From a virus (taxonomy: Duplodnaviria; Heunggongvirae; Uroviricota; Caudoviricetes), in the IMG/VR virus record IMGVR_UViG_3300021479_000008, positions 55,003 through 119,002 of that record: a stretch of DNA of 64,000 bases; one strand, 5' to 3'. Below the pieces are notes generated by a model. It did no database searches, was not told where the DNA came from, and saw only the letters and a list, made by a program, of their open reading frames with translations. Shown piece by piece: positions 1 to 64,000 of the stretch (positions within the stretch are counted from its first letter, which is position 1; each line of letters opens with the position of its first letter). A program made the translations under genes and the position numbers.

Positions 1-27
1 AAACAGATCGAAATCCAAATTGTAAAA

Positions 28-552
28 CTAGTCATCCTGTTCCTCCGCTTCTTCCATTAGACGTCGCGCGCGTTTTGCTTGTTTTCGCATTACGTCGGTT
101 GCTGCCTGTCCCCGTACTGAGCGGAGTTCTGAACTTATTTCGCTGGCTTTCAACTTTGCGAGAATGTTCAACACTAAAAGTCTTTCCTTGTATGCTTCCG
201 TTAACTGCTTGGCAAATTCGTAGATTACTTCCGACTGGTCAACTTCTTTCTGGGCATTACGTATTTCGTGGTTCAGACTCAACCGTGCTTTGACTGCACC
301 TTCCGTAGTAACGTCATGCTTGTGTCTTATCTTGATTGACTCTTCTCCACTGATACGCAACAACCGTCTCTTTGCTGTGCTGACCTTTCCCGCCGACTGT
401 GCTTGAAACCTTCCCGCTTCTATGTACAAACTTGGCTGGGATAGGGAAGCTGTCTCGAGATTATCTGCACGGAAGAACAACTTCCGTACTAGACGTCTCA
501 CGTCTACGGACTGTTCCAACATCTCAACGATTTCTTGTCGATGCTTACTCAC
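28..552 (-). CDS. hypothetical protein
   Basis: 174-aa minus-strand ORF, co-oriented and tightly spaced with neighbours. Confidence 0.45.
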   Translation of the reverse strand: MSKHRQEIVEMLEQSVDVRRLVRKLFFRADNLETASLSQPSLYIEAGRFQAQSAGKVSTAKRRLLRISGEESIKIRHKHDVTTEGAVKARLSLNHEIRNAQKEVDQSEVIYEFAKQLTEAYKERLLVLNILAKLKASEISSELRSVRGQAATDVMRKQAKRARRLMEEAEEQDD

Positions 553-555
553 AGG

Positions 556-876
556 TTAGGCTTCCTTGTTGCATCTTTTCTCTTCTCGATCAGCTTTATC
601 CCATTCAACTGCACTTCCCGTAAGATTGATAGCTTGCTTACGAGTTATCGGCCACCCAAAATCTATTTGCTTAGCTTTCCCATTCAACACATACCGGTTA
701 GCTTCTTCTTCAAAGCCATCCTTTTCCAACTTCTTTTTAATTTTCTTTAATTGCTTACGCGTAATAACAATTTGTGACTTACCTTGGCGTAGAATGACTT
801 CATCTATCTCGTCTGAATCAACAGCAGGGGAAGTAACAAATTCGATGTTTTTCGCTTTTGCCATTTTTGTCCTCAT
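556..876 (-). CDS. hypothetical protein
   Basis: 106-aa ORF. Its ATG is about 10 nt downstream of an extended -10 promoter copy, with an RBS-like GAGGAC. Confidence 0.45.
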   Translation of the reverse strand: MRTKMAKAKNIEFVTSPAVDSDEIDEVILRQGKSQIVITRKQLKKIKKKLEKDGFEEEANRYVLNGKAKQIDFGWPITRKQAINLTGSAVEWDKADREEKRCNKEA

Positions 877-877
877 G

Positions 878-890
878 TATATTATACAGA
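878..890 (-). promoter_or_regulatory. sigma70-type extended -10 promoter (minus-sense TTTCTGTATAATA), copy 1
   Basis: Plus strand tattatacagaaa. The reverse complement gives a perfect TGnTATAAT in the intergenic gap upstream of the 556..876 gene. Confidence 0.55.
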
Positions 891-914
891 AACGCGATTC
901 CTATTTCTTTGTTT

Positions 915-1499
915 TCAATTTACCCAAGTATATCCCGAAGTAATAGCTCCAATAGTACAACCAATTACTCCAAACTTCTTACCAAGTTCCTTTTGGGTGT
1001 ACTTACCAGTAGCATACAACTTACGGATCTTACGGACATCTTTGGCTGAAAGCTTAGCATTAGCGGCATCTTCACCAGACTTTTGTTGATGATGACCTGG
1101 ATATGATCCTCGTCCCTTTTTAATCATATCAGCTATATTCTGCTGCTGAGTACCCAACCACAAATGTTTCGGATTTACACAAGGCGGGTTATCACAGGAA
1201 TGGCATACGCAAAGTCTTCTTCCACTACGTTTACGAACACGTCCAATAAAAAATACATAAGCAGCGACATGGGCCAACTTTACCTTTTTCTCAGGCCAAC
1301 GAAATTGACCATAACCTTCACTAGATACACTTCCTTTCCATTCCCAACACTCGTTTGGACCACCAATTTCAACATGACTAAGAAAAGATATAAAACGAAA
1401 TAAACGAATAGAACGAGGATACATCTCCATCACTAAAGACTTGTTCTTAATAAATTGAAAATATGACGTATGTTGAATTCCCATAAACTTTCGCCTCAA
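915..1499 (-). CDS. HNH homing endonuclease
   Basis: Motifs GYGxF, HVAAY and CVCHSCDNPxCVNPxHLWLGTxxxN, as in HNH_3 homing endonucleases. Paralog of 62663..63175. Confidence 0.75.
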   Translation of the reverse strand: MRRKFMGIQHTSYFQFIKNKSLVMEMYPRSIRLFRFISFLSHVEIGGPNECWEWKGSVSSEGYGQFRWPEKKVKLAHVAAYVFFIGRVRKRSGRRLCVCHSCDNPPCVNPKHLWLGTQQQNIADMIKKGRGSYPGHHQQKSGEDAANAKLSAKDVRKIRKLYATGKYTQKELGKKFGVIGCTIGAITSGYTWVN

Positions 1500-1501
1500 C
1501 T

Positions 1502-1514
1502 ACATTATACAGAT
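1502..1514 (-). promoter_or_regulatory. extended -10 promoter copy 2 (minus-sense ATCTGTATAATGT)
   Basis: TGTATAAT about 20 nt upstream of the HNH gene ATG, followed by a GAGG RBS. Confidence 0.5.
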
Positions 1515-1525
1515 TACATAAAACA

Positions 1526-4468
1526 TTATTTTCTGGCGTACTGAAGCGCCATATATTCGTCGTGAGAAATCTTGTGTTTCTTGCAGTATCTGTAGGCTTT
1601 CATCAATTTCTGATTTTCTCGGCACCATGCGTTCAGGAATTCTGGAATAGTCTTGATGTCTTCGCCTATGCCTTCTATCTGTACACCATACCTGAATCCA
1701 GCTTTCGGTTTTGCTTCGAGTGGTACCTTTTTCTTCAACTTAAAATCGTGTTCGATGATCCTAACTGGTTCCTTGACCATCAACTCATATCCCAACGGAA
1801 TGGCTTTCAACAGGTACTTCAACTTGACTCTGGCATACAACGCGTCGTGGACTTCTTTGACCAGATTCTTTAACAACTTGTATTTCTCCGGTTTACGTTC
1901 TATCGTTGCAACACTCATCGTAAGTATCTGATGTGCTGCACCTTGAATTGGGCTGTTGACACTTCTGTTCCAGTAACTCTTCCCAGCTTCTTCCTGTGCC
2001 TCCGTCATCAACTGGCGTTTGAATCCAAAGATGTTCGCGATGTACTTATGCTTCTCTACAAACTTACGATACCTATCCTGTAATTTCTTCACCCCCGGAA
2101 ATTTCTTAAAGTATGCTTCCAGCTGTTTGTTGATTTCTTTCAATGTCGTCTTTACACCTTTGGCTGTGACGAAATCAAATAAACCGGGACCCATCAACCC
2201 AAACACAATACCAAAATGGATGTTCTTGATCAACTTACGAAAACGATCGTTGTGGGCAATGATCTCTTTCCTCCATCCTGTTATCGCATGACCAACATCA
2301 ACGTGCGGATCTGGTTTATGCCACTTACCACAACCATGATTCTTCGGATTACAGAACCACTTCTTCTTGGATGAAAAAATACGTATCAGTTCTTTGTCGC
2401 CAGATTCTTCAGCTAGTTCTCGTAACTCATTCTGGGAGAAATCGTATCCAAGATAAACGTCGTAATCGGCGAACTGTTTCCACGTCTTATCGGTAAAGTC
2501 TCCGTGCTCCAACCAGTATTCATACAACTTCCACCAACGTTCGTCACTTACACTGACTTGTTTTATAAAAGGGTCACCATGAATATTCTGGAAGTTAATA
2601 ACATTGTCGTCTGTCCGTTCTTTACTCTTACCAGATGACATCCTACCTGTACTCGTGCCTGTCACTTTCCAGATTGTACGTAGGCGGCGATCATTGAGAT
2701 CAGCACAGTTTTTGTAACTATCCAACATACTAAGTGCTTTGTCTACTTCACGGAACTTCTTGACTGGTTTGAGCTTTTTGTGTTTCTGTTCTAGAATCTC
2801 CATCGTACCGGCACGAGTATTGGCTCCCGACTCCAGTGGCTCGATCCCAAGTTTTTCGTAGATCAACCACCACATCTGATCTGGCGATCCCGGATTCCAT
2901 TTCTTTTCTACCCACTTACCGGTCTTACGACTTTTGTATTTGACCTTTTTCGATCCAGCCAATTCTAACAACTGTTTCGATGCACGACGTTTACGGACTT
3001 TGAATAACGGCCGTATCTTCTTGTACCAACGATAATCAAAACACGGAAAGCATTCTCGGTCATGCTGCATCCTATACAATACTACACTGGCATCAATATA
3101 AACTCCCATCAACGGAGGATTACCGGCATGACGATTACCACGTTCTACTACCTTTTCAAGATGGCAGTCTGCTCCGTTGTACAACACCATCTTCTTCCAT
3201 GGAAGTCTTGCAAGATTCACTTTACCAGTTTTTTCGGCTTGATCTACTTTAGTCCAAGCATCACTTTTCTTAGTTTTTATGAACTCACGATACTTTAACG
3301 TAAGGCCTTCCGGATACTTGATGGCTTTGTATCCCATGTAGTCTGGATACTTACGATCGGAAATAGCTTCCAGTCCATAGGCTTTAGCATTCGGATCGAG
3401 GAAATATTCTCCGAGCAACGAATCGTACTGGGCTTTTACTGGAACACCAAGAAACCTGGTAGCGGAATCTGTATCGTGTGCCGCCATATGAGCCGATTTC
3501 CGTATCTTCGGATTCGTAAGAAGTTTTCGGAGCAACTTCTTATTCAACTCCCTAGCTGCTTGACTGGATCCTGAATCTGGGTGATCGACGGCAAAAGTAT
3601 AGCTCGTATCTTTCGTTTGACAGCCTATACAAAGTAATGCCCATTTTCCGTTGTCATCTGACTTACCGTGTTTGTCAAGCTTTCCTTCTTCCGTATCAAA
3701 GACTAAAGTATGACCACTCAACGCTTCTCGTTTCAAACGTCGGTAGGCGATACGGGCTTGCTTTCTAGTCGTGACTCCTCTTGAGTCCAATGTCTTGATG
3801 AAATAGAACTGGTCTCTGACGTTGTGCTTGCGCTTGAGAATGTTTCTGGCAGCATCTAGATCTGAACGGAAGCGTTTCAACGAATCATTGGCTGGCCTTT
3901 TGTCACCTGCGGAATAACCCTGCCGGATGAAATACGCGGGGTGATCTAAATAAACAACCCACGCTTTCAATGCTTCGGAAAAGAATACCCGCTTGTTATT
4001 GTTGAACTCTTTTCCGAGTACGGCTTTACCTGCTATCTGTCCGCATACTAAATGCAACCGTGCTTTGGATTTCTGTTTCGCTTGTTCCGTGTACAATGAA
4101 CAACACTTGATTTCTTCTTTAGTGGGAGTCCGCATCTTCAACGGAGGATATACATTTTTCATTACATCAACTGGAACGCACCTTACTACGTTCTGTATAT
4201 CTACCATATCTCGCGTGATGCCTACCCGCCTTAGTTCGTACCACAAAAACTTTCCGGCTGGACCAATAGCTTCCCGTCTCTTTTTATTCTCCTTCATTCC
4301 CGGTGATTGTAACCACACAAATATCTTACGTCCACGAACTTTGCCCATTATCTTATGAACACCATGTACTTTATCTAATGGACAGAAGTCGCACCCCTTT
4401 CCACGGAGTGGCTTTCCGGGTAATACATCTTCCGAACGTTGTATCTGGATAAGTGGGGTGAACGACAC
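1526..4468 (-). CDS. family A DNA polymerase with N-terminal family-4 UDG-like domain and 3'-5' exonuclease region
   Basis: Pol A motif A (YLGYDFSQNELRELAE), motif B-like (FGIVFGL) and motif C (VHDA). The N-terminus has GKGCDFCPL ... QSPGMKENKKRREAIGPAGKFL, resembling the UDG family 4 GEAPG...G.PF.G.AG..L pattern. Confidence 0.85.
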   Translation of the reverse strand: MSFTPLIQIQRSEDVLPGKPLRGKGCDFCPLDKVHGVHKIMGKVRGRKIFVWLQSPGMKENKKRREAIGPAGKFLWYELRRVGITRDMVDIQNVVRCVPVDVMKNVYPPLKMRTPTKEEIKCCSLYTEQAKQKSKARLHLVCGQIAGKAVLGKEFNNNKRVFFSEALKAWVVYLDHPAYFIRQGYSAGDKRPANDSLKRFRSDLDAARNILKRKHNVRDQFYFIKTLDSRGVTTRKQARIAYRRLKREALSGHTLVFDTEEGKLDKHGKSDDNGKWALLCIGCQTKDTSYTFAVDHPDSGSSQAARELNKKLLRKLLTNPKIRKSAHMAAHDTDSATRFLGVPVKAQYDSLLGEYFLDPNAKAYGLEAISDRKYPDYMGYKAIKYPEGLTLKYREFIKTKKSDAWTKVDQAEKTGKVNLARLPWKKMVLYNGADCHLEKVVERGNRHAGNPPLMGVYIDASVVLYRMQHDRECFPCFDYRWYKKIRPLFKVRKRRASKQLLELAGSKKVKYKSRKTGKWVEKKWNPGSPDQMWWLIYEKLGIEPLESGANTRAGTMEILEQKHKKLKPVKKFREVDKALSMLDSYKNCADLNDRRLRTIWKVTGTSTGRMSSGKSKERTDDNVINFQNIHGDPFIKQVSVSDERWWKLYEYWLEHGDFTDKTWKQFADYDVYLGYDFSQNELRELAEESGDKELIRIFSSKKKWFCNPKNHGCGKWHKPDPHVDVGHAITGWRKEIIAHNDRFRKLIKNIHFGIVFGLMGPGLFDFVTAKGVKTTLKEINKQLEAYFKKFPGVKKLQDRYRKFVEKHKYIANIFGFKRQLMTEAQEEAGKSYWNRSVNSPIQGAAHQILTMSVATIERKPEKYKLLKNLVKEVHDALYARVKLKYLLKAIPLGYELMVKEPVRIIEHDFKLKKKVPLEAKPKAGFRYGVQIEGIGEDIKTIPEFLNAWCRENQKLMKAYRYCKKHKISHDEYMALQYARK

Positions 4469-5604
4469 TAGTTCGTCTCCTGTTTACTTGTGACACACAA
4501 CCAATACTTCCCGGCTGTGATATAACTTACACCATGCTTTTGATCGACACGTACAACCATTCCTTGTTTTTTCGTTTTACTTACCAAGAAGCCAAACACA
4601 GGCTCTAAGCTGTCCAGAGGCCAATTTACCTTCAACGAAGCTGGTAGATGCTTTACTATCGGTAACCATTCCTTAAATCTAACACCCGGTAGATTAGTGG
4701 TTACCTGGAGGAGATTATCTCCCTTACTACCACGTACATTCACGACCCAGTCTTTTCTTTGTGCCCCTTGGAGATAATAACCAAGCCTCAACATGATGCG
4801 AGACATTCTACGCGACGAGGCGGTAAAACTGACTGGGAATGTTTCTGACTTCTTTGCGTTCTTGGTTATCTCGCGAAGGGGAAATTTCTCTATCGCGGCT
4901 TCACTGACTGGTTGCCACAATACTCCACGATCGAACTTCAGGACTACATACTTCCCTATCCAGTTTACACTTTTAAGTCCTGTCTCTGTTAGTAGACGTA
5001 TCATCTGGAGTGGGAACGGGATTGACGATTTAAGCTTACTCTTTTCTGGATCCCCCGTACCGAAATAATATACCCTGTCAGACGCGGCGTAGGCTTTGAT
5101 GGCTGCTGAACCTTTTCTAAGATAGACGCAGCTAAGGTACGGGACCATCGTATCACTGACAGCACAATTCTGTCCGCAGGTTAATAACGCGCGTACATCG
5201 TCGGTAATTGGTACAACACTTTCTTTTTCTTTGAGAATACGTTTGAGATCACCGTATCCGACTATGTCTTGCTGGGATTGGAATTCCGCGGAACGGGAAC
5301 CATGCTTAACGGTTAATTGTTTCTTATGGAAAGTGAACTCGAATAATGCTTTATTCTTGAGTGCTCTGGATGCATACACAAAGGGAGTGAAGAGTCTACG
5401 ATCTATAAAAAATTCACCTTCCCACTTTCCGTCTCCGTTTATACCTACTTCTCCCATGATATACGAAGCGACTGCAATCGTTATCTTCGATCCTTTTCCC
5501 CGTATCCATAAAAATTCACTGGAAGATAATCCTACCTTCTCGGGTATCAAGTCCAACAAGTGTAAAGCGGAAATTAAACGGCTACGTCTTATTGTCCACA
5601 TCAT
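4468..5604 (-). CDS. hypothetical protein (replication-module accessory, possible processivity factor)
   Basis: 378-aa ORF translationally coupled to the polymerase gene. No recognisable motif. A role as a processivity factor is suggested only by its size and position. Confidence 0.4.
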   Translation of the reverse strand: MMWTIRRSRLISALHLLDLIPEKVGLSSSEFLWIRGKGSKITIAVASYIMGEVGINGDGKWEGEFFIDRRLFTPFVYASRALKNKALFEFTFHKKQLTVKHGSRSAEFQSQQDIVGYGDLKRILKEKESVVPITDDVRALLTCGQNCAVSDTMVPYLSCVYLRKGSAAIKAYAASDRVYYFGTGDPEKSKLKSSIPFPLQMIRLLTETGLKSVNWIGKYVVLKFDRGVLWQPVSEAAIEKFPLREITKNAKKSETFPVSFTASSRRMSRIMLRLGYYLQGAQRKDWVVNVRGSKGDNLLQVTTNLPGVRFKEWLPIVKHLPASLKVNWPLDSLEPVFGFLVSKTKKQGMVVRVDQKHGVSYITAGKYWLCVTSKQETN

Positions 5605-6758
5605 AAATTTATTGTTGTTCCTACTACACTTTTATCTTTAGCCAAGGAAAGAAACTCAGCACGAACTGTTGGGTTTGTTTTGAATATTCCGTCAAGACTG
5701 GATGTCTCTACAAAACTGTCTGGTTGATTTACTCCACGCATTATCATACAATAATGTCTTCCAGTGACTATACATCCAGCTCCTTTGCATCCCTTAAGAG
5801 TCATAAGAGCTTGCGTAACATCTTGAGTAAACCGTTCTTGTATTACAGGGCGGCGTGCTAATATAGTAACCAGCCGCGACAATTTCGATAACCCCAATAC
5901 ACGTCCACCTTTACTTTTTGATGGTATATACGCAACTGTTACGTGATAATCAACTGGAAGCAGGTGATGGGGACACATCGAAAAAGCACGTATATTTTTA
6001 CTCAAGATCATTTGACTATTTGTGCAAGGAAAACCTTCCATTAAAATATCTTTTACTTGACCGTCTGTATCTTTCACCCCCTCAAATATCTCAGCATACG
6101 CACGTGCCACTCGTTTGGGAGTTGCCTTAAAATTCTCATCTTTCAAATTCAACTTAAAAGCTTGCTTCAAACCTTTGAAAATATAATGTACTCCTTTTTC
6201 GATATTTCTAATACCAAAAAACTTTGCTTTGGCTTTGTCTTGCTCGGCATGTAACTTTCTGTGACAAACATTACACAAGACTGCCAAATTTTCAATAGCA
6301 TTATTACCTAATTCTGTAGATATGTTTACTCCATCTCTATGGTGAACATGGAACTCACGCCTATGTAAATCTTTTTTAGTAATACCACAGCGTTCACAAA
6401 CATATCCGTAATGTTTTAACGCCCTTTTTCTATATCCAGTATATTCTTCTCTTCGCATTTCGCGTTGCTTGGGATCCTTAAACTGGAGAATGGCGTCTTG
6501 CTTTCTTTTTTCCATTAACTGGCGAGCTTTTTTCTTACCGAATTGTTGTTCATAACTTTTTCCTCTTGTAGCTATTCCGCGAATATATTCTAAATACTCG
6601 CAATCAAGTTTAGCTCCGGGGAATTTTTTCTTATACTTTCTACTACTAATACCATGCATATATCTCAAATGGGTATTAGTAATACGTTCAAACTTTTTCT
6701 TACACAACTTACAACGAACATATTTCTTTAATTTTAGATTCTCTAAATTAACTAGCAT
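5601..6758 (-). CDS. folE: HNH endonuclease domain fused to GTP cyclohydrolase I (FolE)
   Basis: C-terminal half has FolE motifs (FSMCPHHLLPV, YIPSKS, GLSKLSRLV, ARRPVIQERFT). N-terminal ~190 aa carries an HNH motif (HVHHRDG ... NLAVLCNVCHRKLH). No internal Met precedes the FolE core, so this is probably a true fusion. Confidence 0.75.
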   Translation of the reverse strand: MLVNLENLKLKKYVRCKLCKKKFERITNTHLRYMHGISSRKYKKKFPGAKLDCEYLEYIRGIATRGKSYEQQFGKKKARQLMEKRKQDAILQFKDPKQREMRREEYTGYRKRALKHYGYVCERCGITKKDLHRREFHVHHRDGVNISTELGNNAIENLAVLCNVCHRKLHAEQDKAKAKFFGIRNIEKGVHYIFKGLKQAFKLNLKDENFKATPKRVARAYAEIFEGVKDTDGQVKDILMEGFPCTNSQMILSKNIRAFSMCPHHLLPVDYHVTVAYIPSKSKGGRVLGLSKLSRLVTILARRPVIQERFTQDVTQALMTLKGCKGAGCIVTGRHYCMIMRGVNQPDSFVETSSLDGIFKTNPTVRAEFLSLAKDKSVVGTTINL

Positions 6759-7114
6759 ACGACTATGGCTCCGTTCTCGCCGTCTTCTGAGACTTCCACT
6801 GAATGTATCTTGTATGTTCCATCTGCTTCGACGAATGAGATTATGTCTTCAGCGATCATCTCACATGACTTTGCACCAAACTGGTGTATAGAACTTCCAC
6901 CGGAGAACAGCTCATCTACTCTTTCACGAAGAGTAATAAATTCAACGTCACGATCATTATGCCCTACTTGCACTGTTACCTTTACGTGGAACTCATGCCG
7001 ATGATTATCGCGCAAATACTTAACTTCACTGGGTGCATCCGGCCATCTATGAAAACCTACAAATCGTGTCGTACAGTACACATACGTTTTTGCGTCTAGC
7101 ATTATTTCCTCCAA
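6752..7114 (-). CDS. queD: QueD-like 6-carboxy-tetrahydropterin synthase (PTPS family)
   Basis: ~116-120 aa with the His-rich zinc motif (DNHRHEFHVKV) typical of QueD/PTPS. The likely true start is the ATG at 7102, with a GGAGG RBS and a promoter copy immediately upstream. Confidence 0.7.
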   Translation of the reverse strand: MEEIMLDAKTYVYCTTRFVGFHRWPDAPSEVKYLRDNHRHEFHVKVTVQVGHNDRDVEFITLRERVDELFSGGSSIHQFGAKSCEMIAEDIISFVEADGTYKIHSVEVSEDGENGAIVVC

Positions 7115-7116
7115 GC

Positions 7117-7129
7117 TTATTATACAGAA
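7117..7129 (-). promoter_or_regulatory. extended -10 promoter copy 3 (TTTCTGTATAATAAGCTTGGAGG cassette)
   Basis: Perfect TGTATAAT followed by AAGCTTGGAGG and the ATG of queD. The 23-nt cassette is identical to copy 4. Confidence 0.6.
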
Positions 7130-7138
7130 ATGGAAAAG

Positions 7139-8119
7139 CTAAACAGCAAGACTCTGCCAGCGCGTTTTTCCCGAGCGTACAACCTCTTTCAAATGCTGGA
7201 TACGGTTACAGAATATGTATACGTTGTACATTGATCTGGCTGCCCCGTCTGTCAACAGTTGCTTCGGATCGAATCCATTGTCCTCGATCTCATGGTTTAT
7301 CTCACGCTGTTTATTCTTCGGAAGATCGAGATACTCTATACCACGTCCTTGACCATGCCTACGATCACTAAGATGAATATACCCAAACGTATCGTTAACA
7401 CCCGCACTGGTACTAAGAATACAACCGAATGCCGCGACTTTGGCCCACGTCGCACTGTCGACCGAGTACCATTCGTACCCATACATTAACGAAAGACTCG
7501 TAACCGCCAGACCGTGGAGCAGCACTCCATACTTAGCCGCAATATTAAAACACCTGTCGTAATAATACCGCATGTACTTATTACTACGTTTGACCGATCC
7601 TAGACAGATCAACTTATGTCCTTCCTCACAATACCTTTTCAACCACTCATCTGGCTGGTCACCGTGATATACCGGTACTGGACGAATACCCAGTTTCTCT
7701 AACTGTTTCTGCATCGCATAGATAACCGGACAGTCTCGGACGTAATCAAAATTCACAACGAAGTCCCATTTCTTTCCTTCTTTCAAAACATACTGGGCAT
7801 AGGTCTCAACTACCTTATCACGAAGCTTATCCGTATCTTTCACACTCCACTTACCACTTTTCTTTCTCAGACCCAATACCTTCAGCTTATGGAACGAATG
7901 TGCCGCGGAATCCATCATTACACCCATTCCTTTTTTCTCGGCAATCTTCAACGATTCGGCTATTTTCTTACTGTAGTAGAATCCATCCGGCGAAGTGTAT
8001 GCGTAACTGAAACAGCGGTATTTGGCTCCGTTTTTGATGAAAGCATCTTCACCCATTCCAGACGAGCCCACTCCGGAGAAATACAACAGAGGACGTTCTT
8101 CTTTCAGATGTAATTTCAT
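7139..8119 (-). CDS. dpdA: tRNA-guanine transglycosylase superfamily protein, DpdA-like (putative DNA 7-deazaguanine transglycosylase)
   Basis: 326 aa. MMDSAAHSF resembles the TGT DSGGFQ motif, LHGLAVTSL resembles GGLAVGE, and YSVDSATW sits at the position of the second catalytic Asp. The TGT CxCxxC zinc site is absent. Lies among FolE and QueD. Confidence 0.5.
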   Translation of the reverse strand: MKLHLKEERPLLYFSGVGSSGMGEDAFIKNGAKYRCFSYAYTSPDGFYYSKKIAESLKIAEKKGMGVMMDSAAHSFHKLKVLGLRKKSGKWSVKDTDKLRDKVVETYAQYVLKEGKKWDFVVNFDYVRDCPVIYAMQKQLEKLGIRPVPVYHGDQPDEWLKRYCEEGHKLICLGSVKRSNKYMRYYYDRCFNIAAKYGVLLHGLAVTSLSLMYGYEWYSVDSATWAKVAAFGCILSTSAGVNDTFGYIHLSDRRHGQGRGIEYLDLPKNKQREINHEIEDNGFDPKQLLTDGAARSMYNVYIFCNRIQHLKEVVRSGKTRWQSLAV

Positions 8120-8120
8120 A

Positions 8121-8801
8121 TCACCTACACTGGAACAACGGTCTCGCGTCTCGGTCGTCGAACTTAAGTAAGTCGCGTACTAACTGCGGTGCTTTAATCA
8201 AAGGCTTGTACCACGACTTATGTAAGTAGGCTTGAAACAAATTCTCTCGTAACTCAGGATACGGGTATATAATTACGTCATCGAATCCAGCTGGAGATAG
8301 AAGATTATCTATGATCCACATATTCGGTCTATTTCCCATATCCGTTAGCGGGGTCGTTCCTTCACGTTGGACTTCATTTGGCAGAGCGATTTCAAACCAC
8401 AACGTATCAGTCTTTTCACGGATCACGGAAAGTATATCTACGGCCGCTTGTAGTCCTATCTTGTCCTGCTGGTAACAACCCATGTCTACCAACACATGAT
8501 GGAGAACAGCTAATAAAAGCACACAATCACATTTGCCTAATGACTTTATCTGTTCAAAAGATATTCTGGAACAAATGAATGGAATGTCTTTGTACTTATT
8601 TCTTGCGACTAGAAGTGATAATAGGTCAGAATCAATACCTACAACGTTTGCACCAGCCTGTTTCAATGCATTAGTTACATATCCTTTACTACAACCAATA
8701 TCGAGAACGTTCTTATCCTGGAAGTTATAATGATCTAGCATTGTCTGGATACGGGCATTACTTCGACGCTGATAATTTTTCTGCACAATGCATCCTCGCA
8801 A
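8121..8801 (-). CDS. class I SAM-dependent methyltransferase
   Basis: Motif I VLDIGCSKG, acidic motif II (VVGIDSD) and motif IV-like (VLLLAVLHH). The track start is a TTG. An ATG at about 8741 is the more likely start. Confidence 0.7.
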   Translation of the reverse strand: MRGCIVQKNYQRRSNARIQTMLDHYNFQDKNVLDIGCSKGYVTNALKQAGANVVGIDSDLLSLLVARNKYKDIPFICSRISFEQIKSLGKCDCVLLLAVLHHVLVDMGCYQQDKIGLQAAVDILSVIREKTDTLWFEIALPNEVQREGTTPLTDMGNRPNMWIIDNLLSPAGFDDVIIYPYPELRENLFQAYLHKSWYKPLIKAPQLVRDLLKFDDRDARPLFQCR

Positions 8802-9402
8802 GATTATCTATGCTATTGGGAGTAAAGCTCCACCATACAATCTTCTTTTTATCTATTAACTGCAACATACCTGTGATCATCCAAGCAATACCCTCACGTA
8901 CGTTCTTATTCATAAATCTATGCCCGTTATCTACGTACGGAGCGTCAGTATCAAGATGAATAAGTACATCATAATCAAATGTGTGATTCAAACTTTTCAT
9001 TACCAATTCTTCCAACTCTTTCTGTGGTGCGTCTTGTCCACACAAATACAATCCACAAGCGGCACGAACTAACGATGCACTATCGGCTACGAAATCTTTT
9101 TTACCATTCTCCAGCTCAAACTGGGCTTCATGCATCGCTTTCTCGAACTCAAACTTCAGTTTTATACCCCAAGCGTTCCAACGATACTCTGCCCATTCTT
9201 CTCCGTATTTCTTGACTACTCCCTCATACGGATCTGGTATATGTTCTACACTGAGCTTTTCAGCCAGAAGTTTTGACATCGTTGTCTTTCCCGTACACTC
9301 CGCTCCAACGAATGCTATTTTCATAAACCCCTCAACTGAACCAATCGAGAAACGATTTGATTGTGTATCATAGCTGGTGATCGAACTGTACACTTGGCAC
9401 AT
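8758..9402 (-). CDS. P-loop NTPase (kinase-like)
   Basis: Walker A GAECTGKTT. The likely start is MKIAFVG at about 9324, overlapping the upstream stop by 4 nt. The fold resembles small nucleoside/nucleotide kinases. Confidence 0.5.
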   Translation of the reverse strand: MCQVYSSITSYDTQSNRFSIGSVEGFMKIAFVGAECTGKTTMSKLLAEKLSVEHIPDPYEGVVKKYGEEWAEYRWNAWGIKLKFEFEKAMHEAQFELENGKKDFVADSASLVRAACGLYLCGQDAPQKELEELVMKSLNHTFDYDVLIHLDTDAPYVDNGHRFMNKNVREGIAWMITGMLQLIDKKKIVWWSFTPNSIDNLARMHCAEKLSASK

Positions 9403-10313
9403 TGACCATGTAACGGCCTTCCTTCTACCTCGTGTTCCATCATCTCGTGGCGCAAAGTCTTAACTATGTGATTGTTCCAGATTTCTTCGAGACTCTGCTC
9501 GTAAAGATTCCCATAGTAATTGATCTCTTCCTTTCTGGGAGTAAAAATCATGCAACAACTCACCACGTCCCCGTTATGTGCTATACTGACTGACGTAAAT
9601 GGGTTCAAGCACAAACCAAGGTGACTAGTTGCTTCGTTAATACCACTGATGCCTACTCTATCTTGCATTCCCTCGAAACAATCGTAGATCGTACGTACTA
9701 CGGCGAAACGATCCCACCCTTTTTCTTTCATGACTTGCTGCAACGCTTCCAGATCACCACTCTTTTCTACCAACGGTGTTTTCACCAACTGGAGTTCGAT
9801 CATTGGAATACGACCATGAGCTAGATTCTTTCTGGCTTCGATGAACTTGAAAAACTTATCGAGATTACGGTATAGGTCTTTCAAATGTGCGGGGAAGCGC
9901 ATCCTGTGGTATGTCTCAGGATCGACAGAATCGACTGAGATCGTTAACGCATCTAACATTCCCAACGTAACGTCTATGCTTGGTTTTTCCATACTCAAGC
10001 CATGAGTAGAAAGACCTACCAAGACTCCAACTTCATGCTTTAGGTAATTTACTATCTCGAACAACTTTGGATGCAACGTAGGTTCTCCGGCCATCTGCAA
10101 TTCGATGTAATGACTACCACCAAAGTCCCCGCGTTCTTTCATCAGCTTCAACAACTTCATATCAACAAGGCCCGGTTGACGGCCTAGATGTGTACTGCGC
10201 AGGCACATTGGACATTCTAAGTTACAGGCTGAACACGTTTCGATGTTGGAAATTTCTGGTAAGTGTTTGAAACTTTGTCCTTCACTATGCTGATACGTAT
10301 TTATCCCTTCCAA
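9321..10313 (-). CDS. radical SAM enzyme with C-terminal SPASM/twitch-like Cys cluster
   Basis: CSACNLECPMC is a CxxxCxxC motif and AGEPTL is a GGEP-type SAM motif. C-terminal Cys cluster (CC...C...C). TTG start with a GGAGGT RBS. Does not look like a canonical QueE. Confidence 0.7.
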   Translation of the reverse strand: MEGINTYQHSEGQSFKHLPEISNIETCSACNLECPMCLRSTHLGRQPGLVDMKLLKLMKERGDFGGSHYIELQMAGEPTLHPKLFEIVNYLKHEVGVLVGLSTHGLSMEKPSIDVTLGMLDALTISVDSVDPETYHRMRFPAHLKDLYRNLDKFFKFIEARKNLAHGRIPMIELQLVKTPLVEKSGDLEALQQVMKEKGWDRFAVVRTIYDCFEGMQDRVGISGINEATSHLGLCLNPFTSVSIAHNGDVVSCCMIFTPRKEEINYYGNLYEQSLEEIWNNHIVKTLRHEMMEHEVEGRPLHGQCAKCTVRSPAMIHNQIVSRLVQLRGL

Positions 10314-10789
10314 GTCTTACCTCCATTCAAACGTCGGTAAACATTAGCTACAGCTATATCAAACTTTTTGGCTAAATCATGAACTGTATACTTACTACTA
10401 TTCCACATCTTCTTCATTTTACGTAACTTTTTAGTGGTTAATTTGCCTCGTGCTATTACACCATTATCAGCGGCATGTTGTTGATTACCCTTTGGGGTAA
10501 TATATTCTAAATTATCTGAACACGCATTCGATTTATCCAAATCTTTATGATTTATTTCCATTCCTTTTGGACGTGGGCCTATGAATTTTCGTGCAACTAA
10601 TCTATGTACTGGAATATATCTTGTCTTGCCATATATACTTACACTAACTTTCAGATATCCATCTTTATCGAAATATCCGGTAAGAATCTTACCAACGCGT
10701 GTACCATTACCTGGTTTAGCTCGGCGGATTCTACCTAAATTGGAGACTTCGTAGTAACCCCTAAGGCAAGCCTTCCATTGTTCTTTCAC
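10301..10789 (-). CDS. HNH homing endonuclease (NUMOD4/HNH_3 type)
   Basis: YEVSNLGRIR N-terminal motif and INHKDLDKSNxxxxNLE...N HNH motif. Confidence 0.75.
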   Translation of the reverse strand: MKEQWKACLRGYYEVSNLGRIRRAKPGNGTRVGKILTGYFDKDGYLKVSVSIYGKTRYIPVHRLVARKFIGPRPKGMEINHKDLDKSNACSDNLEYITPKGNQQHAADNGVIARGKLTTKKLRKMKKMWNSSKYTVHDLAKKFDIAVANVYRRLNGGKTWKG

Positions 10790-11835
10790 ACAGTCTCCAA
10801 AATATCAAATAGATCTTCGAAAAACGAATCGTCAATCAATTTTTGATGGAATTGACTTTTGAATGGTGTATGTTCAGCTATATGCTTAAAACCAGAATCA
10901 CGCGTTACTACATCGCGTAACTTATCACAAAGATCGGAATATCCACGATAGCGAAATGGATCACGAAATATTTCCCGGTATGCCAGACGATCTGGCACAA
11001 TAGGATAACATCCCAACATCACAGCTTCGATCATACTTATACCAAACATTTCAAGCAAAGCCGTAGAAACAACAACTTTTGACTTCGCCAATAACTGGTA
11101 GTAACTTCGCTTATCAAGTTTTTCATCACGTGTACGTACAGCGATCCAATCTTTAGGTAGAATTTTTTCGTCGTGGATCAGCTTACGAAACAACTCAGGC
11201 TGTTTGTCTTCGGTGAGGCGATGCGGAAAGACTACTATGTTCTCTTTTTTACTTGGATATTCTAACAACTCTTTTGGTACTTCTACCTTCCAAGGAATAA
11301 CTTCAATTTTATGGTTTGGAATTATACGAGTTTCCAACAATACCCGTTCGTGGTATTCTGAGGCGACGACTACCCTATCGTAGATCTTGAACCAGGCGTT
11401 TTCTAGTTCCTCCCCCCACACATACATATTACTACGTGTAACAAAATCCCACACGTCCCAATTACCGTCATGGAACAACCCGACGAATCTCCAGTCGTGA
11501 CATTTCAATCCGTCACGTATGTAGGCTAACTGTTCTACTGGGAACCATCCATCCTGGAAAAGGAATACAACGCGTTCGTTACGGGGAATCGTACCGTCGT
11601 CTATTAACTGGCAGATACGTTGAATCTGACTAGCTTTAGCGTAGTGCGTTCCAACCACGTCTAGAAAAGCCCCATCTTTTATTTCTGATCGTAGCGTAGA
11701 TGGATGTATCGGAATCGTTGTATATCCCTTCTTGCACAACTCAACGTGAAACCAGTTTGCCCACTGAGCACTATACCGACTTTCTAACTCCTCAATTGGA
11801 ACATTTACTACGATCATGTTTCCTCCAGAAATCAA
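10786..11835 (-). CDS. GT-B fold glycosyltransferase (GT4/GT1-like)
   Basis: EMFGISMIEAVMLGCYPIV matches the E-x7-E nucleotide-sugar-binding motif of GT4 enzymes. The likely ATG start is at about 11817 (GGAGGAAAC-ATG). Confidence 0.6.
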   Translation of the reverse strand: MISGGNMIVVNVPIEELESRYSAQWANWFHVELCKKGYTTIPIHPSTLRSEIKDGAFLDVVGTHYAKASQIQRICQLIDDGTIPRNERVVFLFQDGWFPVEQLAYIRDGLKCHDWRFVGLFHDGNWDVWDFVTRSNMYVWGEELENAWFKIYDRVVVASEYHERVLLETRIIPNHKIEVIPWKVEVPKELLEYPSKKENIVVFPHRLTEDKQPELFRKLIHDEKILPKDWIAVRTRDEKLDKRSYYQLLAKSKVVVSTALLEMFGISMIEAVMLGCYPIVPDRLAYREIFRDPFRYRGYSDLCDKLRDVVTRDSGFKHIAEHTPFKSQFHQKLIDDSFFEDLFDILETV

Positions 11836-11837
11836 AT

Positions 11838-11925
11838 CGTGTACGACAGGATTCGAACCTGTGGCTCACACGGTGTACAACTTTATTCCCCCATAGGCAG
11901 GTACTTCACCGTCCGAGTCTAGCCG
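11838..11925 (-). tRNA. tRNA-like element (T-arm plus acceptor signature; complete cloverleaf not resolved by hand)
   Basis: Minus-sense ACAGGTTCGAATCCTGTCGTACACG is a canonical T-stem/T-loop. It sits in a 200-nt gap free of ORFs. A second T-arm-like hairpin (ATGGAGTTCGATAATCCAT) lies about 100 nt upstream. Confidence 0.3.
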
Positions 11926-12031
11926 ATGACGTGTCATCGTTTCTATGTCAGGCTTTGGCCGCATGGATTATCGAACTCCATCCTCATCTCGCCCACATAC
12001 ACGCGCTCCAACTTTACAGGTCGGAGCAAGC

Positions 12032-12625
12032 TTATTCTCTTGTCCACTTCTTATCGCCAACTTTGTAATTACTGACACGAAGCCGGCCGTGAGAGTCATC
12101 CACGTCCCACTTCCAGCCTTTGGAATGACCCTTACGCAGACCACGAATAATAAACACGGGATTGCCGCCTGCCTTCTCGATAAACTTCTTGAGTTTCTTT
12201 AGATCGACTCCGCCTTTAACGGCTGCCTGTTTGAATGCTTGACCCAATATGGATTCGTCCTGGTAAGGTATCTTCCACGTCATCCACTGAGCGCCTTTTG
12301 GTCCCCGCTTTTTCCCCGACTTGCCTTTCTTTTCTTTCTTTTCTTTTTTCTCTTTCTCAGGCTTATCCTTTTTCTTCTTTTTATCTTTCTTTCCTTTCTT
12401 CACCTTTTTCTCCTTCTTGTGTTTCTTCTTTTTCTTGTCCTTCTTCTTAGCGTGTTCGGATTCACTTTCTGATTCTTCTTCCTCTTCTGATTCTTCGGCC
12501 TGACTTTCTGATTCAGATTCACTTTCTACTTCGGACTCATCTTCATCGTGCGCCATATTTTCTCCTTTAGAGTTTATGTCTAATAAACAACCTACAAAAT
12601 CTTTCGTCCCCACAGTTACTACCAC
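12032..12625 (-). CDS. highly charged protein (acidic Glu/Ser-rich N-terminus, Lys-rich centre, conserved C-terminal domain)
   Basis: Low-complexity stretches ESESESE and KKKDKKKKKHKKEKK. The likely start is MAHDEDE at about 12556. The composition suggests DNA-binding or histone-like behaviour. Confidence 0.45.
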   Translation of the reverse strand: MVVTVGTKDFVGCLLDINSKGENMAHDEDESEVESESESESQAEESEEEEESESESEHAKKKDKKKKKHKKEKKVKKGKKDKKKKKDKPEKEKKEKKEKKGKSGKKRGPKGAQWMTWKIPYQDESILGQAFKQAAVKGGVDLKKLKKFIEKAGGNPVFIIRGLRKGHSKGWKWDVDDSHGRLRVSNYKVGDKKWTRE

Positions 12626-12791
12626 ATGCTATTGAATCTGGATCGTACTTACGTTCTTTTCCAAAACACAATAGCTTTGACTTGGCACGTTCCTTGTAAC
12701 AACTAAAACATATACTGGTAGATGGGAAATACAACCCATTCTTAACGTCATCTACCGTATACCTTACTGAACACAACAAACATGGAAACAT
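12567..12791 (-). CDS. small Cys-rich hypothetical protein
   Basis: 74 aa with 8 Cys; possible zinc ribbon. Confidence 0.35.
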   Translation of the reverse strand: MFPCLLCSVRYTVDDVKNGLYFPSTSICFSCYKERAKSKLLCFGKERKYDPDSIACGSNCGDERFCRLFIRHKL

Positions 12792-13055
12792 CTATTCCTC
12801 TTCATCTGACGCTTCATCTGTAGGATCGTCTGGTGTAACCTTTAACCAACCGAAACCTATTACATGACCATCATCTGAAAACTCGACTGACCATCGTCTC
12901 GTATCTTGGTCTGGAAACATTGGCCTATACTTCCCTTTCAACTCAGCCTCAACTGCTTTGGATGCGACTGACTCTTTTTGTGCTTTCTCTCTAGCTGCTA
13001 GTAGCTTTACATGATCAGCTTCATCCATCTTCAATACTCTGTGTGCTCGTCTCAT
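12792..13055 (-). CDS. hypothetical protein
   Basis: 87 aa with an acidic C-terminus. Confidence 0.4.
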   Translation of the reverse strand: MRRAHRVLKMDEADHVKLLAAREKAQKESVASKAVEAELKGKYRPMFPDQDTRRWSVEFSDDGHVIGFGWLKVTPDDPTDEASDEEE

Positions 13056-13064
13056 ATTTTTCTC

Positions 13065-13370
13065 CTACGAAAGATGCTTACTCAATGGCTTACCCATCTC
13101 CGTCATATAGATCGAACCTGCACTGACACGAATTGTCTTTCCACGCATCTTAAACTTACGCTTCTTGGCAATTGCCTTCTTGAACAACGCTGTCAGCTTA
13201 TCATCACAATCGATGATTCGTTTATCCTCCTTGCTCTGGAGACGGTGCTTCTTGATGTACTTCCAAAGCAACTTCATCATCTTTCCACGTGAGATTTTCT
13301 TTTCCTTGATTACATCTCGTAGCTCCGGCGAACACTTCATTTCCTTCATCAAACCTTTTCCTTTTGCCAT
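13065..13370 (-). CDS. SWIB/MDM2 domain protein
   Basis: SPELRDVIKEKKISRGKMMKLLWKYIKKHRLQ...IIDCDDKLTALF matches the SWIB domain consensus (LSPELAxxLG...R.EVVKKLWxYIKxxNLQ...I.CDxKLKxLF). Confidence 0.7.
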   Translation of the reverse strand: MAKGKGLMKEMKCSPELRDVIKEKKISRGKMMKLLWKYIKKHRLQSKEDKRIIDCDDKLTALFKKAIAKKRKFKMRGKTIRVSAGSIYMTEMGKPLSKHLS

Positions 13371-13981
13371 TACTCCTCCTCTTCGTCTTCGGATTCACTC
13401 GCGTCATCATCTCCATCGTTACTAATTGCTTCGGCTTTTACAACACCATCAATTACGTCGTTCTCGAACTTCGGTTCATCCCACACTTCAATATAGTAAC
13501 GTTCTTGTTCTAGCTCGGCAACTAAAAACGGATCGGGCATTGGCTGATACGACAGTTCATCAACTTTAAAACTGACATACGGAACAACGTCTTTGATCTC
13601 CAATGCCTTTTGGAGTACAAATTCTGGAATTGGCTTCTTGTACTTCGTGATATCTGTCATACTCCAAGCTACACGGAACTTGTAATGCTTGCCACTTCGT
13701 TGCAGATGTTTTTCGGCTTCTTTCAACTTTTGTTGTTTGTACTCACTGATGCTTCGATTGGAGAATGGTTCGATACCAAGCTTCAATAACGCACGAGCCA
13801 ACACTTTCGGTTTGTGTAACACCTGGGATAGAACAGTATACCCCAACTTATCGTGCGCTCGACGTGCTAGTGAACGGACCTGTTTCTTAACTTCGGGGAT
13901 TACAACTTCACCACGAACTAGAATACTACTTACACTTTTCATACTTCCTCCTATTGAATTTGACCTATAACTGGCATACAC
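13370..13981 (-). CDS. hypothetical protein with acidic C-terminal tail
   Basis: 203 aa. The C-terminus is DDDASESEDEEEE. Confidence 0.4.
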   Translation of the reverse strand: MYASYRSNSIGGSMKSVSSILVRGEVVIPEVKKQVRSLARRAHDKLGYTVLSQVLHKPKVLARALLKLGIEPFSNRSISEYKQQKLKEAEKHLQRSGKHYKFRVAWSMTDITKYKKPIPEFVLQKALEIKDVVPYVSFKVDELSYQPMPDPFLVAELEQERYYIEVWDEPKFENDVIDGVVKAEAISNDGDDDASESEDEEEE

Positions 13982-14793
13982 GCGTGGTCATACGGAAGAT
14001 CGAACAACTTCATGCTCAACGTGTTGAGACATTCCGGTGAACGCATGATATGCGTACAGTCTTGCAACGTTAACTGCTCGGGTAGTGCCAACTCACGGAA
14101 CTCCTTTGCTGCTTTCTCGAACGGTTTTCCTTTCTTGTGGACTTTATTTGCGTACCAAAACCAGTTGATGAACTCACCTTGCAGATGCAACGATCCTCTT
14201 TGGTAGATGTTTACCAACGAAGGAACAACGAAACACTGGGTTAGCATATTGCTGTAGATACTGTCTGGTGAAGTGACTAGGTCGGGGATTCTTCCGACTA
14301 CATCGTCAACACTTGCGTCTCCGTTTACACTCAACTTCAACTGCATAGCTTGGATACTCGTATGCGGTATTGCTACCAACTTTCCGTTTACCTTGATACA
14401 ACCACGCTGCATCGCTAAATACTTCTCGATGTATTCGTTTACGTAGAACTTATGTAAACGATGGTACAACGCGGTACTGAATGTTGACCACTGGGGATTG
14501 TACTTGTGTTTACCTTTCGTGAGGAAACGGAAGGCCATCGCCATACCGTCTTCTATCATGTCTTCGACACTTATCCACCACCTTGTTTGTGCGGGAAGTT
14601 TCTTCCATGTACTCCACGCGTGCTGTGCTACCATCTTACGGTAGCTTTCAAGGTTTATACTGGAGCTCAACTTTTTACAACGACTCATTGGACGCCTCCG
14701 ATGATGTAAAATGCCCTGAAAATGAAAATGCCCTCGGAGTTGACGTAGCTCCAAGGACCTCTTAATTGTAATGAAATTCGCGTTCTTTTGCAA
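13951..14793 (-). CDS. sigma-70 family RNA polymerase sigma factor-like protein
   Basis: VEDMIEDGMAMAFRFLTKGKHKYNPQWSTFSTALYHRLHKFYVNEYI resembles sigma region 2 (DLIQEG.IGL..A...F....FSTYA...IR..I). Confidence 0.5.
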   Translation of the reverse strand: MQKNANFITIKRSLELRQLRGHFHFQGILHHRRRPMSRCKKLSSSINLESYRKMVAQHAWSTWKKLPAQTRWWISVEDMIEDGMAMAFRFLTKGKHKYNPQWSTFSTALYHRLHKFYVNEYIEKYLAMQRGCIKVNGKLVAIPHTSIQAMQLKLSVNGDASVDDVVGRIPDLVTSPDSIYSNMLTQCFVVPSLVNIYQRGSLHLQGEFINWFWYANKVHKKGKPFEKAAKEFRELALPEQLTLQDCTHIMRSPECLNTLSMKLFDLPYDHACMPVIGQIQ

Positions 14794-14821
14794 GTCTTTT
14801 TATCTCCAATGATAATGCATA

Positions 14822-15862
14822 TCAGGGGATGCTGAACAAAATATGTCTCCGACCTAGGATGCTTGCCAATTCGTACTGGGAAAGGAGTAATCCAACGCGA
14901 CGAAATGCGTGGGAAGTCTTTCCTGTCTTACTTCGTTTAAATCTTCTTACTGACGTGAAACGCGAGAACATTTCTTCGAGATCTTTCCTTACTTCTTCCG
15001 AAAGTATGTCCGAATCTATGTCTGTTACCAACTTACACAGCTTGTAGTTTCCACACAGAGCTGGCCATACCTTTTGTACTCCATCTGGAAATACCTTCTT
15101 GTACTTTTTCTCAACGTATTCGTTGATTGGTAGATTTACTACGGAAGGATCAAGACCTGCTTTTAACAATTTCTTCGCTACCACTTTACCTATGTTCTTC
15201 AGATGGGAAATGTTATCCGACGAGTCTCCGGTAAAAGCTCTGAACTTGGCCCAGTTCCGTGGTCTTACTCCGTACTTTTCTATTACCATTTTCTTGGTGA
15301 CCATTTCCGCTTTTCCGGCTTTTACTCGCGTGAGTATTTTTACACGTTTACTGAGCAACTGGTAGAAGTCGTGATCCCCACTATGGATTATGACTTCAAC
15401 GTTTTTATCTAACTCGTGTATTCTGGTGGTAAGCATGGCGATTAAATCGTCACATTCCAAGGACTCTACTTCCAGACTTCGTATACCGGCTCCACGAAGG
15501 ATTAACTGCAATACTGGCAACTGCAACAGGGCACGTTCTCGTGGGGTTTCTGGATACTTACTTTTCTGCTTTGGGATGTTCTTATGTCTCTGTCCTTTGT
15601 ACCCAACATACTTCTTCTTTTTCTCGTTGTGGACTTCTATCTGGGGGAAACTGCCCATAAATTTGTGACGCCACGTATCACCGCGCCCGTCCCATACCCA
15701 CACAATGGCTGCGTCGGGAAAACGTTTACTGATATTTAGCATAGTGCTAAGACAGCCGAATAGTGCTCCGGTTGGAAACCCATCTTGCCTACTTAGGTTG
15801 TTGAATACAGCTTGCATTCGATAAAGCAGATTTTTCGAATCTATTAAAACTACTCGTCTCAT
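14822..15862 (-). CDS. 5'-3' exonuclease / flap endonuclease (Pol I 5'-exo, T5 D15 family)
   Basis: VLIDSKNLLYR, IVWVWDG, ECDDLIA, SGDHDFYQLL and FTGDSSDNISHLKNIGKVVAKKLL (H3TH) motifs. Confidence 0.8.
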   Translation of the reverse strand: MRRVVLIDSKNLLYRMQAVFNNLSRQDGFPTGALFGCLSTMLNISKRFPDAAIVWVWDGRGDTWRHKFMGSFPQIEVHNEKKKKYVGYKGQRHKNIPKQKSKYPETPRERALLQLPVLQLILRGAGIRSLEVESLECDDLIAMLTTRIHELDKNVEVIIHSGDHDFYQLLSKRVKILTRVKAGKAEMVTKKMVIEKYGVRPRNWAKFRAFTGDSSDNISHLKNIGKVVAKKLLKAGLDPSVVNLPINEYVEKKYKKVFPDGVQKVWPALCGNYKLCKLVTDIDSDILSEEVRKDLEEMFSRFTSVRRFKRSKTGKTSHAFRRVGLLLSQYELASILGRRHILFSIP

Positions 15863-16179
15863 AACCCACCATTTGGATAACGATGCAAATGAGTAGGCCC
15901 ACGTTGTTCTGGTTGTATCTGATGGTAAGGAGCAACATATCTTCCTGTTCTTCCCGATACATTCTCCAAATCAATTCCACGTTGCCGCAATGTTCCCCAA
16001 GCATGTTTCTGGCACTGGTGTAAACCTTCATGCCCACGACCACCTAAACAACGTACATCTTTATAATTCAAAGGCGGACGCATCTGTGATGACTTCATAA
16101 ACTCCAAATCACATATCGGACAACGTTGTGGACATTGGCGCGGAGGCAGAGGCACTGTCCCTTTTTTAGTTCTACTCAT
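15859..16179 (-). CDS. hypothetical Cys-rich protein
   Basis: 106 aa with CPQRCPIC. Overlaps its neighbours by 4-8 nt. Confidence 0.35.
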   Translation of the reverse strand: MSRTKKGTVPLPPRQCPQRCPICDLEFMKSSQMRPPLNYKDVRCLGGRGHEGLHQCQKHAWGTLRQRGIDLENVSGRTGRYVAPYHQIQPEQRGPTHLHRYPNGGL

Positions 16180-17131
16180 CAGAAGACCTCCATGCTTGTA
16201 ACTTCAACAACAGCGAATCGGTGAACGGAATCGGTTTCTCAAGGCGATTGACTATTTCCTTGTGGTCCAACTCATCTGGGTCACGGGAATCGAAATCATC
16301 GTCACTCAACATACCTTTTGGTAGGATTACCTTTACCGATTTCTTTTCGTCACGTAACCGTTTGTGTATATGCTCCAACCCTTTTACACCAGCACCGTCG
16401 GGATCCAGCCAAAGTAACACTCTCTTGTAATGATGCAACAGACTAACCTGGTCTTCTTGCAGGGAATGTCCCAACAATCCTATGGAATCAATTCCCATCT
16501 TCCGACTTACACGTTCTATGACTAGAGCTGGAATTGCTGACTCACTGAGGACACACGTAGAGTGTTTTTTCTCTGGCAGATTGTAAAGACACTTGGCACC
16601 TATGGAATTCTTGTACTTCGGTTCCAACTTCCCGGTAAAGTCTCTCCCAGTGAATCCAACTAACTTGCCACTTAGCCATACTGGAAATATTGCCCGGTAG
16701 GAGTAGTCTTTGTCTACTGTCGTGAAGCCGATCTTCTTTTCTACGATCTGGTCTCCACTAATACCTCTGTCACGAAGATATCTCCACGCGACCTTGTTCC
16801 AGTGATAATCATTTTCGCTTGGATGCTGTAATTCTCGGAAACCTTCTGGGAGTTCGATCTGTTCCATCCTCTTTTTCTTCTTTCTTTTACGTTGCTTGGC
16901 TTCTATTTCTCCGGTATCTAAAGCGTCCTGGAGTTTGCTGAATGTATAATCTGCGTTCTTGCTACTCCACTCACAACTATCATTAAAGCAATGCGCATAC
17001 CCGGTTTCGACGTTTACTCCTAATCGAAATCTTTGATCGTTACACCAAGGACAGCAGATATAAATTTCTGAACTATCTCGTCCTTTATGGTAATCAATGC
17101 TTGCTGCTTCCAACGCTTCGATAAGGTTCAT
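16172..17131 (-). CDS. DNA primase (zinc-binding domain plus TOPRIM)
   Basis: N-terminal CPWCND...HCF zinc ribbon. TOPRIM-like VLSESAIPALV ... LDPDGAG. Confidence 0.75.
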   Translation of the reverse strand: MNLIEALEAASIDYHKGRDSSEIYICCPWCNDQRFRLGVNVETGYAHCFNDSCEWSSKNADYTFSKLQDALDTGEIEAKQRKRKKKKRMEQIELPEGFRELQHPSENDYHWNKVAWRYLRDRGISGDQIVEKKIGFTTVDKDYSYRAIFPVWLSGKLVGFTGRDFTGKLEPKYKNSIGAKCLYNLPEKKHSTCVLSESAIPALVIERVSRKMGIDSIGLLGHSLQEDQVSLLHHYKRVLLWLDPDGAGVKGLEHIHKRLRDEKKSVKVILPKGMLSDDDFDSRDPDELDHKEIVNRLEKPIPFTDSLLLKLQAWRSSDE

Positions 17132-17313
17132 ACTTTATGCGGTTCTCCAGTGGCTTGTAACATAGCATATGCGATTTCTTTGAAACTTTCTCGCAATATC
17201 TGTTCAGCTTCCTTCAACGTTTCCTCATTTCTTACGTGTAAGGCCAACAAATTAAAATCAATAATTAACGTAGTACCTTTACTTTTGACGTACTCACTCA
17301 TGCTTACTCCCAT
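17128..17313 (-). CDS. hypothetical small protein
   Basis: 61 aa, overlapping in operon fashion. Confidence 0.3.
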   Translation of the reverse strand: MGVSMSEYVKSKGTTLIIDFNLLALHVRNEETLKEAEQILRESFKEIAYAMLQATGEPHKV

Positions 17314-17776
17314 GCGTATGATGTCTGTGTTTCTTCTTCTTATCTTTCCTAAGACTGGTATACTGCCACGTACGTTTACTTTCTTTATCTATGGCAAACT
17401 TCTCTATTGCTTTGGCCATTATTTTCGTTGCATGGAGGCGTTCCTGGAGATAATCCATTACAGGACCCCATCCTTCTTTTTTGTGGTGAAGTCCTTTCTT
17501 CATGACCCGTTTCAACTCACGGTATCGAGATTCGGCACACAAAGCCCTAACGAATTCGGTGACTGCATCGGCAAAGCTTATGGCTGCTTTCTCATCGGTT
17601 TTTGTTCCCCACGAAGCTAGACGCGATGACTCAGCTTTGAACTTGGCGGCTAACAGATTTCGTATATCTTGTGATGTTTTCATTTTCGTGACAACCACAA
17701 AAGTATAAACCCGAATATAACTATCGCCAATACAATACCACCCCAGAATGGTAACGTAACCCACCACCATGACCAA
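17294..17776 (-). CDS. hypothetical protein
   Basis: 160 aa, co-oriented. Confidence 0.4.
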   Translation of the reverse strand: MVMVVGYVTILGWYCIGDSYIRVYTFVVVTKMKTSQDIRNLLAAKFKAESSRLASWGTKTDEKAAISFADAVTEFVRALCAESRYRELKRVMKKGLHHKKEGWGPVMDYLQERLHATKIMAKAIEKFAIDKESKRTWQYTSLRKDKKKKHRHHTHGSKHE

Positions 17777-17883
17777 GTAATTTTTCCTAACAACTTAAGC
17801 GTCACAAATACTATCCCTAACAATCCTACTACACCTATTCCACTTGAACTACTACTTGAATGTTCTGACATTCCAACCTCCAC
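17680..17883 (-). CDS. small membrane protein
   Basis: 67 aa with a Gly/Ile/Val-rich hydrophobic segment. Confidence 0.35.
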   Translation of the reverse strand: MEVGMSEHSSSSSSGIGVVGLLGIVFVTLKLLGKITWSWWWVTLPFWGGIVLAIVIFGFILLWLSRK

Positions 17884-17888
17884 GGATA

Positions 17889-18122
17889 TTACAACACCAC
17901 ACGTACCAAAGATTTATGTGAAATAACCTCACGATTATGATTCTGAACTTCATGTACTACATGCTCAGTAATTTCTGGATCTGCAATGTACGAATCGTAC
18001 TCACCATCATACGAAACCACTTCCCGATCTCGCGGAAATTCGCACAACTTAAGTAGAAGATCAGCTACCGTCATATTCCAACCTCCAAGCTTATTATACA
18101 GAAACCCTATATCTATTCTCAA
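17889..18122 (-). CDS. hypothetical small protein (likely true start ATG at about 18074)
   Basis: The track ORF extends through the upstream promoter cassette. An internal ATG has a GGAGG RBS. Confidence 0.35.
   Translation of the reverse strand: MRIDIGFLYNKLGGWNMTVADLLLKLCEFPRDREVVSYDGEYDSYIADPEITEHVVHEVQNHNREVISHKSLVRVVL
18091..18103 (-). promoter_or_regulatory. extended -10 promoter copy 4 (TTTCTGTATAATAAGCTTGGAGG cassette)
   Basis: Identical 23-nt promoter+RBS cassette to copy 3. Confidence 0.6.
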
Positions 18123-19483
18123 TCTTTGTTGTGGTTCATGTTCCGTACTGCTTTTATGGTAGCCTCGGAGTCATAGAACGTAGCACGCTCAAAGTCTCCC
18201 ATGAATGGAAATCCCCATTTTGGTGGTCCGTGTTTATGCTTGGCTACGAACAGATACTTCCCATCCTCCCCAAATTCTTCCGGTCCGTCGCCTATACCTA
18301 TACACAAGGCACATTTTCGTAGCTTACGGATATCGTCTGCGGCGTCGTCTCCGGTGACTACCATCTTCCGTACTCCGCTTTTTCCTCTCTTTGCTTGGGC
18401 CATGACCCAACCCCATACTGACCGTCTAGCAAAGAAGGACTTCAGGTCGCGGTATATTTCTCCTATCTCTCTCCGTTCTCCACTGTCCCCTTTGTAATGC
18501 TCGACTGGAGTAATTCCTTCGTCTGCATCTACTATGACTACATCGGCGGCAAAACCTTGGTTACGATACGTTTCCCAGACTTCTTCCATTCTACCGACTG
18601 TCATCCCACCGTCTGTTCCATCGACTATACGAATATGGGCTCTCAATTTCTTTAGCTTACGACGTAACCGCCTTTTTAACTTGGTGGAATAGTCTACCAA
18701 CCTGTACATCTTGATACCCGCGAAACTGGCATCGAGTCTGTCCTCGACCATGTCCATACTATCTTCCAACGTAAAGATTAAGGCGTTGTATCCCTGCAAC
18801 GCATATACCTGGGCAAGGAATACTGCTGCTGTGGATTTTCCAACGTTATACTTGGCGAGGATAATTCCGAACTGACCTCTATCGAATGTATGGGCTCTCT
18901 TGTCAAACTGTTCTATCATCAGGAATGGAAAACGTTTTGATGCTCTCTTTTCTCTTCTTTTGATACGCTTGTCGACTTCACCTTCCGACGTGAAATTACT
19001 TACCTTCAACGAATTATCGTATGTCTCCAACGCGTCTCGGCATATTCTACGGAAACGGCTGTCACTTAATTCCCCCTTTTCCTGGAGATTAATTAATTCT
19101 TTAATGGCGTTGGTTTTGTTCTTACGACGTTTGTAATCTAATACCTTCTTCTCTATGGCCTCGACTGCTACTGGAGTCTTACTGCGGATACGTTCTACTA
19201 ACTCGATTAGCTTATCTTTCTGTTTCCTGCCTATGTGCTTTCCCTGTTCGCGAATAAAATCTAAAGCGAACGTTCTTAGCATTCCTCCTATCGGTTCCCG
19301 ATAGTCTCGCCAGTACTTAAATGCTATCTGACTGACCCAATACGCTTCCTGCATACCTTCCCCTTTACGGGGAGTAAAGTCCTTCTCGGAAAGTATACCC
19401 GACATCCGTTTCAAAAAGTTCCTGTCTTTACATGCGGGAACTAATAAATTTTCCTGGAAGTCTCCATCACGCATGTAGCTCAT
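18119..19483 (-). CDS. DnaB-like replicative DNA helicase (RecA-fold C-terminal domain)
   Basis: Walker A AKYNVGKST. DnaB/T7 gp4-like organisation. Confidence 0.7.
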   Translation of the reverse strand: MSYMRDGDFQENLLVPACKDRNFLKRMSGILSEKDFTPRKGEGMQEAYWVSQIAFKYWRDYREPIGGMLRTFALDFIREQGKHIGRKQKDKLIELVERIRSKTPVAVEAIEKKVLDYKRRKNKTNAIKELINLQEKGELSDSRFRRICRDALETYDNSLKVSNFTSEGEVDKRIKRREKRASKRFPFLMIEQFDKRAHTFDRGQFGIILAKYNVGKSTAAVFLAQVYALQGYNALIFTLEDSMDMVEDRLDASFAGIKMYRLVDYSTKLKRRLRRKLKKLRAHIRIVDGTDGGMTVGRMEEVWETYRNQGFAADVVIVDADEGITPVEHYKGDSGERREIGEIYRDLKSFFARRSVWGWVMAQAKRGKSGVRKMVVTGDDAADDIRKLRKCALCIGIGDGPEEFGEDGKYLFVAKHKHGPPKWGFPFMGDFERATFYDSEATIKAVRNMNHNKD

Positions 19484-19986
19484 CGGACAATTACCTGTTG
19501 ACGTTCTTCTTCGGTCAAGACTCGTACAAATTCAAATACACCATGTGGATCGTAATCGTCTCCATACCTTACCTCTTCTACACCCAGATAATTTGTTGGG
19601 CACGTATGTTCGTTGTAATAGTACTCATGATGATCTGGATACACTATCGGATCCGTCGTTCCACCACCGACTGCTCCTGGTAAAGTTATCGAATTTAGAA
19701 ATTCCATTCCACTGACTACAATCTTCAACTTTGGATCGTCACAGTACCGAAGCTCGATGAATACCGTTCGCTTGTTCGTTTCAACGAAAGTAAGTTCCGC
19801 ACCATCACTGGTTCTGACTCCAGTCCAACTTCTACCGCAATCATCTTCATCACAATACCACGGTCCGAATGTTCTACCTATTTCAACTTGATCTACCTGA
19901 TGTTCTGACTTACCGCAATTAGGACAAAGTATATATTCGCGCGTTACTGTCTTAGCTTTCACTACTCCTCCTGCTGGTTGAAACAC
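19480..19986 (-). CDS. hypothetical zinc-ribbon protein
   Basis: CPNCG ... CDEDDCG. Confidence 0.4.
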   Translation of the reverse strand: MFQPAGGVVKAKTVTREYILCPNCGKSEHQVDQVEIGRTFGPWYCDEDDCGRSWTGVRTSDGAELTFVETNKRTVFIELRYCDDPKLKIVVSGMEFLNSITLPGAVGGGTTDPIVYPDHHEYYYNEHTCPTNYLGVEEVRYGDDYDPHGVFEFVRVLTEEERQQVIVR

Positions 19987-20570
19987 GTTTCACTACGGAA
20001 TGGATTGTCACGATAATTGAATTTCTTCATACGATCTTCGATCTGTTCTCGCAATAAGGCTTCTTCCTGTATTCGATTCTGGTAATGGCGGAAGTATTTC
20101 TGAGGAGAGCTGAACTTGAGAAGGCTTTTGATTCGTATGCCTGTGTGCATACGCTCTAGTTCGCATTGTATGATCTCTTCCCGACGTTCTGCCATCCATA
20201 CGAGTACGTTCTCGTTGTCGGGGTATGTTCTGGAAATAGCGTCACGGAGAATCTGTTCTGATTTCTTTCCCGTCAACGTACTGATTCGTACACCCAACCC
20301 ACGACTTATCTTTTTGGTTTTGTTCTTCAGGAATGACTGCCAGAACGGTAACAACGTACTGAGGATGAACTTCAAACTTACCTTATACTTCATTTCCCAT
20401 GCTCGTAGCGTCAGTAACCGTAACTGGTCACCTTCACTAAGATACAACATTACGTTCCTAACGTTCTTGCCTTGGTATACCTGGAGATAGTCTTCTACTC
20501 TTTTGGCGTACCTTAACGCTGTTTTGTTTAACTGTTTCAATTCCTGTTCGATTACGTCTTCTCGGTCCAT
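19962..20570 (-). CDS. hypothetical protein
   Basis: 202 aa. Confidence 0.4.
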   Translation of the reverse strand: MDREDVIEQELKQLNKTALRYAKRVEDYLQVYQGKNVRNVMLYLSEGDQLRLLTLRAWEMKYKVSLKFILSTLLPFWQSFLKNKTKKISRGLGVRISTLTGKKSEQILRDAISRTYPDNENVLVWMAERREEIIQCELERMHTGIRIKSLLKFSSPQKYFRHYQNRIQEEALLREQIEDRMKKFNYRDNPFRSETCFNQQEE

Positions 20571-20648
20571 ATGTATATATATATATCCGGTATTCTATAC
20601 CTAACGTTATAATACTAATAGGTATATTTCTACGAATATACCTTAGGT
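20571..20648. promoter_or_regulatory. AT-rich intergenic control region with a (TA)8 microsatellite and GGTATA/TATACC inverted repeats (candidate terminator plus promoter)
   Basis: Inverted repeat ggtatatttctacgaatatacc lies directly after the helicase stop and is followed by a U-rich tract in minus sense. (TA)8 lies just upstream of the next ATG. Confidence 0.4.
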
Positions 20649-22271
20649 TTATTCCTTACGGAATAAAGGGAAAAATTCTCGAAATTGTTTTTCACTGAAT
20701 CGCAACACATCTTTGGCATTCTGTTTCATACTTAGGTCTGGGTTGAATTTTGTACTGACTACAACAATTCCCGCTTTTTTCAATGCACGTTTTCTCTTCT
20801 TGGCTGCCTTGGTGAACCAGTTGGGGCTTACCGTACTTTCTGGAATGCTACTAACGTCACTTATGTCTATCTGAATGAAGCCCTTTTTGTCTTTGTGCTT
20901 ACGTACTCCTCTTCCGAATATCTGTACGGCATCGTTCGTACTAGGTTTTGCACTTGCATTTATTAGGAGGTCTATTCTCTTTACGTCAACTCCCTTCTTA
21001 AACACTTTATTTACCACTAGACACCTAATACTTCCTTTCTCGAATCTGTCCTTACGTTCAAACCTTTTCTCAACTTTTATACCTTTTCCTTTGTACGTTC
21101 CACTTACTATTCCGTACTTGATACCCCGTTCTTTCAACCTAGAGCTTATTTCTTCCAGATGACGTAACCTGTCTACCACTACAATTACATACTTTCCCTT
21201 TTTTATGGCTCTTTCTACCAGCCTAACGACTAACGTGTTTCTTTCTCCGTTCCTTACGATGTATTTACTGTACGCCTCCTCGTGTTTCCAATTCTTACTG
21301 TCTGGGTTAAAGGAATTACTATACTCCAGACTAACGGAGATACCTTTGCTGAGTACGTTTTCTTTCATTCCAGTCTTGACTGGATATTGGTAAATGACCG
21401 GCCCAGTCAACGCGTACGCATTTAGCCGTACCGGCTTCTTGCTAAGACCTAACGTTGCGGTCAGTCCTATTACGGAAAGTGGTTTCATTATCTTGATTAC
21501 GTCAAAGTTTCTACGACTAAGTGCCTCATGGATTTCGTCAACGAAAACTATTTTTACGTTCTTGAACCAACGCAAAAACTTACTATCGTTTCTATGTAAA
21601 TGTAATGTCTGGATAGTGGCTACGGTTACACGTTGCAGCTTGAATTTTGATTTACCTACGTATCCTACCTTTTCACCTAAATGCTTAGCGATATCTTTCT
21701 GGGCCTGTTCTAGTAACACTAGCTGGTCAACTATAAATAACACTTCACAGTTGAATCTGGAGGAGATTGCAGCCGCTATCCGTGTCTTCCCACTTCCTGT
21801 GGCAGAGAGGATAAGACCTCCTCTTCCCTTTCTGATTGTCCCATAAGCCATATCAACACATGCGTTTTGGAAGTCATACTGGTCTTCTGATACCAACCAT
21901 TTCCTATTACTTGTAGTTCGGGGTACATTTACTTTCTCTTTTATCTTGAACTTGACATTTTCCTTCTCCTCTATCTCTTTCCGGAGAGCCCAGAATAGTC
22001 CCGCGGGAAGTCTTCCGCGCTTTAGGAATTTTATCTTACCATCCCAGCTCGGTACGTAATCGTGATCGTCGCTGTGGTTCCTGCCTGGGTACTGGTGACA
22101 AATTTTACACTGCCTGAAATGTGGACGACTACGAATTATGTGGTGGTAGTTTGGAACACTAAAACTAAAATAGGGAAGTAGCGGAGTATAGTCGTACTCT
22201 GGATCGAAGACTGCAGCGTTGTTCTTTATTCTAATACGTACTTTTTCCATTATCCTTCCAAAACGTAACAA
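20649..22271 (-). CDS. SF2 (DEAD/DEAH-like, UvsW/RecG-type) DNA helicase
   Basis: Motif I SATGSGKT, motif II VDEIHE and motif III LTATLG. Confidence 0.75.
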   Translation of the reverse strand: MLRFGRIMEKVRIRIKNNAAVFDPEYDYTPLLPYFSFSVPNYHHIIRSRPHFRQCKICHQYPGRNHSDDHDYVPSWDGKIKFLKRGRLPAGLFWALRKEIEEKENVKFKIKEKVNVPRTTSNRKWLVSEDQYDFQNACVDMAYGTIRKGRGGLILSATGSGKTRIAAAISSRFNCEVLFIVDQLVLLEQAQKDIAKHLGEKVGYVGKSKFKLQRVTVATIQTLHLHRNDSKFLRWFKNVKIVFVDEIHEALSRRNFDVIKIMKPLSVIGLTATLGLSKKPVRLNAYALTGPVIYQYPVKTGMKENVLSKGISVSLEYSNSFNPDSKNWKHEEAYSKYIVRNGERNTLVVRLVERAIKKGKYVIVVVDRLRHLEEISSRLKERGIKYGIVSGTYKGKGIKVEKRFERKDRFEKGSIRCLVVNKVFKKGVDVKRIDLLINASAKPSTNDAVQIFGRGVRKHKDKKGFIQIDISDVSSIPESTVSPNWFTKAAKKRKRALKKAGIVVVSTKFNPDLSMKQNAKDVLRFSEKQFREFFPLFRKE

Positions 22272-22492
22272 GTAGATACAGCTATCGTAATATTACCCAA
22301 AGCCACACTTCCATCTTTCTGCCACTGTTCGGAAGAAATATACTGATCCAAGAAAGCTTTCCGTACTTCAATCGCACGTAAATTCTTCGGAGCAACAACC
22401 AACGTCTCAGCCTCATCGGCTGCCCCTTGTCCTTGAGTATGCTTCATTCCAATTCGCCATACCTGCATAACCTTCATGGTAATTTCTCCCAT
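22250..22492 (-). CDS. hypothetical small protein
   Basis: 80 aa. Promoter copy 5 lies directly upstream. Confidence 0.4.
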   Translation of the reverse strand: MGEITMKVMQVWRIGMKHTQGQGAADEAETLVVAPKNLRAIEVRKAFLDQYISSEQWQKDGSVALGNITIAVSTCYVLEG

Positions 22493-22496
22493 GCTT

Positions 22497-22509
22497 ATAT
22501 TATACAGAA
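22497..22509 (-). promoter_or_regulatory. extended -10 promoter copy 5
   Basis: Minus-sense CTTCTGTATAATATAAGC-ATG. Confidence 0.5.
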
Positions 22510-22545
22510 GTGTAAAAGCTATTTTCTATGCTGATGAACAGTGAG

Positions 22546-25500
22546 TTATTGGAAAAGTACGTAAGGAATCGCTATTGATGTATTCTTAACATTGGCGTAT
22601 GTCCAAGGAACAATTCCACCTGTTGATGCTGGTAGCGCTCCTCCAACTGGTACTGTAAAAGCTATGGCGAAATTCGTAAAAGCATTATTTATGCCTGTTC
22701 TAAACCAATCTATAAAATCAGAAGCTGTTGGAGGATTGTTCGCCCCAACGGATAAAAATCCAGCGTGTGTTAGCATAGCTAAAAGTATATCTGTTGTAAA
22801 CGCAAACCAATATGCTCCAGCTGGTAATGTTACTGGAGGAAATGTAGCAGTTACGTTTTCATTAGCCAATGGACCAACAATCGAAAATAGGGCATTAGCT
22901 AGTAACGTAGTACCATCTATACTATAAATACCACACGAAAAATGACCTGTACTTGATGGTACACTGGAAACAAATATAGTAGCTGAACTGAACGTACACT
23001 CAACTGGTAATACCATACGAATCATTGGAACAATCTGCCCGAAAGTTACCTGACTTTGGCAAGCCACATTCTGGTTACTGATAGAATTTGTATCGAATGG
23101 AAGTATAAATCCAAATACGGAATTCCATGGAGCTTGATTCTGTGGAATTGCCGCTCCTCCACCACCTCCGCCTATTACAGGTATACCTGACGACCCTCCC
23201 CAAACTATTACTGACGGAATACCATCTCCCAATCCGTCAAACGGAGTTACTTTTATCAGACGAGGACTTAACCAGTCAGCTGCCGGAAGTGGGGACTGTT
23301 TAAGTAATTGCGGGTTCGACGGGTGGTCGACTGTGTACTTACTTAACACAACTCCACTGGATACATCGAACGTTTCTACTCTATGCCCATCTGGTAGTCC
23401 TGTGGCTAATCCCCACGTCAAATTCTGTGACTGTACTTCAACGGCTAATCCTGAAATCGATGGTACTGTAAACGATGGCACTACTGTCGTAAGCGAATAA
23501 TCCCACTGTAGATTGAAAAAATATACCGCCAATCCACCTATACGACTACCTGGAGTTAGGGCTTCCAACAATCCCAACGCTGTAGCTATATCCGGTTGCG
23601 TTAAATCAATCACCAAATCCGACGGAGCGAATACTGGGCGCTGTATTAACGTTCCCGGTTGTGCCCCCGGAATAAACGATGCTATGATTACACTGGAAGA
23701 AAATCCCGCGACTAATCCTACCAACGGTACTAACTGTACCCCTCCTGCAAGACTTGTTGCATAGGTAAACGATGTCGGTGTCGGTGTTGCTAAGACTACA
23801 ACTGTCGTACTGAATACCGCACCATTTGTCAATGCTTGTGAAAACGGAGCTATGAACGTTGGATTGGCTCCATACCATGCCCCAATTACTACTGTCTGTC
23901 CTGGGGTAAAACCATGATTCCCTTGTGTATAAACTGTACCTATTCCATTTATTATCGAACCACTGGCTAGGAGATTATACCCGTTTCTTGAAACTAACTG
24001 CAACGTACCAACGCTTGAGTTCTGAGACTCCAATGAACTACCGATGATATCTGGATACGGTGGACCGTATTCTATCGTACCAACGAATGGATTTGTCTGT
24101 GATTGAACACCATGCGATCCTAAAACACTCAATACTCCCGATGCTGCAATTATACGAAAACCATTGAACGAAGCGTCTGTAGGACACGTGGCGTATACTA
24201 TATCTCCTTCTATAAAATCTATCTGATTATTGCCTCCCCCTACGAATGATCCCGCTAACACGTATATCGTTGTTGTAGGTTGTCCTGTTTCTGCAAACAA
24301 TGACGTTGGTGGGAACGTATTTGGTCTTGCATCTCTATAAAACTGGTAAACTAACTGACTTGGATTGGTATTTGGTATCTCAACTATTTCCTGAAATGCA
24401 AAACCTGACGATGACAGCGCACGAAGTTCTAGTCCATAAATATCACGCACATCTCCGGCGTAATCAGTGACTATTTTCGAGGCGTCACTACTTACCAATG
24501 TCGGAGGATTCGGTATTAACGGATACTGGACACGCAGAGCTTTACTGAATCGTGAAAACTGAGAACCATTCAACGTTCTAAGATACCACGTTTGATCTCT
24601 ACTCGTTCTCGGCAACGTGAATACTGGAACGGTGAATAATCCGACTCTTCCTTGGTTCGCTATCCCCCATCCTGAATCTACATTCCTGACTTCACAGGCT
24701 GTAATCGGCGGTGCTCCAAGATTTACCGTTACATAATTTCCCGTCAACGAATCGACTACATTTACTATAACGGCATTATCCAACGTAGGCAGGAAAGCGT
24801 TCAATACCTGCGGTAGTGTTATCGGATTTGGAGGCTGGACTGTTTGCTTTGGCGTTAGAACGTTCTGGTCTCGTTCTAAAAATGCTGGTAGTAATTTCTC
24901 CAAGTACAAGTCAGGACCGTAATCGACTGTAATCGTCATTACTTCCTGACGAAGTTCTATCAACTGGATCGTGACTGTATTTACGTAGAAGTTCTGTCCT
25001 GTTATTCCTCTGTTCGGAGAATTGATATACAGGAACCTACCCGTTCTCGGGTAATCGTATAACGAAGGAGCATACAACGATTCAAACTTATTCGGTATCG
25101 TTTGTACGGTATACGTTCCTTGGAACTGGGGATATTCTCTGTCTAAGATCGCTGCTGCGGCTGCGGCTTCACACTCTGCTGACGTTCTGGGCAACGGAGA
25201 CAAATTCAACATTATGGCAGCACGTACACCATTATCTCCGGAAATCACGGCTTCGTTGGCTATGGCTATCGGATCTGTGACTCTGGCGACACTTTGGCCT
25301 GCTGCCCAACTCTGGAACCGTATTCTGGCTCCGACTGACGGAATATCGTCGGTATAGAACGATAACTCAAATACCTCTCCTTGCTGCGATATCTGGGCTG
25401 ACTGATTTACCTGTCCGACTCCCAACTGGTATACTATCGGTGCTGACAACTGGGATGGTAACCATGGCAGGTTCCCACCTGATGCTCCTGTCAACGATTG

Positions 25501-27363
25501 AACTGTTAAGTATCCCTGCGGCGGTAGACTCAACAGAGTATAGTTTATCGAACAGTTCAAGTTTATACAGTTTACCAGACAGTACAGACCAAACGGTGGC
25601 AGATTTATGTTCGTCAACGAAAACTTCGTTACCACCGGCGGAGGAGCGGCTGGGAATAGTCCAAATAACGGATTTCTCTGCTCTATAACATACTGACCTA
25701 GGCTAACGTCAGTAATTACCCACGTAATAGTTCCCGATGAAGTCAGATTTTGGGCACCATACGTTGCTGTTTGCGTTAAATTGGTATACGGACGCGTAAA
25801 CCTTGTCGGTGCTCCGGCTCCTATCCACGTCTGCAACGTATACTGGTGGTTTACTTGCGTTACTATGGGCTGTCCTACGTAAGCTCCACTGAATATTGGT
25901 TGGATTACTATACCGGCTGCACCCGATGCTGTTACGAATACCGCGTTTGCTGGGAATGATATCTGTCCCGTGTCCGCTGTCGGTCCATACGGATTCGCGT
26001 ATATGGCAGAGCTCTGGACTATCAATGTCCAACTACCTGTTCCCTGTGTTACTGAAACGACGGTAAATACATGTCCGTTCAGGAACGATGCATTCGTAAA
26101 CAACGAAGCGTTCAGAACGTTTCCGGGAAGGATATTCGTCGGTGCTGTACCGGCTATGATTAGATTTACTAGCTGGGTGTTACCGTTGACTATCTGTACT
26201 CCTGATACCGCGAACGTACCAAGGTTTTGTTGTCCCGTTATTCCAAATCCACACAAAACGTTTCCGGGAATGAAATTATTTACACCGAATACTGAACCTA
26301 TCAAACCGTTACAGGCATCGTTAAACGTTATCGAACCATGCTGGAGATTGAGTCCGCCACCAAGCTCAAGACCATTCTGCGCCTGAATATACGTAGCATT
26401 CTGAACTGGTAAGTAAACTCCGGTTAACCCTTTCTGGACTATATTCAAAGCACCAAGAGCGTTTCCGTTACTATCGGTGAGTATTTCTACTCCCAACGGA
26501 TCGTTGACAGTCCACGTTCCTTGGGTAAAACTAGCTTCCGTCCAATCGTCCTGCAACAACGTTAAAGACGTTCCTTGAAATACCTGATGACGTAACTGGA
26601 AGTTACTTGTAAAACCATCACCTATGAAGTAGTTATCCCAGTTTGTCTGCGGCTCCGTGTCTCCCAACACTATACAATCGTTTACTGGTGGAACGGTTAC
26701 AACGTTTGTTCTCAACTGAGCCGGTGCCAACTGACGCTCTTTCATGTTCTGGTCGTCGTAGGCAATACCCAACGGAGCGTCACCGAATGGCTGGTAGATG
26801 ATTTTCTTGTTTATTACTTTATAGTAGTAGCGATTCTGATCTGCGAATGTCTTGGCTATATCGGAAAACGTCTGGGCTGGATCGTACTGGTAATAAGGAA
26901 CTAACGTTCCTGTGGCCATTCCTGAAAAATCCCACGGGATTCCCGGAGCCAATGCTGTGGCTATAGACTGGAGTATTTGTGTATCTGTCTGGTTTACGAA
27001 TGCTGGAATGAAAGAAACTGTGTTACAGTTGATTAACCACTCATCCGACGTTGCATGTACGTTGTAATTGTACAACTGATACTGTATCTGGACTCCGGAT
27101 GCTTCACTGAGACCCAGAAAACTACGTTCTGGAACAGATGTTATGAAACCCGTGAATAGTATCTTGTTTGGGAATATCTCCGACTGTACTGTTATGTATG
27201 AACCACGTGGTGGAGGGACGAATGCTGCGTCTACATTACTTAACTGGAAGGAAAATAACGTAGGAACGTTTATACTGTCTTGCAGATTCGCAGAACCATC
27301 AACTACATACCTAGTATAGTCAATCGCAGGCTTGTTTTTTGCGACTTGGATTAAAAACTTCAT
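22546..27363 (-). CDS. tail fiber / host-specificity protein (1605 aa)
   Basis: Giant Thr/Ser/Gly/Asn/Val-rich protein immediately downstream of the tape measure gene, with a Gly-rich segment (GGGGGAAIP). Confidence 0.6.
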   Translation of the reverse strand: MKFLIQVAKNKPAIDYTRYVVDGSANLQDSINVPTLFSFQLSNVDAAFVPPPRGSYITVQSEIFPNKILFTGFITSVPERSFLGLSEASGVQIQYQLYNYNVHATSDEWLINCNTVSFIPAFVNQTDTQILQSIATALAPGIPWDFSGMATGTLVPYYQYDPAQTFSDIAKTFADQNRYYYKVINKKIIYQPFGDAPLGIAYDDQNMKERQLAPAQLRTNVVTVPPVNDCIVLGDTEPQTNWDNYFIGDGFTSNFQLRHQVFQGTSLTLLQDDWTEASFTQGTWTVNDPLGVEILTDSNGNALGALNIVQKGLTGVYLPVQNATYIQAQNGLELGGGLNLQHGSITFNDACNGLIGSVFGVNNFIPGNVLCGFGITGQQNLGTFAVSGVQIVNGNTQLVNLIIAGTAPTNILPGNVLNASLFTNASFLNGHVFTVVSVTQGTGSWTLIVQSSAIYANPYGPTADTGQISFPANAVFVTASGAAGIVIQPIFSGAYVGQPIVTQVNHQYTLQTWIGAGAPTRFTRPYTNLTQTATYGAQNLTSSGTITWVITDVSLGQYVIEQRNPLFGLFPAAPPPVVTKFSLTNINLPPFGLYCLVNCINLNCSINYTLLSLPPQGYLTVQSLTGASGGNLPWLPSQLSAPIVYQLGVGQVNQSAQISQQGEVFELSFYTDDIPSVGARIRFQSWAAGQSVARVTDPIAIANEAVISGDNGVRAAIMLNLSPLPRTSAECEAAAAAAILDREYPQFQGTYTVQTIPNKFESLYAPSLYDYPRTGRFLYINSPNRGITGQNFYVNTVTIQLIELRQEVMTITVDYGPDLYLEKLLPAFLERDQNVLTPKQTVQPPNPITLPQVLNAFLPTLDNAVIVNVVDSLTGNYVTVNLGAPPITACEVRNVDSGWGIANQGRVGLFTVPVFTLPRTSRDQTWYLRTLNGSQFSRFSKALRVQYPLIPNPPTLVSSDASKIVTDYAGDVRDIYGLELRALSSSGFAFQEIVEIPNTNPSQLVYQFYRDARPNTFPPTSLFAETGQPTTTIYVLAGSFVGGGNNQIDFIEGDIVYATCPTDASFNGFRIIAASGVLSVLGSHGVQSQTNPFVGTIEYGPPYPDIIGSSLESQNSSVGTLQLVSRNGYNLLASGSIINGIGTVYTQGNHGFTPGQTVVIGAWYGANPTFIAPFSQALTNGAVFSTTVVVLATPTPTSFTYATSLAGGVQLVPLVGLVAGFSSSVIIASFIPGAQPGTLIQRPVFAPSDLVIDLTQPDIATALGLLEALTPGSRIGGLAVYFFNLQWDYSLTTVVPSFTVPSISGLAVEVQSQNLTWGLATGLPDGHRVETFDVSSGVVLSKYTVDHPSNPQLLKQSPLPAADWLSPRLIKVTPFDGLGDGIPSVIVWGGSSGIPVIGGGGGGAAIPQNQAPWNSVFGFILPFDTNSISNQNVACQSQVTFGQIVPMIRMVLPVECTFSSATIFVSSVPSSTGHFSCGIYSIDGTTLLANALFSIVGPLANENVTATFPPVTLPAGAYWFAFTTDILLAMLTHAGFLSVGANNPPTASDFIDWFRTGINNAFTNFAIAFTVPVGGALPASTGGIVPWTYANVKNTSIAIPYVLFQ

Positions 27364-27390
27364 TTGAGTAGGTTATTAAAGGCATCGTGG

Positions 27391-27449
27391 CTGCGTTTAC
27401 GTGGTTTGAGACGAATACTTTTCCGTTTTGAGTGGTTTTGGTGGTTGGA
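27391..27449. repeat. 59-bp element, copy A (near-identical to 49042..49100)
   Basis: ctgcgtttacgtggtttgagacgaatacttttccgttt..agtggttttggtggttgga. 57 of 59 nt match copy B. Lies in the gap between the tape measure and tail fiber genes. Confidence 0.7.
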
Positions 27450-27465
27450 ACGTAAAAACGGCAGT

Positions 27466-30400
27466 TTATACACCTTCTCGTCTAAATCCCGCACTCCCAT
27501 AACGACCTCGCGTTTCGTACACTTTCTGCAACATTGCTTCAAAACTTGTCCCGCTACTCGAACCAACACTCATACTTGTATAAAGACTTTGCAGGGCTTT
27601 AATGTTTGCAGCTTCCGATTCTAACTGGGATTGCCGTGCTGTGATAACTGCCATCTCAATATTCGCACGTTTATTCGTAAGATTAAACAACTGGTTGTGT
27701 ACTGTCAATGATGTACTATCTGTTGCTCCACCAAATATTGCAGACGACTTTATTTGTGGAGTAGCAACTGGTCCCATCATAAAACTATGAATCCCATTTA
27801 TCATACTAACGATTGGCTTCGGAAGGACCCATTCCCCTTTATGACCGAATATCAATCCAGTACGACTGATTTCTCCACCTAAAGCATACTGAGGAGCGTT
27901 TGGATACTGATTCAATCCACCTGGGGGTGTTCCTCCACCCGGCGGAGTACCCCCTCCTGTTGACGTTCCCCCACTCTGCAACCAACTCACCAACCCCGTC
28001 ATATCGTATCCCTCGACTTCTCCCTGAGATACGTACTGTGACGCATCGGCTGCTGCGGCCGAATACTGTTTATTCAAAATCATATTAGGAAAATTCGGAT
28101 CGAGTGAAGCTACATACTGAGCCGCACTAGCATCTGTGGCTGGAACCAGAGATAACCAATTCGTAGCCCCATACTGTCCGGTAATCGTACCGGGTGGAAC
28201 GTACTGAGATAATCCCAACATCTGCATCAACGCATAAAGTATTCCTGTTCCTGTTGGTAATGCTCCTCCGGCCTCCATACTCGTCAACGTCTGCATTATG
28301 CTACCAGTTGACAGTCCAGTTCCCAACGAAGATACTATCTGGGATAAGGCTGCGATCTGAGCGACTTGAACGTTGATCTGTGATTCTTGTGCTGAGAGTA
28401 ACTGATTCTCCAATCCTATTCTGGTAGTTGCTAGATTGAATATCTGTGTTTCGGCTTGAACCTTGTACTGCTCCATACTAATCTGTTCGTTGATCTGTTC
28501 CAACTGCATGTCACGCTGATAACGGAGGACACCGATCTCTTGTCCTTTCGTCATTGCGGTTGTACGTTGACGAGTCAATACTCCTTGCGTCAATACGTCG
28601 TACTCCGACTGGGCTTCCTGATTTATCAACTGCTGTCTCTGGTACTCAAGATTGATTAACGTCAACCCATCTTGAATCGCTTGTTGCTGTGCGGTATTAA
28701 GCTGATTACTCAACGTTGTAACGTACTGTTGCAGACTGGCAGTTAGGTACTGGTTGGCATTTGCTACTTCCTGTGCGTTGCCTTGCGCAGCGGAAGCGAA
28801 TTGCTGATACTTTTGAATGATCGTATCCAACGACTGGATGTATTCTTGGAATTGGATCGGAGCTGACAACTGGATAAGTGATTGATTCAGATTCTGCAAC
28901 AACACTGTTTGTTCGTTTACTAACTGTTGAATCTGAGAGTCGATCTGTTGTATTACTGCTTGAGCCTGGGATGGGGTATATCCCTTTTTAGCGCCACCTC
29001 CTTTACCACCTTTTTTACCAGCTCCACCTGATGACAACATCGCTATTGCTTGTTGTCTCTCTGCTCTTAGATCTGCAATGGCTTGCGTCAACGATATCGT
29101 ACCAGCTTGTAGATCGGAAACTATTGACTGCAACTGTGTTTGAATCTTGTGAATATCTTGCTGTAATTCTTTATTCTTGGAACCGAAAATACCGCCTAAC
29201 GTTGCACCGACTCCTAACCCAATCAATCCGCCAAACGGAACACCAAGCTTAGAACCAAATTCCGCACCGGCCATACCACCACTCAACGCACCACCAGCTC
29301 CCGACTTACCGGCGGTGAGTCCTTGAATTAGCCCCATTACTCCTTGAATCACACCTGATAAGTCGTCACCAAAATGCTTCAACCTTTCACTAGCCGATTT
29401 CGAAGAATTAAATAGCTCTGTAAAACTTTTACCCAATGAACTGAAAATATTGGATGGCCCTTCCCCAGTCTCTTGTTGCTTCTGCTTTATTGCATCCTGG
29501 CGTTGACCGAATACTCCAATATTCTGAGACGATTGCTGCATCTGCCCGAATAATTCTGATATCCCGGCTGCCGTTTTGCTTCTGGGAAAGACTCCGGCCA
29601 AACCACTTATAGATCCGAATATACCACTCAACTGCGTCGATACGTCTTTCAACTTAATCAATTCTTGCGTTAACTTCTGAATCGACAACATCGTTTGTTC
29701 TATATCTTCCTGTCGTTTTAACTCCGCGTCTGATCCTGGTGCGAATTTCTGTGCTTGTAAAGCTTGCAGGTGCTGTTGGGCTAACGAAGCTAACTGTTGT
29801 TTCGCACTGACTTCCAATCCAAACGATCTGCCTGTTATGTCTCCGGCTGCTATCTGTGCTTGTGTTTGTAACGGACGTGTTTGCAACTGGTATTGGGTTT
29901 GTAGTGCACGTAAACGTACCTCATCTTCAGACTGATCCAACAAAGCTAACTTCTTGTTTCTATCTTCTCTATTTTTATCTTGCTCGTCTTCTATCTTTTG
30001 TGTCTCGGCTCTATTCTTCTTTGCGACGGCTAGCTGATTATCCAATCCATTCTTAACTGCGAGATACTCAGCTATGATTAACGTTCTACGCTTGTCGAGA
30101 TAATCGTCAGCAGAAACCAGACCTTCATGGAAATCTTTCTCCAACAAAGCTTGACGTGTGGCGATACCTTCTTTAACTATCGCTGTTAGATGCTCTTCAT
30201 GACTACGCTTTGCTGTTTCTGTGTCTTGCTCAAGTTGCCGATCCGCAGCATAATTCTTTTCCTGAAACGCTGTGTTTTCTTTCTCACGTTTATCCTGAGC
30301 AGAAAGATTCTCTTTCTCAATCTTCTCTTGGGTAATCTTATGTGGTTCGGCTGTATCTTTTGCCGTCTTCGTTATGAAACCAATCTGGGCTTTTCTATCG

Positions 30401-32292
30401 TCTTCGATCTGCTTTAGTCTGGCAGCATGTTGCTCGGCATATAATTGCTTTTCACGGGTAACTTGCTGTTCAAGACTAATACGTCCGGCTTCGTAATCCT
30501 GTTTTGCAAGATCGATCTTACGTTTGTTGTACTCGACTTCAATATCGTACTTCAACTGGGCTGTTTCTTTAGCGATCTGCAACTCCAACTGTTGCTGTTG
30601 TTTTAACGCCGGAATGTTAAGATTCAAATCGTGTTGTGCACCTGCTGCTGGAGTTGGCTTTTGACCATACCTGAACTGGGCCGCGTCTAATACGTCTTTT
30701 CCGTACTGGATACGGGAATCATTTATCTCCTGTTCCATTGCTGTACGGATTTTCTTTACTTCATCGAACTTACCATGCATCACTGCATCGAGTATGTCTC
30801 CAGTATGACTTATCTTGATGGCAGCTTCGTTTACGTATTCTGCCATCGTAAGGAAACCAATGGACAACTGGGAAATAAAAGTACGGAATGGATCTGTTTT
30901 CTTTTGCAGCGAATCTAACGATGTTCCAACACCAAACAATGCCGATGCGAGACGGGAGTAAGCATCTATCTCTGCTCCGACTAGATGCAAAGTAGCAATA
31001 AACAACTTCAGGGCAGGAGTGACTACTTCTAACGTATCGCCGATCTTAGTTCCTATCCAAGTTACAAATGCTGACAACTTAGGTTGTATCTGAGTAATGA
31101 TTGACGATAATTCACTAACTACGTTCTTAAATCCTTCACTACGGGAAATGGAAACAGCCATATCGTCCATCAAATTCTTCTGGACGATTTGCCATTGCTT
31201 CAACAACTCTGGAAGCGTTGCGGCAGGAGTACCTATAGCTCTTTCTCTGGCTTCCAACGCAGCTAATACCTGATTGAACTGCATTGTGTTTCTAGTGTTA
31301 GCATCGGTTGCTGCACTTACTCCTTTCAGAGCGAGCTCTTGTCTAGTAAGGCCTGTGACCATTGCAAGAATCTGGGTACGGCCTGTTTTCGATGCTCGTT
31401 CCAAGGCGGTCATTGCTTGGGTAGCGTCTTTACCTTGTGCACGTGCAAGATCGACAGTTGCTTTTACCAATCTGGCTATATCGTCTGTACTAACCTTCAG
31501 ACCTTGCTGCATGTAGTTATTGGCAATACGATACAACTGAACGTCATCCGCCAATCCACGTGTTGCAGTACGTAACTTATTCAAGTACTCATCTGGAGAT
31601 ATTCCAGCCCGTGCTGTAAGTTTCTCAAACTGTTCTCGCAACTGAACTGCCGGACCAGTGGCTTCTACTAACGCTTCTCCCAAAGCGTGTATCTTCTCTC
31701 CAGCTTTACCAAGAAGCTCTATTACACCGGCACCGATTAATCCTCCGGCTAATACCCCACCTGCCACACTTCCAAGTACACCCCCTCCTGCCAGTCCACT
31801 GGCAAACCTTCCTATACCCGCCAGTAACCCGCCTTCATTTCCCGTTCTTGTTGTACCGGCTGCGCCCCGTGCTTGTATTTTTGTTTGTTGTTCTGACAAC
31901 CTGACTTGTTGCTGGAGAATGCGGAGACGTTCCTGTTCAAGACGTAAGTTACCAGTTGCTATGGTTTGCTGTTTCTTCGATTCGGCTGTTTCTAAGGCAC
32001 GTTGCTGGATGGTGGTTTTTATCGTTTCTTGATTTTTACGTTCCCACTGAGCCTTTGCGGCGTCAATGGCTTGCAACGTTCTCGCTTCTGCCGTTAACCG
32101 TTTCTGTTCTTCTATCTGCTTACGAGTGAGATCAATCTGCTCCTTTTGAATACTCTTCATCGATGTCGCATCAGCTTTGGCTTTCTGGTTTATAGCGTCA
32201 AGCTGACTACGCATCTGACGGACAGTGGCTTGCCACCCAGCGGTATCGATGACTGACTTTATCAGGAGCTTTTTGGTAATATCACTCGCCAT
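27466..32292 (-). CDS. tail tape measure protein (1608 aa)
   Basis: Long coiled-coil, Gln/Ala-rich protein with Gly-rich segments. Positioned after the chaperone pair and before the fiber. Confidence 0.75.
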   Translation of the reverse strand: MASDITKKLLIKSVIDTAGWQATVRQMRSQLDAINQKAKADATSMKSIQKEQIDLTRKQIEEQKRLTAEARTLQAIDAAKAQWERKNQETIKTTIQQRALETAESKKQQTIATGNLRLEQERLRILQQQVRLSEQQTKIQARGAAGTTRTGNEGGLLAGIGRFASGLAGGGVLGSVAGGVLAGGLIGAGVIELLGKAGEKIHALGEALVEATGPAVQLREQFEKLTARAGISPDEYLNKLRTATRGLADDVQLYRIANNYMQQGLKVSTDDIARLVKATVDLARAQGKDATQAMTALERASKTGRTQILAMVTGLTRQELALKGVSAATDANTRNTMQFNQVLAALEARERAIGTPAATLPELLKQWQIVQKNLMDDMAVSISRSEGFKNVVSELSSIITQIQPKLSAFVTWIGTKIGDTLEVVTPALKLFIATLHLVGAEIDAYSRLASALFGVGTSLDSLQKKTDPFRTFISQLSIGFLTMAEYVNEAAIKISHTGDILDAVMHGKFDEVKKIRTAMEQEINDSRIQYGKDVLDAAQFRYGQKPTPAAGAQHDLNLNIPALKQQQQLELQIAKETAQLKYDIEVEYNKRKIDLAKQDYEAGRISLEQQVTREKQLYAEQHAARLKQIEDDRKAQIGFITKTAKDTAEPHKITQEKIEKENLSAQDKREKENTAFQEKNYAADRQLEQDTETAKRSHEEHLTAIVKEGIATRQALLEKDFHEGLVSADDYLDKRRTLIIAEYLAVKNGLDNQLAVAKKNRAETQKIEDEQDKNREDRNKKLALLDQSEDEVRLRALQTQYQLQTRPLQTQAQIAAGDITGRSFGLEVSAKQQLASLAQQHLQALQAQKFAPGSDAELKRQEDIEQTMLSIQKLTQELIKLKDVSTQLSGIFGSISGLAGVFPRSKTAAGISELFGQMQQSSQNIGVFGQRQDAIKQKQQETGEGPSNIFSSLGKSFTELFNSSKSASERLKHFGDDLSGVIQGVMGLIQGLTAGKSGAGGALSGGMAGAEFGSKLGVPFGGLIGLGVGATLGGIFGSKNKELQQDIHKIQTQLQSIVSDLQAGTISLTQAIADLRAERQQAIAMLSSGGAGKKGGKGGGAKKGYTPSQAQAVIQQIDSQIQQLVNEQTVLLQNLNQSLIQLSAPIQFQEYIQSLDTIIQKYQQFASAAQGNAQEVANANQYLTASLQQYVTTLSNQLNTAQQQAIQDGLTLINLEYQRQQLINQEAQSEYDVLTQGVLTRQRTTAMTKGQEIGVLRYQRDMQLEQINEQISMEQYKVQAETQIFNLATTRIGLENQLLSAQESQINVQVAQIAALSQIVSSLGTGLSTGSIMQTLTSMEAGGALPTGTGILYALMQMLGLSQYVPPGTITGQYGATNWLSLVPATDASAAQYVASLDPNFPNMILNKQYSAAAADASQYVSQGEVEGYDMTGLVSWLQSGGTSTGGGTPPGGGTPPGGLNQYPNAPQYALGGEISRTGLIFGHKGEWVLPKPIVSMINGIHSFMMGPVATPQIKSSAIFGGATDSTSLTVHNQLFNLTNKRANIEMAVITARQSQLESEAANIKALQSLYTSMSVGSSSGTSFEAMLQKVYETRGRYGSAGFRREGV

Positions 32293-32294
32293 AG

Positions 32295-32834
32295 CTATCG
32301 CCTAAGTTTGTATGCATCACGTATCTGTTGGGTGACTGGATCGGATTCGTCAACCATCTTAATAGCTCCCATGTCGGGGAACGGAATATTCAGGCAAGCA
32401 AAATACCTCTTAGCTTCCTCGCCTGTAACCTGAGATAGAACAATTTCTCCTTTCCTCGCGACTAGTTTTCCACGTGCGTCGTAAATATCTTCCTTCGCGT
32501 AGAATTTCTCCGGCAAGTCGGCTGGAATGTGATCGTTTGGTCCGTAGATTCCATGTTTCTTTTTCTTCATTGTACCTTCTTCTTGTACTTCAGTTTCATC
32601 TTCTTCTGTCTCGTCTGTCTTGATCTTGTTCTTGAAATGGAAATGCTGTTCCTGTGATCTCCATGCCATCAATACTAATTCTGACGTTGTGAACTTTTTC
32701 CGTATCTCACGCAACGGCAACTGAAATGTCTCCACCAAGGAACAAGCTGCTGCTACACTTGGATACTTGGCCCTTCCAACATCGTCTTTGTCTTCAGGCC
32801 ACTTAGGGAGACGCGCGAGAAAAAATCCCGTATT
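32295..32834 (-). CDS. frameshift extension of the tail assembly chaperone (gpGT-like C-terminal part)
   Basis: The -1 frame opens at a TAG two codons upstream of the U_UUU_UUC slip site and runs to 32295. A fusion product of about 390 aa is predicted. Confidence 0.55.
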   Translation of the reverse strand, partial: NTGFFLARLPKWPEDKDDVGRAKYPSVAAACSLVETFQLPLREIRKKFTTSELVLMAWRSQEQHFHFKNKIKTDETEEDETEVQEEGTMKKKKHGIYGPNDHIPADLPEKFYAKEDIYDARGKLVARKGEIVLSQVTGEEAKRYFACLNIPFPDMGAIKMVDESDPVTQQIRDAYKLRR

Positions 32835-33469
32835 CTATTCACCTTCAACTGGGCTTCAACGATGTTCCATTGACGATTGGAACTGATATTGCTTTGTACC
32901 CACTTACGAGTAATTTCTGGATCATCTCCAAATGGATTCAAGACTATAACTACGGCATCGGCCAAGGCTCCCAACGATTCGTCTATCAACTCAAGAACGG
33001 CTTTGGCTTTATCCTCAAATTGCATATCCATACCCGCTTGAGTAAAAGCTTTCAACGATTGGGCTTTTTCGATCAACTTTTCCTTGAACTGGTGGTAGAA
33101 CTTCAATTCGGAATCTTGGGGAAGCTCACGAATGGTAAACGTCTTCGTTTCTTCATGTGTCTTACCGACGTTTACTGGCAACGTGAACGTATCGTATTCC
33201 TGGGATAAGAGTGCTTGGAGATCTTCGTGCGTGGGCGGTTTTTGTTCTTCTTCGATCTGAGTACGTATGCGCGTAAGCTCCGCTTGCATTACTTTCTCGT
33301 ACTCTTTTCTTACACCGTCAAGCTCTTCATCTTTCCATACCTTCAACAACATCTCACATTCTTTACGTACTTCGAGATACACCTCTCCCCGAATACGGTG
33401 CTTCTCAATCCATTCTGGTGTTTGTGTTACTGTGGCAGGTTGTACTTCGGTTTCTTTTACTTCTTCCAT
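32753..33469 (-). CDS. tail assembly chaperone (gpG-like)
   Basis: Acidic 238-aa protein between the tail tube gene and the tape measure gene. Ends 15 nt before a -1-frame ORF and has a slippery heptamer near its 3' end. Confidence 0.6.
   Translation of the reverse strand: MEEVKETEVQPATVTQTPEWIEKHRIRGEVYLEVRKECEMLLKVWKDEELDGVRKEYEKVMQAELTRIRTQIEEEQKPPTHEDLQALLSQEYDTFTLPVNVGKTHEETKTFTIRELPQDSELKFYHQFKEKLIEKAQSLKAFTQAGMDMQFEDKAKAVLELIDESLGALADAVVIVLNPFGDDPEITRKWVQSNISSNRQWNIVEAQLKVNRIRDFFSRVSLSGLKTKTMLEGPSIQV
32819..32825 (-). other. programmed -1 ribosomal frameshift slippery heptamer U_UUU_UUC
   Basis: Minus-sense GAU UUU UUC in the chaperone reading frame. Both P- and A-site codons re-pair as UUU in the -1 frame. 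Confidence 0.6.
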
Positions 33470-33506
33470 AATTGATCTCCAGTCTAAACTGCTTAATTAG
33501 GAACAA

Positions 33507-34277
33507 CTAGTTACAATGGTGATGTTTACTGCTGATTATCTCAAACACTGTACTGGAATAATGCTTCAACGCACGTTCAATTTTACGTTTGATATGTGGT
33601 AACAACCAACCTTTGACCTCTATAAACTTAAACTCATCTGGTAGATAGAAATCAGGTGTCCAAGTTTTAACAGGACGTACCCCAACATCAAAAGTGAACG
33701 CTTCGTACAACCATTTCTTTCCTTTCCTATCAAGATATTTAGCGTAGTTTACTTCGGACTTACAACGCATTGCTATACGACCGCACTTTCCATTATACCA
33801 AACCGTACGTGGGCCGCGCGGTCGTCCGACTGGGTCTTGCCCTTTCATCGTAGCTTTAAGTTTTGGAACAGTGACTTCGTGGTGGATTTTAAGACGCGCT
33901 GCACGACGTACTGGATCGGCCCAGGCTGTTTTCATTGCTGCAATACGCTTTGCACGTTTCTTTTTGTTCCTCCATGCTTTCTTTTGACCTTTGATCATTG
34001 CTTTTGTTACACGTTCTATGACGCCTGTTTCTCGACGAGTAGCTACGCGGCGTGCATAATTATCTTCCAATTCTTCCTTAGACGTGTTCTTGTAGTAATC
34101 ACTAACAGCTTTACGTCCTTTGGCAGATTTATTCCTACGTATCAACTTTCTAATAGCTTTAGCAGAAGCGTGTCGTGAAGCAGCGTGTGAGGCTGGATTA
34201 TGACCACGGGCGTAATCTTTTCCTTGGTTCACTACAGCCTCACACTCGGGTTTGCATTTACACGTTTTCATTGTCAC
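33507..34277 (-). CDS. putative homing endonuclease (PD-(D/E)XK-like) inserted in the tail module
   Basis: C-terminal TPDFYLPDEFKFIEVKGW has a D ... E.K nuclease-like motif. Basic Arg/Lys-rich N-terminus. Promoter copy 6 directly upstream. Confidence 0.4.
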   Translation of the reverse strand: MTMKTCKCKPECEAVVNQGKDYARGHNPASHAASRHASAKAIRKLIRRNKSAKGRKAVSDYYKNTSKEELEDNYARRVATRRETGVIERVTKAMIKGQKKAWRNKKKRAKRIAAMKTAWADPVRRAARLKIHHEVTVPKLKATMKGQDPVGRPRGPRTVWYNGKCGRIAMRCKSEVNYAKYLDRKGKKWLYEAFTFDVGVRPVKTWTPDFYLPDEFKFIEVKGWLLPHIKRKIERALKHYSSTVFEIISSKHHHCN

Positions 34278-34290
34278 GTATCCTCTGTAT

Positions 34291-34303
34291 TTATTATACA
34301 GAA
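34291..34303 (-). promoter_or_regulatory. extended -10 promoter copy 6
   Basis: Minus-sense TTTTCTGTATAATAAATACAGAGGAT...ATG. Confidence 0.5.
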
Positions 34304-34316
34304 AACACAGAACAAC

Positions 34317-35366
34317 TTAAATACCAACCGCCTCGTTGCTACGCATGTAATACCCCTTGTAGGCTACCACAGTTTCACCATCAAGCGGGTCGTCGAATGC
34401 TAGTGCGTTGAACTGTGCATCCAACTGACTTCCATGCTGGTCTGTAGTACCAGAGTTCTCAATCGTCCAGTCCGCAGCAATGTCTTTGTTCTGGGCAATT
34501 GACAGGTGGGGGTAATAGATCACCAACTGAGCAGTGTCAACTGTGTTCGATTGGAACAAACCTGACCACTCAGAGATAAACGTACCACCTTCTCTGGCTA
34601 GGAATCCTTTGATCGGAATAACTTTGAACTGTGCTCCAGCGGCAAAGGCTCCTGTCTGTGTGTTCAAGTTTGGACCACTTGCTGACGATGGGAACGATCC
34701 ACCACCAACGAATGGCTGGTCTAGTGTCAACGTCAACCCGTTTATACCGACTACCCTTGCGACGTAATCCGTATTCTTTCTAAAGTAGTCAATGTCCGTT
34801 ACTGCGTTCTGGTATACAGGAACACCGGCATCCGACAATGCTGATCCGAATGTTCCAACTACATAGTCGATGTCCATAGCGATGTAACTGCCTACATAGA
34901 TCTGGACTGTGGCTGGGATACGGTCTAACGTTAACGTTGGTGCTGTGTTCTGCGGTGCATTCCAGGCTACCGGGCTGCCTGGGTTGTAGACTGTGGCGAT
35001 TGCAAATGGAGAACCCGATGCTGACAACGGTCCAATGTTTCCACCGGCCAAACCAGTGGCTGCCAGAATGTTGAATACGTTGGAACCTGTTGCCAACTTC
35101 CACTGCATTCTTCCGTACTCGTTGAACTGGCACTCGAACGATTCTGCTACCTGACCGCGGTACTGTGCACGAATGGCTCCACGATAACCAGACGTTACTT
35201 GACCGATCTTCGATCCGACGGTCAGCTTAAAGTTTTTAATCCACCCAAGGTCTGCCATACCAAACGGTGGATAATACGAATCGAATGGACCCTGTGTCAT
35301 ATCAACGATGGTTGGCCCAACTAACGTACTGGCAATGGCCGATCCTTGGGCATAGTTATACGGCAT
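34317..35366 (-). CDS. major tail (tube) protein
   Basis: 349-aa Gly/Ala/Thr-rich protein upstream of the chaperone pair and preceded by a 324-nt leader. No sheath-sized gene is present. Confidence 0.45.
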   Translation of the reverse strand: MPYNYAQGSAIASTLVGPTIVDMTQGPFDSYYPPFGMADLGWIKNFKLTVGSKIGQVTSGYRGAIRAQYRGQVAESFECQFNEYGRMQWKLATGSNVFNILAATGLAGGNIGPLSASGSPFAIATVYNPGSPVAWNAPQNTAPTLTLDRIPATVQIYVGSYIAMDIDYVVGTFGSALSDAGVPVYQNAVTDIDYFRKNTDYVARVVGINGLTLTLDQPFVGGGSFPSSASGPNLNTQTGAFAAGAQFKVIPIKGFLAREGGTFISEWSGLFQSNTVDTAQLVIYYPHLSIAQNKDIAADWTIENSGTTDQHGSQLDAQFNALAFDDPLDGETVVAYKGYYMRSNEAVGI

Positions 35367-35690
35367 GAAGTAAGCGCGCCATCCAGCACCTACAACTAAT
35401 TTATTTTTTCTGAACCATTTGTTACTCTTCCATACTGGAAGGAGCTAGTCATTTCTGCTAGCTTCTTACGGTTGTCATTCCCGTAATGAGCGGACTATTG
35501 CATCACCCGTAGGTGTCTTCTCGCTTAGTCTCTCAGCCTGCTTTCGCTTGGCCCTCGTTGGCATCTCAGCGTCCGAGTCAATCAGAGAAGATTTAACCAG
35601 CCCCGCAGTTAAGGCTGTTGTAAACTTTTTGGAAAACTCATTTCTTTCTCCTTTTTACCGCCTTAGGCGGCTGGGATTAGCGTTGCATCC

Positions 35691-36239
35691 CTACGACGCA
35701 ATCGCATCCGACATATCTACCAAACGGGTCATCGCCGACCCATAGATGACTCCAGTTGCTTTGTCGAGCTTGGAATGAAACTCCAGTGGCTTCCATTCGA
35801 TTACCTCCGGAGGATTCAAAGGAGTACCAGTCCAATTATCGTTATTGTCTTCCGCCCAACTCAGCTTGGGAGCATATCCTGGAGCCGACGCATAGAGTAA
35901 CTCGCCCTTCATAGCTTCCAACGTTCTGAATCTCGTCCCACGACTCGCCTGACGTATCCCTTGTACCAGCTCTTGTCCTTTATTGATCCAGACCCATTGA
36001 ACTTGGCGCAGCAAAATCGGTATATATGTCGAATAACCGTCTCTTCCGATTGGAACATCTCCCACGTTAAGGAGATAAAAAGCGTCGAACTTTACGTTCT
36101 TGTTTGGCCAGTCTTGTGCGTCCAACATTCCGGCGACTACGTTACCAGCTTTCAGTCCCAATACAGTACGCTTCGTTACCGCATTGATACGTGCCCGCCA
36201 GTACTGGTAGAAGCTGTCCACTGCATCAACACTTGGCAT
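35691..36239 (-). CDS. hypothetical virion protein
   Basis: 182 aa in the head-tail region. Confidence 0.4.
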   Translation of the reverse strand: MPSVDAVDSFYQYWRARINAVTKRTVLGLKAGNVVAGMLDAQDWPNKNVKFDAFYLLNVGDVPIGRDGYSTYIPILLRQVQWVWINKGQELVQGIRQASRGTRFRTLEAMKGELLYASAPGYAPKLSWAEDNNDNWTGTPLNPPEVIEWKPLEFHSKLDKATGVIYGSAMTRLVDMSDAIAS

Positions 36240-36247
36240 TTATTTCC

Positions 36248-36730
36248 TCACATCTGTCGTGTCATGTAGAGATTTTTCAAGATACTATACTTCTCCGGTC
36301 CAAAGAACAACTGCAACTTCTCTTTCCATTCTTCCGACGGTGGTTCCATGAGCAGACCATAGAATAAAAATCCCAGCCAGAAGCCTTCACTGACTTTGAG
36401 ATTCTTCCAACTGTTACAATTCATTGTGAATGTAGCTCCGAAGAAATCCTTTACGTCTCTCATGTCTGCGTCTGACATAATCGCATCTTTGAAATTGGAA
36501 CGATGAAGGTCTGCTCCTTTCCACGTGGTAAACATCACGTTACTGCCTTCAAAGTTGGCGTAACGAAGATTGCAATTCACGAACTTACTGTATGGCAATC
36601 TGGCAGAACGGAAGTCTGCTCGCTCAAGATCCATTCCGGTGAAATCGCAATCGTGTAGTGACATGCTACGAAAATCCTTCTTACGTTCCTTACAGATCTT
36701 TTCCAACTGTTCCCGCGTAAATTGTCCCAT
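36248..36730 (-). CDS. pentapeptide repeat protein
   Basis: Tandem A(D/N)LxxAxL-type pentapeptides (DCDFTGMDLERADFRSARLPYSKFVNCNLRYANFEGSNV...GADLHRSNFKDAIMSDADMRD). Confidence 0.65.
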   Translation of the reverse strand: MGQFTREQLEKICKERKKDFRSMSLHDCDFTGMDLERADFRSARLPYSKFVNCNLRYANFEGSNVMFTTWKGADLHRSNFKDAIMSDADMRDVKDFFGATFTMNCNSWKNLKVSEGFWLGFLFYGLLMEPPSEEWKEKLQLFFGPEKYSILKNLYMTRQM

Positions 36731-36739
36731 ACCTACCTC

Positions 36740-37237
36740 TTATCCAAGAACCAACGTTTTAGTGTCATCTACGTCGTCAAGAATTGGATCCCCATCTTCA
36801 ATGACCTGGAAAGAATCTCGTAACTGACCCGTATCGACTGGAGCAGAGTCTTGAAGTAACTGCTTGCACAACTTCATGGCTCGTACTCCAGCCTTTTGTA
36901 TTTCTGTAGTAATATCTTTCGGGTTAGTACTCGAAAACTTTGCTCTTTCTAATTCTTGACTTAACGCATCCCAAAAATCGTTCTCGTGAATAGACACAAA
37001 ACCGAATGGGGCCTGTATGCTTAACCAGACTTGTTCTCCACTTGGATTAGTACCCAAAACGGTCTTGGGACCAGGCTTTGTCTGTCGTGCCGAACCCCAC
37101 TCCCACACTTCTGCATAGGCGGCTGCATCTCCAGTAGCAGCGACACCGACGGATATCTCCTTGTCGTGTTCTGCAAACTCGAGCAGGAACTCGTCAAGTC
37201 TTTCTATCGACAACGTACCTGATATCGTCGGTATCAT
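36740..37237 (-). CDS. hypothetical virion protein
   Basis: 165 aa in the head-tail joining region. Confidence 0.4.
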   Translation of the reverse strand: MIPTISGTLSIERLDEFLLEFAEHDKEISVGVAATGDAAAYAEVWEWGSARQTKPGPKTVLGTNPSGEQVWLSIQAPFGFVSIHENDFWDALSQELERAKFSSTNPKDITTEIQKAGVRAMKLCKQLLQDSAPVDTGQLRDSFQVIEDGDPILDDVDDTKTLVLG

Positions 37238-37238
37238 A

Positions 37239-37652
37239 TTACTGGAGAATCTGGAGAATACCTACCAACTTGTTGTAAATCGCCGAATCAGCTGCACTCG
37301 TGATCGGACCACCGGTTGGTGCTGTGTAAGAAGCGATAACCTGTGAACCTCCTACGAGATATGCAAGTTTCGCGGCCATTGACTGTGCGTCACGCAATAA
37401 CGAATACACCATGCCTTGCAGATCCTGCAGAGGACCAGCGGCGGCTTGTGCATTCGTTTGGGCGGTAGCACTAAATCCGGTTGTAATGACTGAGTTAAGA
37501 TCGGTAATGATGGTGGTTGAGTTCGAAGCTGCACCACCAACCTGGGGAAGATGTTCTCCAGCGTCGATCTGAGCTTGGGTAAAACCTTCCTTGAGCAGTT
37601 CTTCGTTGGACATCTTTACGTACTTTAACTTCAACAGTTCTTTGATTGACAT
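37239..37652 (-). CDS. hypothetical virion protein
   Basis: 137 aa. Confidence 0.4.
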   Translation of the reverse strand: MSIKELLKLKYVKMSNEELLKEGFTQAQIDAGEHLPQVGGAASNSTTIITDLNSVITTGFSATAQTNAQAAAGPLQDLQGMVYSLLRDAQSMAAKLAYLVGGSQVIASYTAPTGGPITSAADSAIYNKLVGILQILQ

Positions 37653-37661
37653 TTCTCCTCC

Positions 37662-38006
37662 TTAGACTCTGCCCCGAAAGGCTGGGTTGAATTGGGTACT
37701 GCTACGCTTGAATGATTCGGTTACGGGGGATAGATCTGAGACAGGTACTGTTCTCCGTTCTACCATTCCCATCGGTTTACGAATGCTTACGGTTGCGGTT
37801 TCGTCGTTCATGGCCAACACAGTACAGACTGTTACTTCACTGGTGGATGGTCCTGTACGACTTGTGTTTCTACGTATCAAAGCTTGATCTTGTACTTTGA
37901 TACTTCTCGGTACCTGAATTGTTGGACTACGACTATCGACATATTCTCGAAGATTCATGTGTTCCTCCTTACTAAAAATTAGTAGCGGTGTGTTCTCCAT
38001 TAGCAC
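37662..38006 (-). CDS. hypothetical protein
   Basis: 114 aa. Confidence 0.35.
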   Translation of the reverse strand: MLMENTPLLIFSKEEHMNLREYVDSRSPTIQVPRSIKVQDQALIRRNTSRTGPSTSEVTVCTVLAMNDETATVSIRKPMGMVERRTVPVSDLSPVTESFKRSSTQFNPAFRGRV

Positions 38007-38280
38007 GTTCTCGAATCATAGCTGATTGTCTTCCACCTGAACTAGCCGGATTACCTTTATAATATGTATGCGTAATCATACCATGTTCTTCTTTTGAACC
38101 TGACGAATGATGATACTTAAATCCCCGATCTGCCATCCCCTTATGAAGACTATTCAACTGTTCTTTCTCTGAACTATTCCATTGTGGCTTGCGACCACTA
38201 CCGGGTCCACCTGCCTGCAATGACTGGATTACTTCCTGACTGTCTTCTACGTCTTGCATGTAATCGCGAATGGTAGACAT
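37972..38280 (-). CDS. hypothetical protein with GGPGSGR motif
   Basis: LQAGGPGSGRKPQW. The same motif is present in 42507..42836. Confidence 0.35.
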   Translation of the reverse strand: MSTIRDYMQDVEDSQEVIQSLQAGGPGSGRKPQWNSSEKEQLNSLHKGMADRGFKYHHSSGSKEEHGMITHTYYKGNPASSGGRQSAMIRERANGEHTATNF

Positions 38281-38301
38281 AACGTTCCTCCTAACGTTCT
38301 C

Positions 38302-38847
38302 CTAAGTGGGCTGTACTATCTCTCCTGCACTGGTTGGTAATTCGTTCTCGTGGTATGTTGCAGTGATTCGCCATAACAACGTTCTACCACCTGCCGAATC
38401 ACGGTCTATCTTTTCTATGGAATACAATCTATCGGCATACACAATACCTACGACTGATGTTGTTTGCGGTCCGGTTTGGTTTGTCCCACCGTCCCACTGC
38501 CGGAATACGTTATATGGATCGAGTATCGTAGGATACATCTGCATCATGTTCTGAACGAATGTTTGACTGATACGAAACAGCTTTGTTCCGAATTGCATCC
38601 TGGCTGCGTCTAATCCCTTATTGTCCGATCCTACGGCTTTTACTTCTGGTGGTGGATCAATCAAAATATCGGTAAAGCCTGACTGATCTGCACCAACGTT
38701 GGCTGGAGTATATCCAACGCCTACCTCCTCAAAGTTCCCTTCTGGAGCGAAATTCTGTGCACGGAGAAACACTTCCAAGCCAGCTCGCATAAAACGCTGC
38801 TGTGAATCCATCATATCCTGCAAACCTTGGAGATACAACCCACCCAT
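38302..38847 (-). CDS. hypothetical virion protein
   Basis: 181 aa. Confidence 0.4.
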   Translation of the reverse strand: MGGLYLQGLQDMMDSQQRFMRAGLEVFLRAQNFAPEGNFEEVGVGYTPANVGADQSGFTDILIDPPPEVKAVGSDNKGLDAARMQFGTKLFRISQTFVQNMMQMYPTILDPYNVFRQWDGGTNQTGPQTTSVVGIVYADRLYSIEKIDRDSAGGRTLLWRITATYHENELPTSAGEIVQPT

Positions 38848-38854
38848 AATTACC

Positions 38855-39739
38855 TCAATAACACATCACAGTCTTAAACGGATCACACAGGCGCTCGATG
38901 TACGTATCAATCAAATCTGGAGTAAAACTGACGTTGGCTGTCCCGCCCAACGAAATCGAACGCAATGCAGTAACTCCACCACCACGGGCTAGATAGTTCT
39001 TAACCAAACCGGCACAAGCACGTTTTATCGGTGCTGGCATAAAAAGTGGATGAAAACCCGACGAGTAATTCGCGACGATCTCCTTATACTGAGCTAAATA
39101 TAACCCGGCTGGTATCCAAATTTCCCCAGTCTGTACATCGAAGTCTGACTGCGTAATGTCTATGTTCGTCCAGTTCGGTGGACCACCGAAGAAAGCGGCT
39201 ACCTGGAGAATGTTTGCACCGTAGTTTAAGTCGGGGTAAATACCTGCATTGTCACGACGACCGTAACTGTATCTTCCACTCAATCCAATGATTGGGCTTA
39301 TCGTCGATCCCGGTACTCCACTTATCGGTGTCGTATTGGGAGTAAAACCTGTGTAGAAGTAATTCGTAAACAACAGGTCTTTTCCCTCGGCTGGGAAACC
39401 TTTCGGTGTCGGGGGAATATAGTTAGCAGAGGCCATCAACTGCTGCTGCACAGATACGGGAATTGCAACGAGAGGCTTGAACGTCAATCGGACTATGTTT
39501 CGAGAAACGGCTTGCATCAAAAGACGTTCAAAATACGTACTGTATACCAACGATCCCTGTCCCGTTCCGTCTACCCGACCACAGTGTACATCTATCAGTA
39601 CCGATGCCGCGTCTATCAACGTAAGGATCGCCGGCTGACGGTTTGCGTCGGGTAGGTCGTACATTCGCAGCTCGTTCGGCAAAATAAATCTCGGTACAAA
39701 AGAACCTCTTGCCGGGAGCGGTTGTGGAGTAGAACTCAT
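38855..39739 (-). CDS. hypothetical virion protein (possible decoration/head completion)
   Basis: 294 aa, directly downstream of the capsid gene. Confidence 0.4.
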   Translation of the reverse strand: MSSTPQPLPARGSFVPRFILPNELRMYDLPDANRQPAILTLIDAASVLIDVHCGRVDGTGQGSLVYSTYFERLLMQAVSRNIVRLTFKPLVAIPVSVQQQLMASANYIPPTPKGFPAEGKDLLFTNYFYTGFTPNTTPISGVPGSTISPIIGLSGRYSYGRRDNAGIYPDLNYGANILQVAAFFGGPPNWTNIDITQSDFDVQTGEIWIPAGLYLAQYKEIVANYSSGFHPLFMPAPIKRACAGLVKNYLARGGGVTALRSISLGGTANVSFTPDLIDTYIERLCDPFKTVMCY

Positions 39740-39758
39740 TTTATCTCCAATGTGATTC

Positions 39759-39782
39759 GGAGGCGGCTTTTACACCGCCTCC
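39759..39782 (-). terminator. GC-rich 8-bp hairpin (GGAGGCGG-N8-CCGCCTCC) 14 nt after the capsid gene stop; no U-tract
   Basis: Perfect inverted repeat in the 57-nt capsid/next-gene gap. Likely a partial terminator or mRNA-stabilising hairpin. Confidence 0.4.
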
Positions 39783-39796
39783 TACGTTATCGATAA

Positions 39797-40828
39797 TTAC
39801 CGGACCGTGAAGCAGTGCGAATGTGCATAGCTCGCGCCTTTTACCACAACAGCACTGAATTTCAGGATCACGTACTGTGCGGCAAGGTTTCCCACCAATC
39901 CCAACTGCCAAATTCTAGGTACTGGTGAAGTCAACCAATGCACCTCAACGAACTCCTCCGACATGATGAAACCTTCATATTGCAGATACTGTGAATTGGT
40001 TACTGGGTTAATACCCACTGACTTGAGTGTAGGTAGAAATGGTTCTGGAACGAGTGGTAATAGTCCCGCCTGAGTAGGTATTGCCTTCACGATAACTCCG
40101 GGGGATATCTCCGTTTCGTTATAATAAAGTTGGAAGGCTTTCGCTTCCTTGTCGATTAGATCACAGAACATCGGAGACGAATACCACGCACTCGGCTTCA
40201 CTTCGAAGTCTGTACGGGATACCATCTGGGCGACCTGCGTCTTGATGTTGTCGATAATCGAACCGCTTGCAGGAATATTCAGGTTCTGGGAATATCCCGG
40301 AGGCGCTCCACCACCGACAATCAACGTTGGGGCACTCACGATCTGACCGCTTACTCCGAAGTACTGGAGTGATGTTGGGACTATCAGGTTCGTATCCGTT
40401 CCAGTCCACAACATCTGGTCGTGCAGCTTCAGGACTGAATCGACAGCATCGGTTAGATCCTTGGCTTCCAGATATGCAAACTGTCCTTGTTGCTGGTTGA
40501 CTTCAACATCGAATACTGAAAAGTTCAACTGGGCAACGAGTGCTTTCAACGTGACTACGTTTTCTTGACGGGTTGGTTGTCCGGCTACAGGTACGATCAC
40601 CCGTGGATCCGTTACCGTAGCGGTTTCAATGGCAGTCTGCTCGAAGTAACGAGAAGGCTGTCCTGTTGCTGGAGTTTGACTCACACGCTGTCCGAAAACA
40701 CCGCGCCGTTTTACCAGATCAAAGATTTCGGCTTGGTATTTATTCGTTTCAATCGCGCCTGGAGCCATGAAATCAGCAGCAGCTTGCAAACTTCCGATTG
40801 CCCTTGCTCTACCATGTCCGAGAAACAT
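39797..40828 (-). CDS. major capsid protein (HK97-fold candidate)
   Basis: 343 aa, follows the protease/scaffold gene, and followed by a strong hairpin. Typical size and position. Confidence 0.5.
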   Translation of the reverse strand: MFLGHGRARAIGSLQAAADFMAPGAIETNKYQAEIFDLVKRRGVFGQRVSQTPATGQPSRYFEQTAIETATVTDPRVIVPVAGQPTRQENVVTLKALVAQLNFSVFDVEVNQQQGQFAYLEAKDLTDAVDSVLKLHDQMLWTGTDTNLIVPTSLQYFGVSGQIVSAPTLIVGGGAPPGYSQNLNIPASGSIIDNIKTQVAQMVSRTDFEVKPSAWYSSPMFCDLIDKEAKAFQLYYNETEISPGVIVKAIPTQAGLLPLVPEPFLPTLKSVGINPVTNSQYLQYEGFIMSEEFVEVHWLTSPVPRIWQLGLVGNLAAQYVILKFSAVVVKGASYAHSHCFTVR

Positions 40829-40863
40829 ACTTTATCTCCTACTGTTTTGATTTCGGAAGCTCT

Positions 40864-42510
40864 TTAGCGTCCGCCCTGCGTTACGTAGTCGTCTTCCATC
40901 AACCCGTCTTGGATGAACTTGTTCTTGAGTTCAATCCGCTTAACGACTGGCAATACCATTCCTGACTCCGTGGCTTTGGCGAAAATGTGATCCACGGCTT
41001 CGTTGGTAAACTTCTGTCCTGCTGCTTTGATTTCTCCAAGGTTGTATCCAGCCTTTCCGGCGAGTACGACTAGATCGCGGGAAGGAGCTGAACGACGGTC
41101 TTCTTTTTCTGCGAACGTTTCCAACTGTGCTTCCATCGTTCCGATACGAGTGTGCAACTTACCGATCTTCTTCTCGGCGGCTGCTTTCATCGTAACAAGT
41201 GCTTTCTTCAGCTGTTTGTTCTGCTTTGTCGTAGCTTGCAACTGGAGTGCTGCTGCTTCTACAACACGGTTGGAAGTACGTTCATTACGGGCACTGGAAT
41301 GCAACCGGCCTTTCGCGACATTACCTGGCATGTATTCTCCTTGATGTGGAGGCTTTGTGACTTTCGTCTTACGGCCTTTGTTCTTGGAGTCCTTATTGAC
41401 TTCACCAGGCTCTTCGTCGGCTGGGTCGATCTCCAGATCCTCCATCGCATCTACTTCTGATGCGGAAGCGTCGGACGAAGATGAATCGGATTCGTCATCC
41501 TGAGCATCTGCTTCCATATCGTCATCGTCATCGTCGTCGTCATCCTCGTCCTCATCTTTACCTTTTGCAGCCATATCGTCATCATCGTCGTCTTCGTCAT
41601 CCTCGTCCTTACCTTTGGCGTGAAGGATGATTTCTTCGTCATCGTCGTTATCGGAATCGGAAGCGGCCTGGATTAGATGCAAGTTACGCAACTCATCCAT
41701 TCCCTCCAATACTCGTTCGTTGCTGGCTTTGATTTCGTTTACAAGGTTTGTCCCAAACTCTCTCAGACCACTGGTAAGGGACGTAGTAATTGCCTGGGTC
41801 ACTAGGGCCATGTTCCCTGAATCTTGTCGTGAGGCCGCGGCAACTTTATCCTTCTTCTGTTTCTTCATTACCTTTTCTCCTTCTTCGCCCTCTGCCGCGG
41901 CCTTCGCAGCAGCGGCGAGCGATTGAGCGACTAAACTAGTTTTTCTGTACGCGGCGGCATCTTTACGTAATATCGTCGCGCCTGTGAACGTGAACTTGGA
42001 CAAATCCCAAACTTCCGATTTCTCATCATCAACCCAAACGGAACTCAATTCCATTGACATTCCTAGATCTTTTCTGTTTCTAAGATCTTTGTCTATCTCC
42101 GGAAAATCTTTTTTCCATAAATAACCGGCTACACACACATTCTTTCCATCCATCCATGCCCTGGTAATGACTCCTACTTTGTGGCGTGTTGCGTGGGAAT
42201 TAAGATCATGTGTATCGTAGTTAATCGCCATCCCCGGCAACGTTGGTAGTAGTTTCTTTGCTACCTCCGATCGTACTAAAATCCTGTGTCCTTCCGAACC
42301 GTGTGGTGGTTTGTTCGATGGCTCATCGCATACTAACAATATTCCATCGAAGGGAAGCTTATTATCGTGATCTTTTACTTGTGCTGCTTTAGAAAATGAA
42401 ATGACTGATCCGGCATATAGAGCGTACACTTTCTTGGCTAGATTACAAGCGCACTCATTGCCGCATGCGCATTCTTTCAATAGCCTTTGGCCGAATCGTC
42501 TCATAATCAA
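40864..42510 (-). CDS. prohead protease/scaffold-like fusion protein with acidic tandem repeat and C-terminal coiled coil
   Basis: Located between portal and capsid genes. Central Asp/Glu repeat (KGKDEDDEDDDDDDM twice). C-terminal coiled coil. Confidence 0.4.
   Translation of the reverse strand: MIMRRFGQRLLKECACGNECACNLAKKVYALYAGSVISFSKAAQVKDHDNKLPFDGILLVCDEPSNKPPHGSEGHRILVRSEVAKKLLPTLPGMAINYDTHDLNSHATRHKVGVITRAWMDGKNVCVAGYLWKKDFPEIDKDLRNRKDLGMSMELSSVWVDDEKSEVWDLSKFTFTGATILRKDAAAYRKTSLVAQSLAAAAKAAAEGEEGEKVMKKQKKDKVAAASRQDSGNMALVTQAITTSLTSGLREFGTNLVNEIKASNERVLEGMDELRNLHLIQAASDSDNDDDEEIILHAKGKDEDDEDDDDDDMAAKGKDEDEDDDDDDDDDMEADAQDDESDSSSSDASASEVDAMEDLEIDPADEEPGEVNKDSKNKGRKTKVTKPPHQGEYMPGNVAKGRLHSSARNERTSNRVVEAAALQLQATTKQNKQLKKALVTMKAAAEKKIGKLHTRIGTMEAQLETFAEKEDRRSAPSRDLVVLAGKAGYNLGEIKAAGQKFTNEAVDHIFAKATESGMVLPVVKRIELKNKFIQDGLMEDDYVTQGGR
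41515..41625. repeat. tandem ~57-nt duplication encoding an acidic repeat
   Basis: ccatatcgtcatcgtcatcgtcgtcgtcatcctcgtcctcatctttacc... is repeated with minor changes. Confidence 0.6.
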
Positions 42511-42836
42511 TCTGGAAACAATCTACTCATCTTAACGTTAACTCTACGTCCAACACTGCTACTCAACTTCTTCATGTGATCGTCAAAATCTTTTGGCTTA
42601 ACGTTTGCGTTTGCAAGAGTATGCTTAACCTGCTCTTTATTAGCGTTATAAATAGCATTTGCTTCGTCGTTACGACCAGCCGCTCTATGTACATTTTCTT
42701 CGGGGCGCCTAAAATTAAGTTGGTTACCGATACGCTCTGCAAAACGCGTAAACTCTTGATCGGTCATTCCGGTTCCCTTGTGTCTACCACTGCCGGGACC
42801 ACCGCAATGCAACGTTATTGTAGTACGTAGGTCCAT
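42507..42836 (-). CDS. hypothetical protein with GGPGSGR motif
   Basis: LHCGGPGSGRHKG. Shares the motif with 37972..38280. Confidence 0.35.
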   Translation of the reverse strand: MDLRTTITLHCGGPGSGRHKGTGMTDQEFTRFAERIGNQLNFRRPEENVHRAAGRNDEANAIYNANKEQVKHTLANANVKPKDFDDHMKKLSSSVGRRVNVKMSRLFPD

Positions 42837-42839
42837 ACC

Positions 42840-44897
42840 TTAAATCCTCTTGTTCCCTGGGCCGGGCCGGAAGCGTCTCAACGGCTGCCCTGTTTGCAAT
42901 ACCCGATCTTTACCGGCTTTGTCATCTAGTGTTCCATCTGGTTTACGCTTGTAAATGCCACGTACTGCATTCTTCCTGTTTCGCTGATCGGCATTCGGTC
43001 CCAACGTACCACGCTTATTTATTGTTTTTTCCAGAAGACTGTCACCCGCGTCATCGTTGTAAAACTTCCGTAACTGCATTTTCTCGTCTAACGCAGTGAC
43101 TGGATCGGGAAGTACCTCGTCGGCTAGTTTATCTTCCTTTAACTTTTCAAAATATTCCTGTAATTCTGTTGATATGGTATCGAGAATTCCAGGCTGTTGG
43201 GCTTCCATTTGATCGGGAAGCGTATCTGGTGAAGGCAACAAACCTAGCTGGTAATACATTTCGATCATCTCAGGGGAAAGGTTGGCAACATCTTGGGCAC
43301 TGAACTTCATACTTCCCGTACCCAACGATCCCGGTGAAGATGCTCCACCTCCCGTTCTCATACCTCCACTTGGTGCTCCCATTCCCATGCCACCGCCTGA
43401 GCTACTGGCACTTCCTGTCATCTTGGCTTGAGCTTCTACCAACAGTAACTGCTTCTGCATCATGGTCAAACGTCCCCAAGGACCTGGCAACGGTGGTAGG
43501 TTATTCTTCTTTCTTACTTCATCACTCGTGATGGCGTCCATCGTATACAGACGCTGGTCGATAACCGTTCTGGTAATAGGATCAGGATCATCAAGGTTTT
43601 GGAACTCAAATTCCAGGTCTTTCCAGTTTAAGTCGTCATGCAACCACTGCCGGGTAAATGCTGCTTGAAACCTCGTCGCGACTGGGACTACTGCGTTCTT
43701 CCAGTCAGAGTCCGCCATGACTTGCGCTGTCGCTTTGTTTTGATGGTCGTCCAGATTTAATGCTTGTGGGGAAAGGTCGAAGGCGGCGGCTATGATGACG
43801 ATTAGGAATTTCTGCCAGTCAAGCATGAAGTCTTCTATCGTGACTGGCTTGATATCGATTGTCTTTGGTGCTTTGACTCCGGCTACCATTGCCAGCTTCG
43901 ACTGGCCTTCCAATTCGTTCATTACTTGTCTACGCAATTGCTGGATATGGGCAGTATTGATTGTCTGTTCCCACCAGAGCCATGTCTTATGTATCTGATC
44001 GGCTCCGGCTTTCGCGGACATATCTTGCACACCAAGAAACGCGTTAACGCTGTTGAATCCAACTTCCATCCTTCCCAGACCGAAAGGAGTGGCGGTACGG
44101 ATGTTGTCACGAATGACTAATAGCTCATCAGAAAGGAATGTAACTATACCACGCTCGCCTTTCAGTCCCGTCATCTGGGCATAACGTGGTCTGTCGGGAG
44201 CTGACTCGGTCCAATCCAAAAACATACGAATCGTACTTCCGTCGACTGCCCACATCTTGGTTGGACGTTTGAAATACGGAGTCGTTCTATGCTCGATGAC
44301 TCCCATCCCGACTAACAGGAAATCTTCCAGTGCCATCTCCAACAGATCACGGAAACTTTCTCCGGTATTATTCGGACGCTTCAACGTTTCTGTGGCGATA
44401 CGTATACGCTTCTCACGGTCGGGATCTTTATCGTCGACGAATTCTTTGGTGGGTTTGATCTGCCACTTAAACTGCAGTACGGAATTCTTTACCAGATTCA
44501 TCGCCCGACGAGGAATCGGTGTTTCGGAGAATCGACGAATGCTATAGGGAGTATTTTTGAGTACAGGGACGTTCAACCGATGTAAACTTTCGGGCATGTA
44601 CGGGTATGCCCACGACTGCCTATCGACGATATCGAATTGCTTGGCGTCTCGCGCGGCTTCGATTTCCGCGACTTGGCGGGATTTTACCATTGCCCATTCG
44701 TTACGGGGAGTGCTGAGTAATTCCTGGGCGTGGGTGACTTGCAGAAGCTTTATGACTTCTCTGGTGACGAGATACTTTGCCGTCTTGGCTTTGAGGTCTG
44801 CCCTCCAAGACGTGAGGAACTTCCAAAGCATCTTCAAAAGGTTCATGACAGTATTCCGACGATGCCTCATACTAGCAAACTGCAACGTCACTGTCAA
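42840..44897 (-). CDS. portal protein
   Basis: 685-aa protein at the head of the virion module, preceded by a terminator and a sigma70 promoter. A likely alternative start is the ATG near 44846. Confidence 0.55.
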   Translation of the reverse strand: MTVTLQFASMRHRRNTVMNLLKMLWKFLTSWRADLKAKTAKYLVTREVIKLLQVTHAQELLSTPRNEWAMVKSRQVAEIEAARDAKQFDIVDRQSWAYPYMPESLHRLNVPVLKNTPYSIRRFSETPIPRRAMNLVKNSVLQFKWQIKPTKEFVDDKDPDREKRIRIATETLKRPNNTGESFRDLLEMALEDFLLVGMGVIEHRTTPYFKRPTKMWAVDGSTIRMFLDWTESAPDRPRYAQMTGLKGERGIVTFLSDELLVIRDNIRTATPFGLGRMEVGFNSVNAFLGVQDMSAKAGADQIHKTWLWWEQTINTAHIQQLRRQVMNELEGQSKLAMVAGVKAPKTIDIKPVTIEDFMLDWQKFLIVIIAAAFDLSPQALNLDDHQNKATAQVMADSDWKNAVVPVATRFQAAFTRQWLHDDLNWKDLEFEFQNLDDPDPITRTVIDQRLYTMDAITSDEVRKKNNLPPLPGPWGRLTMMQKQLLLVEAQAKMTGSASSSGGGMGMGAPSGGMRTGGGASSPGSLGTGSMKFSAQDVANLSPEMIEMYYQLGLLPSPDTLPDQMEAQQPGILDTISTELQEYFEKLKEDKLADEVLPDPVTALDEKMQLRKFYNDDAGDSLLEKTINKRGTLGPNADQRNRKNAVRGIYKRKPDGTLDDKAGKDRVLQTGQPLRRFRPGPGNKRI
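44868..44896 (-). promoter_or_regulatory. sigma70-type promoter TTGACA-17-TAGTAT (minus strand)
   Basis: Perfect -35 element, 17-nt spacer and a near-consensus -10, just upstream of the ATG near 44846. Two CCGACTTACCTA direct repeats lie upstream, at about 44917..44928 and 44949..44960. Confidence 0.55.
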
Positions 44898-45025
44898 GAA
44901 CTAATTAAAAAGCCACACCGACTTACCTATATTAAGCTTCTCTTCTTATCCGACTTACCTAAATATATAGCAAGTACGCGTAATAAGTACAACTAACGTA
45001 TTCTACGTTCTTTACGTAACTAGAC

Positions 45026-45063
45026 ACAAAAATAGCCGGGATACCGATGCTCCGGCTCCCGGC
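45026..45063 (-). terminator. rho-independent terminator (AGCCGGGA...TCCCGGCT hairpin followed by a U-tract)
   Basis: 8-bp perfect GC stem followed in minus sense by AUUUUUG. Lies 15 nt downstream of the SPFH gene stop. Confidence 0.65.
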
Positions 45064-45077
45064 TATATAACTACAGC

Positions 45078-46064
45078 TTACTTATTTTCAGCTGGCAATT
45101 GCAACAACAATCCAGACCCGCCTGCCTGTACACTTGGTACTTGTCCGTTCCACTTCCAAATCATATCGTGTTGATTGTTCAATCTGTACCACGAAATCAA
45201 CCTGTCATCGATAGAAGATGACTTGATACGATTGGCTTCGGCTTCTCCTTTCGCACGAGCAACCATGGAATTACCTTGTCCTTCAGCTTCGGCTACAGCC
45301 TTCTTAGCGTCGGCTTCGGCTTGGGCGACTTCATTCTGTTTCTGTAACGCCAGCTGTGTGGCTTGTACCTTCATGTTGATTGACTGGATCACTGCTTCGG
45401 GCGGTCTTGGTGATCCGATGATTCCGAACTGCTCGATTTTTACTCCGTACTGGTCTAGCTTTTCATCTAAACATTTCTCACTGTCTTTCAACCACGGTCC
45501 ATTATCTCCCATGATCTGTTCGATGTTGTACGAACCGGCTGTATCGTTAATACACGTCCTGGCAACGGAGTGAAGAAATCCATTGTTGAATGCCGACAGA
45601 TCGTCGCTGCGGAACTTGATGTAGAAGGCAGGGACCTTATCCGCCGTTAGCGTGTACGAAAGATTAAAGTCTCCACGTACTGTCATGGAATCTTTCGTAT
45701 TGAAAGTAATCTCTTCGTTCACTGGATTACCTTCCTTCGTATCCGCTGTCCACGTTACCGATTGCATGTACGTAGGATATTCGATAATCGACGTGGAATA
45801 AGGATTATACCAAACACGTCCCGTCTTCAACGTTACATCCTGTACTCCACGTTGTGTTCCACTTTGATCTACTTCTATCCCAACCATTCCCGGACCAATT
45901 CTGGTGGTACATACTATAAACAGAATCAATACCACAACAGCACATATCCCAAGCCCAATGATCTGCAAAGTCCTACTCATGTTTATCTCCTTTTTCGGTT
46001 GACTCATTTGATTCGGATAAGTCGATTGTCTCGGTACCTTCACTTTTAACCCTCCTTTGTACAA
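45078..46064 (-). CDS. SPFH/band-7 (stomatin/prohibitin/HflK-like) domain protein with N-terminal transmembrane segment
   Basis: TM helix (LQIIGLGICAVVVLILFIV), then IGPGMVGIEV...TKDSMTVRGDFNLSYTL and an Ala/Glu-rich coiled-coil tail. Confidence 0.65.
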   Translation of the reverse strand: MYKGGLKVKVPRQSTYPNQMSQPKKEINMSRTLQIIGLGICAVVVLILFIVCTTRIGPGMVGIEVDQSGTQRGVQDVTLKTGRVWYNPYSTSIIEYPTYMQSVTWTADTKEGNPVNEEITFNTKDSMTVRGDFNLSYTLTADKVPAFYIKFRSDDLSAFNNGFLHSVARTCINDTAGSYNIEQIMGDNGPWLKDSEKCLDEKLDQYGVKIEQFGIIGSPRPPEAVIQSINMKVQATQLALQKQNEVAQAEADAKKAVAEAEGQGNSMVARAKGEAEANRIKSSSIDDRLISWYRLNNQHDMIWKWNGQVPSVQAGGSGLLLQLPAENK

Positions 46065-46227
46065 ATTTCAATACCAAACCACCTCCAACCAAAAACCAAA
46101 AACAGACTCCAAGAATACCTCCGATGTAAGTTAAGTCTGACGGACGATTCATTCCATCAAAACATAACTTGAGAATGTAGCCGCTTGCTACAACGAATAC
46201 TACTACAACTAATATTTTTATTTTCAC
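45973..46227 (-). CDS. small membrane protein (two hydrophobic segments)
   Basis: 84 aa with ILVVVVFVVASGYIL and GGILGVCFWFLVGGGLVL. Confidence 0.4.
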   Translation of the reverse strand: MKIKILVVVVFVVASGYILKLCFDGMNRPSDLTYIGGILGVCFWFLVGGGLVLKFVQRRVKSEGTETIDLSESNESTEKGDKHE

Positions 46228-46625
46228 TTGATCACCTTCACTTTCACTTTGGCTTTCTTTGCACGGTTGACCATATCCTTCGTACCTTTTGATTGTTTGA
46301 TATTGGAATGGAACGCGAGTACCTTTACTTTAATATCTTCATCCATACCCAACGTTCCCAAGTTTGTTAACATACACAAAAGCTCCAACTGTTTCTGGTT
46401 ACGGATTGGACCGGCTGCCTTCTTGTAGAAATCCCAATTAGCCGGACATTCGATTACTTGAATGCCTAACTTCTGAGCAACAACTCTGGATAAATAGTCC
46501 GCTCCTAACGCTCCTCCTTCGATCACGTACGCAATGGGGTGTTTCTTGTGTTCCTTTTTCAACACACGAAAGATTTTATCCTCATCATCCCATTCTCGGT
46601 CTCCACAACACAAAACAATTTTCAT
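46224..46625 (-). CDS. DUF2493/SLOG-superfamily protein
   Basis: MKIVLCCGDREW...IEGGALGADYL...AGPIRNQ pattern typical of the phage-associated DUF2493 family. Confidence 0.5.
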   Translation of the reverse strand: MKIVLCCGDREWDDEDKIFRVLKKEHKKHPIAYVIEGGALGADYLSRVVAQKLGIQVIECPANWDFYKKAAGPIRNQKQLELLCMLTNLGTLGMDEDIKVKVLAFHSNIKQSKGTKDMVNRAKKAKVKVKVIK

Positions 46626-46823
46626 TTAGTCTCCTGGTAATAGATTCAAATTGGCAAGTACGATAATTCCGTTTTCGGATATACCATACACTCCGTTAAC
46701 TTTGTAGGCATATCCGTTCTCAACCAAAATATCTGCCAATTCAGGGTAGGTCGGTTTCTTTGTAACTACACACAACGATTGCAACTGTTCAACACTGGCG
46801 AATGGTGGATATTTACCTTTCAC
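46626..46823 (-). CDS. hypothetical small protein
   Basis: 65 aa, operon-style overlap. Confidence 0.3.
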   Translation of the reverse strand: MKGKYPPFASVEQLQSLCVVTKKPTYPELADILVENGYAYKVNGVYGISENGIIVLANLNLLPGD

Positions 46824-47008
46824 TCGACTACCCTCACAGTCACCTCTACGGCTTTCGCCTTGGTTAGGTCCTTTACCTTCAACTGCTTTTTGGCTTGTTC
46901 CTTACTGATGTAGATATTCGTAAACAACAAATCTTCTTCATCAGAGGCGAAACGTACTACATGCTTGCAGTCTTTGTCTTGCTCTAACTTCAACGTAACG
47001 TGGGGCAT
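46820..47008 (-). CDS. hypothetical small protein
   Basis: 62 aa. Confidence 0.3.
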   Translation of the reverse strand: MPHVTLKLEQDKDCKHVVRFASDEEDLLFTNIYISKEQAKKQLKVKDLTKAKAVEVTVRVVE

Positions 47009-47211
47009 TATGTCTCCTTCTTCTTAAACTGCATTGTAATAAAAGCTTCATCTGATGATCCCAACGAAACAAACTGCAAACTGATTATATTCCAACCCTG
47101 TTTTGCATACAACGTCATAACACCAATTACTCTATCGCGGAAATGGTAATGAAAATATTCCTCTTTATTTCTTTTTAGATGTTCAATCTTATGTTCTATC
47201 TCCACTTTCAT
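47008..47211 (-). CDS. hypothetical small protein
   Basis: 67 aa. Confidence 0.3.
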   Translation of the reverse strand: MKVEIEHKIEHLKRNKEEYFHYHFRDRVIGVMTLYAKQGWNIISLQFVSLGSSDEAFITMQFKKKET

Positions 47212-47495
47212 TCTCCTATTCCTAAAACTTCTCGTTCTTTTCTGGATAGTTTCTTCAACGCTTGCTTCTTCAACTTCTTTCTTCGTTTCTCTTCTTTCTC
47301 ACGTTTGATACGTTGACGATCAATGCGATCATGCCGTTCTACCCACTTCTTTGTTTTCTTTGAGAGCTCATCCCAAAGCGTAGACCCAACTCTAGTACTG
47401 CGAATAGCTCGTGCTAATTCACATGCGGCTTGAGTTGCATTTTCTAACTCACGATATGTATCAGAGCTTGGCCATCCATCACTGCTACAAGGCAT
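47208..47495 (-). CDS. hypothetical small basic protein
   Basis: 95 aa with a Lys/Arg-rich C-terminus. Confidence 0.3.
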   Translation of the reverse strand: MPCSSDGWPSSDTYRELENATQAACELARAIRSTRVGSTLWDELSKKTKKWVERHDRIDRQRIKREKEEKRRKKLKKQALKKLSRKEREVLGIGE

Positions 47496-47791
47496 TACTT
47501 TACCTCCTTACTATCAAGATGTTCGTGTACGTTCTGGGTATGGTTGTCAATTGGATTCTTCCCTAACGCATTCTCATATATTACCTGACTAAGTGGAATC
47601 GGAACAGTTGCCCCATAACGATCCTTTATATACACTTTTAATTGTGTACATAAAGCCTCACGCGCAAATTTCTTATCTTTAGATGCAACAAACGTCTCCA
47701 ACAATGAAATCAACATCGTTGCACTATGTGCGTGAAGTGTATACTCAACTCCACCCTCTCGTATTGTACATATAACATTTGGTACATCCAT
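47495..47791 (-). CDS. hypothetical small protein
   Basis: 98 aa. Confidence 0.3.
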   Translation of the reverse strand: MDVPNVICTIREGGVEYTLHAHSATMLISLLETFVASKDKKFAREALCTQLKVYIKDRYGATVPIPLSQVIYENALGKNPIDNHTQNVHEHLDSKEVK

Positions 47792-48420
47792 TATCGTTTC
47801 CTCCGTTTGTGCTTTTTCTCCAACTCAGCTTTCAATCTTCTGTTCTCGTGTTCTACGGCTTGTACCAACTCATCGGCCGTACTGACTTGCTGTTTCATCA
47901 ACTTATTTTCTTCTTCCAACCGTTTCAACTGGGTGGTAAGAACTAGGTTTGCTTTCTTCGCACTCTGTCCCAACAAATCCAATCGCTGCCATGCATCTTC
48001 TGATTCTTGAAGGCAACCCTCTGGGAAGCGATCACCTGGGTGTAACCGTACTTCGGACAACTGACGCTTAAAGAATACAGCGACCTCTATACCGTGATAG
48101 GAAACAACCAATGCTCGTCCCAACATGTCCAGACGTTCCGTTCTCCAACCCGGAGTATTCGGCAACGTCATGGCGTGTGCTCCGGTCGTGACTGTCTTCA
48201 ACGTGCCAATGACTATTTCCCGGTCTACTTTCGACATCTGATTGATTGTTAGGACTGTATACTTGAGCTTGTCGTATACATACCCAACGTGAAAGCGTGG
48301 ACCAGCGTGGGGGCTTATCTGGTTTGTCGGACCACCAGGCTTTACTCCGGCAGCCGGACGTTTCCATTTACTCTTCTTCGGTTTCTTCTTACTCCACAAC
48401 TTAAGTTTCTTCTTTTTCAT
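47791..48420 (-). CDS. hypothetical protein (Lys-rich N-terminus, C-terminal coiled coil)
   Basis: 209 aa. Confidence 0.4.
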   Translation of the reverse strand: MKKKKLKLWSKKKPKKSKWKRPAAGVKPGGPTNQISPHAGPRFHVGYVYDKLKYTVLTINQMSKVDREIVIGTLKTVTTGAHAMTLPNTPGWRTERLDMLGRALVVSYHGIEVAVFFKRQLSEVRLHPGDRFPEGCLQESEDAWQRLDLLGQSAKKANLVLTTQLKRLEEENKLMKQQVSTADELVQAVEHENRRLKAELEKKHKRRKR

Positions 48421-48643
48421 ATTTAGCCCAATTTTTGGCGTTGATCACTTCTAACTCTTTCGACATACTCCATCCGCGTCCGTTTGTTCTATGTTGAACA
48501 GCTTTAAACTTAATGGCTTGTTTTACAGCTCTTGCCCAAGTTCCACATCGTACCACGATTATATCTGTTTCGATTACAATAGCTGCCCAACGATATCTTG
48601 ATATTTTGAATACACGAAATTTACAATAATTATCTAGACTCAT
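48401..48643 (-). CDS. hypothetical small protein
   Basis: 80 aa. Confidence 0.35.
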   Translation of the reverse strand: MSLDNYCKFRVFKISRYRWAAIVIETDIIVVRCGTWARAVKQAIKFKAVQHRTNGRGWSMSKELEVINAKNWAKYEKEET

Positions 48644-48816
48644 TCTTTTCTATCCTTTACACCGAATACGGATTCGTCGGCTTTGCGGAAGTGTTCATTC
48701 AACTCGGCTAACTGGGCAGCTATTTCCTGGAGCATGGAACACTTAAAGTCTTCGTGTGTAGCTACATATGACTCGTCTGATTCAAACTCCAACTTACGAA
48801 TCTTTTCACTTGTCAT
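48640..48816 (-). CDS. unannotated small ORF (~58 aa) with AGGAG RBS and ATGA overlaps at both ends
   Basis: Minus-sense TAGGAGCCGAAG-ATG ACA AGT GAA ... ends TGA overlapping the next ATG. It fills an otherwise empty 170-nt gap. Confidence 0.4.
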   Translation of the reverse strand: MTSEKIRKLEFESDESYVATHEDFKCSMLQEIAAQLAELNEHFRKADESVFGVKDRKE

Positions 48817-49124
48817 CTTCGGCTCCTAGGACTCAAGATTCTTTCGTTGAACTGTTCATCGGTCTCACCGACTACACGTTGATGTTTTTGACTGTACCGT
48901 TCGCATTCTGGATGGAACTTACACCCTTGTCCAAATGGATGTGATTCGTGATGACAACCACAATCACACAAGTAAGAATGCTCAATCCCACATACTGAAC
49001 ACGAATACTTGATTGGGAGTGGGTTGTACGATGCTGTTTGCCTGCGTTTACGTGGTTTGAGACGAATACTTTTCCGTTTATAGTGGTTTTGGTGGTTGGA
49101 GTGGTTTTTACGTGCTAACGGCAT
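48813..49124 (-). CDS. Cys/His-rich zinc-finger-like protein; N-terminus encoded by the 59-bp repeat
   Basis: CSVCGIEHSYLCDCGCHHESHPFGQGCKFHPEC. The N-terminal NHQNHYKRKSIRLKPRKR is encoded by repeat copy B. Confidence 0.45.
   Translation of the reverse strand: MPLARKNHSNHQNHYKRKSIRLKPRKRRQTASYNPLPIKYSCSVCGIEHSYLCDCGCHHESHPFGQGCKFHPECERYSQKHQRVVGETDEQFNERILSPRSRR
49042..49100. repeat. 59-bp element, copy B (near-identical to 27391..27449)
   Basis: See copy A. Confidence 0.7.
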
Positions 49125-50023
49125 TGTTTCTCCTTCAACTTTTGAATTGTTTTACTCAACTGAAACTCCAACTGTGCCGGGCTTACGTATACTGGGTCAA
49201 TGTGACACCACGAAAGGTTTGGATTACCAACAGGTAAAATGTAGTAAGGAGCAAGGCAACGAGGATACATAAGAAAGGTAGGTGTTTCCTGGGACGCTCC
49301 CATGTGGCTAACGCCATTGTCAATCGTCACGAGCAACGCGGCTTTCTGGAGAATTAACATTAACCGATTTAGTGGGATACCAAACATTGCATCTCCAAAC
49401 TTGTCAAAGCCATCTGGTAGTATATCTGTTGGTGCTCCAACGAAGCGGATCGGTACATCGGGAAACTCTTTCTTCAACAAACGCAACATTGGTAACCACT
49501 TTGGAACGGGAAGCATTTTATTAGGTGGGAGGCCGGGAGTATTCTTGTCACGGCTCTCACAACTGGCAGAGAACATGGAAATGATAATACAACCAGCTAA
49601 TAAACCTAATGGTTCATGTGGACCTTCCATCCATTTTCCTTGAGCGGTTGTATCTGGAATATAAATAGGCTTTACTGCTTCGTTGCCCGGTGCCAACTTT
49701 ACGCCCAACAAATCAGCATAACTTCGTGCTAGGTGCTGTTGTTTATCGCGACTTACGATGAATGCTTTGTTGACGTCGAAAACGTGTTCAAAATCGAAAG
49801 TAATTCCTTCTGGCCGATTGAATACTGTTCCGAATGTATGAATTAACGTTCCCGGATTCCACAAATCGCGTACCATACCTTCATACAAACACGCGACGTG
49901 ATCTGGAAGCGTTGACATCCACACATCAACTGGTTGTGTTTGTTGTTCTATCCATTCGCGTAATGATGGCCCAACGTAAAGGCCGTCGCCTATCAAATTG
50001 TGACTAGTAAATAATACCTTCAT
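49115..50023 (-). CDS. glycosyltransferase family 9-like (heptosyltransferase fold)
   Basis: N-terminal MKVLFTSHNLIGDGLY resembles the GT9 start (MKILIIRLSALGDVL). C-terminal LVTIDNGVSHMGASQETPTFLMY resembles GT9 ([25 protein letters not shown]). Confidence 0.55.
   Translation of the reverse strand: MKVLFTSHNLIGDGLYVGPSLREWIEQQTQPVDVWMSTLPDHVACLYEGMVRDLWNPGTLIHTFGTVFNRPEGITFDFEHVFDVNKAFIVSRDKQQHLARSYADLLGVKLAPGNEAVKPIYIPDTTAQGKWMEGPHEPLGLLAGCIIISMFSASCESRDKNTPGLPPNKMLPVPKWLPMLRLLKKEFPDVPIRFVGAPTDILPDGFDKFGDAMFGIPLNRLMLILQKAALLVTIDNGVSHMGASQETPTFLMYPRCLAPYYILPVGNPNLSWCHIDPVYVSPAQLEFQLSKTIQKLKEKQCR
49689..49700. repeat. GGTGCCAACTTT motif copy (in GT9 gene)
   Basis: Exact 12-mer on the plus strand. 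Minus-sense AAAGTTGGCACC. Confidence 0.8.
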
Positions 50024-50235
50024 TGTGCCTCCCTACACTTAAATGGTTTATGCATCTGGACACGAATCGACTGCACTATTGTCTCAACTAAAAACTGTTT
50101 ATCTTCATTTGGAAGTGTAGACCAAGAGTAATGAGCTAAACGTGTACTTGTCAACTCATTAGAAACTATAGTTTCAGCAGCACTAGTTGCTGCTATCCTA
50201 AGACGTTTGTTGAATACATTATCCGGCAATATCAT
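50020..50235 (-). CDS. hypothetical small protein
   Basis: 71 aa. Confidence 0.3.
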   Translation of the reverse strand: MILPDNVFNKRLRIAATSAAETIVSNELTSTRLAHYSWSTLPNEDKQFLVETIVQSIRVQMHKPFKCREAQ

Positions 50236-51104
50236 TTCTCCTCCTTCGCTCTACGTACTAAAGTTCTCGGCCCATCGGGCGTCATCGAATACTGGATAAG
50301 GTTGTTCAACAACACCAACACTGCTTGGTAACGTCTACTATTATTCACTATTCGTCTTCCTGTTTGATATCCCAAATTGTCTATCTCAACTTCCTGTGAA
50401 GCGGCTTCGGATAAGACTGGAAGCAACTGACATACTGCTGGCAGGACTCCTTTCGAGCGTGCTGTCTTTTTCAGGCCTACGACTAACTTCCTGTCGAATG
50501 TTAGATGCCCTTCCGCGTCTAGACTGTACGGAGCGTTTAACTTGTCGACTTGCAGGACCAATTTCTTATCTTCTACCGTGACTGGTTTGAGCATGTCTTG
50601 CAGCATCGTGATAAAGCGATCGTACTTGTCGGTCAGCTTCTCACGTCTTACGGAAAGTTTTTTCTCTTTCCGGTTGAACAAGCGATTGACTTTACTGAAC
50701 AACGGTGGTTTATATGACTTCAATACTTTCTCATAAGATACAATTGCAACAGTGTACAATGGTAATTTGGCTAATGGAGATTTTATCTCTAAAGCTCTTG
50801 AACGAGCTCGCAGCATCTCATTCAAATACCCCAACTGACCACGACTGAATCCAACACCTGATTCTTTTTTGTACTTTACGTACACGTAGGCTTTATCGTA
50901 CCAGTCCAAGGCTCTGACTAAAACCTGGATACGCTGGCCTATGTCACTGGTAAGGTATCCTTTGTAGATACGTATGAGTTCTCCACGGTGTGGTCTCTTA
51001 GGTCTTGGAGGAGCTATCGGTTTTGCTGGACGTACTCGTTTCGTTCTTGTTTTCTTGCGTAGCATACGCCTCCTCTTCTTCAAGCTCAATCCCATTTCCA
51101 ACAA
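50232..51104 (-). CDS. hypothetical protein
   Basis: 290 aa with a very basic N-terminus. The true start is possibly internal. Confidence 0.4.
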   Translation of the reverse strand: MLEMGLSLKKRRRMLRKKTRTKRVRPAKPIAPPRPKRPHRGELIRIYKGYLTSDIGQRIQVLVRALDWYDKAYVYVKYKKESGVGFSRGQLGYLNEMLRARSRALEIKSPLAKLPLYTVAIVSYEKVLKSYKPPLFSKVNRLFNRKEKKLSVRREKLTDKYDRFITMLQDMLKPVTVEDKKLVLQVDKLNAPYSLDAEGHLTFDRKLVVGLKKTARSKGVLPAVCQLLPVLSEAASQEVEIDNLGYQTGRRIVNNSRRYQAVLVLLNNLIQYSMTPDGPRTLVRRAKEEK

Positions 51105-51312
51105 AGCCGACTACAATCTTTGTCAACAACTGAATCAACTCAAAGATCGTCAACTTGTATTTCTTTTCGACAGCTGCAATCCCATCGTGCAACTCAGATT
51201 CGGCTTTACACCTACGAATATAGTTCGTATGGCGAATTGAGACTGGTACTTTTCTATCGTGCAACGTAACCTCCTTTACGCTTTCGTATCTTCTCTTCTC
51301 GTCGCAAGACAC
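50998..51312 (-). CDS. hypothetical protein (overlaps both neighbours; uncertain)
   Basis: 104 aa. Large overlaps (107 nt downstream with 50232..51104, 59 nt upstream with 51254..51658) suggest a misassigned start here or in a neighbour. Confidence 0.25.
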   Translation of the reverse strand: MSCDEKRRYESVKEVTLHDRKVPVSIRHTNYIRRCKAESELHDGIAAVEKKYKLTIFELIQLLTKIVVGFVGNGIELEEEEAYATQENKNETSTSSKTDSSSKT

Positions 51313-51658
51313 GAAGCGCTTTCTTGATTATGTCAAGCTTGATTTTTCTCTTGTACCGGAGTGCCAACTTTTCAAGCGTATATTTCTTTTTCTTTATCCG
51401 CTTGAATATACGATCGGCAGCGGCTCTCACGTCACTGGGTACATGCTTGTAACGCTTCTCACGTTTCATGTGCTTGAATACTTGTTTCGCACACTCAACG
51501 TGATACGTTACTCGCGGTTGACGTGCTGACAACTGTCTGGCGTTCTCCGGCAACTGGGCCGGCCACGGATGGTAGCCAGCTTTTGGATCGACAACAGGAG
51601 CGTCGATAATTGGTTTGTTGCATAGATCGCAAATATACCAAGTACAGAAGCGAATCAT
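51254..51658 (-). CDS. hypothetical basic protein
   Basis: 134 aa with a Lys/Arg-rich C-terminus. Confidence 0.4.
   Translation of the reverse strand: MIRFCTWYICDLCNKPIIDAPVVDPKAGYHPWPAQLPENARQLSARQPRVTYHVECAKQVFKHMKREKRYKHVPSDVRAAADRIFKRIKKKKYTLEKLALRYKRKIKLDIIKKALRVLRREEKIRKRKGGYVAR
51358..51370. repeat. GAGTGCCAACTTT motif copy (variant)
   Basis: One mismatch from the 12-mer. Confidence 0.6.
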
Positions 51659-51949
51659 TATCTCTCCTATACGTCTCGCCCAAACACACGCTTGAATACT
51701 GACGGTTGTTCCTGTTTCTTGTACTCTTGTACAAACTCGGCAAACTGGGCCAACGCTTCACGCAAGAGAACAAAGTAAGCTTCCAACTTACCGGCTTGAT
51801 TCGTTCCCAACTTACGTATCTCATCTGGTGTCATAAGACTCCTTACTGTGCCAATAATGATTGTTTAATAAACGTTTCTAGGTAAGTGATTGACTGTACC
51901 ACTACAACTACCATTACTATCAACAAGAAAAATGGTACAACGATATCTT

Positions 51950-52258
51950 TCATAGCTTTACTCCTCTCATTTGATTTTGTAATTGTTCACGTGCTCGTTC
52001 TTCGGAAAATTTTGGATGAATACCACCTTTGGAACGAAGTGTTATACGACGTTGACGTTTCTCTTCGGGTGTCATGCTATTTCTACGTTCTAGTCTTTTT
52101 GCCTGAGAGTTAACTTTATCCTGTATCTGTTCATTGGTAAGCTTCACTTTCAGTAAACACTTTTTCAACTGACGCCGCAGACGATGCGTTAATACTGGTT
52201 TATGTATCTGGAAGTCAATGCTCAACTTAAGTTTTGATTTCTTTGCACGTTTATCCAT
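51950..52258 (-). CDS. hypothetical basic protein
   Basis: 102 aa with a strong GGAGGAGT RBS. Confidence 0.4.
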   Translation of the reverse strand: MDKRAKKSKLKLSIDFQIHKPVLTHRLRRQLKKCLLKVKLTNEQIQDKVNSQAKRLERRNSMTPEEKRQRRITLRSKGGIHPKFSEERAREQLQNQMRGVKL

Positions 52259-52509
52259 ACTCCTCCTTTATTCAACTGCTCCAGCTGCACTCAGTGATTG
52301 TCCGGCGGCCTTACATGCATTCTTTCTAATCGCAGACATCGTTTTGAATGCAGCTGGCGCACTGGAATGCGCCACGTGGGTAATCAATACGAAGCTGGTA
52401 TAGTCTTCATATCTTTCATTAAACGTCCTAGGATTCGTCCCACGATAATACTATTGGGTGTGGATCTTCGTAGTCTTCATCGTCGAAGTCGAAGGTTCAC
52501 AGAGACACC

Positions 52510-52866
52510 TCACTTTTCTTTAAGCGATTTCCGTTTTGACTGATCGATTGGCTCGATTTCCTTACCCACATACTTACGGGACATTCTGGCACAAAGATGG
52601 TAGAGAATCTTCGTTGCCCCTTCGAGTACATCGGCGACTTCGGTAATGCGATCGTAGTCCTTGTCGTTGACTTCTGTGGAAGGAATTTCGGTTTGACTTT
52701 CCAACTCTCTCGCGTCTTGCTGGATCTTTACCAGTTCGGTGAGAGCATTATCCAATCGCCGGACAATCTTGTCCGCTCGGTTGAGATACTTCTTGTCTGT
52801 CTTAGCTTTCGTTTCTTTTTCTTCTGTTTCCAATTTCTCGATTGCAACAACGTTTCCAGTCTTCAT
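52510..52866 (-). CDS. hypothetical protein
   Basis: 118 aa. Follows a 243-nt non-coding gap. Confidence 0.4.
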   Translation of the reverse strand: MKTGNVVAIEKLETEEKETKAKTDKKYLNRADKIVRRLDNALTELVKIQQDARELESQTEIPSTEVNDKDYDRITEVADVLEGATKILYHLCARMSRKYVGKEIEPIDQSKRKSLKEK

Positions 52867-53123
52867 TAGTTCTCCTTTTCGGTTGTGGTTTCGGTAACTT
52901 CTGTTTCTTCTACTGCAACTAAGAGCTCATTTACATCTGGCATGTGGGTACTGATTTCTTTTGCTAGTTTGGCACGTAGTTCACGATTCTCTTTCTGCAA
53001 CTTACGTACTTTACGATTCAACGCAGCAACTTGTTCAGCATACTTAAGTTCCCAATTAACTTCTGTTTTCTTTTTTACTGCCATGTTTCCTCCTTGGGTG
53101 GTATGCATTATACATCGACTCAA
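52866..53123 (-). CDS. hypothetical coiled-coil protein
   Basis: 85 aa with a heptad-like LKYAEQVAALNRKVRKLQKENRELRAKLAKE. Confidence 0.35.
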   Translation of the reverse strand: MSRCIMHTTQGGNMAVKKKTEVNWELKYAEQVAALNRKVRKLQKENRELRAKLAKEISTHMPDVNELLVAVEETEVTETTTEKEN

Positions 53124-53310
53124 CTCCCATCAATGCACACGTTGCTAATAACTCAAAATAGTGTCGTCTAGGATCCTCGCGTAAGCTTGCCTCCTTTACT
53201 AGTGTATGAACATAATCTTTTATATACTTCCGTTTCGGTGGACGTTCCAGTTTTACTTGTAGCTGGAGTAGGTTTACTATACCGACGTGGAAAGCTTCAC
53301 GCTTTAACAT
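53056..53310 (-). CDS. hypothetical small protein
   Basis: 84 aa. Confidence 0.3.
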   Translation of the reverse strand: MLKREAFHVGIVNLLQLQVKLERPPKRKYIKDYVHTLVKEASLREDPRRHYFELLATCALMGVESMYNAYHPRRKHGSKKENRS

Positions 53311-54022
53311 TTTTCTTTCCTTGTAACTCTTCTTTCGTTATAGAGAACAACACTTCAGCTTTCGGACCACCGTGTAGCCGCCAAGTCGTTCCATCGAAAC
53401 TAGGAACAAGACCCAACATCCACAACTGTACGGCTGGACCAAATGGGTACTGCCCACGTGGATGTTTGATATACTTCCACTTTGGTATCTTAAAAAACGA
53501 TCCAATATAGGCCCACACGCTGTCCCCCACGCTGGCCCACACGCTGTCCCTCACGCTGGCCCTCACGCTGGCCCACACGCTGGCCCTCATGCTGGCCCAC
53601 ACGCTGTCCCCCACGCTGGCCCTCACGCTGGCCCTCACGCTGTCCCATTTACGAAGCAACTGAATATGTTGCTTCGTAATTACTGGGGGAGTTATCTTGA
53701 ACGGATGAACAATTTGCTTCTTTACCAAAATCTTATACAGCTTCGTTTCCCACTTCTTGTGGACTGCTAACGCAGCCTCTTTGTGTTTTCCATTGAACCA
53801 CGCAGGAGTAATAGCCTGATCGACTTTCAACTCCCATATATCTGGAGCAAGGTAATTGTTATTCTTCGGACTTATCTCAACACGGGCAAATTCCATCAAC
53901 ATAGGATCAGAAGTTTCGTCTTTGAACTTGGCCAATTCCAAAAGATCGGTGTGCGAGTCAACTCCAAACTTCCACGTGACTGCAGCGTTTCTGGCAACGA
54001 TACAACTAAAGGCATTGCACAT
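53297..54022 (-). CDS. hypothetical protein with internal (W/R)ASV tetrapeptide repeat array
   Basis: 241 aa. The central 44 aa (SVRASVRASVGDSVWASMRASVWASV...) are encoded by a 12-bp tandem repeat. Confidence 0.45.
   Translation of the reverse strand: MCNAFSCIVARNAAVTWKFGVDSHTDLLELAKFKDETSDPMLMEFARVEISPKNNNYLAPDIWELKVDQAITPAWFNGKHKEAALAVHKKWETKLYKILVKKQIVHPFKITPPVITKQHIQLLRKWDSVRASVRASVGDSVWASMRASVWASVRASVRDSVWASVGDSVWAYIGSFFKIPKWKYIKHPRGQYPFGPAVQLWMLGLVPSFDGTTWRLHGGPKAEVLFSITKEELQGKKNVKA
53481..53618. repeat. tandem 12-bp repeat array (~11 copies of cacgctggccc(a/t) / cacgctgtccc(c/t))
   Basis: Near-perfect dodecanucleotide tandem repeats within the 53297..54022 CDS. Confidence 0.8.
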
Positions 54023-54357
54023 TACTTTGCTCCTTTGAATTTCTCATTCTTTTCAATGTTCAACGAAACCTGCCGTACTCGGTTTTCTTTTTCTAACCGC
54101 CGCTCGTACGACTTCCAGCGCTTGCCCCACAGCTTCCGCGCGACAACTTCCCACTCTTGGTGCCAACTTACGTTCGTTCTCTTGAAAGATGTGTAAAGAA
54201 ATTTCCATTCACTATCTTTCGGGTTGAATACCTTAAGTTTTTGCAACTTCATTGCACGCTTGATACGCTCACACAGTTTCTTTTCTTCCGTTTGCTTACT
54301 CTTGATCTCATCGCGCAATGACTTCAACTGGGAGATAACTTCTGTGGATAGCTTCAT
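54022..54357 (-). CDS. hypothetical protein
   Basis: 111 aa. Confidence 0.35.
   Translation of the reverse strand: MKLSTEVISQLKSLRDEIKSKQTEEKKLCERIKRAMKLQKLKVFNPKDSEWKFLYTSFKRTNVSWHQEWEVVARKLWGKRWKSYERRLEKENRVRQVSLNIEKNEKFKGAK
54169..54179. repeat. GGTGCCAACTT motif copy
   Basis: 11 of 12. Confidence 0.6.
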
Positions 54358-54644
54358 AGAAATATCCCTTCAGCTGCATCTAACGCTTTCGACGTATCTT
54401 GTTCACACCACAACTCATACGCTTCTTGGGCTGCTTTTTCTTTCTGCTTGAAAATACAACGCCGTATCGCCATACGCATGGAAACATCGACAAGATGGTG
54501 GGGAAGGATAATACGCAAGACGTCTTGGAATTCTTGTTTACCAAAACGCTGGAAACAATCCATCAATGTTTCGTTAGGGGCGACGGCATAGTTCTCTGTC
54601 AACGTCGCCAGCAGCTTCTTCTCCGCAAATGTTAGAGCTGGCAT
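54354..54644 (-). CDS. hypothetical protein
   Basis: 96 aa. Promoter copy 7 and an AGGAG RBS lie upstream. Confidence 0.4.
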   Translation of the reverse strand: MPALTFAEKKLLATLTENYAVAPNETLMDCFQRFGKQEFQDVLRIILPHHLVDVSMRMAIRRCIFKQKEKAAQEAYELWCEQDTSKALDAAEGIFL

Positions 54645-54659
54645 AATTCTCCTCTCAGT

Positions 54660-54672
54660 ATATTATACAGAT
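54660..54672 (-). promoter_or_regulatory. extended -10 promoter copy 7
   Basis: Minus-sense AATCTGTATAATATACTGAGAGGAGAATT-ATG. Confidence 0.5.
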
Positions 54673-54686
54673 TTGGTTGATCGTTT

Positions 54687-54983
54687 CTACATGTGGCAAT
54701 TGTCACAATACGAAAGCGAGAAATTCACCGACTCATCTGTATCGATATGCGTGGCTGGTTCACCGCACTTGTCGCATTGGGCACGGTGTATGTTCGGGTC
54801 AGCTGGAAACAACTTGACGGCTTTCTTGTGTTGCCAGCTCGCTTCGTGTGCTTTGACTTCCTCTTTTCGCAACATATAGTTGCAGGGATCACATTCGTAT
54901 ATCTCACCACCTGGCTCTTCGTGACTGACTCCATGTGGATGACCCGGTGGGAAATTGTCCATACGACCGACTAATCTTGTCAT
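54687..54983 (-). CDS. zinc-finger-like small protein
   Basis: CDPCNYM ... CDKCGEPATH ... CDNCH. Confidence 0.4.
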   Translation of the reverse strand: MTRLVGRMDNFPPGHPHGVSHEEPGGEIYECDPCNYMLRKEEVKAHEASWQHKKAVKLFPADPNIHRAQCDKCGEPATHIDTDESVNFSLSYCDNCHM

Positions 54984-55001
54984 CTTAAGCCTCCAGTATT
55001 G

Positions 55002-55400
55002 CTAACGTTTAGGCCAAATATATGGAAGATTATCTGGAACCTTCCACTTGAATTGGCTGTAGTACAGCTTATCTTTTCTCAACAGGTTACTTCTATGCGA
55101 ACGATGAAACTTCTTGTTTCCAACAAAAGGCGGAAAACGTACCTGGGTATTGCGTGGAATAGGTATCGTATTTTTATACCCACGGTGTTTCCACTCTTGA
55201 ATCATACAACGCAGGTAGTAACGAAGAGCTGGCTGATATCCTTTCCACATTTTCACAGCTGGATGATACTGCCAGCCTTTCGATTTACCTTGCAGCACGT
55301 TAAGTATCTGCATGGCTTCGACTCGTTGTTTTCCAAGTCTTTTGTTGTCTAGACACGCGGCTGACTTTTGAAAGCTAGCATACGGAAGAAATGTCTGCAC
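55002..55400 (-). CDS. possible pyrimidine-dimer DNA glycosylase (DenV-like); weak
   Basis: The N-terminal pattern LDNKRLGKQRVEAMQIL loosely resembles Pyr_excise LADQHLMAEYREL. Remote similarity only. Confidence 0.25.
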   Translation of the reverse strand: MQTFLPYASFQKSAACLDNKRLGKQRVEAMQILNVLQGKSKGWQYHPAVKMWKGYQPALRYYLRCMIQEWKHRGYKNTIPIPRNTQVRFPPFVGNKKFHRSHRSNLLRKDKLYYSQFKWKVPDNLPYIWPKR

Positions 55401-55798
55401 TAAGCCTCCAGAATGTCTTCGAACGTTTGTTGTTCCGGTACACGTTTACTAGAACGTTTTGGCAAAGGAGCGGGAACGTCTTGGTGCTCGTTTGCTATTT
55501 CGACTAACTGCTTAACGTATTTCTTCAATTTCTTTGCTACTATTTTCGTTTGTGCTGGAGTAAGGTTCTTGTACTTGAGAGACTTTTGTGCTACGTCGGT
55601 TAGAAAGTTCCCGTCGTAGCCATTGAATCCCATTCCATTGTCAACGATTGTGGCTTGTACTTCCTTCTCCATACTCGTCTGACGCTTGTACAAGCCCTGT
55701 AACATCTTCCAGATGATCTTGGAGTGTGGATAACCGTTTAGCTTACCTTCCGGTTTCTCCAAGACCATCCGGATGCGTTCTGCGTCGAAGTGGATCAT
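55400..55798 (-). CDS. hypothetical protein
   Basis: 132 aa. Confidence 0.4.
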   Translation of the reverse strand: MIHFDAERIRMVLEKPEGKLNGYPHSKIIWKMLQGLYKRQTSMEKEVQATIVDNGMGFNGYDGNFLTDVAQKSLKYKNLTPAQTKIVAKKLKKYVKQLVEIANEHQDVPAPLPKRSSKRVPEQQTFEDILEA

Positions 55799-56004
55799 CT
55801 CCTGTCTCGCTCCATTTCTGGTTCGGGTTCACGTAACATTTCTTCCAGCTCTTTTCGCAGGGAGTCTGGAAGGGAAGTATCGGATAACATACATCTGATC
55901 TCCGGCAGCGTCAATACACCCAAGACTTCTTCCATGTCTCCTCCTAGTACAACCAATGTGTTGGCCACGAATAACCACAACGGTTGCAATCCATCTGGAT
56001 ACAA
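55795..56004 (-). CDS. hypothetical small acidic protein
   Basis: 69 aa. One of several overlapping small ORFs in this stretch. Confidence 0.25.
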   Translation of the reverse strand: MYPDGLQPLWLFVANTLVVLGGDMEEVLGVLTLPEIRCMLSDTSLPDSLRKELEEMLREPEPEMERDRR

Positions 56005-56204
56005 CCACTGTCAGGTGTCGCGTAGCCGTTATCAACCAAGTCGTGTCCCTTCAACTTACACACTGTGTAGAACAACACACGAGACTTCAATGTATAATAA
56101 GCATCCACCACCCGGTAGAGTAGTGGATGCTTGAACAGGAACTCTTGATTGTGGTAGTCACGTTCCATCTCAGCGTAATCTGCATCCAATAGATTCGTGA
56201 TCAC
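55944..56204 (-). CDS. hypothetical small protein (GTG start)
   Basis: 86 aa. Begins 26 nt downstream of a GGTGCCAACTTT motif copy. Confidence 0.3.
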   Translation of the reverse strand: MITNLLDADYAEMERDYHNQEFLFKHPLLYRVVDAYYTLKSRVLFYTVCKLKGHDLVDNGYATPDSGCIQMDCNRCGYSWPTHWLY

Positions 56205-56206
56205 GA

Positions 56207-57682
56207 TTAGTTCACCGACGCTTTCTGCTCGGTGCCAACTTTACCGAGCACGTTTTCCATTGTCTCTTCTACGGCATGACGCTTGACGATCATGGTAATC
56301 ATGTCTTTCGATTCTTCCAACGTCATGTAAGGAGCGTGCAACCTTTTCAGTTCTGGCGACGTGGAGCTCATGTAAAGCATGTCTCCCTTCATCATCAACC
56401 CTTCGGCACCTTTCGTATTGATAATCGTCTTGGAATCTGCCAACGACGGCAACCGGAAGCTGAGACGCGCGGGGAAATTGGCTTTGATGCTTCCCTTGAT
56501 CTGCTTCACGTCTGGACGTTGAGTGGCCGCGATGCAATAGATACCACTCGCACGAGAACGAGCGACAACGGTGCTGAGCTTGTCACTGTTCATTTTCGCT
56601 TCACTACGTTCCAGACTCGGTCCCATCAGGTCCGCGAGTTCGTCGATCACGATGATAATGTACGGCATTTTCTTTTCTGCTGGCTGCCGTTCATTGTACT
56701 CGTGAATGTTGCGAACGCCCTGCATACCGAACTTATCCAGCCGGTCTTGTGTTTCGTCAATCGCATTCTGGAGATAGTTCATCGTGTGATACAGATTGGT
56801 CGCAATCGGATGCCACAGGTGCGGAAGAGCGTCAAAATGCTTGAACTCCACACCTTTCGTGTCGGAGATAATCAACTTGATTTCGTCCGGCGACATCGTC
56901 CAGCAAACCGTATCCACAACTGCGTGCAATAACGTAGACTTTCCGCCACCGGTCGTTCCGGCGATCAACAGGTGTGGAAGTGACGTCAAATCGTCCACGT
57001 ACGGCTCACCATCTGCCGTGATACCGAAGTTAACGGGAATCGGCAGGTGCCAATTTTTGTCTTCGGAATGATCACGAGCGTCTTGCATAAACTCCACGGC
57101 ATGACTCAACGTGTCGCGGAATTGCACGATCTGTCGCTCTTTGTTGGGAATAAAGAAACCGACTGCGGACTCACCGGGCATTCTCTTGATCAGAACGGCT
57201 TCGGCTCCGAGGGCTACGGCTACGTCTTTGTGGATACTTTCAAGGTGGGCGACTTTCGTTCTGGCGAGGGGAAGGTAGCGGTACGTGCTGATGATTGGAC
57301 CGACGCTGACTGGTCCGACAAACTGGGCGTGTTTGCCGAGGACTTCAATCTTTTCGTTGATTACATCGACAACTTCTTGCTGCTCGTCGGTGAGACGCTC
57401 TTTGGCTTTGGATGCTTTCTCGTTGCGGGACTTCGCACGAGCTGAACGACGGTCTTCCTTCTTTACCTCACGGTCGGCTTTGTCCAACTTCTCTTTTGCC
57501 GACGAGGACAACTTGACACGGGCAAGACGAGTACGATCACTGTGGGATTCTTCCCGACGCTTTCCTTTTCTGGCACCTTTGGTATGGACGCATGGCTTGT
57601 TCTTCCACGCAGAGCAGACTGGGCAAATTACGTTGAGGCTGACATCTTCCGACTTACGTGACTTTTTCATGTTTTTCTCCAC
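56207..57682 (-). CDS. FtsK/SpoIIIE-family DNA translocase-like ATPase with N-terminal zinc finger
   Basis: Walker A IAGTTGGGKSTLL and Walker B IIIVIDELADLM. N-terminal CPVCSAW..C. Confidence 0.65.
   Translation of the reverse strand: MEKNMKKSRKSEDVSLNVICPVCSAWKNKPCVHTKGARKGKRREESHSDRTRLARVKLSSSAKEKLDKADREVKKEDRRSARAKSRNEKASKAKERLTDEQQEVVDVINEKIEVLGKHAQFVGPVSVGPIISTYRYLPLARTKVAHLESIHKDVAVALGAEAVLIKRMPGESAVGFFIPNKERQIVQFRDTLSHAVEFMQDARDHSEDKNWHLPIPVNFGITADGEPYVDDLTSLPHLLIAGTTGGGKSTLLHAVVDTVCWTMSPDEIKLIISDTKGVEFKHFDALPHLWHPIATNLYHTMNYLQNAIDETQDRLDKFGMQGVRNIHEYNERQPAEKKMPYIIIVIDELADLMGPSLERSEAKMNSDKLSTVVARSRASGIYCIAATQRPDVKQIKGSIKANFPARLSFRLPSLADSKTIINTKGAEGLMMKGDMLYMSSTSPELKRLHAPYMTLEESKDMITMIVKRHAVEETMENVLGKVGTEQKASVN
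56231..56242. repeat. GGTGCCAACTTT motif copy (3' end of FtsK-like gene)
   Basis: Exact. Confidence 0.8.
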
Positions 57683-57698
57683 ACGACTGAATTTTGTA

Positions 57699-57920
57699 CT
57701 ACTGATTTCTCAACCCATCTACTATTTTCTGTTTGGCAATGGCTTCGGGCGAATCGGCTGGAACCCACTGCTGATTAACCCAACGCATCGAACAAATAGC
57801 GTCACGATGCTCGTACGAGAGTGTTGAGCCGGCAAAGAACACTCCACCACACTCCGGACAAAAACTTCGTTTGATAAGCTCCTGCAACTTCGGACTCAAC
57901 CGGTCTTCACTATACGTCAT
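57699..57920 (-). CDS. zinc-ribbon small protein
   Basis: CPECGGVFF. Confidence 0.35.
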   Translation of the reverse strand: MTYSEDRLSPKLQELIKRSFCPECGGVFFAGSTLSYEHRDAICSMRWVNQQWVPADSPEAIAKQKIVDGLRNQ

Positions 57921-57929
57921 ACGGACCTC

Positions 57930-58196
57930 CTACTTCGCGTTTTGAACGGCTTTAACAACCTGCTGCAACTCCAACCACAAAACTTTTGTTAACGTTCGGA
58001 GTTCACGAGAGCCGCCTTCTTCGTAACTTGTCATTAAACGTTCAATGGCTGCATCTGTCTGGGGAACATCGCACGTGAGTTTTTCAACGTTTCGAAGCAA
58101 GCGATTGTGAAACTCAACGACACGTTCCTGAGCGCATTGCTGTATGCGTTGCTGGATACGAGCATCAACACGCGGGTCCTGAACTAGACGCTCCAT
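57930..58196 (-). CDS. hypothetical small protein
   Basis: 88 aa. Confidence 0.35.
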   Translation of the reverse strand: MERLVQDPRVDARIQQRIQQCAQERVVEFHNRLLRNVEKLTCDVPQTDAAIERLMTSYEEGGSRELRTLTKVLWLELQQVVKAVQNAK

Positions 58197-58258
58197 AGAA
58201 ACACCTCACGTAAGAAATTTGTGCGTTTATAGTATTCGCACCCCACTCACCACAACAA

Positions 58259-58543
58259 CTACGCAGCGTGTTTCTTCGTCTTGGCCGGTGCCAACTTTTT
58301 CAACGCGAGCTGGATACGAACACGGTGGGGATTGTTCCGCTTTGCACCTTTGTTGTAGTGAATTGAAACGCAACGGTGACCCTTCTTCGAACCGCAACGC
58401 TTCTCGGGGCAATCCACCTTCAACGCGTCGACGATGGGAACAACCTTCTTGGTCTTTTTGCTGGTGGTTGACTTGGCGGACTTCACTGACTTCTTGCTCG
58501 ATCCAGACTTCGACGAATGCTTCGATTTGCTTGACATTTCCAT
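58259..58543 (-). CDS. basic Ser/Lys-rich DNA-binding-like protein (histone H1-like composition)
   Basis: SKSKHSSKSGSSKKSVKSAKSTTSKKTKK with an AAGGAG RBS. Confidence 0.4.
   Translation of the reverse strand: MEMSSKSKHSSKSGSSKKSVKSAKSTTSKKTKKVVPIVDALKVDCPEKRCGSKKGHRCVSIHYNKGAKRNNPHRVRIQLALKKLAPAKTKKHAA
58287..58298. repeat. GGTGCCAACTTT motif copy
   Basis: Exact. Confidence 0.8.
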
Positions 58544-58683
58544 TTTCTCCTTTTGATTTTTTTTTTGTTACTGCAACTTCTGTGCAAGGTTCACAAACAT
58601 CACTGCAAAATCTTCCTTCGTGATAAGACCATCAAAATACATCTCGATGATCTTATCTGCTTCACGTCTAATCTCTTCCTGCG

Positions 58684-58911
58684 TCACGCGGTGCCAACTT
58701 TCCCAACGAACACGCCGTTTGCCATCACGATACGACACTTGCCACTACGGGAACGGCTGCTGTTCCAACGTTTGGTGGTGGTATGTACACGAACGGCTCG
58801 CATCAACTTTTCCTCTTCACTCACATATTGCCGGCTAGGACGACTGTGGAGATTGCTCACTAACGCCGAAGTTAGTGCTTCTCCGTTTAGAGTGATATTG
58901 CTCAGGTCCAT
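58684..58911 (-). CDS. hypothetical small protein
   Basis: 75 aa. The 3' end is encoded by a GGTGCCAACTTT motif copy. A further ~50-aa ORF overlaps downstream in another frame. Confidence 0.3.
   Translation of the reverse strand: MDLSNITLNGEALTSALVSNLHSRPSRQYVSEEEKLMRAVRVHTTTKRWNSSRSRSGKCRIVMANGVFVGKVGTA
58690..58701. repeat. GGTGCCAACTTT motif copy
   Basis: Exact. Confidence 0.8.
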
Positions 58912-58937
58912 AACTCCTCCACGAAACTACGTGAGTC

Positions 58938-58950
58938 AGGTGCCAAACTT
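58938..58950. repeat. GGTGCCAAACTTT motif copy (1-nt insertion)
   Basis: Variant with an extra A. Lies in the gap 27 nt upstream of the next start. Confidence 0.6.
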
Positions 58951-59310
58951 TTACAGCTTCACAAAACGAATGAAACCGACGGTGGAAACTGTTCCACTAC
59001 CGCCCTGCAAACTTTCTGCATAGGCATACTTTCGACCGATTCTTGTAACGATTGCACGGCTCCACTTGTACAACGTCGAACCACAGTACGTAACTTTCAC
59101 GTGGTCTCCAACATTCAGTTTCTTGATCTCGGCAATCTTTTCTGCTTCGTATTCTGCATCGGCTTTTGCACGTTGTTTGTTTGTCATACTGCCTCCTATT
59201 TTCACGTTGATTTCTACATCCATATTCGCACGTTTAGGGCATCTTTTTCGGATGCCCTTTATACACTTCGTGCATGGTCTTATGGTAGTGGAATCGGGAA
59301 TTAAATACAA
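58951..59310 (-). CDS. hypothetical protein
   Basis: 119 aa. Confidence 0.4.
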   Translation of the reverse strand: MYLIPDSTTIRPCTKCIKGIRKRCPKRANMDVEINVKIGGSMTNKQRAKADAEYEAEKIAEIKKLNVGDHVKVTYCGSTLYKWSRAIVTRIGRKYAYAESLQGGSGTVSTVGFIRFVKL

Positions 59311-59395
59311 GAGAAAAAACGATTATTTTTCACTGTGTTTATAGGGGTCCGGAGTGATCGATAATTAAAAGCACTAGTGTTTACTGGAATTTCAG

Positions 59396-60661
59396 CTATT
59401 TCCCATCGACCACTTTCCGGAATGCCAATCCACTGCTTTTCGCGATGATACGGACTCGCGAATGCTGTTCAAGTTCTCCGGAAGCGATCATGTGGGCAAT
59501 CGGCTGCACGATCATCTTTTCGATGGTACGCCGCAAGTGGCGGGCACCATATCTTACATCCGTTCCTTCTTTCAACAACATATCTGTGGCAAGGTCTGTA
59601 CACTGGATGCGGATATCGTGTGCGATCAAACGCTGCTCAACATTACTAATTTCCATCTGCGTTATCTTCTGCAACGTGTCATGCAAAAGAGGATTAAATA
59701 CCTGTACCTCGTCAAGCCGGTTAAAGAATTCTGGGGTGAATTTCTGTCTCGCGGCTTCTATCGAGGCACGACGCATTTTCTTCTGTACATCCGGTGCCAA
59801 CTTTCCTTTCGCTTCTTTCAGGATATTCATTATGTCTTCCGAGCCAAGGTTTGACGTCATGATTACAACGGTATGGCTCAGATCGACGTCTTGATCGTCT
59901 ATACGAAGCGAGGCTCTGTCGAGTATTCCCATAAGCAACTTGTAGAGCAATACAGTTGCTTTCTCGATTTCGTCCAGCAGGAGAATACCCAACGGTTTTC
60001 CCGTGTTAGTGGAAAGGGAAATATTTTCGTCGGTAAACAACCTGTCCCCGAATTTGCGGAAGGAAAACATCGTTGCCATTTCTCCACAGTTGAATTTCAC
60101 CATCTTCGTACGACTGGAGAAATAGTACTCGGCTAATGCTTCTGCAATTCTCGTCTTGCCCACTCCGGTCGGACCGAGAAGCAGGTAAATGCCTCTCGGC
60201 TTGTACGGGTCACAGATATCGGCATCGATCTTGGCCACTAGATTGGCAAACGATTCCACGGCGTCGTCTTGACCGACTACACGATGCTTGAGAAATCGGA
60301 TTACCTTTTCTATTTTCTCCGACCGTTTCTCCGGATGAAGATGGATTGTCTTTCCGGTGAAGCTTACTGCTGGCAGTTCTTTTGGCAACGACGATGTCTT
60401 GGGTGCCAACTTTGCTTCTTTCTGCCGATACAGAATGTAATGACGAGCAAACTTCCGTTTTGGAGTTAGTCCACGATAGTGATCACGCATACACGACGGA
60501 GCAGTACAGAAATAGTTCTCTATCTTCCGCGGTATGCGTGGAATCTTATGGCGCTTACGACGTGGTTTGTTTTTCTTCATCTTCCCGGCTCCAGAAACCA
60601 ATACTTCATCAACGCTAAATATCCGTGATGAAGCTCTGGAGCGAATTTTCTCAACAACCAA
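59396..60661 (-). CDS. Clp-family AAA+ ATPase (ClpX/ClpA D2-like) chaperone
   Basis: VVGQDDAV, Walker A LLLGPTGVGKT, Walker B LLLDEIEKA, sensor and arginine-finger region GARHLRR. The basic N-terminal extension may not be translated (TTG start in the track; an ATG lies at about 60580). Confidence 0.6.
   Translation of the reverse strand: MVVEKIRSRASSRIFSVDEVLVSGAGKMKKNKPRRKRHKIPRIPRKIENYFCTAPSCMRDHYRGLTPKRKFARHYILYRQKEAKLAPKTSSLPKELPAVSFTGKTIHLHPEKRSEKIEKVIRFLKHRVVGQDDAVESFANLVAKIDADICDPYKPRGIYLLLGPTGVGKTRIAEALAEYYFSSRTKMVKFNCGEMATMFSFRKFGDRLFTDENISLSTNTGKPLGILLLDEIEKATVLLYKLLMGILDRASLRIDDQDVDLSHTVVIMTSNLGSEDIMNILKEAKGKLAPDVQKKMRRASIEAARQKFTPEFFNRLDEVQVFNPLLHDTLQKITQMEISNVEQRLIAHDIRIQCTDLATDMLLKEGTDVRYGARHLRRTIEKMIVQPIAHMIASGELEQHSRVRIIAKSSGLAFRKVVDGK
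59793..59804. repeat. GGTGCCAACTTT motif copy (in Clp ATPase gene)
   Basis: Exact. Confidence 0.8.
60402..60413. repeat. GGTGCCAACTTT motif copy (in Clp ATPase gene)
   Basis: Exact. Confidence 0.8.
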
Positions 60662-60770
60662 GCTTGCTTGTACTGTTCAAACTGTAGCCAATGCATACAA
60701 CCTCCATACATAGAAATCCCAGGCTTTGTGACGGCCTGGCTGATACACTTCGTGCATTGCTCATTATATG

Positions 60771-60783
60771 ATATTATACAGAA
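60771..60783 (-). promoter_or_regulatory. extended -10 promoter copy 8
   Basis: Minus-sense CGTTTCTGTATAATATCATATAAT, about 95 nt upstream of the Clp ATPase start. Confidence 0.5.
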
Positions 60784-60830
60784 ACGTGCAATGGAAAATT
60801 ACAATCAGGAATTATAAGGTGTTTAGAGGA

Positions 60831-62672
60831 TTAATCTGTGGACGGTTTCCACTCTTGTGGAATCTCACCATACTTCTCGCGACGAATATGCTCAGGCACC
60901 AAATACCCAAGTTGTACTTGGCGGACGATTTGGGCAATGGAGTAGGACAAAACCCTATCGTCGTGACAACCGGGCATGGCTTCTGGTCTTCCTCTTTTCT
61001 CTTGGTTGCGAACGAACGTTGTCATTTCTTTGAGCAGGCCAACGCTATAGATTTTGTTGGGAAACGAAGCGACGTATTCCTTGGCACGATTCAATGCAAG
61101 AGGACGGGTTTTTTCGGTGGTGGGAAACCCGAGTTTTTCACGCATCCTGCCTCCGCCTGTAGTCCCATCGTCGGAATGCCCCGCCTTAACGTTCTTCCAA
61201 TACCCGGCAAGAGTCCAATCAATATGCTTGTACAGGTTCATATACGACTCTGCACGTTCCAACGTGAGGATTACCGCACCACCTTCGTTGTTACGTTCTA
61301 CTGCAATCAACGCATCGTTATACCTGCGACCCAACACTGCCAGATCCCACGCAAATTCCTCCGGCAAAACCTGGTCACGATATTCTGCTACCTGTTCTCC
61401 TGTTTCCTGGTCGATGACTTCTCCAACACTCCAGTCTAGTTTTCCGGTGCCAACTTCGATTCCCGATGCAACGTCAGCACCGATAATGTACATACGATGC
61501 GGACGTTCTTTCCTGTATATTTCCAACTTCGGGTGGACTTCATGGGGAGTGTATACCAATAGTTCCTGGTAACGGTACCGAACCACTTCACTGTCAAAGA
61601 AGGCTCCACCAGTGCTCAAGAAACAGGTCGTGGAATCTTCCGGGTATTTCTCATCGAACTCATGGCGAAACGCTTCCTTTGTTTTCCTCCGCCAATGCAT
61701 CTGGTACATGTCGACGGTATGACCAAGTTTCTCTTGGGCACCGATAAATAGCAATTCTTCTTTTGTTAACGTCTTAGAATCGATCGGTGTGGCTTCACGA
61801 TATTCTTCGTGCATGTTCCAGCTATGGAAATGGAAAACAAACTCACGGTACCCTTTTCCAGTATCCATCGCACGCTGACACTCTTCGTGGAAATACCCAC
61901 CAAATCCATTTGCTGTGGAAACAAGATCCAGTGTTCCTTCATCTGGAATTGCGGCCTTCATATTGGACATTGTTTCTTCTGGATTATGTTCCCAACGTGC
62001 GACTTCATCTGCCATTACGTGAGAATAAGTATAGCCTTGACCGGCTTCTGTGTCCTCTGCACTGGCACAACGTATGGCAACGTCTATAGCGTCAAACACT
62101 AATTCTCTACGATTAGAGTACGTCGTGTGAAGTAAATGCCGCCTCAATTCTCGTGCAAAGGAATTCTGTGCCTTATCGAATGGATTGACTTCAGCGAAAT
62201 GCTGGAGACAACGTTTCAGCATTATGAAACAGTCAGTGGCTGTCGTCCCGTTGCGGGAGATAAGTAACCCATTCTCACCCGGGTTAAGAATGCAGGGAAT
62301 GAAGATTCTACGTAGGGCGGTGTAGGTGGTATACCCGGCTTGTCTAGGCTTAAGGAATATGTTTCTCTTTCCAAGTCGTTTCTCGATATCCTGCTGAATA
62401 TTATTCATCAGGAAAGGGACTAGGTTCTTGTTCCAGAACTTCAGCTCGTTACTTAGTAAAGTGTCTTCACCTTCCTTATGTGGTTTTTTCTGAATCCAAC
62501 AGAAACGGAACATGAACTCTTTCGCTCCGTAGTTCTGCCACATAGACTGGAGTAGGAATAACTGATCTTGTACTCTCTTTGGATCGGGGCCTGTGTATGC
62601 AGAACGCGAGCGGGAAAAGCCATAAGGAACAGGGGGGCGTTGTAACGTTGGTGGTGAAAGGCCTATGCCCAT
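60831..62672 (-). CDS. terL: terminase large subunit
   Basis: 613 aa. N-terminal ATPase with Walker A-like KPRQAGYT, and a C-terminal nuclease region. The HNH endonuclease gene lies immediately upstream. Confidence 0.8.
   Translation of the reverse strand: MGIGLSPPTLQRPPVPYGFSRSRSAYTGPDPKRVQDQLFLLQSMWQNYGAKEFMFRFCWIQKKPHKEGEDTLLSNELKFWNKNLVPFLMNNIQQDIEKRLGKRNIFLKPRQAGYTTYTALRRIFIPCILNPGENGLLISRNGTTATDCFIMLKRCLQHFAEVNPFDKAQNSFARELRRHLLHTTYSNRRELVFDAIDVAIRCASAEDTEAGQGYTYSHVMADEVARWEHNPEETMSNMKAAIPDEGTLDLVSTANGFGGYFHEECQRAMDTGKGYREFVFHFHSWNMHEEYREATPIDSKTLTKEELLFIGAQEKLGHTVDMYQMHWRRKTKEAFRHEFDEKYPEDSTTCFLSTGGAFFDSEVVRYRYQELLVYTPHEVHPKLEIYRKERPHRMYIIGADVASGIEVGTGKLDWSVGEVIDQETGEQVAEYRDQVLPEEFAWDLAVLGRRYNDALIAVERNNEGGAVILTLERAESYMNLYKHIDWTLAGYWKNVKAGHSDDGTTGGGRMREKLGFPTTEKTRPLALNRAKEYVASFPNKIYSVGLLKEMTTFVRNQEKRGRPEAMPGCHDDRVLSYSIAQIVRQVQLGYLVPEHIRREKYGEIPQEWKPSTD
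61446..61456. repeat. GGTGCCAACTT motif copy (in terL)
   Basis: 11 of 12. Confidence 0.6.
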
Positions 62673-63175
62673 GTCTTGTTATGCACAATATTCCAAATAT
62701 TAGCCTGGGTAACACTGAACTTTTTACCAAGGCGTTTTTGTGTATAATGTTTTTCATTATACAAATATCTAATCTTTTCCACAACTTCTTTTGTCAGCTT
62801 TGAACTGGGATTATCTATACCGTATAACGTTTTTCTTCTACCTTTACGCAACATATCTTGCATATTCTGGGTATGGGTACCTAACCACAAATGATATGGA
62901 TTAACACACTTAGTATTATCACAAGAATGGCATACATCTAAACCTTTTCTTCTACCAACAAACAACTCATACGAAGCTATGTGTGCATACTGAATATGTT
63001 TCTCTGTCCAACAAAAATAACCATATCCATCATCACGAATTGATCCTTGCCATTCCCAACACTCATCTTCCTCCCCAAAGTGAACTAATTTAAGAAAACG
63101 TTTGAATACTAAATACTTACCATAGCGAGGAAAATCTAATCTAATACGGCGTTTAATTTTTGAAATGCCGGCCAT
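62663..63175 (-). CDS. HNH endonuclease (paralog of 915..1499) adjacent to terL
   Basis: CWEWQGS ... GYGYF ... CHSCDNTKCVNPYHLWLGTHTQN ... RKGRR. Confidence 0.75.
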   Translation of the reverse strand: MAGISKIKRRIRLDFPRYGKYLVFKRFLKLVHFGEEDECWEWQGSIRDDGYGYFCWTEKHIQYAHIASYELFVGRRKGLDVCHSCDNTKCVNPYHLWLGTHTQNMQDMLRKGRRKTLYGIDNPSSKLTKEVVEKIRYLYNEKHYTQKRLGKKFSVTQANIWNIVHNKTWA

Positions 63176-63177
63176 AA

Positions 63178-63735
63178 CTACCGAGCCACCTCATCGGGAT
63201 TAGAACCACGAGAAATTGATGCCCCAGAAGTAGTAACAGATTTCATATCAACCATGCTCTCACGCAATATACGTTTAACGTCTTCATCACCATCAAAATA
63301 GATTACACCCAACACTTCTGCTGCATTGATAATACGATAGTACTTATCGTCCAAGTAACTTCCAACTGGCATACCAATATAATGCGGAAAAGCAACTCTA
63401 TCTCCTACTTGAACTGGACAACGATGGTGAATATAATCTGTCTCCATCTTACCGTTTCTCTTAACTTGCCGTTCTTCTACCCACGGCTCAAATACTGATA
63501 TAACTATACTTTCATATACAACTTTGTTTTGAGCTGTGTCTGGAAGTAGGATCCCTCCGGACGTAATCATGTCTTTCGGAAGGACGCGCACTACTATTTT
63601 CCCTTTCAACGGAATGAAACGATGCTTACCACTAGCAAGTTTATAAAGTTCATATACTGTTTTTCTAAGCTGTTCTTCCAAAATATCAACTTGTTCCTCA
63701 ACACTAGGAATATGTACTTTCTTAATCGTTACCAT
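63178..63735 (-). CDS. GroES-like co-chaperonin (T4 gp31 analogue) with N-terminal extension
   Basis: [27 protein letters not shown] resembles GroES [35 protein letters not shown] resembles VKVGDIVIF. C-terminal AEVLGVI. Confidence 0.6.
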   Translation of the reverse strand: [185 protein letters not shown]

Positions 63736-63980
63736 TACTGTTTCCTCCCTGTTATCTCATCTAACGTTCTGGCATGTTCTAAAGCTGACTTCAAATTGTT
63801 TTCTGTTCCCGGTACCAAGGCTGACTGTTTCGTTGGAAGTTTTATCCATACCGTTTGCAACTGCATCATAGGATTTATACCCACTATCTTGAACAAGAAT
63901 ATTGCACCACACTTCGGACATACATCCAAGTTCTCATGGGTGAATGCTACAATGCTACACGTTCCTGAATTGGCTATCAT
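63735..63980 (-). CDS. hypothetical protein (zinc-ribbon CPKCG)
   Basis: 81-aa ORF. The upstream region continues to the window edge. Confidence 0.3.
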   Translation of the reverse strand: MIANSGTCSIVAFTHENLDVCPKCGAIFLFKIVGINPMMQLQTVWIKLPTKQSALVPGTENNLKSALEHARTLDEITGRKQ

Positions 63981-64000
63981 TGGACGCGGTATCCGTGCTG

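Follow-up and report, generated by a model that had tools for sequence, protein, structure and literature searches.

The two overlapping open reading frames that lie between the tube gene and the tape-measure-like gene of the window (the whole stretch of 64,000 nucleotides that was analysed) very probably encode a pair of tail assembly chaperones in an uncultured soil phage of siphovirus-like type, and the longer of these proteins would be made by programmed -1 ribosomal frameshifting. A lambda G/GT-type arrangement had been proposed for this region from the letters of the DNA alone (the sequence-only reading) and is supported here by gene position, by the -1 frame of the second reading frame, by a conserved slippery heptamer, by a switch of the conserved frame and by synteny. 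The sequence data can be regarded as having established how the locus is laid out, that the slip site is conserved, that the -1 frame is coding from the heptamer on and that T lacks a start of its own.

The G, T, tube, endonuclease-like and tape-measure-like genes are located on the minus strand throughout, and the features of the locus are collected in Table 1. The G ORF, the predicted chaperone product of standard, unshifted translation, is preceded by a GGAG motif 7 nt 5' of its ATG, and its length, boundaries and acidic character were given correctly in the sequence-only reading. In the zero frame the sequence ...CGG GAT TTT TTC TCG... fits the X_XXY_YYZ register, so that the heptamer is in frame as had been claimed; the TAG opening the -1 frame, which had been placed two codons before the heptamer, is separated from it by three sense codons (AAT ACG GGA). 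Following the slip, the -1 frame continues with CTC GCG CGT..., corresponding to LARLPKW..., and according to the reading-frame analysis the T segment is accessible from G solely through a -1 shift. A 147-aa ORF in the -1 frame had also been noted and was found again (32295..32738, with a TTG start), as a mechanical ORF within the 174-codon -1 stretch, and frame arithmetic places the expected fusion of about 390 aa at 391 aa. Public gene calls label the G members of this lineage 'hypothetical protein', and G and T are never joined.

Table 1. Features of the chaperone locus and its neighbours, in positions of the window
Feature	Position	Strand	Description
Major tail (tube) protein gene	34317..35366	-	349 aa; directly upstream of G in relatives
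Endonuclease-like gene	33507..34277	-	256 aa; PD-(D/E)XK-like motif PDF...EVKG at the C-terminus
G ORF	32753..33469	-	ATG at 33469, TAG at 32755..32753; 238 aa, 27.7 kDa, pI 5.06
TAG opening the -1 frame	32835..32837	-	three sense codons 5' of the heptamer
Slippery heptamer T_TTT_TTC	32819..32825	-	zero frame GAT TTT TTC = Asp215-Phe216-Phe217
Two-frame overlap	32753..32818	-	21-codon zero-frame tail of G plus stop; first 22 T codons
T segment	32295..32819	-	174 codons in the -1 frame, then TAG at 32297..32295
Predicted GT fusion	32295..33469	-	217 aa of G + 174 aa of T, expected to give 391 aa, 45.6 kDa
Tape-measure-like gene	27466..32292	-	1608 aa; ATG 2 nt past the T stop

The heptamer by itself would be weak evidence because XXXYYYZ heptamers are common: the gene strand of the 64-kb window carries 169 of them, and by chance the 84-nt overlap should contain about 0.07 in frame. 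The stop-free -1 frame of 174 codons together with the conservation in relatives puts the case far beyond chance. When 40 distinct main-clade relatives with 31-72% protein identity were compared, T_TTT_TTN was present in the same register in all 40, as TTTTTTC (36 loci), TTTTTTA (3 loci) or TTTTTTT (1 locus). Wobble positions inside the heptamer had an entropy of 0 bits versus about 1.8-1.9 bits at the neighbouring, near-saturated wobble positions, and elsewhere in the G genes of the relatives the fraction of TTT among Phe codons is 0.515 and that of GAT among Asp codons is 0.65. In one relative (L038) Ser (AGT) replaces Asp (GAT) and the T belonging to the heptamer is still kept. Asp-Phe-Phe is also kept at the protein level, and this explains part of the nucleotide conservation, but not that of the wobble positions. 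With regard to base changes at this site, UUUUUUC to UUCUUCC would alter the protein, and GAC TTC TTC retains Asp-Phe-Phe.

The relatives were compared in all three frames along the locus. On the 5' side of the heptamer, frame 0 had an amino acid identity of 0.63, the remaining frames 0.29 and 0.35; on the 3' side of the G stop, frame -1 reached 0.62 and the remaining frames 0.33 and 0.30. Across the overlap, compared for the 15 loci in which it is 88 nt long, frame -1 had an identity of 0.58, frame 0 one of 0.52 and the +1 control frame one of 0.40. These values show that protein conservation changes from frame 0 to frame -1 exactly at the heptamer. The three-frame identities and the T alignment indicate that both G and T are under purifying selection, each in its own frame, and in the T alignment the -1 translation is conserved starting with the first codon past the heptamer. 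In each main-clade relative whose contig extends to the T stop, the -1 extension comprises 100-174 codons. The two-frame overlap has a length of 21-30 codons, and the overlap of the window phage might encode two functional peptides.

A different origin of T would be separate synthesis, by re-initiation or by a de novo start at a TTG, GTG or ATG at -1 codons 28-34, with no fusion being formed. Many relatives indeed possess an ATG that overlaps or adjoins the G stop, where gene callers put an ORF of 82-136 aa, and in the window the -1 stretch contains TTG or GTG at codons 28, 29 and 34, the TTG at codon 34 having GGAG 9 nt ahead of it. The first ATG, GTG or TTG of the -1 frame usually occurs at codon 25-34. 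However, hydrophobicity is what is conserved in the residue at the candidate starts (Met, Val, Ile or Leu), many loci encoding it by the non-start codons ATA, ATT, ATC or CTN, and a Shine-Dalgarno sequence is missing at most candidate starts. In three relatives (L005, L032, L038) the first start codon is found only at codon 49-61, past the conserved motif P.VAAA.S.IETF.MPLREI..RFT.SE. Furthermore, the 25-33 codons preceding the candidate starts are protein-conserved in the -1 frame, such conservation persists beyond the G stop without an upstream start codon, and the invariance of the heptamer at its wobble positions would be left unexplained. The T part thus has no conserved start codon of its own, and we consider it very improbable that T is made only separately; some independent initiation of a shorter T may occur in the window phage. 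Frameshifting at the heptamer is the reading favoured by the conservation that begins directly behind it.

T_TTT_TTN is present in the window phage and in about 90% of its relatives. Motifs of another kind, without the heptamer, occur in about 10% of the representatives at 50% identity and characterize a sister clade, in which the eight loci examined have GAT TTY GGN or GAT TTT ATC in place of the heptamer, so that only U_UUY, with three or four T, is present. In this sister clade the 12 codons that follow the G stop and precede any start codon display a coding signature in the T frame, with an identity of 0.75 versus 0.36 and a third-position entropy of 1.25 versus 0.33 and 0.38. Judging from this signature, the sister clade would still need a -1 shift to reach a T domain that is start-less and under selection. 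It is a tentative proposal, to which we give slightly less than an even chance, that recoding signals have turned over in the family, the tandem-slip heptamer T_TTT_TTN having been replaced in the sister clade while the start-less -1 T domain was retained.

The sister clade also bears on the possibility that the shift occurs in transcription, with the polymerase adding one U at the T6 run and a minor mRNA being translated normally into GT. Such an insertion of one base and a -1 shift of the ribosome would lead to identical proteins, the site is homopolymeric, one relative (L047) has T7, and bacterial RNA polymerase slips on long A or T runs (PMC5009743). Efficient slippage has, however, been linked to runs of about 9 A or T (PMC5009743), whereas the run is exactly 6 in 39 of the 40 main-clade loci and shows no lengthening. 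In addition, the constant X_XXY_YYZ register is relevant to tRNAs but irrelevant to a polymerase, and the sister clade retains the -1 arrangement with just T3-T4. Slippage of the polymerase is therefore regarded as a very unlikely source of GT, and ribosomal slippage is preferred.

Assemblies are prone to indel errors in homopolymer runs, and a sequencing error of this type could have split a single G-T gene; alternatively, T could be a non-functional remnant. The same T6 run and frame layout nevertheless recur in 40 contigs that were assembled independently and come from various samples and sequencing projects, the zero-frame tail past the site is conserved as well and stops at a similar place, and the purifying selection on the T region is clear. 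The comparative data have effectively refuted artefact and decay already, and their probability is considered negligible compared with that of a functional frameshift site.

As regards RNA signals around the slip site, a conserved hairpin or pseudoknot serving as stimulator was rejected: RNAalifold applied to 36 sequences predicted 0 pairs downstream, the per-locus folding z-score had a mean of +0.3 over 37 loci, the single-sequence fold of the window gave a non-significant z of -1.6, and an Rfam search for a stimulatory RNA returned no match. Because an RNA stimulator is not apparent, the efficiency of frameshifting is expected to be low, a few per cent, as for a site consisting of the heptamer only. 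The sole G-rich element upstream is GGGA/AGGA, formed by Arg/Lys-Asp codons and directly abutting the heptamer; Shine-Dalgarno-like stimulators of the dnaX type are located about 10 nt upstream of the slip site. A scan of positions 32000..35600 for promoters and terminators yielded a number of sites no higher than in shuffled sequence.

The order tube-G-T-tape measure is kept in all long related loci. The tube protein has 473 homologues, and its structural model (pLDDT 66) obtained as top Foldseek matches in the PDB tail tube proteins of siphophages, namely 9n71_A (E 3.6e-6), 6xgr and that of phage Chi; 8rk3_f, a chain in the JBD30 baseplate structure, was matched also. At the level of the model, a siphophage-type tail-tube fold is thus confirmed for the 349-aa upstream protein. 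The distance between tube and G is 847 nt in the window phage versus 77-127 nt in the ten relatives measured. The insertion of an endonuclease-like gene at this position, which the sequence-only reading had recognized, is corroborated by matches of residues 167-245 to PHROG endonuclease and resolvase families and by the relatives, since the gene was not found between tube and G in any of 14 long relatives; in three relatives (L003, L031, L043) endonuclease homologues are located elsewhere in the module. Downstream of T, the tape-measure-like gene is conserved and syntenic in relatives. Its product is rich in Ala, Gln and Leu, possesses two Gly-rich hydrophobic segments and matched no family in Pfam, PHROGs or a PDB sequence search, for which reason its probable identity as tape measure is deduced from position, size and composition.

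Searches with G retrieved 35 homologues at 38-100% identity, and a profile search of 1.84 billion representatives retrieved 153 clusters at 50% identity, nearly all of about 210-260 aa, with no bridge to other families. Neither G nor T of the window matched Pfam or PHROGs. One of the 35 G homologues weakly matches phrog_25000, 'tail assembly chaperone' (E 0.0078), and none of the 31 T sequences scanned matches a family annotated as tail assembly chaperone, one having a match to an unannotated PHROG. As no significant profile match was obtained for either protein, G and T stand outside every named chaperone sequence family (Pfam Phage_TAC, PHROG chaperone groups). The AlphaFold model of G (pLDDT 78) has a predicted 57-residue N-terminal helix and, when compared with BFVD by Foldseek, weakly matches 'Pre-tape measure frameshift protein G' and several tail assembly chaperones with probabilities of 0.96-0.99. 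Sequence searches of the PDB with the G profile, the T profile and the tape-measure sequence did not reveal any related structure; a single match fell below E 0.01, that of the T profile to an unrelated protein.

Pfam and PHROGs returned nothing for G, T, tube, tape measure and capsid; matches were limited to the portal, the endonuclease, a pentapeptide-repeat protein, an SPFH/Band 7 protein and an HK97-gp10-like neck protein, the last marginally under the Pfam cut-off (21.3 vs 21.4 bits). No match was obtained when the region, G and the capsid were compared by blastn and tblastn with 50,697 GenBank phage records, and a host and prophage search of 185,579 species genomes gave no relative. The window phage and its relatives are known from metagenomes alone.

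In the mechanism that we propose, the majority of ribosomes would read G through to its TAG, yielding the 238-aa protein. A minority would pause at U_UUU_UUC while peptidyl-tRNA-Phe occupies UUU and aminoacyl-tRNA-Phe occupies UUC. Both tRNAs would re-pair one base back on UUU UUU, and the -1 frame (CTC GCG ...) would then be read for 174 codons, giving rise to a 391-aa GT fusion that would terminate 2 nt before the tape-measure gene begins. If the pair works like lambda gpG/gpGT, the 1608-aa tape measure might be coated by the G part common to both products and the tube protein recruited by the T part, and neither G nor GT would be expected to end in the virion.

These results correct the annotation across an uncultured soil phage lineage with contigs of up to about 120 kb, in which G is called 'hypothetical' and T is missed or called as a small gene of its own, and they fix the tube, chaperone and probable tape-measure identities in a structural module without counterpart among reference phages. 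The conceptual value is small, in that one more independent lineage is added to those indicating that the G/GT frameshift is near-universal in long-tailed phages and can operate with no more than a heptamer. A single unusual lead is offered by the sister clade without the heptamer, which could interest researchers working on recoding: if GT is made there by a single-tRNA P-site slip on U_UUY without a stimulator, the family would offer a natural series for the minimal sequence that sets a low, fixed ratio.

A G/GT-type pair was reportedly defined by Xu et al. in 2004 by its position between tube and tape-measure genes, by a second ORF in the -1 frame and by a slippery sequence in the overlap. 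In lambda, G and GT are said to be produced at a constant ratio of roughly 30:1, tail assembly requiring the two of them and the virion containing neither, and the G part is said to bind the tape measure and the T part the major tail protein. As in lambda, the overlapping ORFs described here are located between the major tail protein and tape-measure genes, the second ORF, read in the -1 frame, lacks a separate start, the predicted fusion contains the entire N-terminal G part and the T stop abuts the tape-measure start. In contrast to lambda, the heptamer of which is G_GGA_AAG, the site is U_UUU_UUC, and G has about 238 aa and a predicted 57-residue N-terminal helix, whereas lambda gpG has roughly 140 aa; the two-frame overlap amounts to 21-30 codons here, and sequence similarity to the lambda proteins is undetectable. 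The lambda chaperones were the subject of work by Levin, Hendrix & Casjens (1993) and by Xu, Hendrix & Duda (2004, 2013, 2014), and the lambda mechanism has been reviewed (PMC5009743).

The E/E+E' pair of phage P2 shifts at TTTTTTG without downstream structure (PMC3091744), and in P2, a myovirus, E has 91 aa and E+E' 142 aa (Christie et al. 2002, described in PMC3091744). The pair described here resembles that of P2 in its T6N heptamer, in that no downstream RNA structure was found and in its position between tube and tape-measure genes. It differs from P2 in the siphovirus-type tube and in the lengths of G (238 aa) and GT (391 aa), which are 2.6 to 2.8 times those of the P2 proteins, and sequence homology between the two pairs is absent. 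Among actinobacteriophages (SEA-PHAGES), 2397 joined chaperone genes have been annotated in 3679 genomes (PRFect, PMC10885494). The frameshift predicted here belongs to the same class of programmed -1 events, although those phages are cultured and curated whereas the present family is purely metagenomic. The chaperone pair of the window phage is an ordinary example of a mechanism that was described from 1993 to 2004 and has been annotated in thousands of phage genomes.

Frame-by-frame reading of the minus strand, on which every long ORF in the 64 kb lies, bore out the arrangement of G (the upstream ORF), slippery heptamer and -1-frame ORF claimed in the sequence-only reading, and the junction proposed there (...RIRDFF/LARLPKW...) matches the translation across the slip site. 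A TAG does open the -1 frame just upstream of the heptamer, as had been stated, but three sense codons and not two lie between them. As heptamers of the XXXYYYZ form are frequent (the gene strand of the window has 169, with an in-frame expectation of about 0.07 for the 84-nt overlap), the heptamer by itself proves little, and the weight of the case rests on the long open -1 frame (T) and on comparative data. It is very probable that a -1 ribosomal frameshift makes the GT fusion, and the earlier interpretation as a lambda-type chaperone frameshift is supported by both the architecture and the comparative data.

Features of the chaperone region and its surroundings (window coordinates unless a related metagenomic locus, L, is named)
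Feature	Position	Strand	Remarks
G ORF	ATG 33469 to TAG 32755..32753	minus	238 aa, pI 5.06; GGAG 7 nt before ATG
Slippery heptamer T_TTT_TTC	32825..32819	minus	X_XXY_YYZ register, from zero frame CGG GAT TTT TTC TCG
TAG closing -1 frame upstream	32837..32835	minus
-1-frame stretch (T)	heptamer to TAG 32297..32295	minus	174 open codons; tape-measure ATG next, at 32292
Predicted GT fusion			217 + 174 = 391 aa; 45.6 kDa
G/T overlap	32753..32818	minus
Endonuclease-like ORF	33507..34277	minus	256 aa; PHROG endonuclease/resolvase matches over residues 167-245; C-terminal PDF...EVKG
Tube protein gene	34317..35366	minus	349 aa; predicted model matches siphophage tail tubes
Tape-measure-like gene	27466..32292	minus	1608 aa; Ala-, Gln-, Leu-rich; two Gly-rich hydrophobic segments
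Second giant ORF	22546..27363	minus	1605 aa
Pentapeptide-repeat gene	36248..36730	minus	160 aa; PF00805, E 2e-15
Capsid-like protein gene	39797..40828	minus
Portal gene	42840..44897		PF04860, E 1e-26
SPFH/Band 7 family gene	45078..46064	minus	PF01145, E 1e-23
HNH_3/NUMOD4 gene	L047 3091-3471
Sister-clade sites	L006 6440-6560 (same contig as L041); L007 6515-6640; L049-L054 around 2150-2300

Thirty-five G homologues were found at 38-100% identity, all left without a name in public gene calls, and 153 G clusters at 50% identity occur among 1.84 billion representatives. When 44 related loci and three more that were fetched were compared, T_TTT_TTN was present in the same register in 40/40 distinct main-clade sequences (TTTTTTC in 36, TTTTTTA in 3, TTTTTTT in 1), followed by a -1 extension of 100-174 codons wherever the contig was long enough. 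With the alignment anchored on the heptamer, upstream zero-frame wobble positions are near saturation (entropy 1.8-1.9 bits); the entropy is zero at the wobbles of GAT and the first TTT, and 0.41 bits at the third wobble. Elsewhere in the same genes TTT and GAT account for only 0.515 of Phe and 0.65 of Asp codons, and the T is still kept in locus L038, where Ser (AGT) replaces Asp. Conservation therefore acts on the nucleotides, beyond the Asp-Phe-Phe peptide alone. Transcriptional slippage is an unlikely source of GT, as a run of about nine is needed for efficient slippage by the bacterial polymerase (PMC5009743) whereas the length is kept at six in 39/40 main-clade loci. In addition, the register of the run is always the one that matters to tRNAs, and sister-clade loci have T3-T4 only.

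Mean pairwise amino-acid identity in the three frames indicates that the coding frame changes at the heptamer. Over the 24 codons upstream of the site it is 0.63 in frame 0, 0.29 in frame -1 and 0.35 in frame +1; over the 25-codon overlap 0.52, 0.58 and 0.40; and over the 24 that follow the G stop 0.33, 0.62 and 0.30. The -1 translation can be aligned from residue one (L..LPKWP.D.DD...S..P.VAAA.S.IETF.MPLREI..RFT.SE....AWRSQE), and this conserved block is followed by a variable charged linker and a conserved C-terminal motif, P.GLP..F...GE.DL..VTG..A..Y...G. The overlap and its equivalents in relatives span 21-30 codons with protein conservation in both frames, the zero-frame tail reading S..SQSGQ.TQTMM.G.NFQQLQQL.R opposite L..LPKWP.D.DD...S..P.VAAA, and the tail of G may have a function of its own. 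This conserved tail and the 40 independent assemblies exclude the possibility that a sequencing artefact split G from T.

Initiation of T independently of G fails as an explanation. The first ATG, GTG or TTG of the -1 stretch usually falls at codon 25-34, mostly without a Shine-Dalgarno sequence, at conserved hydrophobic residues that many loci encode by the non-start codons ATA, ATT, ATC or CTN, and in three loci (L005, L032, L038) it comes only at 49-61, past the best-conserved T motif. In the window a TTG at codon 34 does have GGAG 9 nt upstream, and some additional internal initiation may occur there. In the sister clade (L006/L041, L007, L049-L054 and G-family proteins P0156-P0178) G stops early, and the 12 codons that separate its stop from the first start codon carry a clear coding signature for the T frame (identity 0.75 vs 0.36; third-position entropy 1.25 vs 0.33 and 0.38), so that the conserved start of T is reachable only via G. 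The zero frame of this clade reads (C/A)GG GAT TTY GGN or ATC, with no X_XXY_YYZ heptamer, and its T ORF (149-189 codons, -1 frame) is under selection and has no start codon before the conserved N-terminus. This arrangement implies a -1 shift at one U_UUY, which would most simply be a single P-site slip. In 123 full-length representatives, the motif is T6N-compatible (DFF, SFF, DFL, SFL or NFL) in about 110 and DF[I/G/T/M] or similar in about 10. The heptamer-less sister clade is the one unusual lead.

The fold of 126 nt from the heptamer was no better than shuffled RNA (z = -1.6), RNAalifold predicted no pair in 36 sequences, per-locus z-scores (mean +0.3) gave no downstream structure, and an Rfam search gave no match. 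P2 E/E+E' is similar in that its shift, at TTTTTTG, involves no hairpin (PMC3091744). With no stimulator found, the efficiency would be expected to be low and to depend on nothing but the heptamer.

The predicted G model (pLDDT 78) has an N-terminal helix of 57 residues and a beta-hairpin, and its C-terminal half is helical. Its top BFVD match is unnamed (E 1.4e-5, TM 0.69 on target); among the named matches, with probability 0.96-0.99 and modest E-values, are the Xylella phage Sano protein 'Pre-tape measure frameshift protein G' and several annotated tail assembly chaperones. The modelled fold is weakly supportive of a chaperone.

The window is a tailed-phage structural module, since it encodes a portal protein, an HK97-gp10-like neck protein (a borderline match just under the Pfam cut-off), the tail-tube match and the 1608-aa protein taken to be the tape measure. 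Every long locus keeps the gene order capsid-like protein, p294, p181, p114, p137, p165, p160, p182, tube, G, T, tape measure, 1605-aa protein. The 1605-aa ORF, directly downstream of the tape-measure-like gene and conserved in relatives, had no Pfam or PHROG match and presumably encodes a protein of the distal tail or hub. In every related locus the pentapeptide-repeat gene, of a kind unusual among head-tail or tail genes, lies between the genes for the HK97-gp10-like and the pre-tube 182-aa proteins. In the window, the SPFH/Band 7 gene lies just upstream of the portal gene. The capsid-like, tube and tape-measure-like proteins had no Pfam, PHROG or GenBank-phage match, DNA- and protein-level searches of GenBank phages gave no match to the region, and no prophage relatives were found among 185,579 species genomes. 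The phage is uncultured; its relatives are metagenomic (contigs up to about 120 kb), many from soil judging by sample names, and with 473 metagenomic homologues of the tube they point to a sizeable lineage from metagenomes only, without a cultured representative.

The tube-to-G gap is 847 nt in the window vs 77-127 nt in ten relatives measured, and the 256-aa ORF that fills it lies between tube and G in the window phage only; L003, L031 and L043 have homologues of it elsewhere between genes of the same module. These gap sizes and displaced homologues confirm the homing-endonuclease-like gene noted earlier as a mobile insertion. The protein is probably of PD-(D/E)XK type, by a motif read in the sequence, and its gene behaves as free-standing homing endonucleases do. 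In one relative, L047, a mobile endonuclease gene of another kind, HNH_3/NUMOD4, adjoins the chaperone pair, immediately after T and before the tape-measure gene.

Thousands of such frameshifts have already been annotated, so the mechanism is well known and the window adds one more case. The SEA-PHAGES set alone has 2397 annotated frameshifts of this kind (PMC10885494). The window G/T pair belongs to none of the named chaperone sequence families and agrees with all architectural criteria of Xu et al. (2004). The arrangement would work like lambda G/GT (PMC5009743) and P2 E/E+E' (PMC3091744). It departs from them in three respects: the sizes of G (238 aa) and GT (391 aa), which go with a very long tape measure; a two-frame overlap of 21-30 codons; and the lack of detectable homology to known chaperones.

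Follow-up and report, generated by a model that had tools for sequence, protein, structure and literature searches.

Of the abundant pentapeptide-repeat proteins (PRPs), very few have a known function, and most of those are topoisomerase-directed DNA mimics. The solenoids of Qnr, MfpA and AlbG comprise roughly 180-220 residues in 8-10 coils, and the rod formed by the dimer corresponds to about 20-30 bp of DNA. Annotation of phage PRPs as gyrase inhibitors is routine and is based on analogy. The cross-section of a PRP solenoid is roughly that of duplex DNA, the DNA-mimicking members show a negative outward character, and MfpA and Qnr dimerise via their C-terminal helices (PMC10886550). A different use of the fold has been described for TvpB and TagAB, non-secreted T6SS accessory PRPs that act as clamps on the VgrG-PAAR spike while the machine is being assembled; their genes sit between the structural genes that they serve, and binding takes place by salt bridges and hydrophobic patches (PMC13373197, PMC13584744). 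Generic short PRPs such as Arabidopsis TL15 (3n90), Nostoc Np275/Np276 (2j8i/2j8k) and Cyanothece Rfr32 (2f3l) belong to cellular organisms and are not known to take part in the assembly of viruses. Phages also encode small uncharacterised PRPs (PHROGs 15350, 923, 12514 and 7713, Barbavirus, Kayvirus, the P22-like orf232 and entries in BFVD), the similarity of which is confined to the repeats.

The PRP described here is encoded in a window of 64,000 nucleotides of viral DNA, the whole stretch that was analysed. The coordinates given in the original prediction correspond exactly to one open reading frame in the ORF listing, which runs from 36248 to 36730 on the minus strand (as do all features mentioned below), starts with ATG, has its stop codon at 36248-36250 and encodes 160 amino acids. 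In the mRNA the start context is TAA-GAGGUAGGU-AUG, with a GAGG ribosome-binding site 5 nt 5' of the AUG. Three Pfam models matched the product above their curated cut-offs: PF00805 Pentapeptide (E 2.1e-15, 56.3 bits, cut-off 20.2), PF13599 (43.3 bits, cut-off 38) and PF13576 (29 bits, cut-off 27). Approximately 16 consecutive A(D/N)(L/F)xx pentapeptides follow each other in register from residue 18 to about residue 100. As the Pfam gathering threshold is passed, the protein is classed by its sequence as a member of the pentapeptide-repeat superfamily (PF00805 clan; Rfr fold), in agreement with what had been predicted. Full-length homologues with 50-69% identity numbered 26.

The AlphaFold2 model based on these 26 homologues had a mean pLDDT of 83.8, with values of 92-96 across the repeats, and contained a short strand for every five residues, flanked by an N-terminal helix and by C-terminal helices. 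When the model was compared with the PDB by Foldseek, almost only PRPs were matched (Rfr, Np275, MfpA, QnrB1, AlbG and HetL). It superposed best on TL15 (TM 0.60, rmsd 1.6 A, 107 columns), and the best PDB profile matches were 2j8k and designed solenoids. Model and Foldseek matches agree in predicting a right-handed quadrilateral beta-helix with four pentapeptides per coil, which bears out the fold that had been proposed. The N-terminal capping helix (residues 6-15, 36686..36715), assigned by DSSP on the model, carries the motif TREQLExI that is conserved in the homologue alignment. The repeat register places the solenoid of about 16-17 pentapeptides, forming 4 coils, at residues 18-102 (36425..36679). 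The tandem A(D/N)(L/F)xx repeats, the quadrilateral beta-helix, the N-terminal capping helix and the similar small size are shared with TL15, Np275 and Rfr32, which lack the 60-residue aromatic-rich C-terminal domain of the phage protein.

The four faces of the predicted helix are not equally conserved. In 40 sequences the mean frequency of the top residue was 0.75 on face 1, which is made up of the pentapeptides that begin at residues 18, 38, 58, 78 and 98, versus 0.49-0.59 on the other faces. The conserved outward residues of face 1 are R21, D39, R41, E61, G62, N79, K81 and D82. Judged from the alignment, the selective conservation of this one face and of the C-terminal domain suggests a specific partner-binding surface, for which such a pattern would be expected. 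The conserved charged ladder on face 1 could consist partly of intramolecular salt bridges.

The C-terminal domain (residues 103-160, 36251..36424) was delimited by the helices of the model, the alignment and a domain profile. It comprises three main helices and a short turn at 105-108; the helical segments of the model lie at 105-108, 115-126, 133-143 and 145-156 and are of moderate confidence (pLDDT 59-82). An invariant D95-FG-T-T-C105 cap precedes it, and its motifs are a Trp/aromatic-rich helix, GFWxGFLFYGLLM, and GxERYxxLxxLYxxR. According to the alignment this domain is the most conserved part of the family. Its profile found only 35 cluster representatives among 1.84 billion (1.84e9) proteins; all are about 140-170 aa long and carry the domain at their C-terminus. 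A profile search of the PDB gave no sequence match. In the uncharacterised phage PRPs mentioned above no match extended over the C-terminal domain (query coverage at most 71% by tblastn against phage records; TM at most 0.56 in BFVD). In the genomes of 185,579 species (GTDB) only generic PRP similarity was found, without this domain, and hence neither a prophage copy nor a clue to the host. By these searches the domain is confined to the present phage PRP family. The hydrophobic C-terminal helix was rejected as a transmembrane segment, the KD19 maximum being below 1.6 in nearly all members.

The placement of the gene in a head-tail module, as originally predicted, was confirmed by the genes that surround it. 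The portal protein (42840..44897) was recognised by Pfam Phage_portal (E 1e-26) and PHROG portal families, and a head-tail adaptor-like protein (g294, 38855..39739) by PHROG 442 'head-tail adaptor' (E 4e-8). Immediately upstream of the PRP gene lies g165 (36740..37237), which encodes an HK97-gp10-like tail-completion/neck protein; PF04883 matched it with 21.3 bits, just under the cut-off of 21.4, and matched 11 of 19 orthologues, with a best E of 3.5e-6. Downstream lies g182 (35691..36239), the AlphaFold2 model of which (pLDDT 82.8) gave as top Foldseek matches in the PDB T5 p142 (9ilv, 8bcp), the DT57C neck, lambda gpU, T4 gp15 and the Mu terminator. As modelled, g182 is a tail terminator with the T5 p142/lambda gpU fold. 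This identity came solely from structure prediction and Foldseek; PDB profile searches with the terminator, gp10-like, tube and capsid alignments yielded nothing useful. Past the PRP the gene order continues with the terminator, the tail tube gene (two genes downstream of the PRP), the G/GT frameshift chaperones and the tape measure. The chaperone pair (g238 and, in the -1 frame, g147; 32295..33469) contains an in-phase slippery heptamer T_TTT_TTC at 32819-32825 and is present as overlapping ORF pairs in relatives. The putative tape measure protein (27466..32292; 1608 aa, rich in A/Q/L/G) was assigned by composition, position and conserved synteny.

The PRP gene is translationally coupled to the gp10-like and terminator genes, with gaps of 8-9 nt and ribosome-binding sites overlapping stops. 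The stop codon of g165 is found 9 nt before the PRP start, while g182 starts 8 nt past the PRP stop, which is overlapped by the GAGGA ribosome-binding site of g182. In relatives there are overlaps of 1-4 nt between the genes. Nothing resembling a promoter or terminator was found around the PRP gene. Its GC3 (0.516) is close to that of the terminator (0.519) and tube (0.506) genes and unlike that of a mobile endonuclease (0.354), so that its composition is considered native.

In all of the approximately 20 related contigs that have this neck-tail module, a PRP was present in the same slot. Six of the contigs were found through the PRP; searches with the tail tube or capsid protein found about 13 independently, with identities of the tube protein as low as 38%. 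The slot is kept over divergence down to about 26-30% identity, and in some contigs mobile genes or extra ORFs were inserted on either side while the PRP itself was retained. The PRP had a mean pairwise identity of 0.37, and the genes on either side of it 0.39 and 0.37. The matrix of PRP distances correlated with those of the neck/tail genes with r 0.76-0.82, and the latter among themselves with r 0.84-0.87. In the operational sense the PRP gene is a core neck/tail gene: it occupies a fixed syntenic slot, is translationally coupled and diverges in step with the structural genes on either side. It does not have the features of a moron or accessory cassette, as it lacks a promoter or terminator of its own, has a GC3 like that of the neighbours and is present in all contigs with this neck-tail module. 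Three relatives (L048, L055 and L050) have the same portal, capsid and adaptor genes, a different tail module and no PRP; L048 appears to encode a sheath-like protein. This links the PRP to the tail, not to the head. It also means that the PRP is not a universal part of the neck, since phages that have these head genes exist without it. When the portal, capsid and tube proteins (tblastn) and the 16-kb structural segment (megablast) were compared with 50,697 phage records, no match to a cultured relative was obtained. The PRP family marks a sizeable uncultured clade of long-tailed (siphovirus-type) phages of about 120-130 kb, which has no GenBank isolate.

The original prediction had labelled the protein a Qnr/MfpA-like DNA mimic, and this label found no support in the comparison. 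The NCBIfam Qnr model NF033086 gave 28.3 bits (cut-off 240), the QnrA/B/C/D/S/VC models 15-29 bits (cut-offs 425-500) and the MfpA model 15.2 bits (cut-off 360). With about 4 coils the solenoid has half the length of that of Qnr or MfpA and falls short of the roughly 8-10 coils per monomer of the long solenoids, the comparator sizes being taken from PDB chain lengths (183-217 aa) and general knowledge. Qnr-type loops (A/B) that break the repeat register were absent from the model. At the 48 outward-facing repeat positions, by a sequence-based count, the family has on average 9.7 acidic versus 9.7 basic residues (net 0, range -4 to +4), so the surface is neutral, not acidic as in DNA-mimicking PRPs; net charge of the whole protein ranges from -1 to +5 across the family, and the pI from 6.7 to 8.8 in the 26 close homologues. 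The gene lies in a virion neck operon and not beside a toxin, resistance or gyrase-related gene. It is therefore improbable that the beta-helix imitates B-DNA and, either packaged and ejected or acting late, blocks or protects gyrase, a topoisomerase, a restriction enzyme or a nuclease. The fold class is that of Qnr, MfpA, AlbG and McbG, and packaged anti-restriction proteins such as P1 DarA/B and T4 IPI do occur in other phages. The C-terminal helices could also dimerise like those of MfpA and Qnr (PMC10886550), and such a dimer would have 8 coils. Conservation is restricted to one face, however, instead of extending all round the helix, and the PRPs of cultured phages that were examined lie in early or accessory regions outside the virion modules. 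Moreover, the product of a late operon protects incoming DNA only if it is packaged, and the slot between the tail-completion and terminator genes is unusual for ejection proteins, which are not usually encoded there. Nothing in the analysis speaks for an ejected anti-host role.

A role in the head-tail joint, which the PRP may help to build or of which it may form part, is more likely than DNA mimicry. We tentatively propose that it is a lineage-specific morphogenesis protein of this joint, which might well act as a neck/tail assembly factor or a minor virion protein. Produced from the late structural operon in translational coupling with the gp10-like and terminator proteins, it would be made in a stoichiometry related to theirs, as the coupling suggests. 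It would be a rigid 4-coil beta-helix, one conserved charge-patterned face of which runs into the aromatic-rich helical C-terminal domain, and its most likely action would be the binding of a neck or tail-end component by protein-protein contact. It may then stay in the virion as a minor collar or neck subunit or, as a non-packaged chaperone, keep the component in readiness for the steps that terminate the tail and join the head. The structural beta-helical component that had been offered as an alternative in the original prediction agrees with this best-supported reading as far as a structural or assembly part is concerned; its packaging in the virion is only inferred. That the PRP is a true neck subunit, with the conserved face and the C-terminal domain docked, whether as part of a collar or as a DNA-sized channel occupant, on the rings of the tail-completion and terminator proteins, is on the whole unlikely. 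The literature searched revealed no precedent for PRPs connected with phage virions, tails or terminators, and we know of no solved phage neck structure that contains one. Still less credible, and very improbable, is a lumenal plug or DNA-end surrogate, which would either fill the channel through the tail-completion/terminator rings until the head is joined or serve as a gate for the DNA end. The DNA-like cross-section of the solenoid (PMC10886550), the position of the gene between those for the two proteins that form the proximal end of the tail, and the PRP solenoids built into the translocation channel in DotG/IcmE (PDB 7muc match) are in its favour, but the argument is purely geometric, and a neutral surface with one-sided conservation is unlike a symmetric channel occupant.

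Conserved position and co-divergence would also be expected of any long-resident late gene. The PRP could be such an accessory protein, carried along in the late operon without a role in the virion; it might, for example, bind a host protein via its conserved face in host takeover, anti-defence or superinfection exclusion. Phages commonly carry PRPs as accessory genes without functional characterisation, this one is missing from phages that have the same head genes, its flanks are in some relatives hot spots at which extra ORFs insert, and the conserved face indicates a partner but not the identity of that partner. Accessory genes are normally patchily distributed, though, unlike this PRP, which is found in every contig with the neck-tail module down to the lowest identities, diverges at the rate of its neighbours with correlated distances, has a native composition and lacks a promoter or terminator of its own. 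It also matched none of the PADLOC defence models, and the family is absent from the 185,579 species genomes apart from generic similarity. An accessory role is for these reasons considered rather doubtful. In the other phage PRPs that were examined the gene does lie in early or accessory blocks, unlike the neck-operon PRP; that of Barbavirus, for instance, is found in a block of small hypothetical genes and not among virion genes.

For a morphogenesis protein the closest functional analogy is provided by TvpB/TagAB, in which PRP solenoids serve as accessory binding parts in the assembly of a phage-tail-related machine. The function of TvpB has been demonstrated experimentally, whereas that of the phage PRP is inferred. 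No sequence relation is shown beyond the repeats, the C-terminal domains are unrelated, and the partners of TvpB/TagAB (VgrG, PAAR and DUF2169) are located at the distal spike, whereas the phage PRP gene is associated with neck/terminator genes of the proximal tail end. Pfam scans found no T6SS families among the flanking genes: the neighbours are the gp10-like, terminator, tube and chaperone genes instead of those for DUF2169/TvpA, DUF4150/PAAR and VgrG. The comparison is for that reason an analogy only.

Because of its fixed place in a neck-tail operon, neutral surface, single conserved face and private C-terminal domain, the family is a concrete counter-example to the habit of annotating phage PRPs as gyrase inhibitors. 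It is a candidate for the use of the fold as a protein scaffold when virions are assembled, in parallel with the T6SS accessory PRPs described recently. Should it be a virion neck subunit, it would to our knowledge be the first PRP demonstrated as a structural part of a phage particle and, following the Tvp proteins of T6SS, the second case in which a tail-like injection machine has independently recruited the fold. The practical value of the finding is modest pending a partner or a location in the virion.

The tail tube gene downstream of the terminator is split by a 197-nt candidate group I intron. Its exon 2 (g349, 34317..35414) is highly conserved and encodes a putative major tail (tube) protein, as judged from its position between the terminator and the G/GT chaperones. 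Exon 1 (35612..35641), encoding MSFPKSLQQP, was recognised by its AAAGGAG ribosome-binding site and by the intron-less orthologues, in which MSFPKSLQQPFRKNKLVVGAG... is read through uninterrupted. The ORF-less insert (35415..35611) was delimited as group I-type by the exon and insert ends, the P1 pairing and covariation. Rfam RF00028 scored below threshold on it. The 5' exon ends with U and the insert with G, P1 contains a U.G pair, the guide sequence covaries with the exon in three alleles, and compensatory changes were present at 21 of the 41 predicted pairs.

The pentapeptide-repeat protein (PRP) gene is an ORF of 160 aa on the minus strand, with its ATG at 36730 and a TGA at 36248-36250, so that its coordinates (36248-36730) are identical to those of the original prediction. 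A GAGG ribosome-binding site is found five bases upstream of the start. The product matched the Pfam models PF00805 Pentapeptide (E 2.1e-15, 56.3 bits, cut-off 20.2), PF13599 (43.3 bits, cut-off 38) and PF13576 (29 bits, cut-off 27), and about sixteen pentapeptides of the type A(D/N)(L/F)xx were read in register at residues 18 to ~100. The structure was predicted by AlphaFold2 with an input alignment of 26 natural homologues. The model (mean pLDDT 83.8; 92-96 in the repeats) showed an N-terminal helix (residues 6-15), a short strand per five residues and C-terminal helices of lower confidence at 105-108, 115-126, 133-143 and 145-156 (pLDDT 59-82). In a Foldseek comparison with the PDB nearly all its matches were solved pentapeptide-repeat proteins, and the closest superposition was obtained with TL15, a 15-kDa thylakoid-lumen protein (3n90; TM 0.60, rmsd 1.6 A). 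Taken with the exact ORF, the Pfam scores and the repeat register, this indicates that the pentapeptide-repeat protein is real, far beyond chance, and the models support the beta-helix that had been anticipated.

The original prediction had read this helix as a Qnr/MfpA-like DNA mimic. The features of that class were tested as far as the sequence allows. PRP scored 28.3 bits with the Qnr family model (cut-off 240), 15.2 bits with the MfpA model (cut-off 360) and 15-29 bits with the individual Qnr family models (cut-offs 425-500), a shortfall of an order of magnitude. Its solenoid consists of about four coils, whereas that of a Qnr/MfpA monomer is about twice as long. DNA-mimicking PRPs are described as having a negative outward character and as dimerizing via C-terminal helices (PMC10886550). 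However, the exposed charge of the PRP repeats is balanced: at the 48 repeat positions that point outward, acidic and basic residues average 9.7 each, the pI is 6.7-8.8 among 26 close homologues and the net charge of the whole protein ranges from -1 to +5 across all 40 family members. Moreover, conservation is not spread all around the helix but confined to one side, face 1, made of the pentapeptides that start at residues 18, 38, 58, 78 and 98 (mean top-residue frequency 0.75, mean entropy 1.1 bits, versus 0.49-0.59 and 1.6-2.1 bits for the remaining three faces). Its conserved outward residues are R21, D39, R41, E61, G62, N79, K81 and D82, and it continues directly into an invariant cap and the C-terminal domain. 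A DNA-mimicking role is unlikely in view of these results, and the label was not sustained. Judged from the alignment, the one-sided, charge-patterned surface is rather what a specific protein-binding site would look like.

A search of 5.8 billion proteins yielded 26 full-length relatives of PRP at 50-69% identity, all metagenomic and all ~160-173 aa long. Conservation in the alignment peaks not in the repeats but in the cap motif D95-F-F-G-x-T-x-T-M-x-C105 and in the C-terminal ~60 residues, which read GFWYGFLFYGLLMEPP...GxERYxxLKNLYxxRQ. This architecture is unchanged in remoter orthologues (26-37% identity). With a profile of the C-terminal domain only, just 35 proteins were matched among 1.84 billion cluster representatives. 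The domain is always terminal in these proteins, which are of ~140-170 aa with the exception of P0068 (235 aa), and is preceded by pentapeptide repeats in all 10 members checked. No match to it was found in a PDB sequence search and no full-length match to PRP among predicted viral structures, and the domain was absent from 185,579 bacterial and archaeal species (one genome each), where only generic repeat similarity was seen. These searches place PRP, by sequence, in a small phage-restricted family with a private C-terminal domain. The cluster representative P0068 combines a family 2 glycosyltransferase domain with the final PRP repeats and the domain specific to this family, and could be either a true fusion or a chimera from assembly or gene calling. 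A membrane-span reading of the hydrophobic C-terminal helix was rejected, as the helix is too short and too polar.

All genes of the PRP region lie on the minus strand and are named here after their length in aa. In transcription order, the portal gene (Pfam E 1e-26) is followed by g548, to which no role is assigned, g343, whose position and conservation are the sole grounds for presuming that it encodes the major capsid protein, the adaptor-like g294 (PHROG 442), four small genes without assigned identity, g165 (36740-37237), PRP, g182 (35691-36239), g349 (34317-35414), the endonuclease-like endo256, the pair g238/g147, g1608 and g1605, again without assigned role. The g165 product scored 21.3 bits with Pfam HK97-gp10_like, just under the cut-off of 21.4, and 11 of 19 orthologues matched this family (best E 3.5e-6). 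No sequence match to g182 was found in any search made. Its AlphaFold2 model (pLDDT 82.8) matched the tail terminators of T5 (p142; 9ilv, 8bcp), DT57C, lambda (gpU), T4 (gp15) and Mu, and g182 is thus a tail terminator as predicted from structure. From gene order, g349 would encode the tail tube protein and the phage would be long-tailed; a sheath gene was not noticed in the interval from terminator to chaperones. The g238/g147 pair spans 32295-33469, with g147 read in the -1 frame; a slippery heptamer T_TTT_TTC (32819-32825), in phase and within their overlap, is the predicted programmed -1 frameshift signal joining g238 to g147, the classical G/GT tail-chaperone arrangement. The A/Q/L/G-rich 1608-aa protein encoded downstream is the presumed tape measure. 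The PRP gene therefore lies between the genes of two proteins that finish the proximal tail end, which narrows its predicted placement in the head-tail module to the slot between g165 and g182. It is separated from the g165 stop by 9 nt and from the g182 start by 8 nt, the junctions are overlaps of 1-4 nt in relatives, and no promoter-like or terminator-like sites were found flanking it.

Related contigs were retrieved in three independent ways, via PRP, the tube protein and the capsid protein. In every contig with the g165/g182/g349 module that covers the slot, a PRP orthologue is present between g165 and g182 (~20 contigs of 35-131 kb, with tube identities of 38-75%), and this includes contigs with additional ORFs inserted at one side or the other (L002, L006, L020 and L022). 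Relative to the copies in the window, identity declines from 64 to 26% for PRP, in parallel with g165 (65 to 32%) and g182 (57 to 26%). Mean pairwise identities over 19 genomes are 0.37, 0.39 and 0.37, respectively, and the distance matrix of PRP is correlated with the matrices of g165, g182 and g349 (r 0.80, 0.76 and 0.82); among themselves these three give r 0.84-0.87. PRP also looks native in composition, with a GC3 of 0.516 (terminator 0.519, tube 0.506; mobile endonuclease gene 0.354). It is absent from L048, L055 and L050, which have portal, capsid and adaptor in common with the window (30-45% capsid identity) and a different tail module; L048 appears to encode a sheath-like protein. This implies that PRP travels with the neck-tail module and not with the head. 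On this genomic comparison, it behaves as a clade-level core gene, not as a moron. Within the neck gene block, the phage-specific g102 (37972-38280, minus strand; GC3 0.311) overlaps g114, has a counterpart only in an identical contig among the related contigs, and is probably a recent insertion.

We propose that PRP is a neck/tail morphogenesis protein which is specific to this lineage and co-produced with the tail-completion and terminator proteins. We infer that the rigid beta-helical protein would use face 1 and the C-terminal domain to bind a protein of the tail end or the connector, and would either be retained as a minor collar/neck subunit or depart after acting as an assembly chaperone. 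The closest functional precedent is found in the type VI secretion PRPs TvpB and TagAB, accessory factors that are not secreted; they wrap around the VgrG-PAAR tip "like a seat belt" and hold it by salt bridges and hydrophobic patches (PMC13373197, PMC13584744). As no Tvp partner gene is present beside the phage PRP, the likeness is one of analogy, not of membership. The cultured-phage PRPs that were checked are located in early or accessory regions. As a rival reading, PRP might be a long-resident late accessory gene that acts on a host protein; set against its behaviour as a core gene, this is possible but doubtful. That it serves as a channel plug is given very little credence. The PRP fold and the existence of phage PRPs were already known. 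No paper linking a PRP to the neck, tail or terminator of a phage was found in a literature search, and a PRP family with a private C-terminal domain as core gene between tail-completion and terminator genes of an uncultured clade appears to be undocumented. The family is a useful corrective to the reflexive annotation "gyrase inhibitor", and PRP a testable candidate for a scaffolding role.

The putative tube gene following g182 is interrupted. Exon 1 (35612-35641, minus strand), preceded by a strong ribosome-binding site, encodes MSFPKSLQQP and is followed by an ORF-less insert of 197 nt (35415-35611) that opens with an in-frame TAA; exon 2 resumes at 35414 with FRKNKLVVGAG... into g349, and ORF callers shorten the gene to 349 aa. 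Homologous inserts are present in L001 (11140-11367), L014 (6735-6952) and L036 (~2560-2770), and the gene is continuous in the orthologues of L002, L004 and L006. The last base is U in the 5' exon and G in the insert, and base pairing between the end of the exon and an internal guide (P1) includes a U.G wobble. These pairs covary in the window, L001 and L014 inserts (CAGCCU/GGGCUG, CAGCCAU/GUGGCUG, CUUCCGU/GCGGAAG), and compensatory double changes occur in 21 of 41 predicted pairs in a four-sequence alignment. Helix order and the AGACUAA...AUAGUCC core fit the P3-P7-P8 core of group I introns. Together with the splice-site bases, the covarying guide and the compensatory changes, this marks the insert as a group I-type intron; it stayed under the threshold of Rfam RF00028. 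The core 16-mer GASAGACTAAGCGAGA was found in more than 119 IMG/VR contigs at least (loci L080-L198, e.g. L083 and L084), and further core motifs accompany 111 of its ~121 occurrences among the matches listed. In some of these contigs, group I introns that Rfam does recognise are also nearby. There seems to be a large family of small introns that escapes RF00028.

Directly downstream of the interrupted gene, endo256 (33507-34277, minus strand; 256 aa) is foreign in composition, with a GC3 (0.354) below that of its neighbours (~0.5), and its C-terminus matches PHROG 'Holliday junction resolvase/endonuclease' families. Its homologues shift place: they follow the capsid gene in L002, L005 and L006, precede the tube gene in L014 and follow it in L025. 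The product of endo256 is probably a free-standing homing endonuclease, which possibly cooperates with the ORF-less intron. Another nuclease domain, of the HNH type, lies N-terminal to a GTP cyclohydrolase I (FolE) domain in one ORF (5601-6758, minus strand) and may represent a mobile element that was fused or inserted. Phage FolE is usually part of 7-deazaguanine DNA-modification pathways; if it belongs to such a pathway here, this ORF would be the anti-restriction device of the phage.

Several other genes were noted. A 980-aa family A DNA polymerase with an N-terminal uracil-DNA-glycosylase-superfamily domain is encoded at 1526-4468 (minus strand), and an SPFH/Band 7 protein (PHROG 200 'lipoprotein', E 2e-61) at 45078-46064 (minus strand), just upstream of the portal gene. 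In the related contig L039 the portal ORF (1217-7042) is 1941 aa long and its similarity to the 685-aa portal of the window is split over four segments, an indication of inteins or other insertions; two ORFs of ~1000 aa are inserted between its capsid and adaptor genes. An FtsK/SpoIIIE-type translocase with a phage zinc-finger (56207-57682) and a ClpX/HslU-like AAA+ ATPase (59396-60661), both on the minus strand, lie near a weak match to the terminase large subunit at 60831-62672 (Terminase_6N, 19.5 bits versus a cut-off of 22).

Follow-up and report, generated by a model that had tools for sequence, protein, structure and literature searches.

The question raised by this locus is what a short sequence is doing when it recurs many times, always in the same orientation, in one part of a phage genome. 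We addressed this question in a 64-kb window, which is the whole stretch of DNA that was analyzed, and in metagenomic relatives of this phage, which are contigs of ~107-127 kb designated here by L numbers. No cultured relative was found, and there were no relatives in the genome collection.

An oriented motif clustered on one strand

The window contains 10 matches to GGTGCCAACTTT at ≤1 mismatch, every one on the + strand and six of them exact, as compared with 0.23 on average, and never more than 3, in shuffled sequence (0/100 shuffles reach 10). This agrees with a preliminary description of this DNA that had reported at least ten oriented copies within ~12 kb. One additional copy at 58939 has two mismatches, giving an eleven-copy cluster that extends from 49689 to 61457 with a spacing of 0.25-2.8 kb. 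All window genes are on the minus strand, so the copies are antisense to every gene and the sense strand of the motif reads AAAGTTGGCACC. The copies are as follows:

49689..49700, + strand: exact copy of GGTGCCAACTTT within a conserved 302-aa ORF (49115-50023, minus strand), translated KLAP
51360..51371, + strand: 1-mismatch copy AGTGCCAACTTT within ORF 51254-51658, with the stop codon 106 nt further on
54159..54170, + strand: 1-mismatch copy GGTGCCAACTTA within ORF 54022-54357, translated SWH
56231..56242, + strand: exact copy in the FtsK/SpoIIIE-like gene (56207-57682), 24 nt ahead of its stop codon
57046..57057, + strand: 1-mismatch copy GGTGCCAATTTT midway through the FtsK-like gene, overlapping the conserved peptide NWHLPIP
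58287..58298, + strand: exact copy in the 3' tail of a stand-alone Zn-finger gene (58259-58543; PF24623)
58690..58701, + strand: exact copy, 6 nt ahead of the stop codon of ORF 58684-58911, near a small coupled ORF that begins at a GTGA overlap
58939..58950, + strand: 2-mismatch 12-mer GGTGCCAAACTT with its core TTGGCACC intact, intergenic, directly following a TAA stop codon, with the RBS-ATG of ORF 58684-58911 ~28 nt downstream
59793..59804, + strand: exact copy inside the Clp-like AAA+ ATPase gene (59396-60661)
60402..60413, + strand: exact copy in the N-terminal part of the Clp-like gene
61446..61457, + strand: 1-mismatch copy GGTGCCAACTTC within TerL (60831-62672), in the 3' third of the gene
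26723..26734, + strand: core-only copy GGTGCCAACTGA, isolated in a 1605-aa tail gene outside the cluster, probably a chance occurrence

Most of the coordinates given earlier are retained, with three shifted (51358 to 51360, 54169 to 54159 and 58938 to 58939); the copy at 57046 had been missed, and eight copies rather than seven lie at 56.2-61.5 kb. The partial copies noted at ~1271 and ~12055 exist but are at chance level.

The relatives have in common an invariant 8-bp core, TTGGCACC, that is identical to the core of the window copies and that reads 5'-C-S-GGTGCCAA-C/G-3' in the element's own orientation. A position matrix shows one conserved block of ~13 nt whose 5' flank is A-rich; past the core there is only a weak R-n-S-S-a-a, so the loosely conserved CAAGA tail that had been proposed does not hold. 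GGTGCCAACTTT is a single uncultured phage's form of the conserved 8-base signal TTGGCACC.

The motif is a nucleotide-level signal within a hypervariable module

The window copies are translated as KLAP/KLAL (five), KVGT/EVGT (three) and SWH/NWH (two), with the remaining one being intergenic, which bears out the earlier report of translation in three frames. Homologous genes also keep the site in differing frames. Specifically, the copy in the tail of the Zn-finger gene has same-place counterparts in the homologous genes of L004 (14474) and L023 (6333), and the frame is KLAP in the window and L023 and IGT in L004. The use of three frames, together with retention in differing frames, indicates that this non-chance signal acts at the nucleotide level and is not a protein motif, as had been suggested. 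Other copies are also retained in place. The copy at the end of the FtsK-like gene is at the same position in L003 (17710) and L051 (18038), the Clp-like gene copy at 59793 is matched in L003 (12791) with identical KLAP codons, the TerL copy has a same-position counterpart in L010 (1420), and orthologues of ORF 58684-58911 in L001 (12414) and L004 (12097) likewise have a copy ahead. The copy at 57046 may be partly protein-driven, as the NWHLPIP peptide is encoded by L002 too (15157).

Within the window the motif is carried solely by the 3' third of TerL and the module downstream of it. Two features define this region:

46224..60830, - strand: hypervariable module that lies between TerL on one side and the SPFH and portal genes on the other, made up largely of small accessory genes
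60744..60810, - strand: host-type promoter-like TGTATAAT followed by a conserved leader box ATGCACGAAGTGTA, just downstream of TerL

The promoter-like sequence probably starts transcription of the module, and a second copy of promoter plus leader box is found at ~59262-59330. The corresponding module of L008, a more distant relative, contains six canonical promoters of the sigma-70 kind (TTGACA-N17-TATACT) at a similar density, indicating that the module is densely punctuated by transcription signals. Neither the sigma-factor gene that had been thought present nor an RNA polymerase was seen in Pfam and PHROGs scans of 81 window ORFs. Likewise, in relatives, the precomputed Pfam hits of called genes over ~22 kb upstream of TerL included no RNA polymerase or sigma factor; the DNA examined covers all but ~35-45 kb of the genome.

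Strand choice is inverted between related lineages

In all of the motif-bearing relatives the core spans late TerL into the downstream hypervariable small-gene module. The strand that carries it nevertheless differs, as six genomes (L006, L011, L025, L026, L029 and L052) have the core at equivalent positions on the other strand, with a sense strand that reads CGGGTGCCAA. When the 7-mer TGGCACC and its reverse complement were counted from the TerL start onward, eight sense-form genomes had 51 copies on that strand versus 2 on the other, and the six inverted genomes had 22 copies on their strand versus 1 on the other. Strand choice is thus near-uniform within a genome and inverted between lineages. 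The ~10 kb upstream of TerL has ≤2 copies of the 7-mer per genome, which is about chance level, and L051 has 1 copy in a further 12.5 kb upstream. The TerL tree mixes sense-type and inverted-type genomes, and orthologous genes have a sense-type site ahead in L002 and an inverted-type site ahead in L011.

Sites are enriched at gene ends and coincide with cassette junctions

The placement of the two types relative to genes is also different. Sense-type sites fall in the interval -45 to +30 nt relative to an ORF end in 40% of cases versus 15% for random positions, whereas inverted-type sites do so in 81% of cases versus 21% for random positions, with 16/21 inverted-type copies beginning 2-8 nt past a stop codon. 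Intergenic copies are typically 25-50 nt upstream of an RBS-ATG, and some sense-type copies directly abut the Shine-Dalgarno sequence (L051 16458 reads TTGGCACCTAGGAGG, and L004 12829 is similar). The differing gene-end enrichment indicates that the positional constraint changes with orientation relative to genes, which is as expected for an interaction with transcription or translation and unexpected for a replication, packaging or nicking signal.

In addition to this enrichment at gene boundaries, indel junctions coincide with the sites, which is compatible with the recombination hotspot suggested earlier. Specifically, L052 and L026 differ by exactly one unit of element, UTR and gene with a copy of the element at both bounds, and three or four of the five L001 sites are ≤18 nt from a breakpoint of homology with L004. 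Phage indels commonly fall at gene boundaries anyway.

Alternative explanations

The main rival reading, which we consider somewhat unlikely, is that the copies are recognition sites of a phage-encoded site-specific nickase that would leave virion DNA with localized single-strand interruptions, like those of T5, phiKMV-like and tf/LUZ24-like phages, and whose nicks might seed recombination in the variable module. Nick motifs in those phages share with the motif here a short asymmetric consensus, an uneven distribution on one strand (~5-14 copies, with 5-11 here, on essentially one strand in one genome part), family-wide conservation with small consensus drift and independence of reading frame. 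For example, the 14 TACTRTGMC sites of phage tf share one strand, with 11 of them in one genome half (PMC3517423), and sixty related phages are enriched for WACTRTGAC (PMC11780129). A strand chosen independently of gene direction would leave the inversion between lineages unsurprising; sites at indel junctions are as expected of recombinogenic nicks, and the window encodes several HNH_3-type endonucleases. However, 88% of the documented nick-associated motifs are inside coding sequences with no intergenic enrichment (PMC11780129), as compared with the strong, orientation-dependent gene-end enrichment seen here, where 81% of the inverted-type sites fall between genes, shortly past a stop codon. 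Conservation of the HNH genes does not extend across the relatives that bear the motif, we found no candidate nickase that is conserved, and the sites are restricted to ~12 kb of a ~120 kb genome. Assemblies cannot reveal physical nicks.

The preliminary description had also proposed a middle or late promoter, and the simple sense-strand form of this proposal is weakened. A conventional sense-direction promoter for a phage sigma factor or phage RNA polymerase, of the T7/Syn5 single-block or T4 late kind, would account for the single conserved block with its A-rich flank, for the distance of intergenic copies from the RBS-ATG and for the sense-strand form being co-oriented with the genes for all window copies. 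The motif also resembles the promoter of the Syn5 single-subunit RNA polymerase, ATTGGGCACCCGTAA (PMC3950665), which is likewise single-block with a similar core, TTGG(G)CACC. Against this, the conserved block is shorter than that of Syn5, no such polymerase gene was detected in the DNA examined, and the core is antisense to the genes in the six inverted genomes. The copies that abut a Shine-Dalgarno leave 1-4 nt for a start site, no second promoter block and no -10 or -12 partner occurs at a fixed distance from the copies, and the module already has host-type promoters. Overall this reading is unlikely. We think it quite unlikely that the copies are polar signals for DNA translocation or recombination, either loading and orienting sites for an FtsK/SpoIIIE-like motor or Chi-like sites protecting a genome end from RecBCD/AddAB. 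The FtsK orienting polar sequences (KOPS) are polar motifs of 8 bp, as is the SpoIIIE recognition sequence, and known Chi sites are G-rich. The strictly co-oriented 8 bp core is KOPS-like, and is G-rich in the GGTGCCAA orientation. The cluster surrounds a gene for an FtsK-like protein whose N terminus has, instead of a gamma domain, a Zn finger that putatively binds DNA, and another gene of the cluster encodes this Zn finger on its own. Nevertheless, the motif does not co-vary with the protein, as the FtsK-like protein and its fused Zn finger are found equally in sense-type genomes, in the inverted genome L006 and in L007, which lacks the motif. Polarity relative to conserved gene order also flips between lineages, and a strong gene-boundary preference, orientation-dependent placement and confinement to 12 kb are unexpected for such signals.

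Two further possibilities have very little in their favor. Boxes recognized by the small terminase subunit, or a pac site, had been suggested for the motif, and the cluster does begin inside TerL with copies that are direct repeats. This is very unlikely, as the copies are distributed over 12 kb with no tight array within a few hundred bp, copies in relatives follow individual small genes at boundaries throughout the module up to 10 kb downstream of TerL, sister lineages use the opposite strand, and no small-terminase gene was identified adjoining the copies. It is equally improbable that the motif is an RNA-level element of the sense transcript, such as an RNase processing site, a translational operator or a structured motif. 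Copies are present at gene junctions inside operons, and some adjoin ribosome-binding sites, but the sense RNA of inverted lineages bears the complement, so no single RNA-binding factor would read both. In addition, there is no consistent secondary structure (mean z-score -0.3 to -0.6), an Rfam search was without hits, and some copies are inside TerL, upstream of the module's promoter.

A putative regulatory site for module transcription

An ordinary promoter or packaging site is unlikely because related phages carry the signal on the opposite strand. Our tentative preference, at somewhat less than even probability, is that the motif is a putative binding site for a sequence-specific factor controlling module transcription, resembling an operator or promoter box and doubling as a cassette junction. 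The nearest parallels are the 'stoperators' of mycobacteriophage L5, which are sites for the gp71 repressor, and the dispersed asymmetric C1 operators of phage P1. These are asymmetric 12-17 bp sites present in many copies dispersed through operons, mostly in short intergenic spaces or gene ends, with one orientation to transcription per genome. The phage motif is likewise asymmetric, multi-copy and dispersed, with one orientation within a genome. However, L5 and P1 are temperate with a known repressor and an orientation that is constant across relatives, whereas here no repressor or integrase was seen, the orientation flips in sister lineages, and the sites are confined to one ~12 kb module. 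A further parallel is the T4-type PeSL, a cassette of sigma-70 early promoter and stem-loop terminator in hyperplastic regions (PMC2839356, PMC4122927). PeSLs are also short, conserved repeats of regulatory appearance that lie on either side of small variable ORFs and coincide with insertion, deletion and replacement junctions; in contrast to these composites, the element here consists of one block of 8-14 bp and lacks both a -35/-10 pair and a consistent hairpin.

Several observations run against a regulatory site. Orientation relative to transcription flips in sister lineages, and we know of no well-studied promoter, operator or stoperator system that inverts in this way. Six of the eleven window copies are well inside genes, and the copy in the late gene TerL precedes the promoter that the module itself has. 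As noted, phages commonly have indel junctions at gene boundaries. Finally, no cognate binding protein was identified, with no gene within ±10 kb of TerL matching the presence pattern of the motif.

For the regulatory reading we infer that a protein binds the site, that transcription is the process affected and that the factor is sequence-specific and probably phage-encoded. The motif, as GGTGCCAACTTT/AAAGTTGGCACC, would then be a family-wide strand-specific signal read on double-stranded DNA; it is limited to the accessory ('early-type') gene block between the terminase and portal genes and favors gene ends and cassette junctions. It may punctuate the module in a regulatory sense, in the manner of an operator/'stoperator' or a promoter box, acting inside and at the ends of genes in the window arrangement as a roadblock, insulator or antisense start, and directly upstream of each gene in the inverted lineages. 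As a by-product, the common short sequence would become a point where gene cassettes are gained and lost.

An oriented 12-mer in the module between the terminase and portal genes

We scanned the window for the 12-mer GGTGCCAACTTT and found ten matches with no more than one mismatch, all on the + strand and all between 49689 and 61457. The chance level for such matches is a mean of 0.23, and none of 100 dinucleotide-preserving shuffles reached ten, in agreement with the preliminary description of an over-represented 12-mer held in one orientation. With two mismatches allowed, a copy at 58939 that retains the full 8-bp core TTGGCACC is added, as is a core copy standing alone at 26723. A k-mer census also ranks the motif as the most over-represented long word of the window, with no reverse-complement copies of its 9- to 12-mers. 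The 11 motif copies all lie on the same strand, at intervals of 0.25-2.8 kb across 12 kb. The positions first reported for them were correct to within 2-10 nt, although a copy at 57046 had been overlooked. Since the window has genes on the minus strand only, the sense strand of the element reads AAAGTTGGCACC. The copies run from the 3' third of the gene for the large terminase (TerL) down to 49689, and the range of the motif is therefore the module of small genes between TerL and the portal gene.

Gene order of the window in the sense direction
GroES-like gene, HNH endonuclease gene, then TerL (60831-62672); minus strand
Clp-like AAA+ ATPase gene, then small ORFs including a stand-alone Zn-finger protein (PF24623); minus strand
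FtsK/SpoIIIE-like gene, whose product has at its N-terminus the same Zn finger as the stand-alone protein; minus strand
About 10 kb of small ORFs without assigned function; minus strand
SPFH, portal, head and tail genes, then a replication and DNA-modification block; minus strand

Reading of the element in three frames was also confirmed: five copies encode KLAP or KLAL, three KVGT or EVGT and two SWH or NWH, the remaining copy being intergenic. A protein motif fails on this test. Conservation is likewise observed at the DNA level. The Zn-finger gene has a copy in its 3' tail at the homologous place in the window and in the related loci L004 and L023; this copy encodes KLAP in the window and L023 and IGT in L004. 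Other copies shared with relatives lie at the 3' end of the FtsK-like gene (window, L003 and L051), inside the Clp-like gene with identical codons (window and L003) and in TerL (window and L010). The copy at 57046 overlaps a conserved peptide, NWHLPIP, and may be partly protein-driven. Overall, the motif is real, conserved and nucleotide-level in its action.

Several other features of the gene complement were recorded. PF24623, a putative DNA-binding Zn finger, occurs as the stand-alone 94-aa protein (58259-58543) and as the N-terminal fusion in the FtsK/SpoIIIE-like ATPase (56207-57682), and many other small module proteins of the relatives have CxxC or SWIM-like Zn motifs. An unannotated ORF of ~38 aa (58570-58686, minus; VTQEEIRREADKIIEMYFDGLITKEDFAVMFVNLAQKLQ) starts at a GTGA stop/start overlap directly after the motif copy at 58690. 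The ORF at 53297-54022 contains a 12-bp tandem repeat, GGCCCTCACGCT (53510-53646, 11.4 copies, 86% matches), and similar repeat-bearing ORFs are present in L001 at ~16690-16890. HNH_3-type homing endonucleases are encoded by three free-standing genes, and one further ORF has an HNH N-terminal to a GTP cyclohydrolase I domain (HNH-bearing ORFs at 62663-63175, 10301-10789, 915-1499 and 5601-6758); the HNH gene adjoining TerL is missing from most relatives. Modification-type genes of the window code for GTP cyclohydrolase I, a PTPS/QueD-like protein, a radical-SAM/SPASM protein, glycosyltransferases and a methyltransferase (5601-6758, 6752-7114, 9321-10313, 10786-11835 and 8121-8801), with further epimerase and methyltransferase genes in relatives (L053, 1-12000). 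This gene set suggests a 7-deazaguanine or other DNA hypermodification pathway. The family A DNA polymerase (1526-4468, 980 aa) combines an N-terminal uracil-DNA-glycosylase-superfamily domain and a 3'-5' exonuclease domain in a single ORF, and a 101-aa protein of the replication block (13065-13370) has a clear SWIB/MDM2 domain (E = 8e-22), which is unusual for a phage.

Distribution of the core among related phages

Megablast returned no close DNA relative among cultured phages, to which the best protein identities are ≤28% (TerL) and ~35% (FtsK-like). TerL homologues of 42-71% identity were found on metagenomic contigs of ~107-127 kb, and ~50 loci were retrieved for comparison. Neither the FtsK-like protein nor the DNA polymerase, each used alone to scan the viral contig collection, gave a match, the genome collection contained no relatives, and a literature search with the motif string gave nothing informative.

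Copies of TTGGCACC on the sense strand, 3' of the TerL start, in related loci
L001: 5
L002: 4
L003: 9
L004: 6
L010: 3
L023: 4
L051: 9

The relatives have about 4-9 module copies per genome, nearly all on one strand and reaching up to 10 kb downstream of TerL. Over the ~10 kb upstream of TerL the 7-mer TGGCACC occurs ≤2 times per genome, which is about chance, and in the L051 genome the next 12.5 kb in the same direction holds a single stray core copy. The distant locus L049 (TerL 42% identical) has 8-10 copies of AAGTTGGCAGC, one base off the core, and in L048, which is without the accessory module, the sole motif is the protein-coded copy within TerL. In the post-TerL module of L008 (TerL 45% identical), six near-identical promoters of canonical sigma-70 form, cTTGACA-N17-cTATACTTg, replace TTGGCACC (12421-20859). 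L007 also lacks TTGGCACC; the oriented word there is another one, cGTTTCCAGt, with seven sense-strand copies (6195, 7387, 12121, 12265, 12825, 19234 and 20076) and a single copy on the opposite strand. The seven sense-strand copies all lie inside genes, five of them in one frame (V-S-S).

Strand inversion between lineages

A second group of relatives (L006, L011, L025, L026, L029, L044 and L052) has yCGGGTGCCAA(s) on the sense strand. This is the reverse complement of TTGGCACCCG, and thus the same 8-9-mer on the other strand. The flanks also agree in the element's own orientation, being CCGGTGCCAAC in the window and CGGGTGCCAAC in L026 and L052. When counted from the TerL start onward, the 7-mer occurs 51 times on the sense strand versus twice on the other in eight sense-type genomes (the window, L001-L004, L010, L023 and L051), and 22 versus 1 times on the two strands in six inverted-type genomes (L006, L011, L025, L026, L029 and L052). 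In a neighbour-joining tree of TerL the sense-type L051 falls among the inverted-type genomes, indicating that the module type is not simply inherited with TerL. One orthologous gene has a site ahead of it in both L002 and L011, sense-type in the former and inverted-type in the latter. It is unusual for a conserved signal that depends on orientation to flip between sister lineages, and the flip constrains the mechanism whether the element is a regulator, nick or recombination site.

Placement at gene ends and cassette junctions

Inverted-type sites are concentrated just behind genes, with 17 of 21 (81%) starting 2-30 nt past an ORF end versus 21% at random positions. Sixteen of the 21 begin 2-8 nt past the ORF end, and the ribosome-binding site and ATG of the following gene typically come 22-50 nt further on. 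Of the 58 sense-type sites, 40% fall in the interval from -45 to +30 nt around an ORF end versus 15% at random, the others being intragenic. Placement thus varies with the orientation of the element to the genes, and we regard this as the strongest indication at hand that the element may interact with gene expression and not with replication, packaging or a strand-neutral process.

The gene content of the module is highly variable across relatives, and the element is also observed where genomes part. L026 and L052 differ by one unit of element, UTR and gene, with two element copies as its ends. When L001 is compared with L004, a homology block ends ≤18 nt from three or four of the five sites of L001. 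PeSL-type mobile regulatory cassettes similarly occupy a hyperplastic region and mark indel or replacement junctions (PMC4122927). However, a PeSL is a composite of an early sigma-70 promoter and a stem-loop terminator, and the element described here has neither a -35/-10 pair nor a consistent hairpin.

Anatomy of the element and tests for known signals

A matrix of 35 sense-type sites consists of one block, a-A-A-R-TTGGCACC-R-n-S-S, and no second conserved block was found from -30 to +40 nt. The core of all copies contains the sigma-54 -24 element TGGCAC, but the matrix has no information at the positions expected for a -12 element (TTGC; GC 10-11 nt 3' of GG), and inspection of the reverse complements of inverted-type sites also revealed none; a sigma-54 promoter is thus out. 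The TTGGCA in the element is similar to a -35-like TTGACA. No TAnnnT or TATAAT-like hexamer occurs at a fixed offset among 42 sense-type and 17 inverted-type sites, which removes a sigma-70 or MotA-like promoter. An RNA element fails as well, there being no consistent fold in either type (mean z-score -0.3 for sense-type and -0.6 for inverted-type sites). No Rfam families or tRNAs were found in the window, and scans of 46-64 kb for intrinsic terminators and promoters gave counts at or under the shuffle expectation.

Promoters and leader signals elsewhere in the module

In relatives, a consensus host-type promoter heads the module just past TerL (past the Clp-like gene in L003).

Module-head promoters, leader boxes and hairpins
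Module-head promoter: L004 11403; L011 12612; L052 11963; L051 12508; L003 13270
Leader box ATGCACGAAGTGTA: window 60744-60757 and 59262-59275 (minus); L004 11438; L023 4931
Hairpin pairing CTCC with the Shine-Dalgarno GGAG: L001 12432-12446; L004 12123-12137; L011 13157-13173 and 14485-14501

At L011 12612-12690, and at L003 13270-13345 and ~19370, a GC-rich hairpin with a T-run (GGGGTC...GACCCC-ATTTTT) lies no more than ~30 nt past a consensus TTGACA-N16/17-TATAAT promoter and, judged by sequence, looks like a promoter-proximal terminator or attenuator for the head of the module. The 14-nt leader box, conserved in the window, L004 and L023, is directly 3' of promoter-like sequences and is itself followed by a hairpin, a nut/put-like layout that would suit an antitermination or attenuation leader. 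A further motif, the extended -10-like tttcTGTATAATa, is likewise oriented and over-represented, with ten copies on the minus strand of the window (first base of TGTATAAT at 62763, 60780, 54669, 53114, 34300, 22506, 18100, 7126, 1511 and 888). Most are in short intergenic gaps, 10-15 nt 5' of a ribosome-binding site and ATG, in the replication, structural and accessory modules, and these sites are probably phage promoters for host RNA polymerase. L004 has a copy after its FtsK-like gene (~16156). The small 5' UTR hairpins that pair CTCC with the Shine-Dalgarno (e.g. CCACTCCaaaGGAG) suggest structure-controlled translation for some module genes.

Candidate factors reading the motif

The sigma-factor gene that the preliminary description had placed in the window was not found, as neither a sigma factor nor an RNA polymerase was detected among 81 scanned ORFs. 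No phage RNA polymerase gene was detected in the 64 kb window or among precomputed Pfam matches of called genes over ~22 kb upstream of TerL in relatives, which together cover all but ~35-45 kb of the roughly 120 kb genome. Walking the L051 genome to -22 kb from TerL revealed sugar and modification genes and no polymerase. Two 1600-aa ORFs are out as divergent RNA polymerases, having no DxDxD and compositions that are tape-measure-like and tail-protein-like.

The 64 kb window also gave no integrase or repressor family match, whereas L5-type stoperators go with a cognate repressor and a temperate lifestyle. Presence/absence profiling of ORF clusters within 10 kb on either side of TerL revealed no cluster that tracks the motif. 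The best partial profile matches are helical proteins of 84 aa (53056-53310) and 88 aa (57930-58196), and a PDB sequence search with two conserved module-end proteins returned no matches. Relatives encode a small HTH_8 protein upstream of TerL (L003 5281-5571). The FtsK-like protein has an N-terminal Zn finger and no gamma domain in sense-type genomes, in the inverted-type L006 and in the motif-less L007, and its architecture thus does not co-vary with the motif. Co-variation does not single out the FtsK Zn finger as motif reader, and the missing gamma domain speaks against a KOPS/SpoIIIE recognition sequence read through that domain.

Discussion

No known class matches the element in all the respects tested, the chief departure being its lineage-specific strand inversion. 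The pac or small-terminase boxes suggested earlier do not hold, as the copies lie 0.25-2.8 kb apart over 12 kb, rather than within a few hundred bp, and reach up to 10 kb past TerL. A plain sense-strand promoter of a phage polymerase is made less likely by several observations, although the core is similar to the Syn5 promoter (PMC3950665). The core is on the opposite strand in L006, L011, L025, L026, L029 and L052, no polymerase or sigma gene was detected in the DNA covered, and some sense-type copies abut a Shine-Dalgarno (L051 16458, L004 12829 and L001 12967), leaving almost no space for a transcription start site. Should transcripts start on the GGTGCCAA strand in both types, the element would be a directional promoter, antisense in the window and sense in the inverted type. 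Nick-associated sites, as in T5, phiKMV and tf-type phages, are an unlikely reading that nonetheless has several points in its favor: the one-strand rule, copy number, family-wide conservation and uneven distribution are all common to known nick motifs (PMC3517423, PMC11780129), and a strand flip between lineages would be unremarkable for them. However, the element is enriched at gene ends, unlike known nick motifs, which exhibited no intergenic enrichment in the one family studied systematically (PMC11780129).

We therefore commit, tentatively and at somewhat less than even probability, to a regulatory binding site, with nick sites as the main rival. Specifically, the element would be bound by a sequence-specific factor that affects how the accessory module is transcribed, and the same element would double as a cassette junction. 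L5-type stoperators share with it many copies of an asymmetric 12-13 bp site held in one orientation to transcription per genome. L5 stoperators and P1 C1 operators are regulatory sites whose placement fits the element, but the inversion does not. Rather improbably, the element may instead be a site of strand-specific DNA transactions that sister lineages can carry in wholly reversed polarity, for example the target of a site-specific nickase or of an enzyme that initiates recombination, with a double role in punctuating expression and driving cassette exchange within the hyperplastic module. Outside the favored reading and the nick sites, probability falls on a sense promoter, on Chi-like or polar translocase signals and on unknowns.

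If the DNA-transaction reading is true, it would describe a dedicated, integron-like gene-shuffling system of lytic phages operating on an 8-bp core. Nicked sites, if true, would extend the long-unexplained phage nicks to a new family and link them to gene boundaries and cassette exchange. The strand-specific TTGGCACC would serve as a simple sequence tag for locating the module, and the element would give a handle on how variable accessory genes are organized and regulated in a large uncultured family of ~120 kb soil/peat phages.
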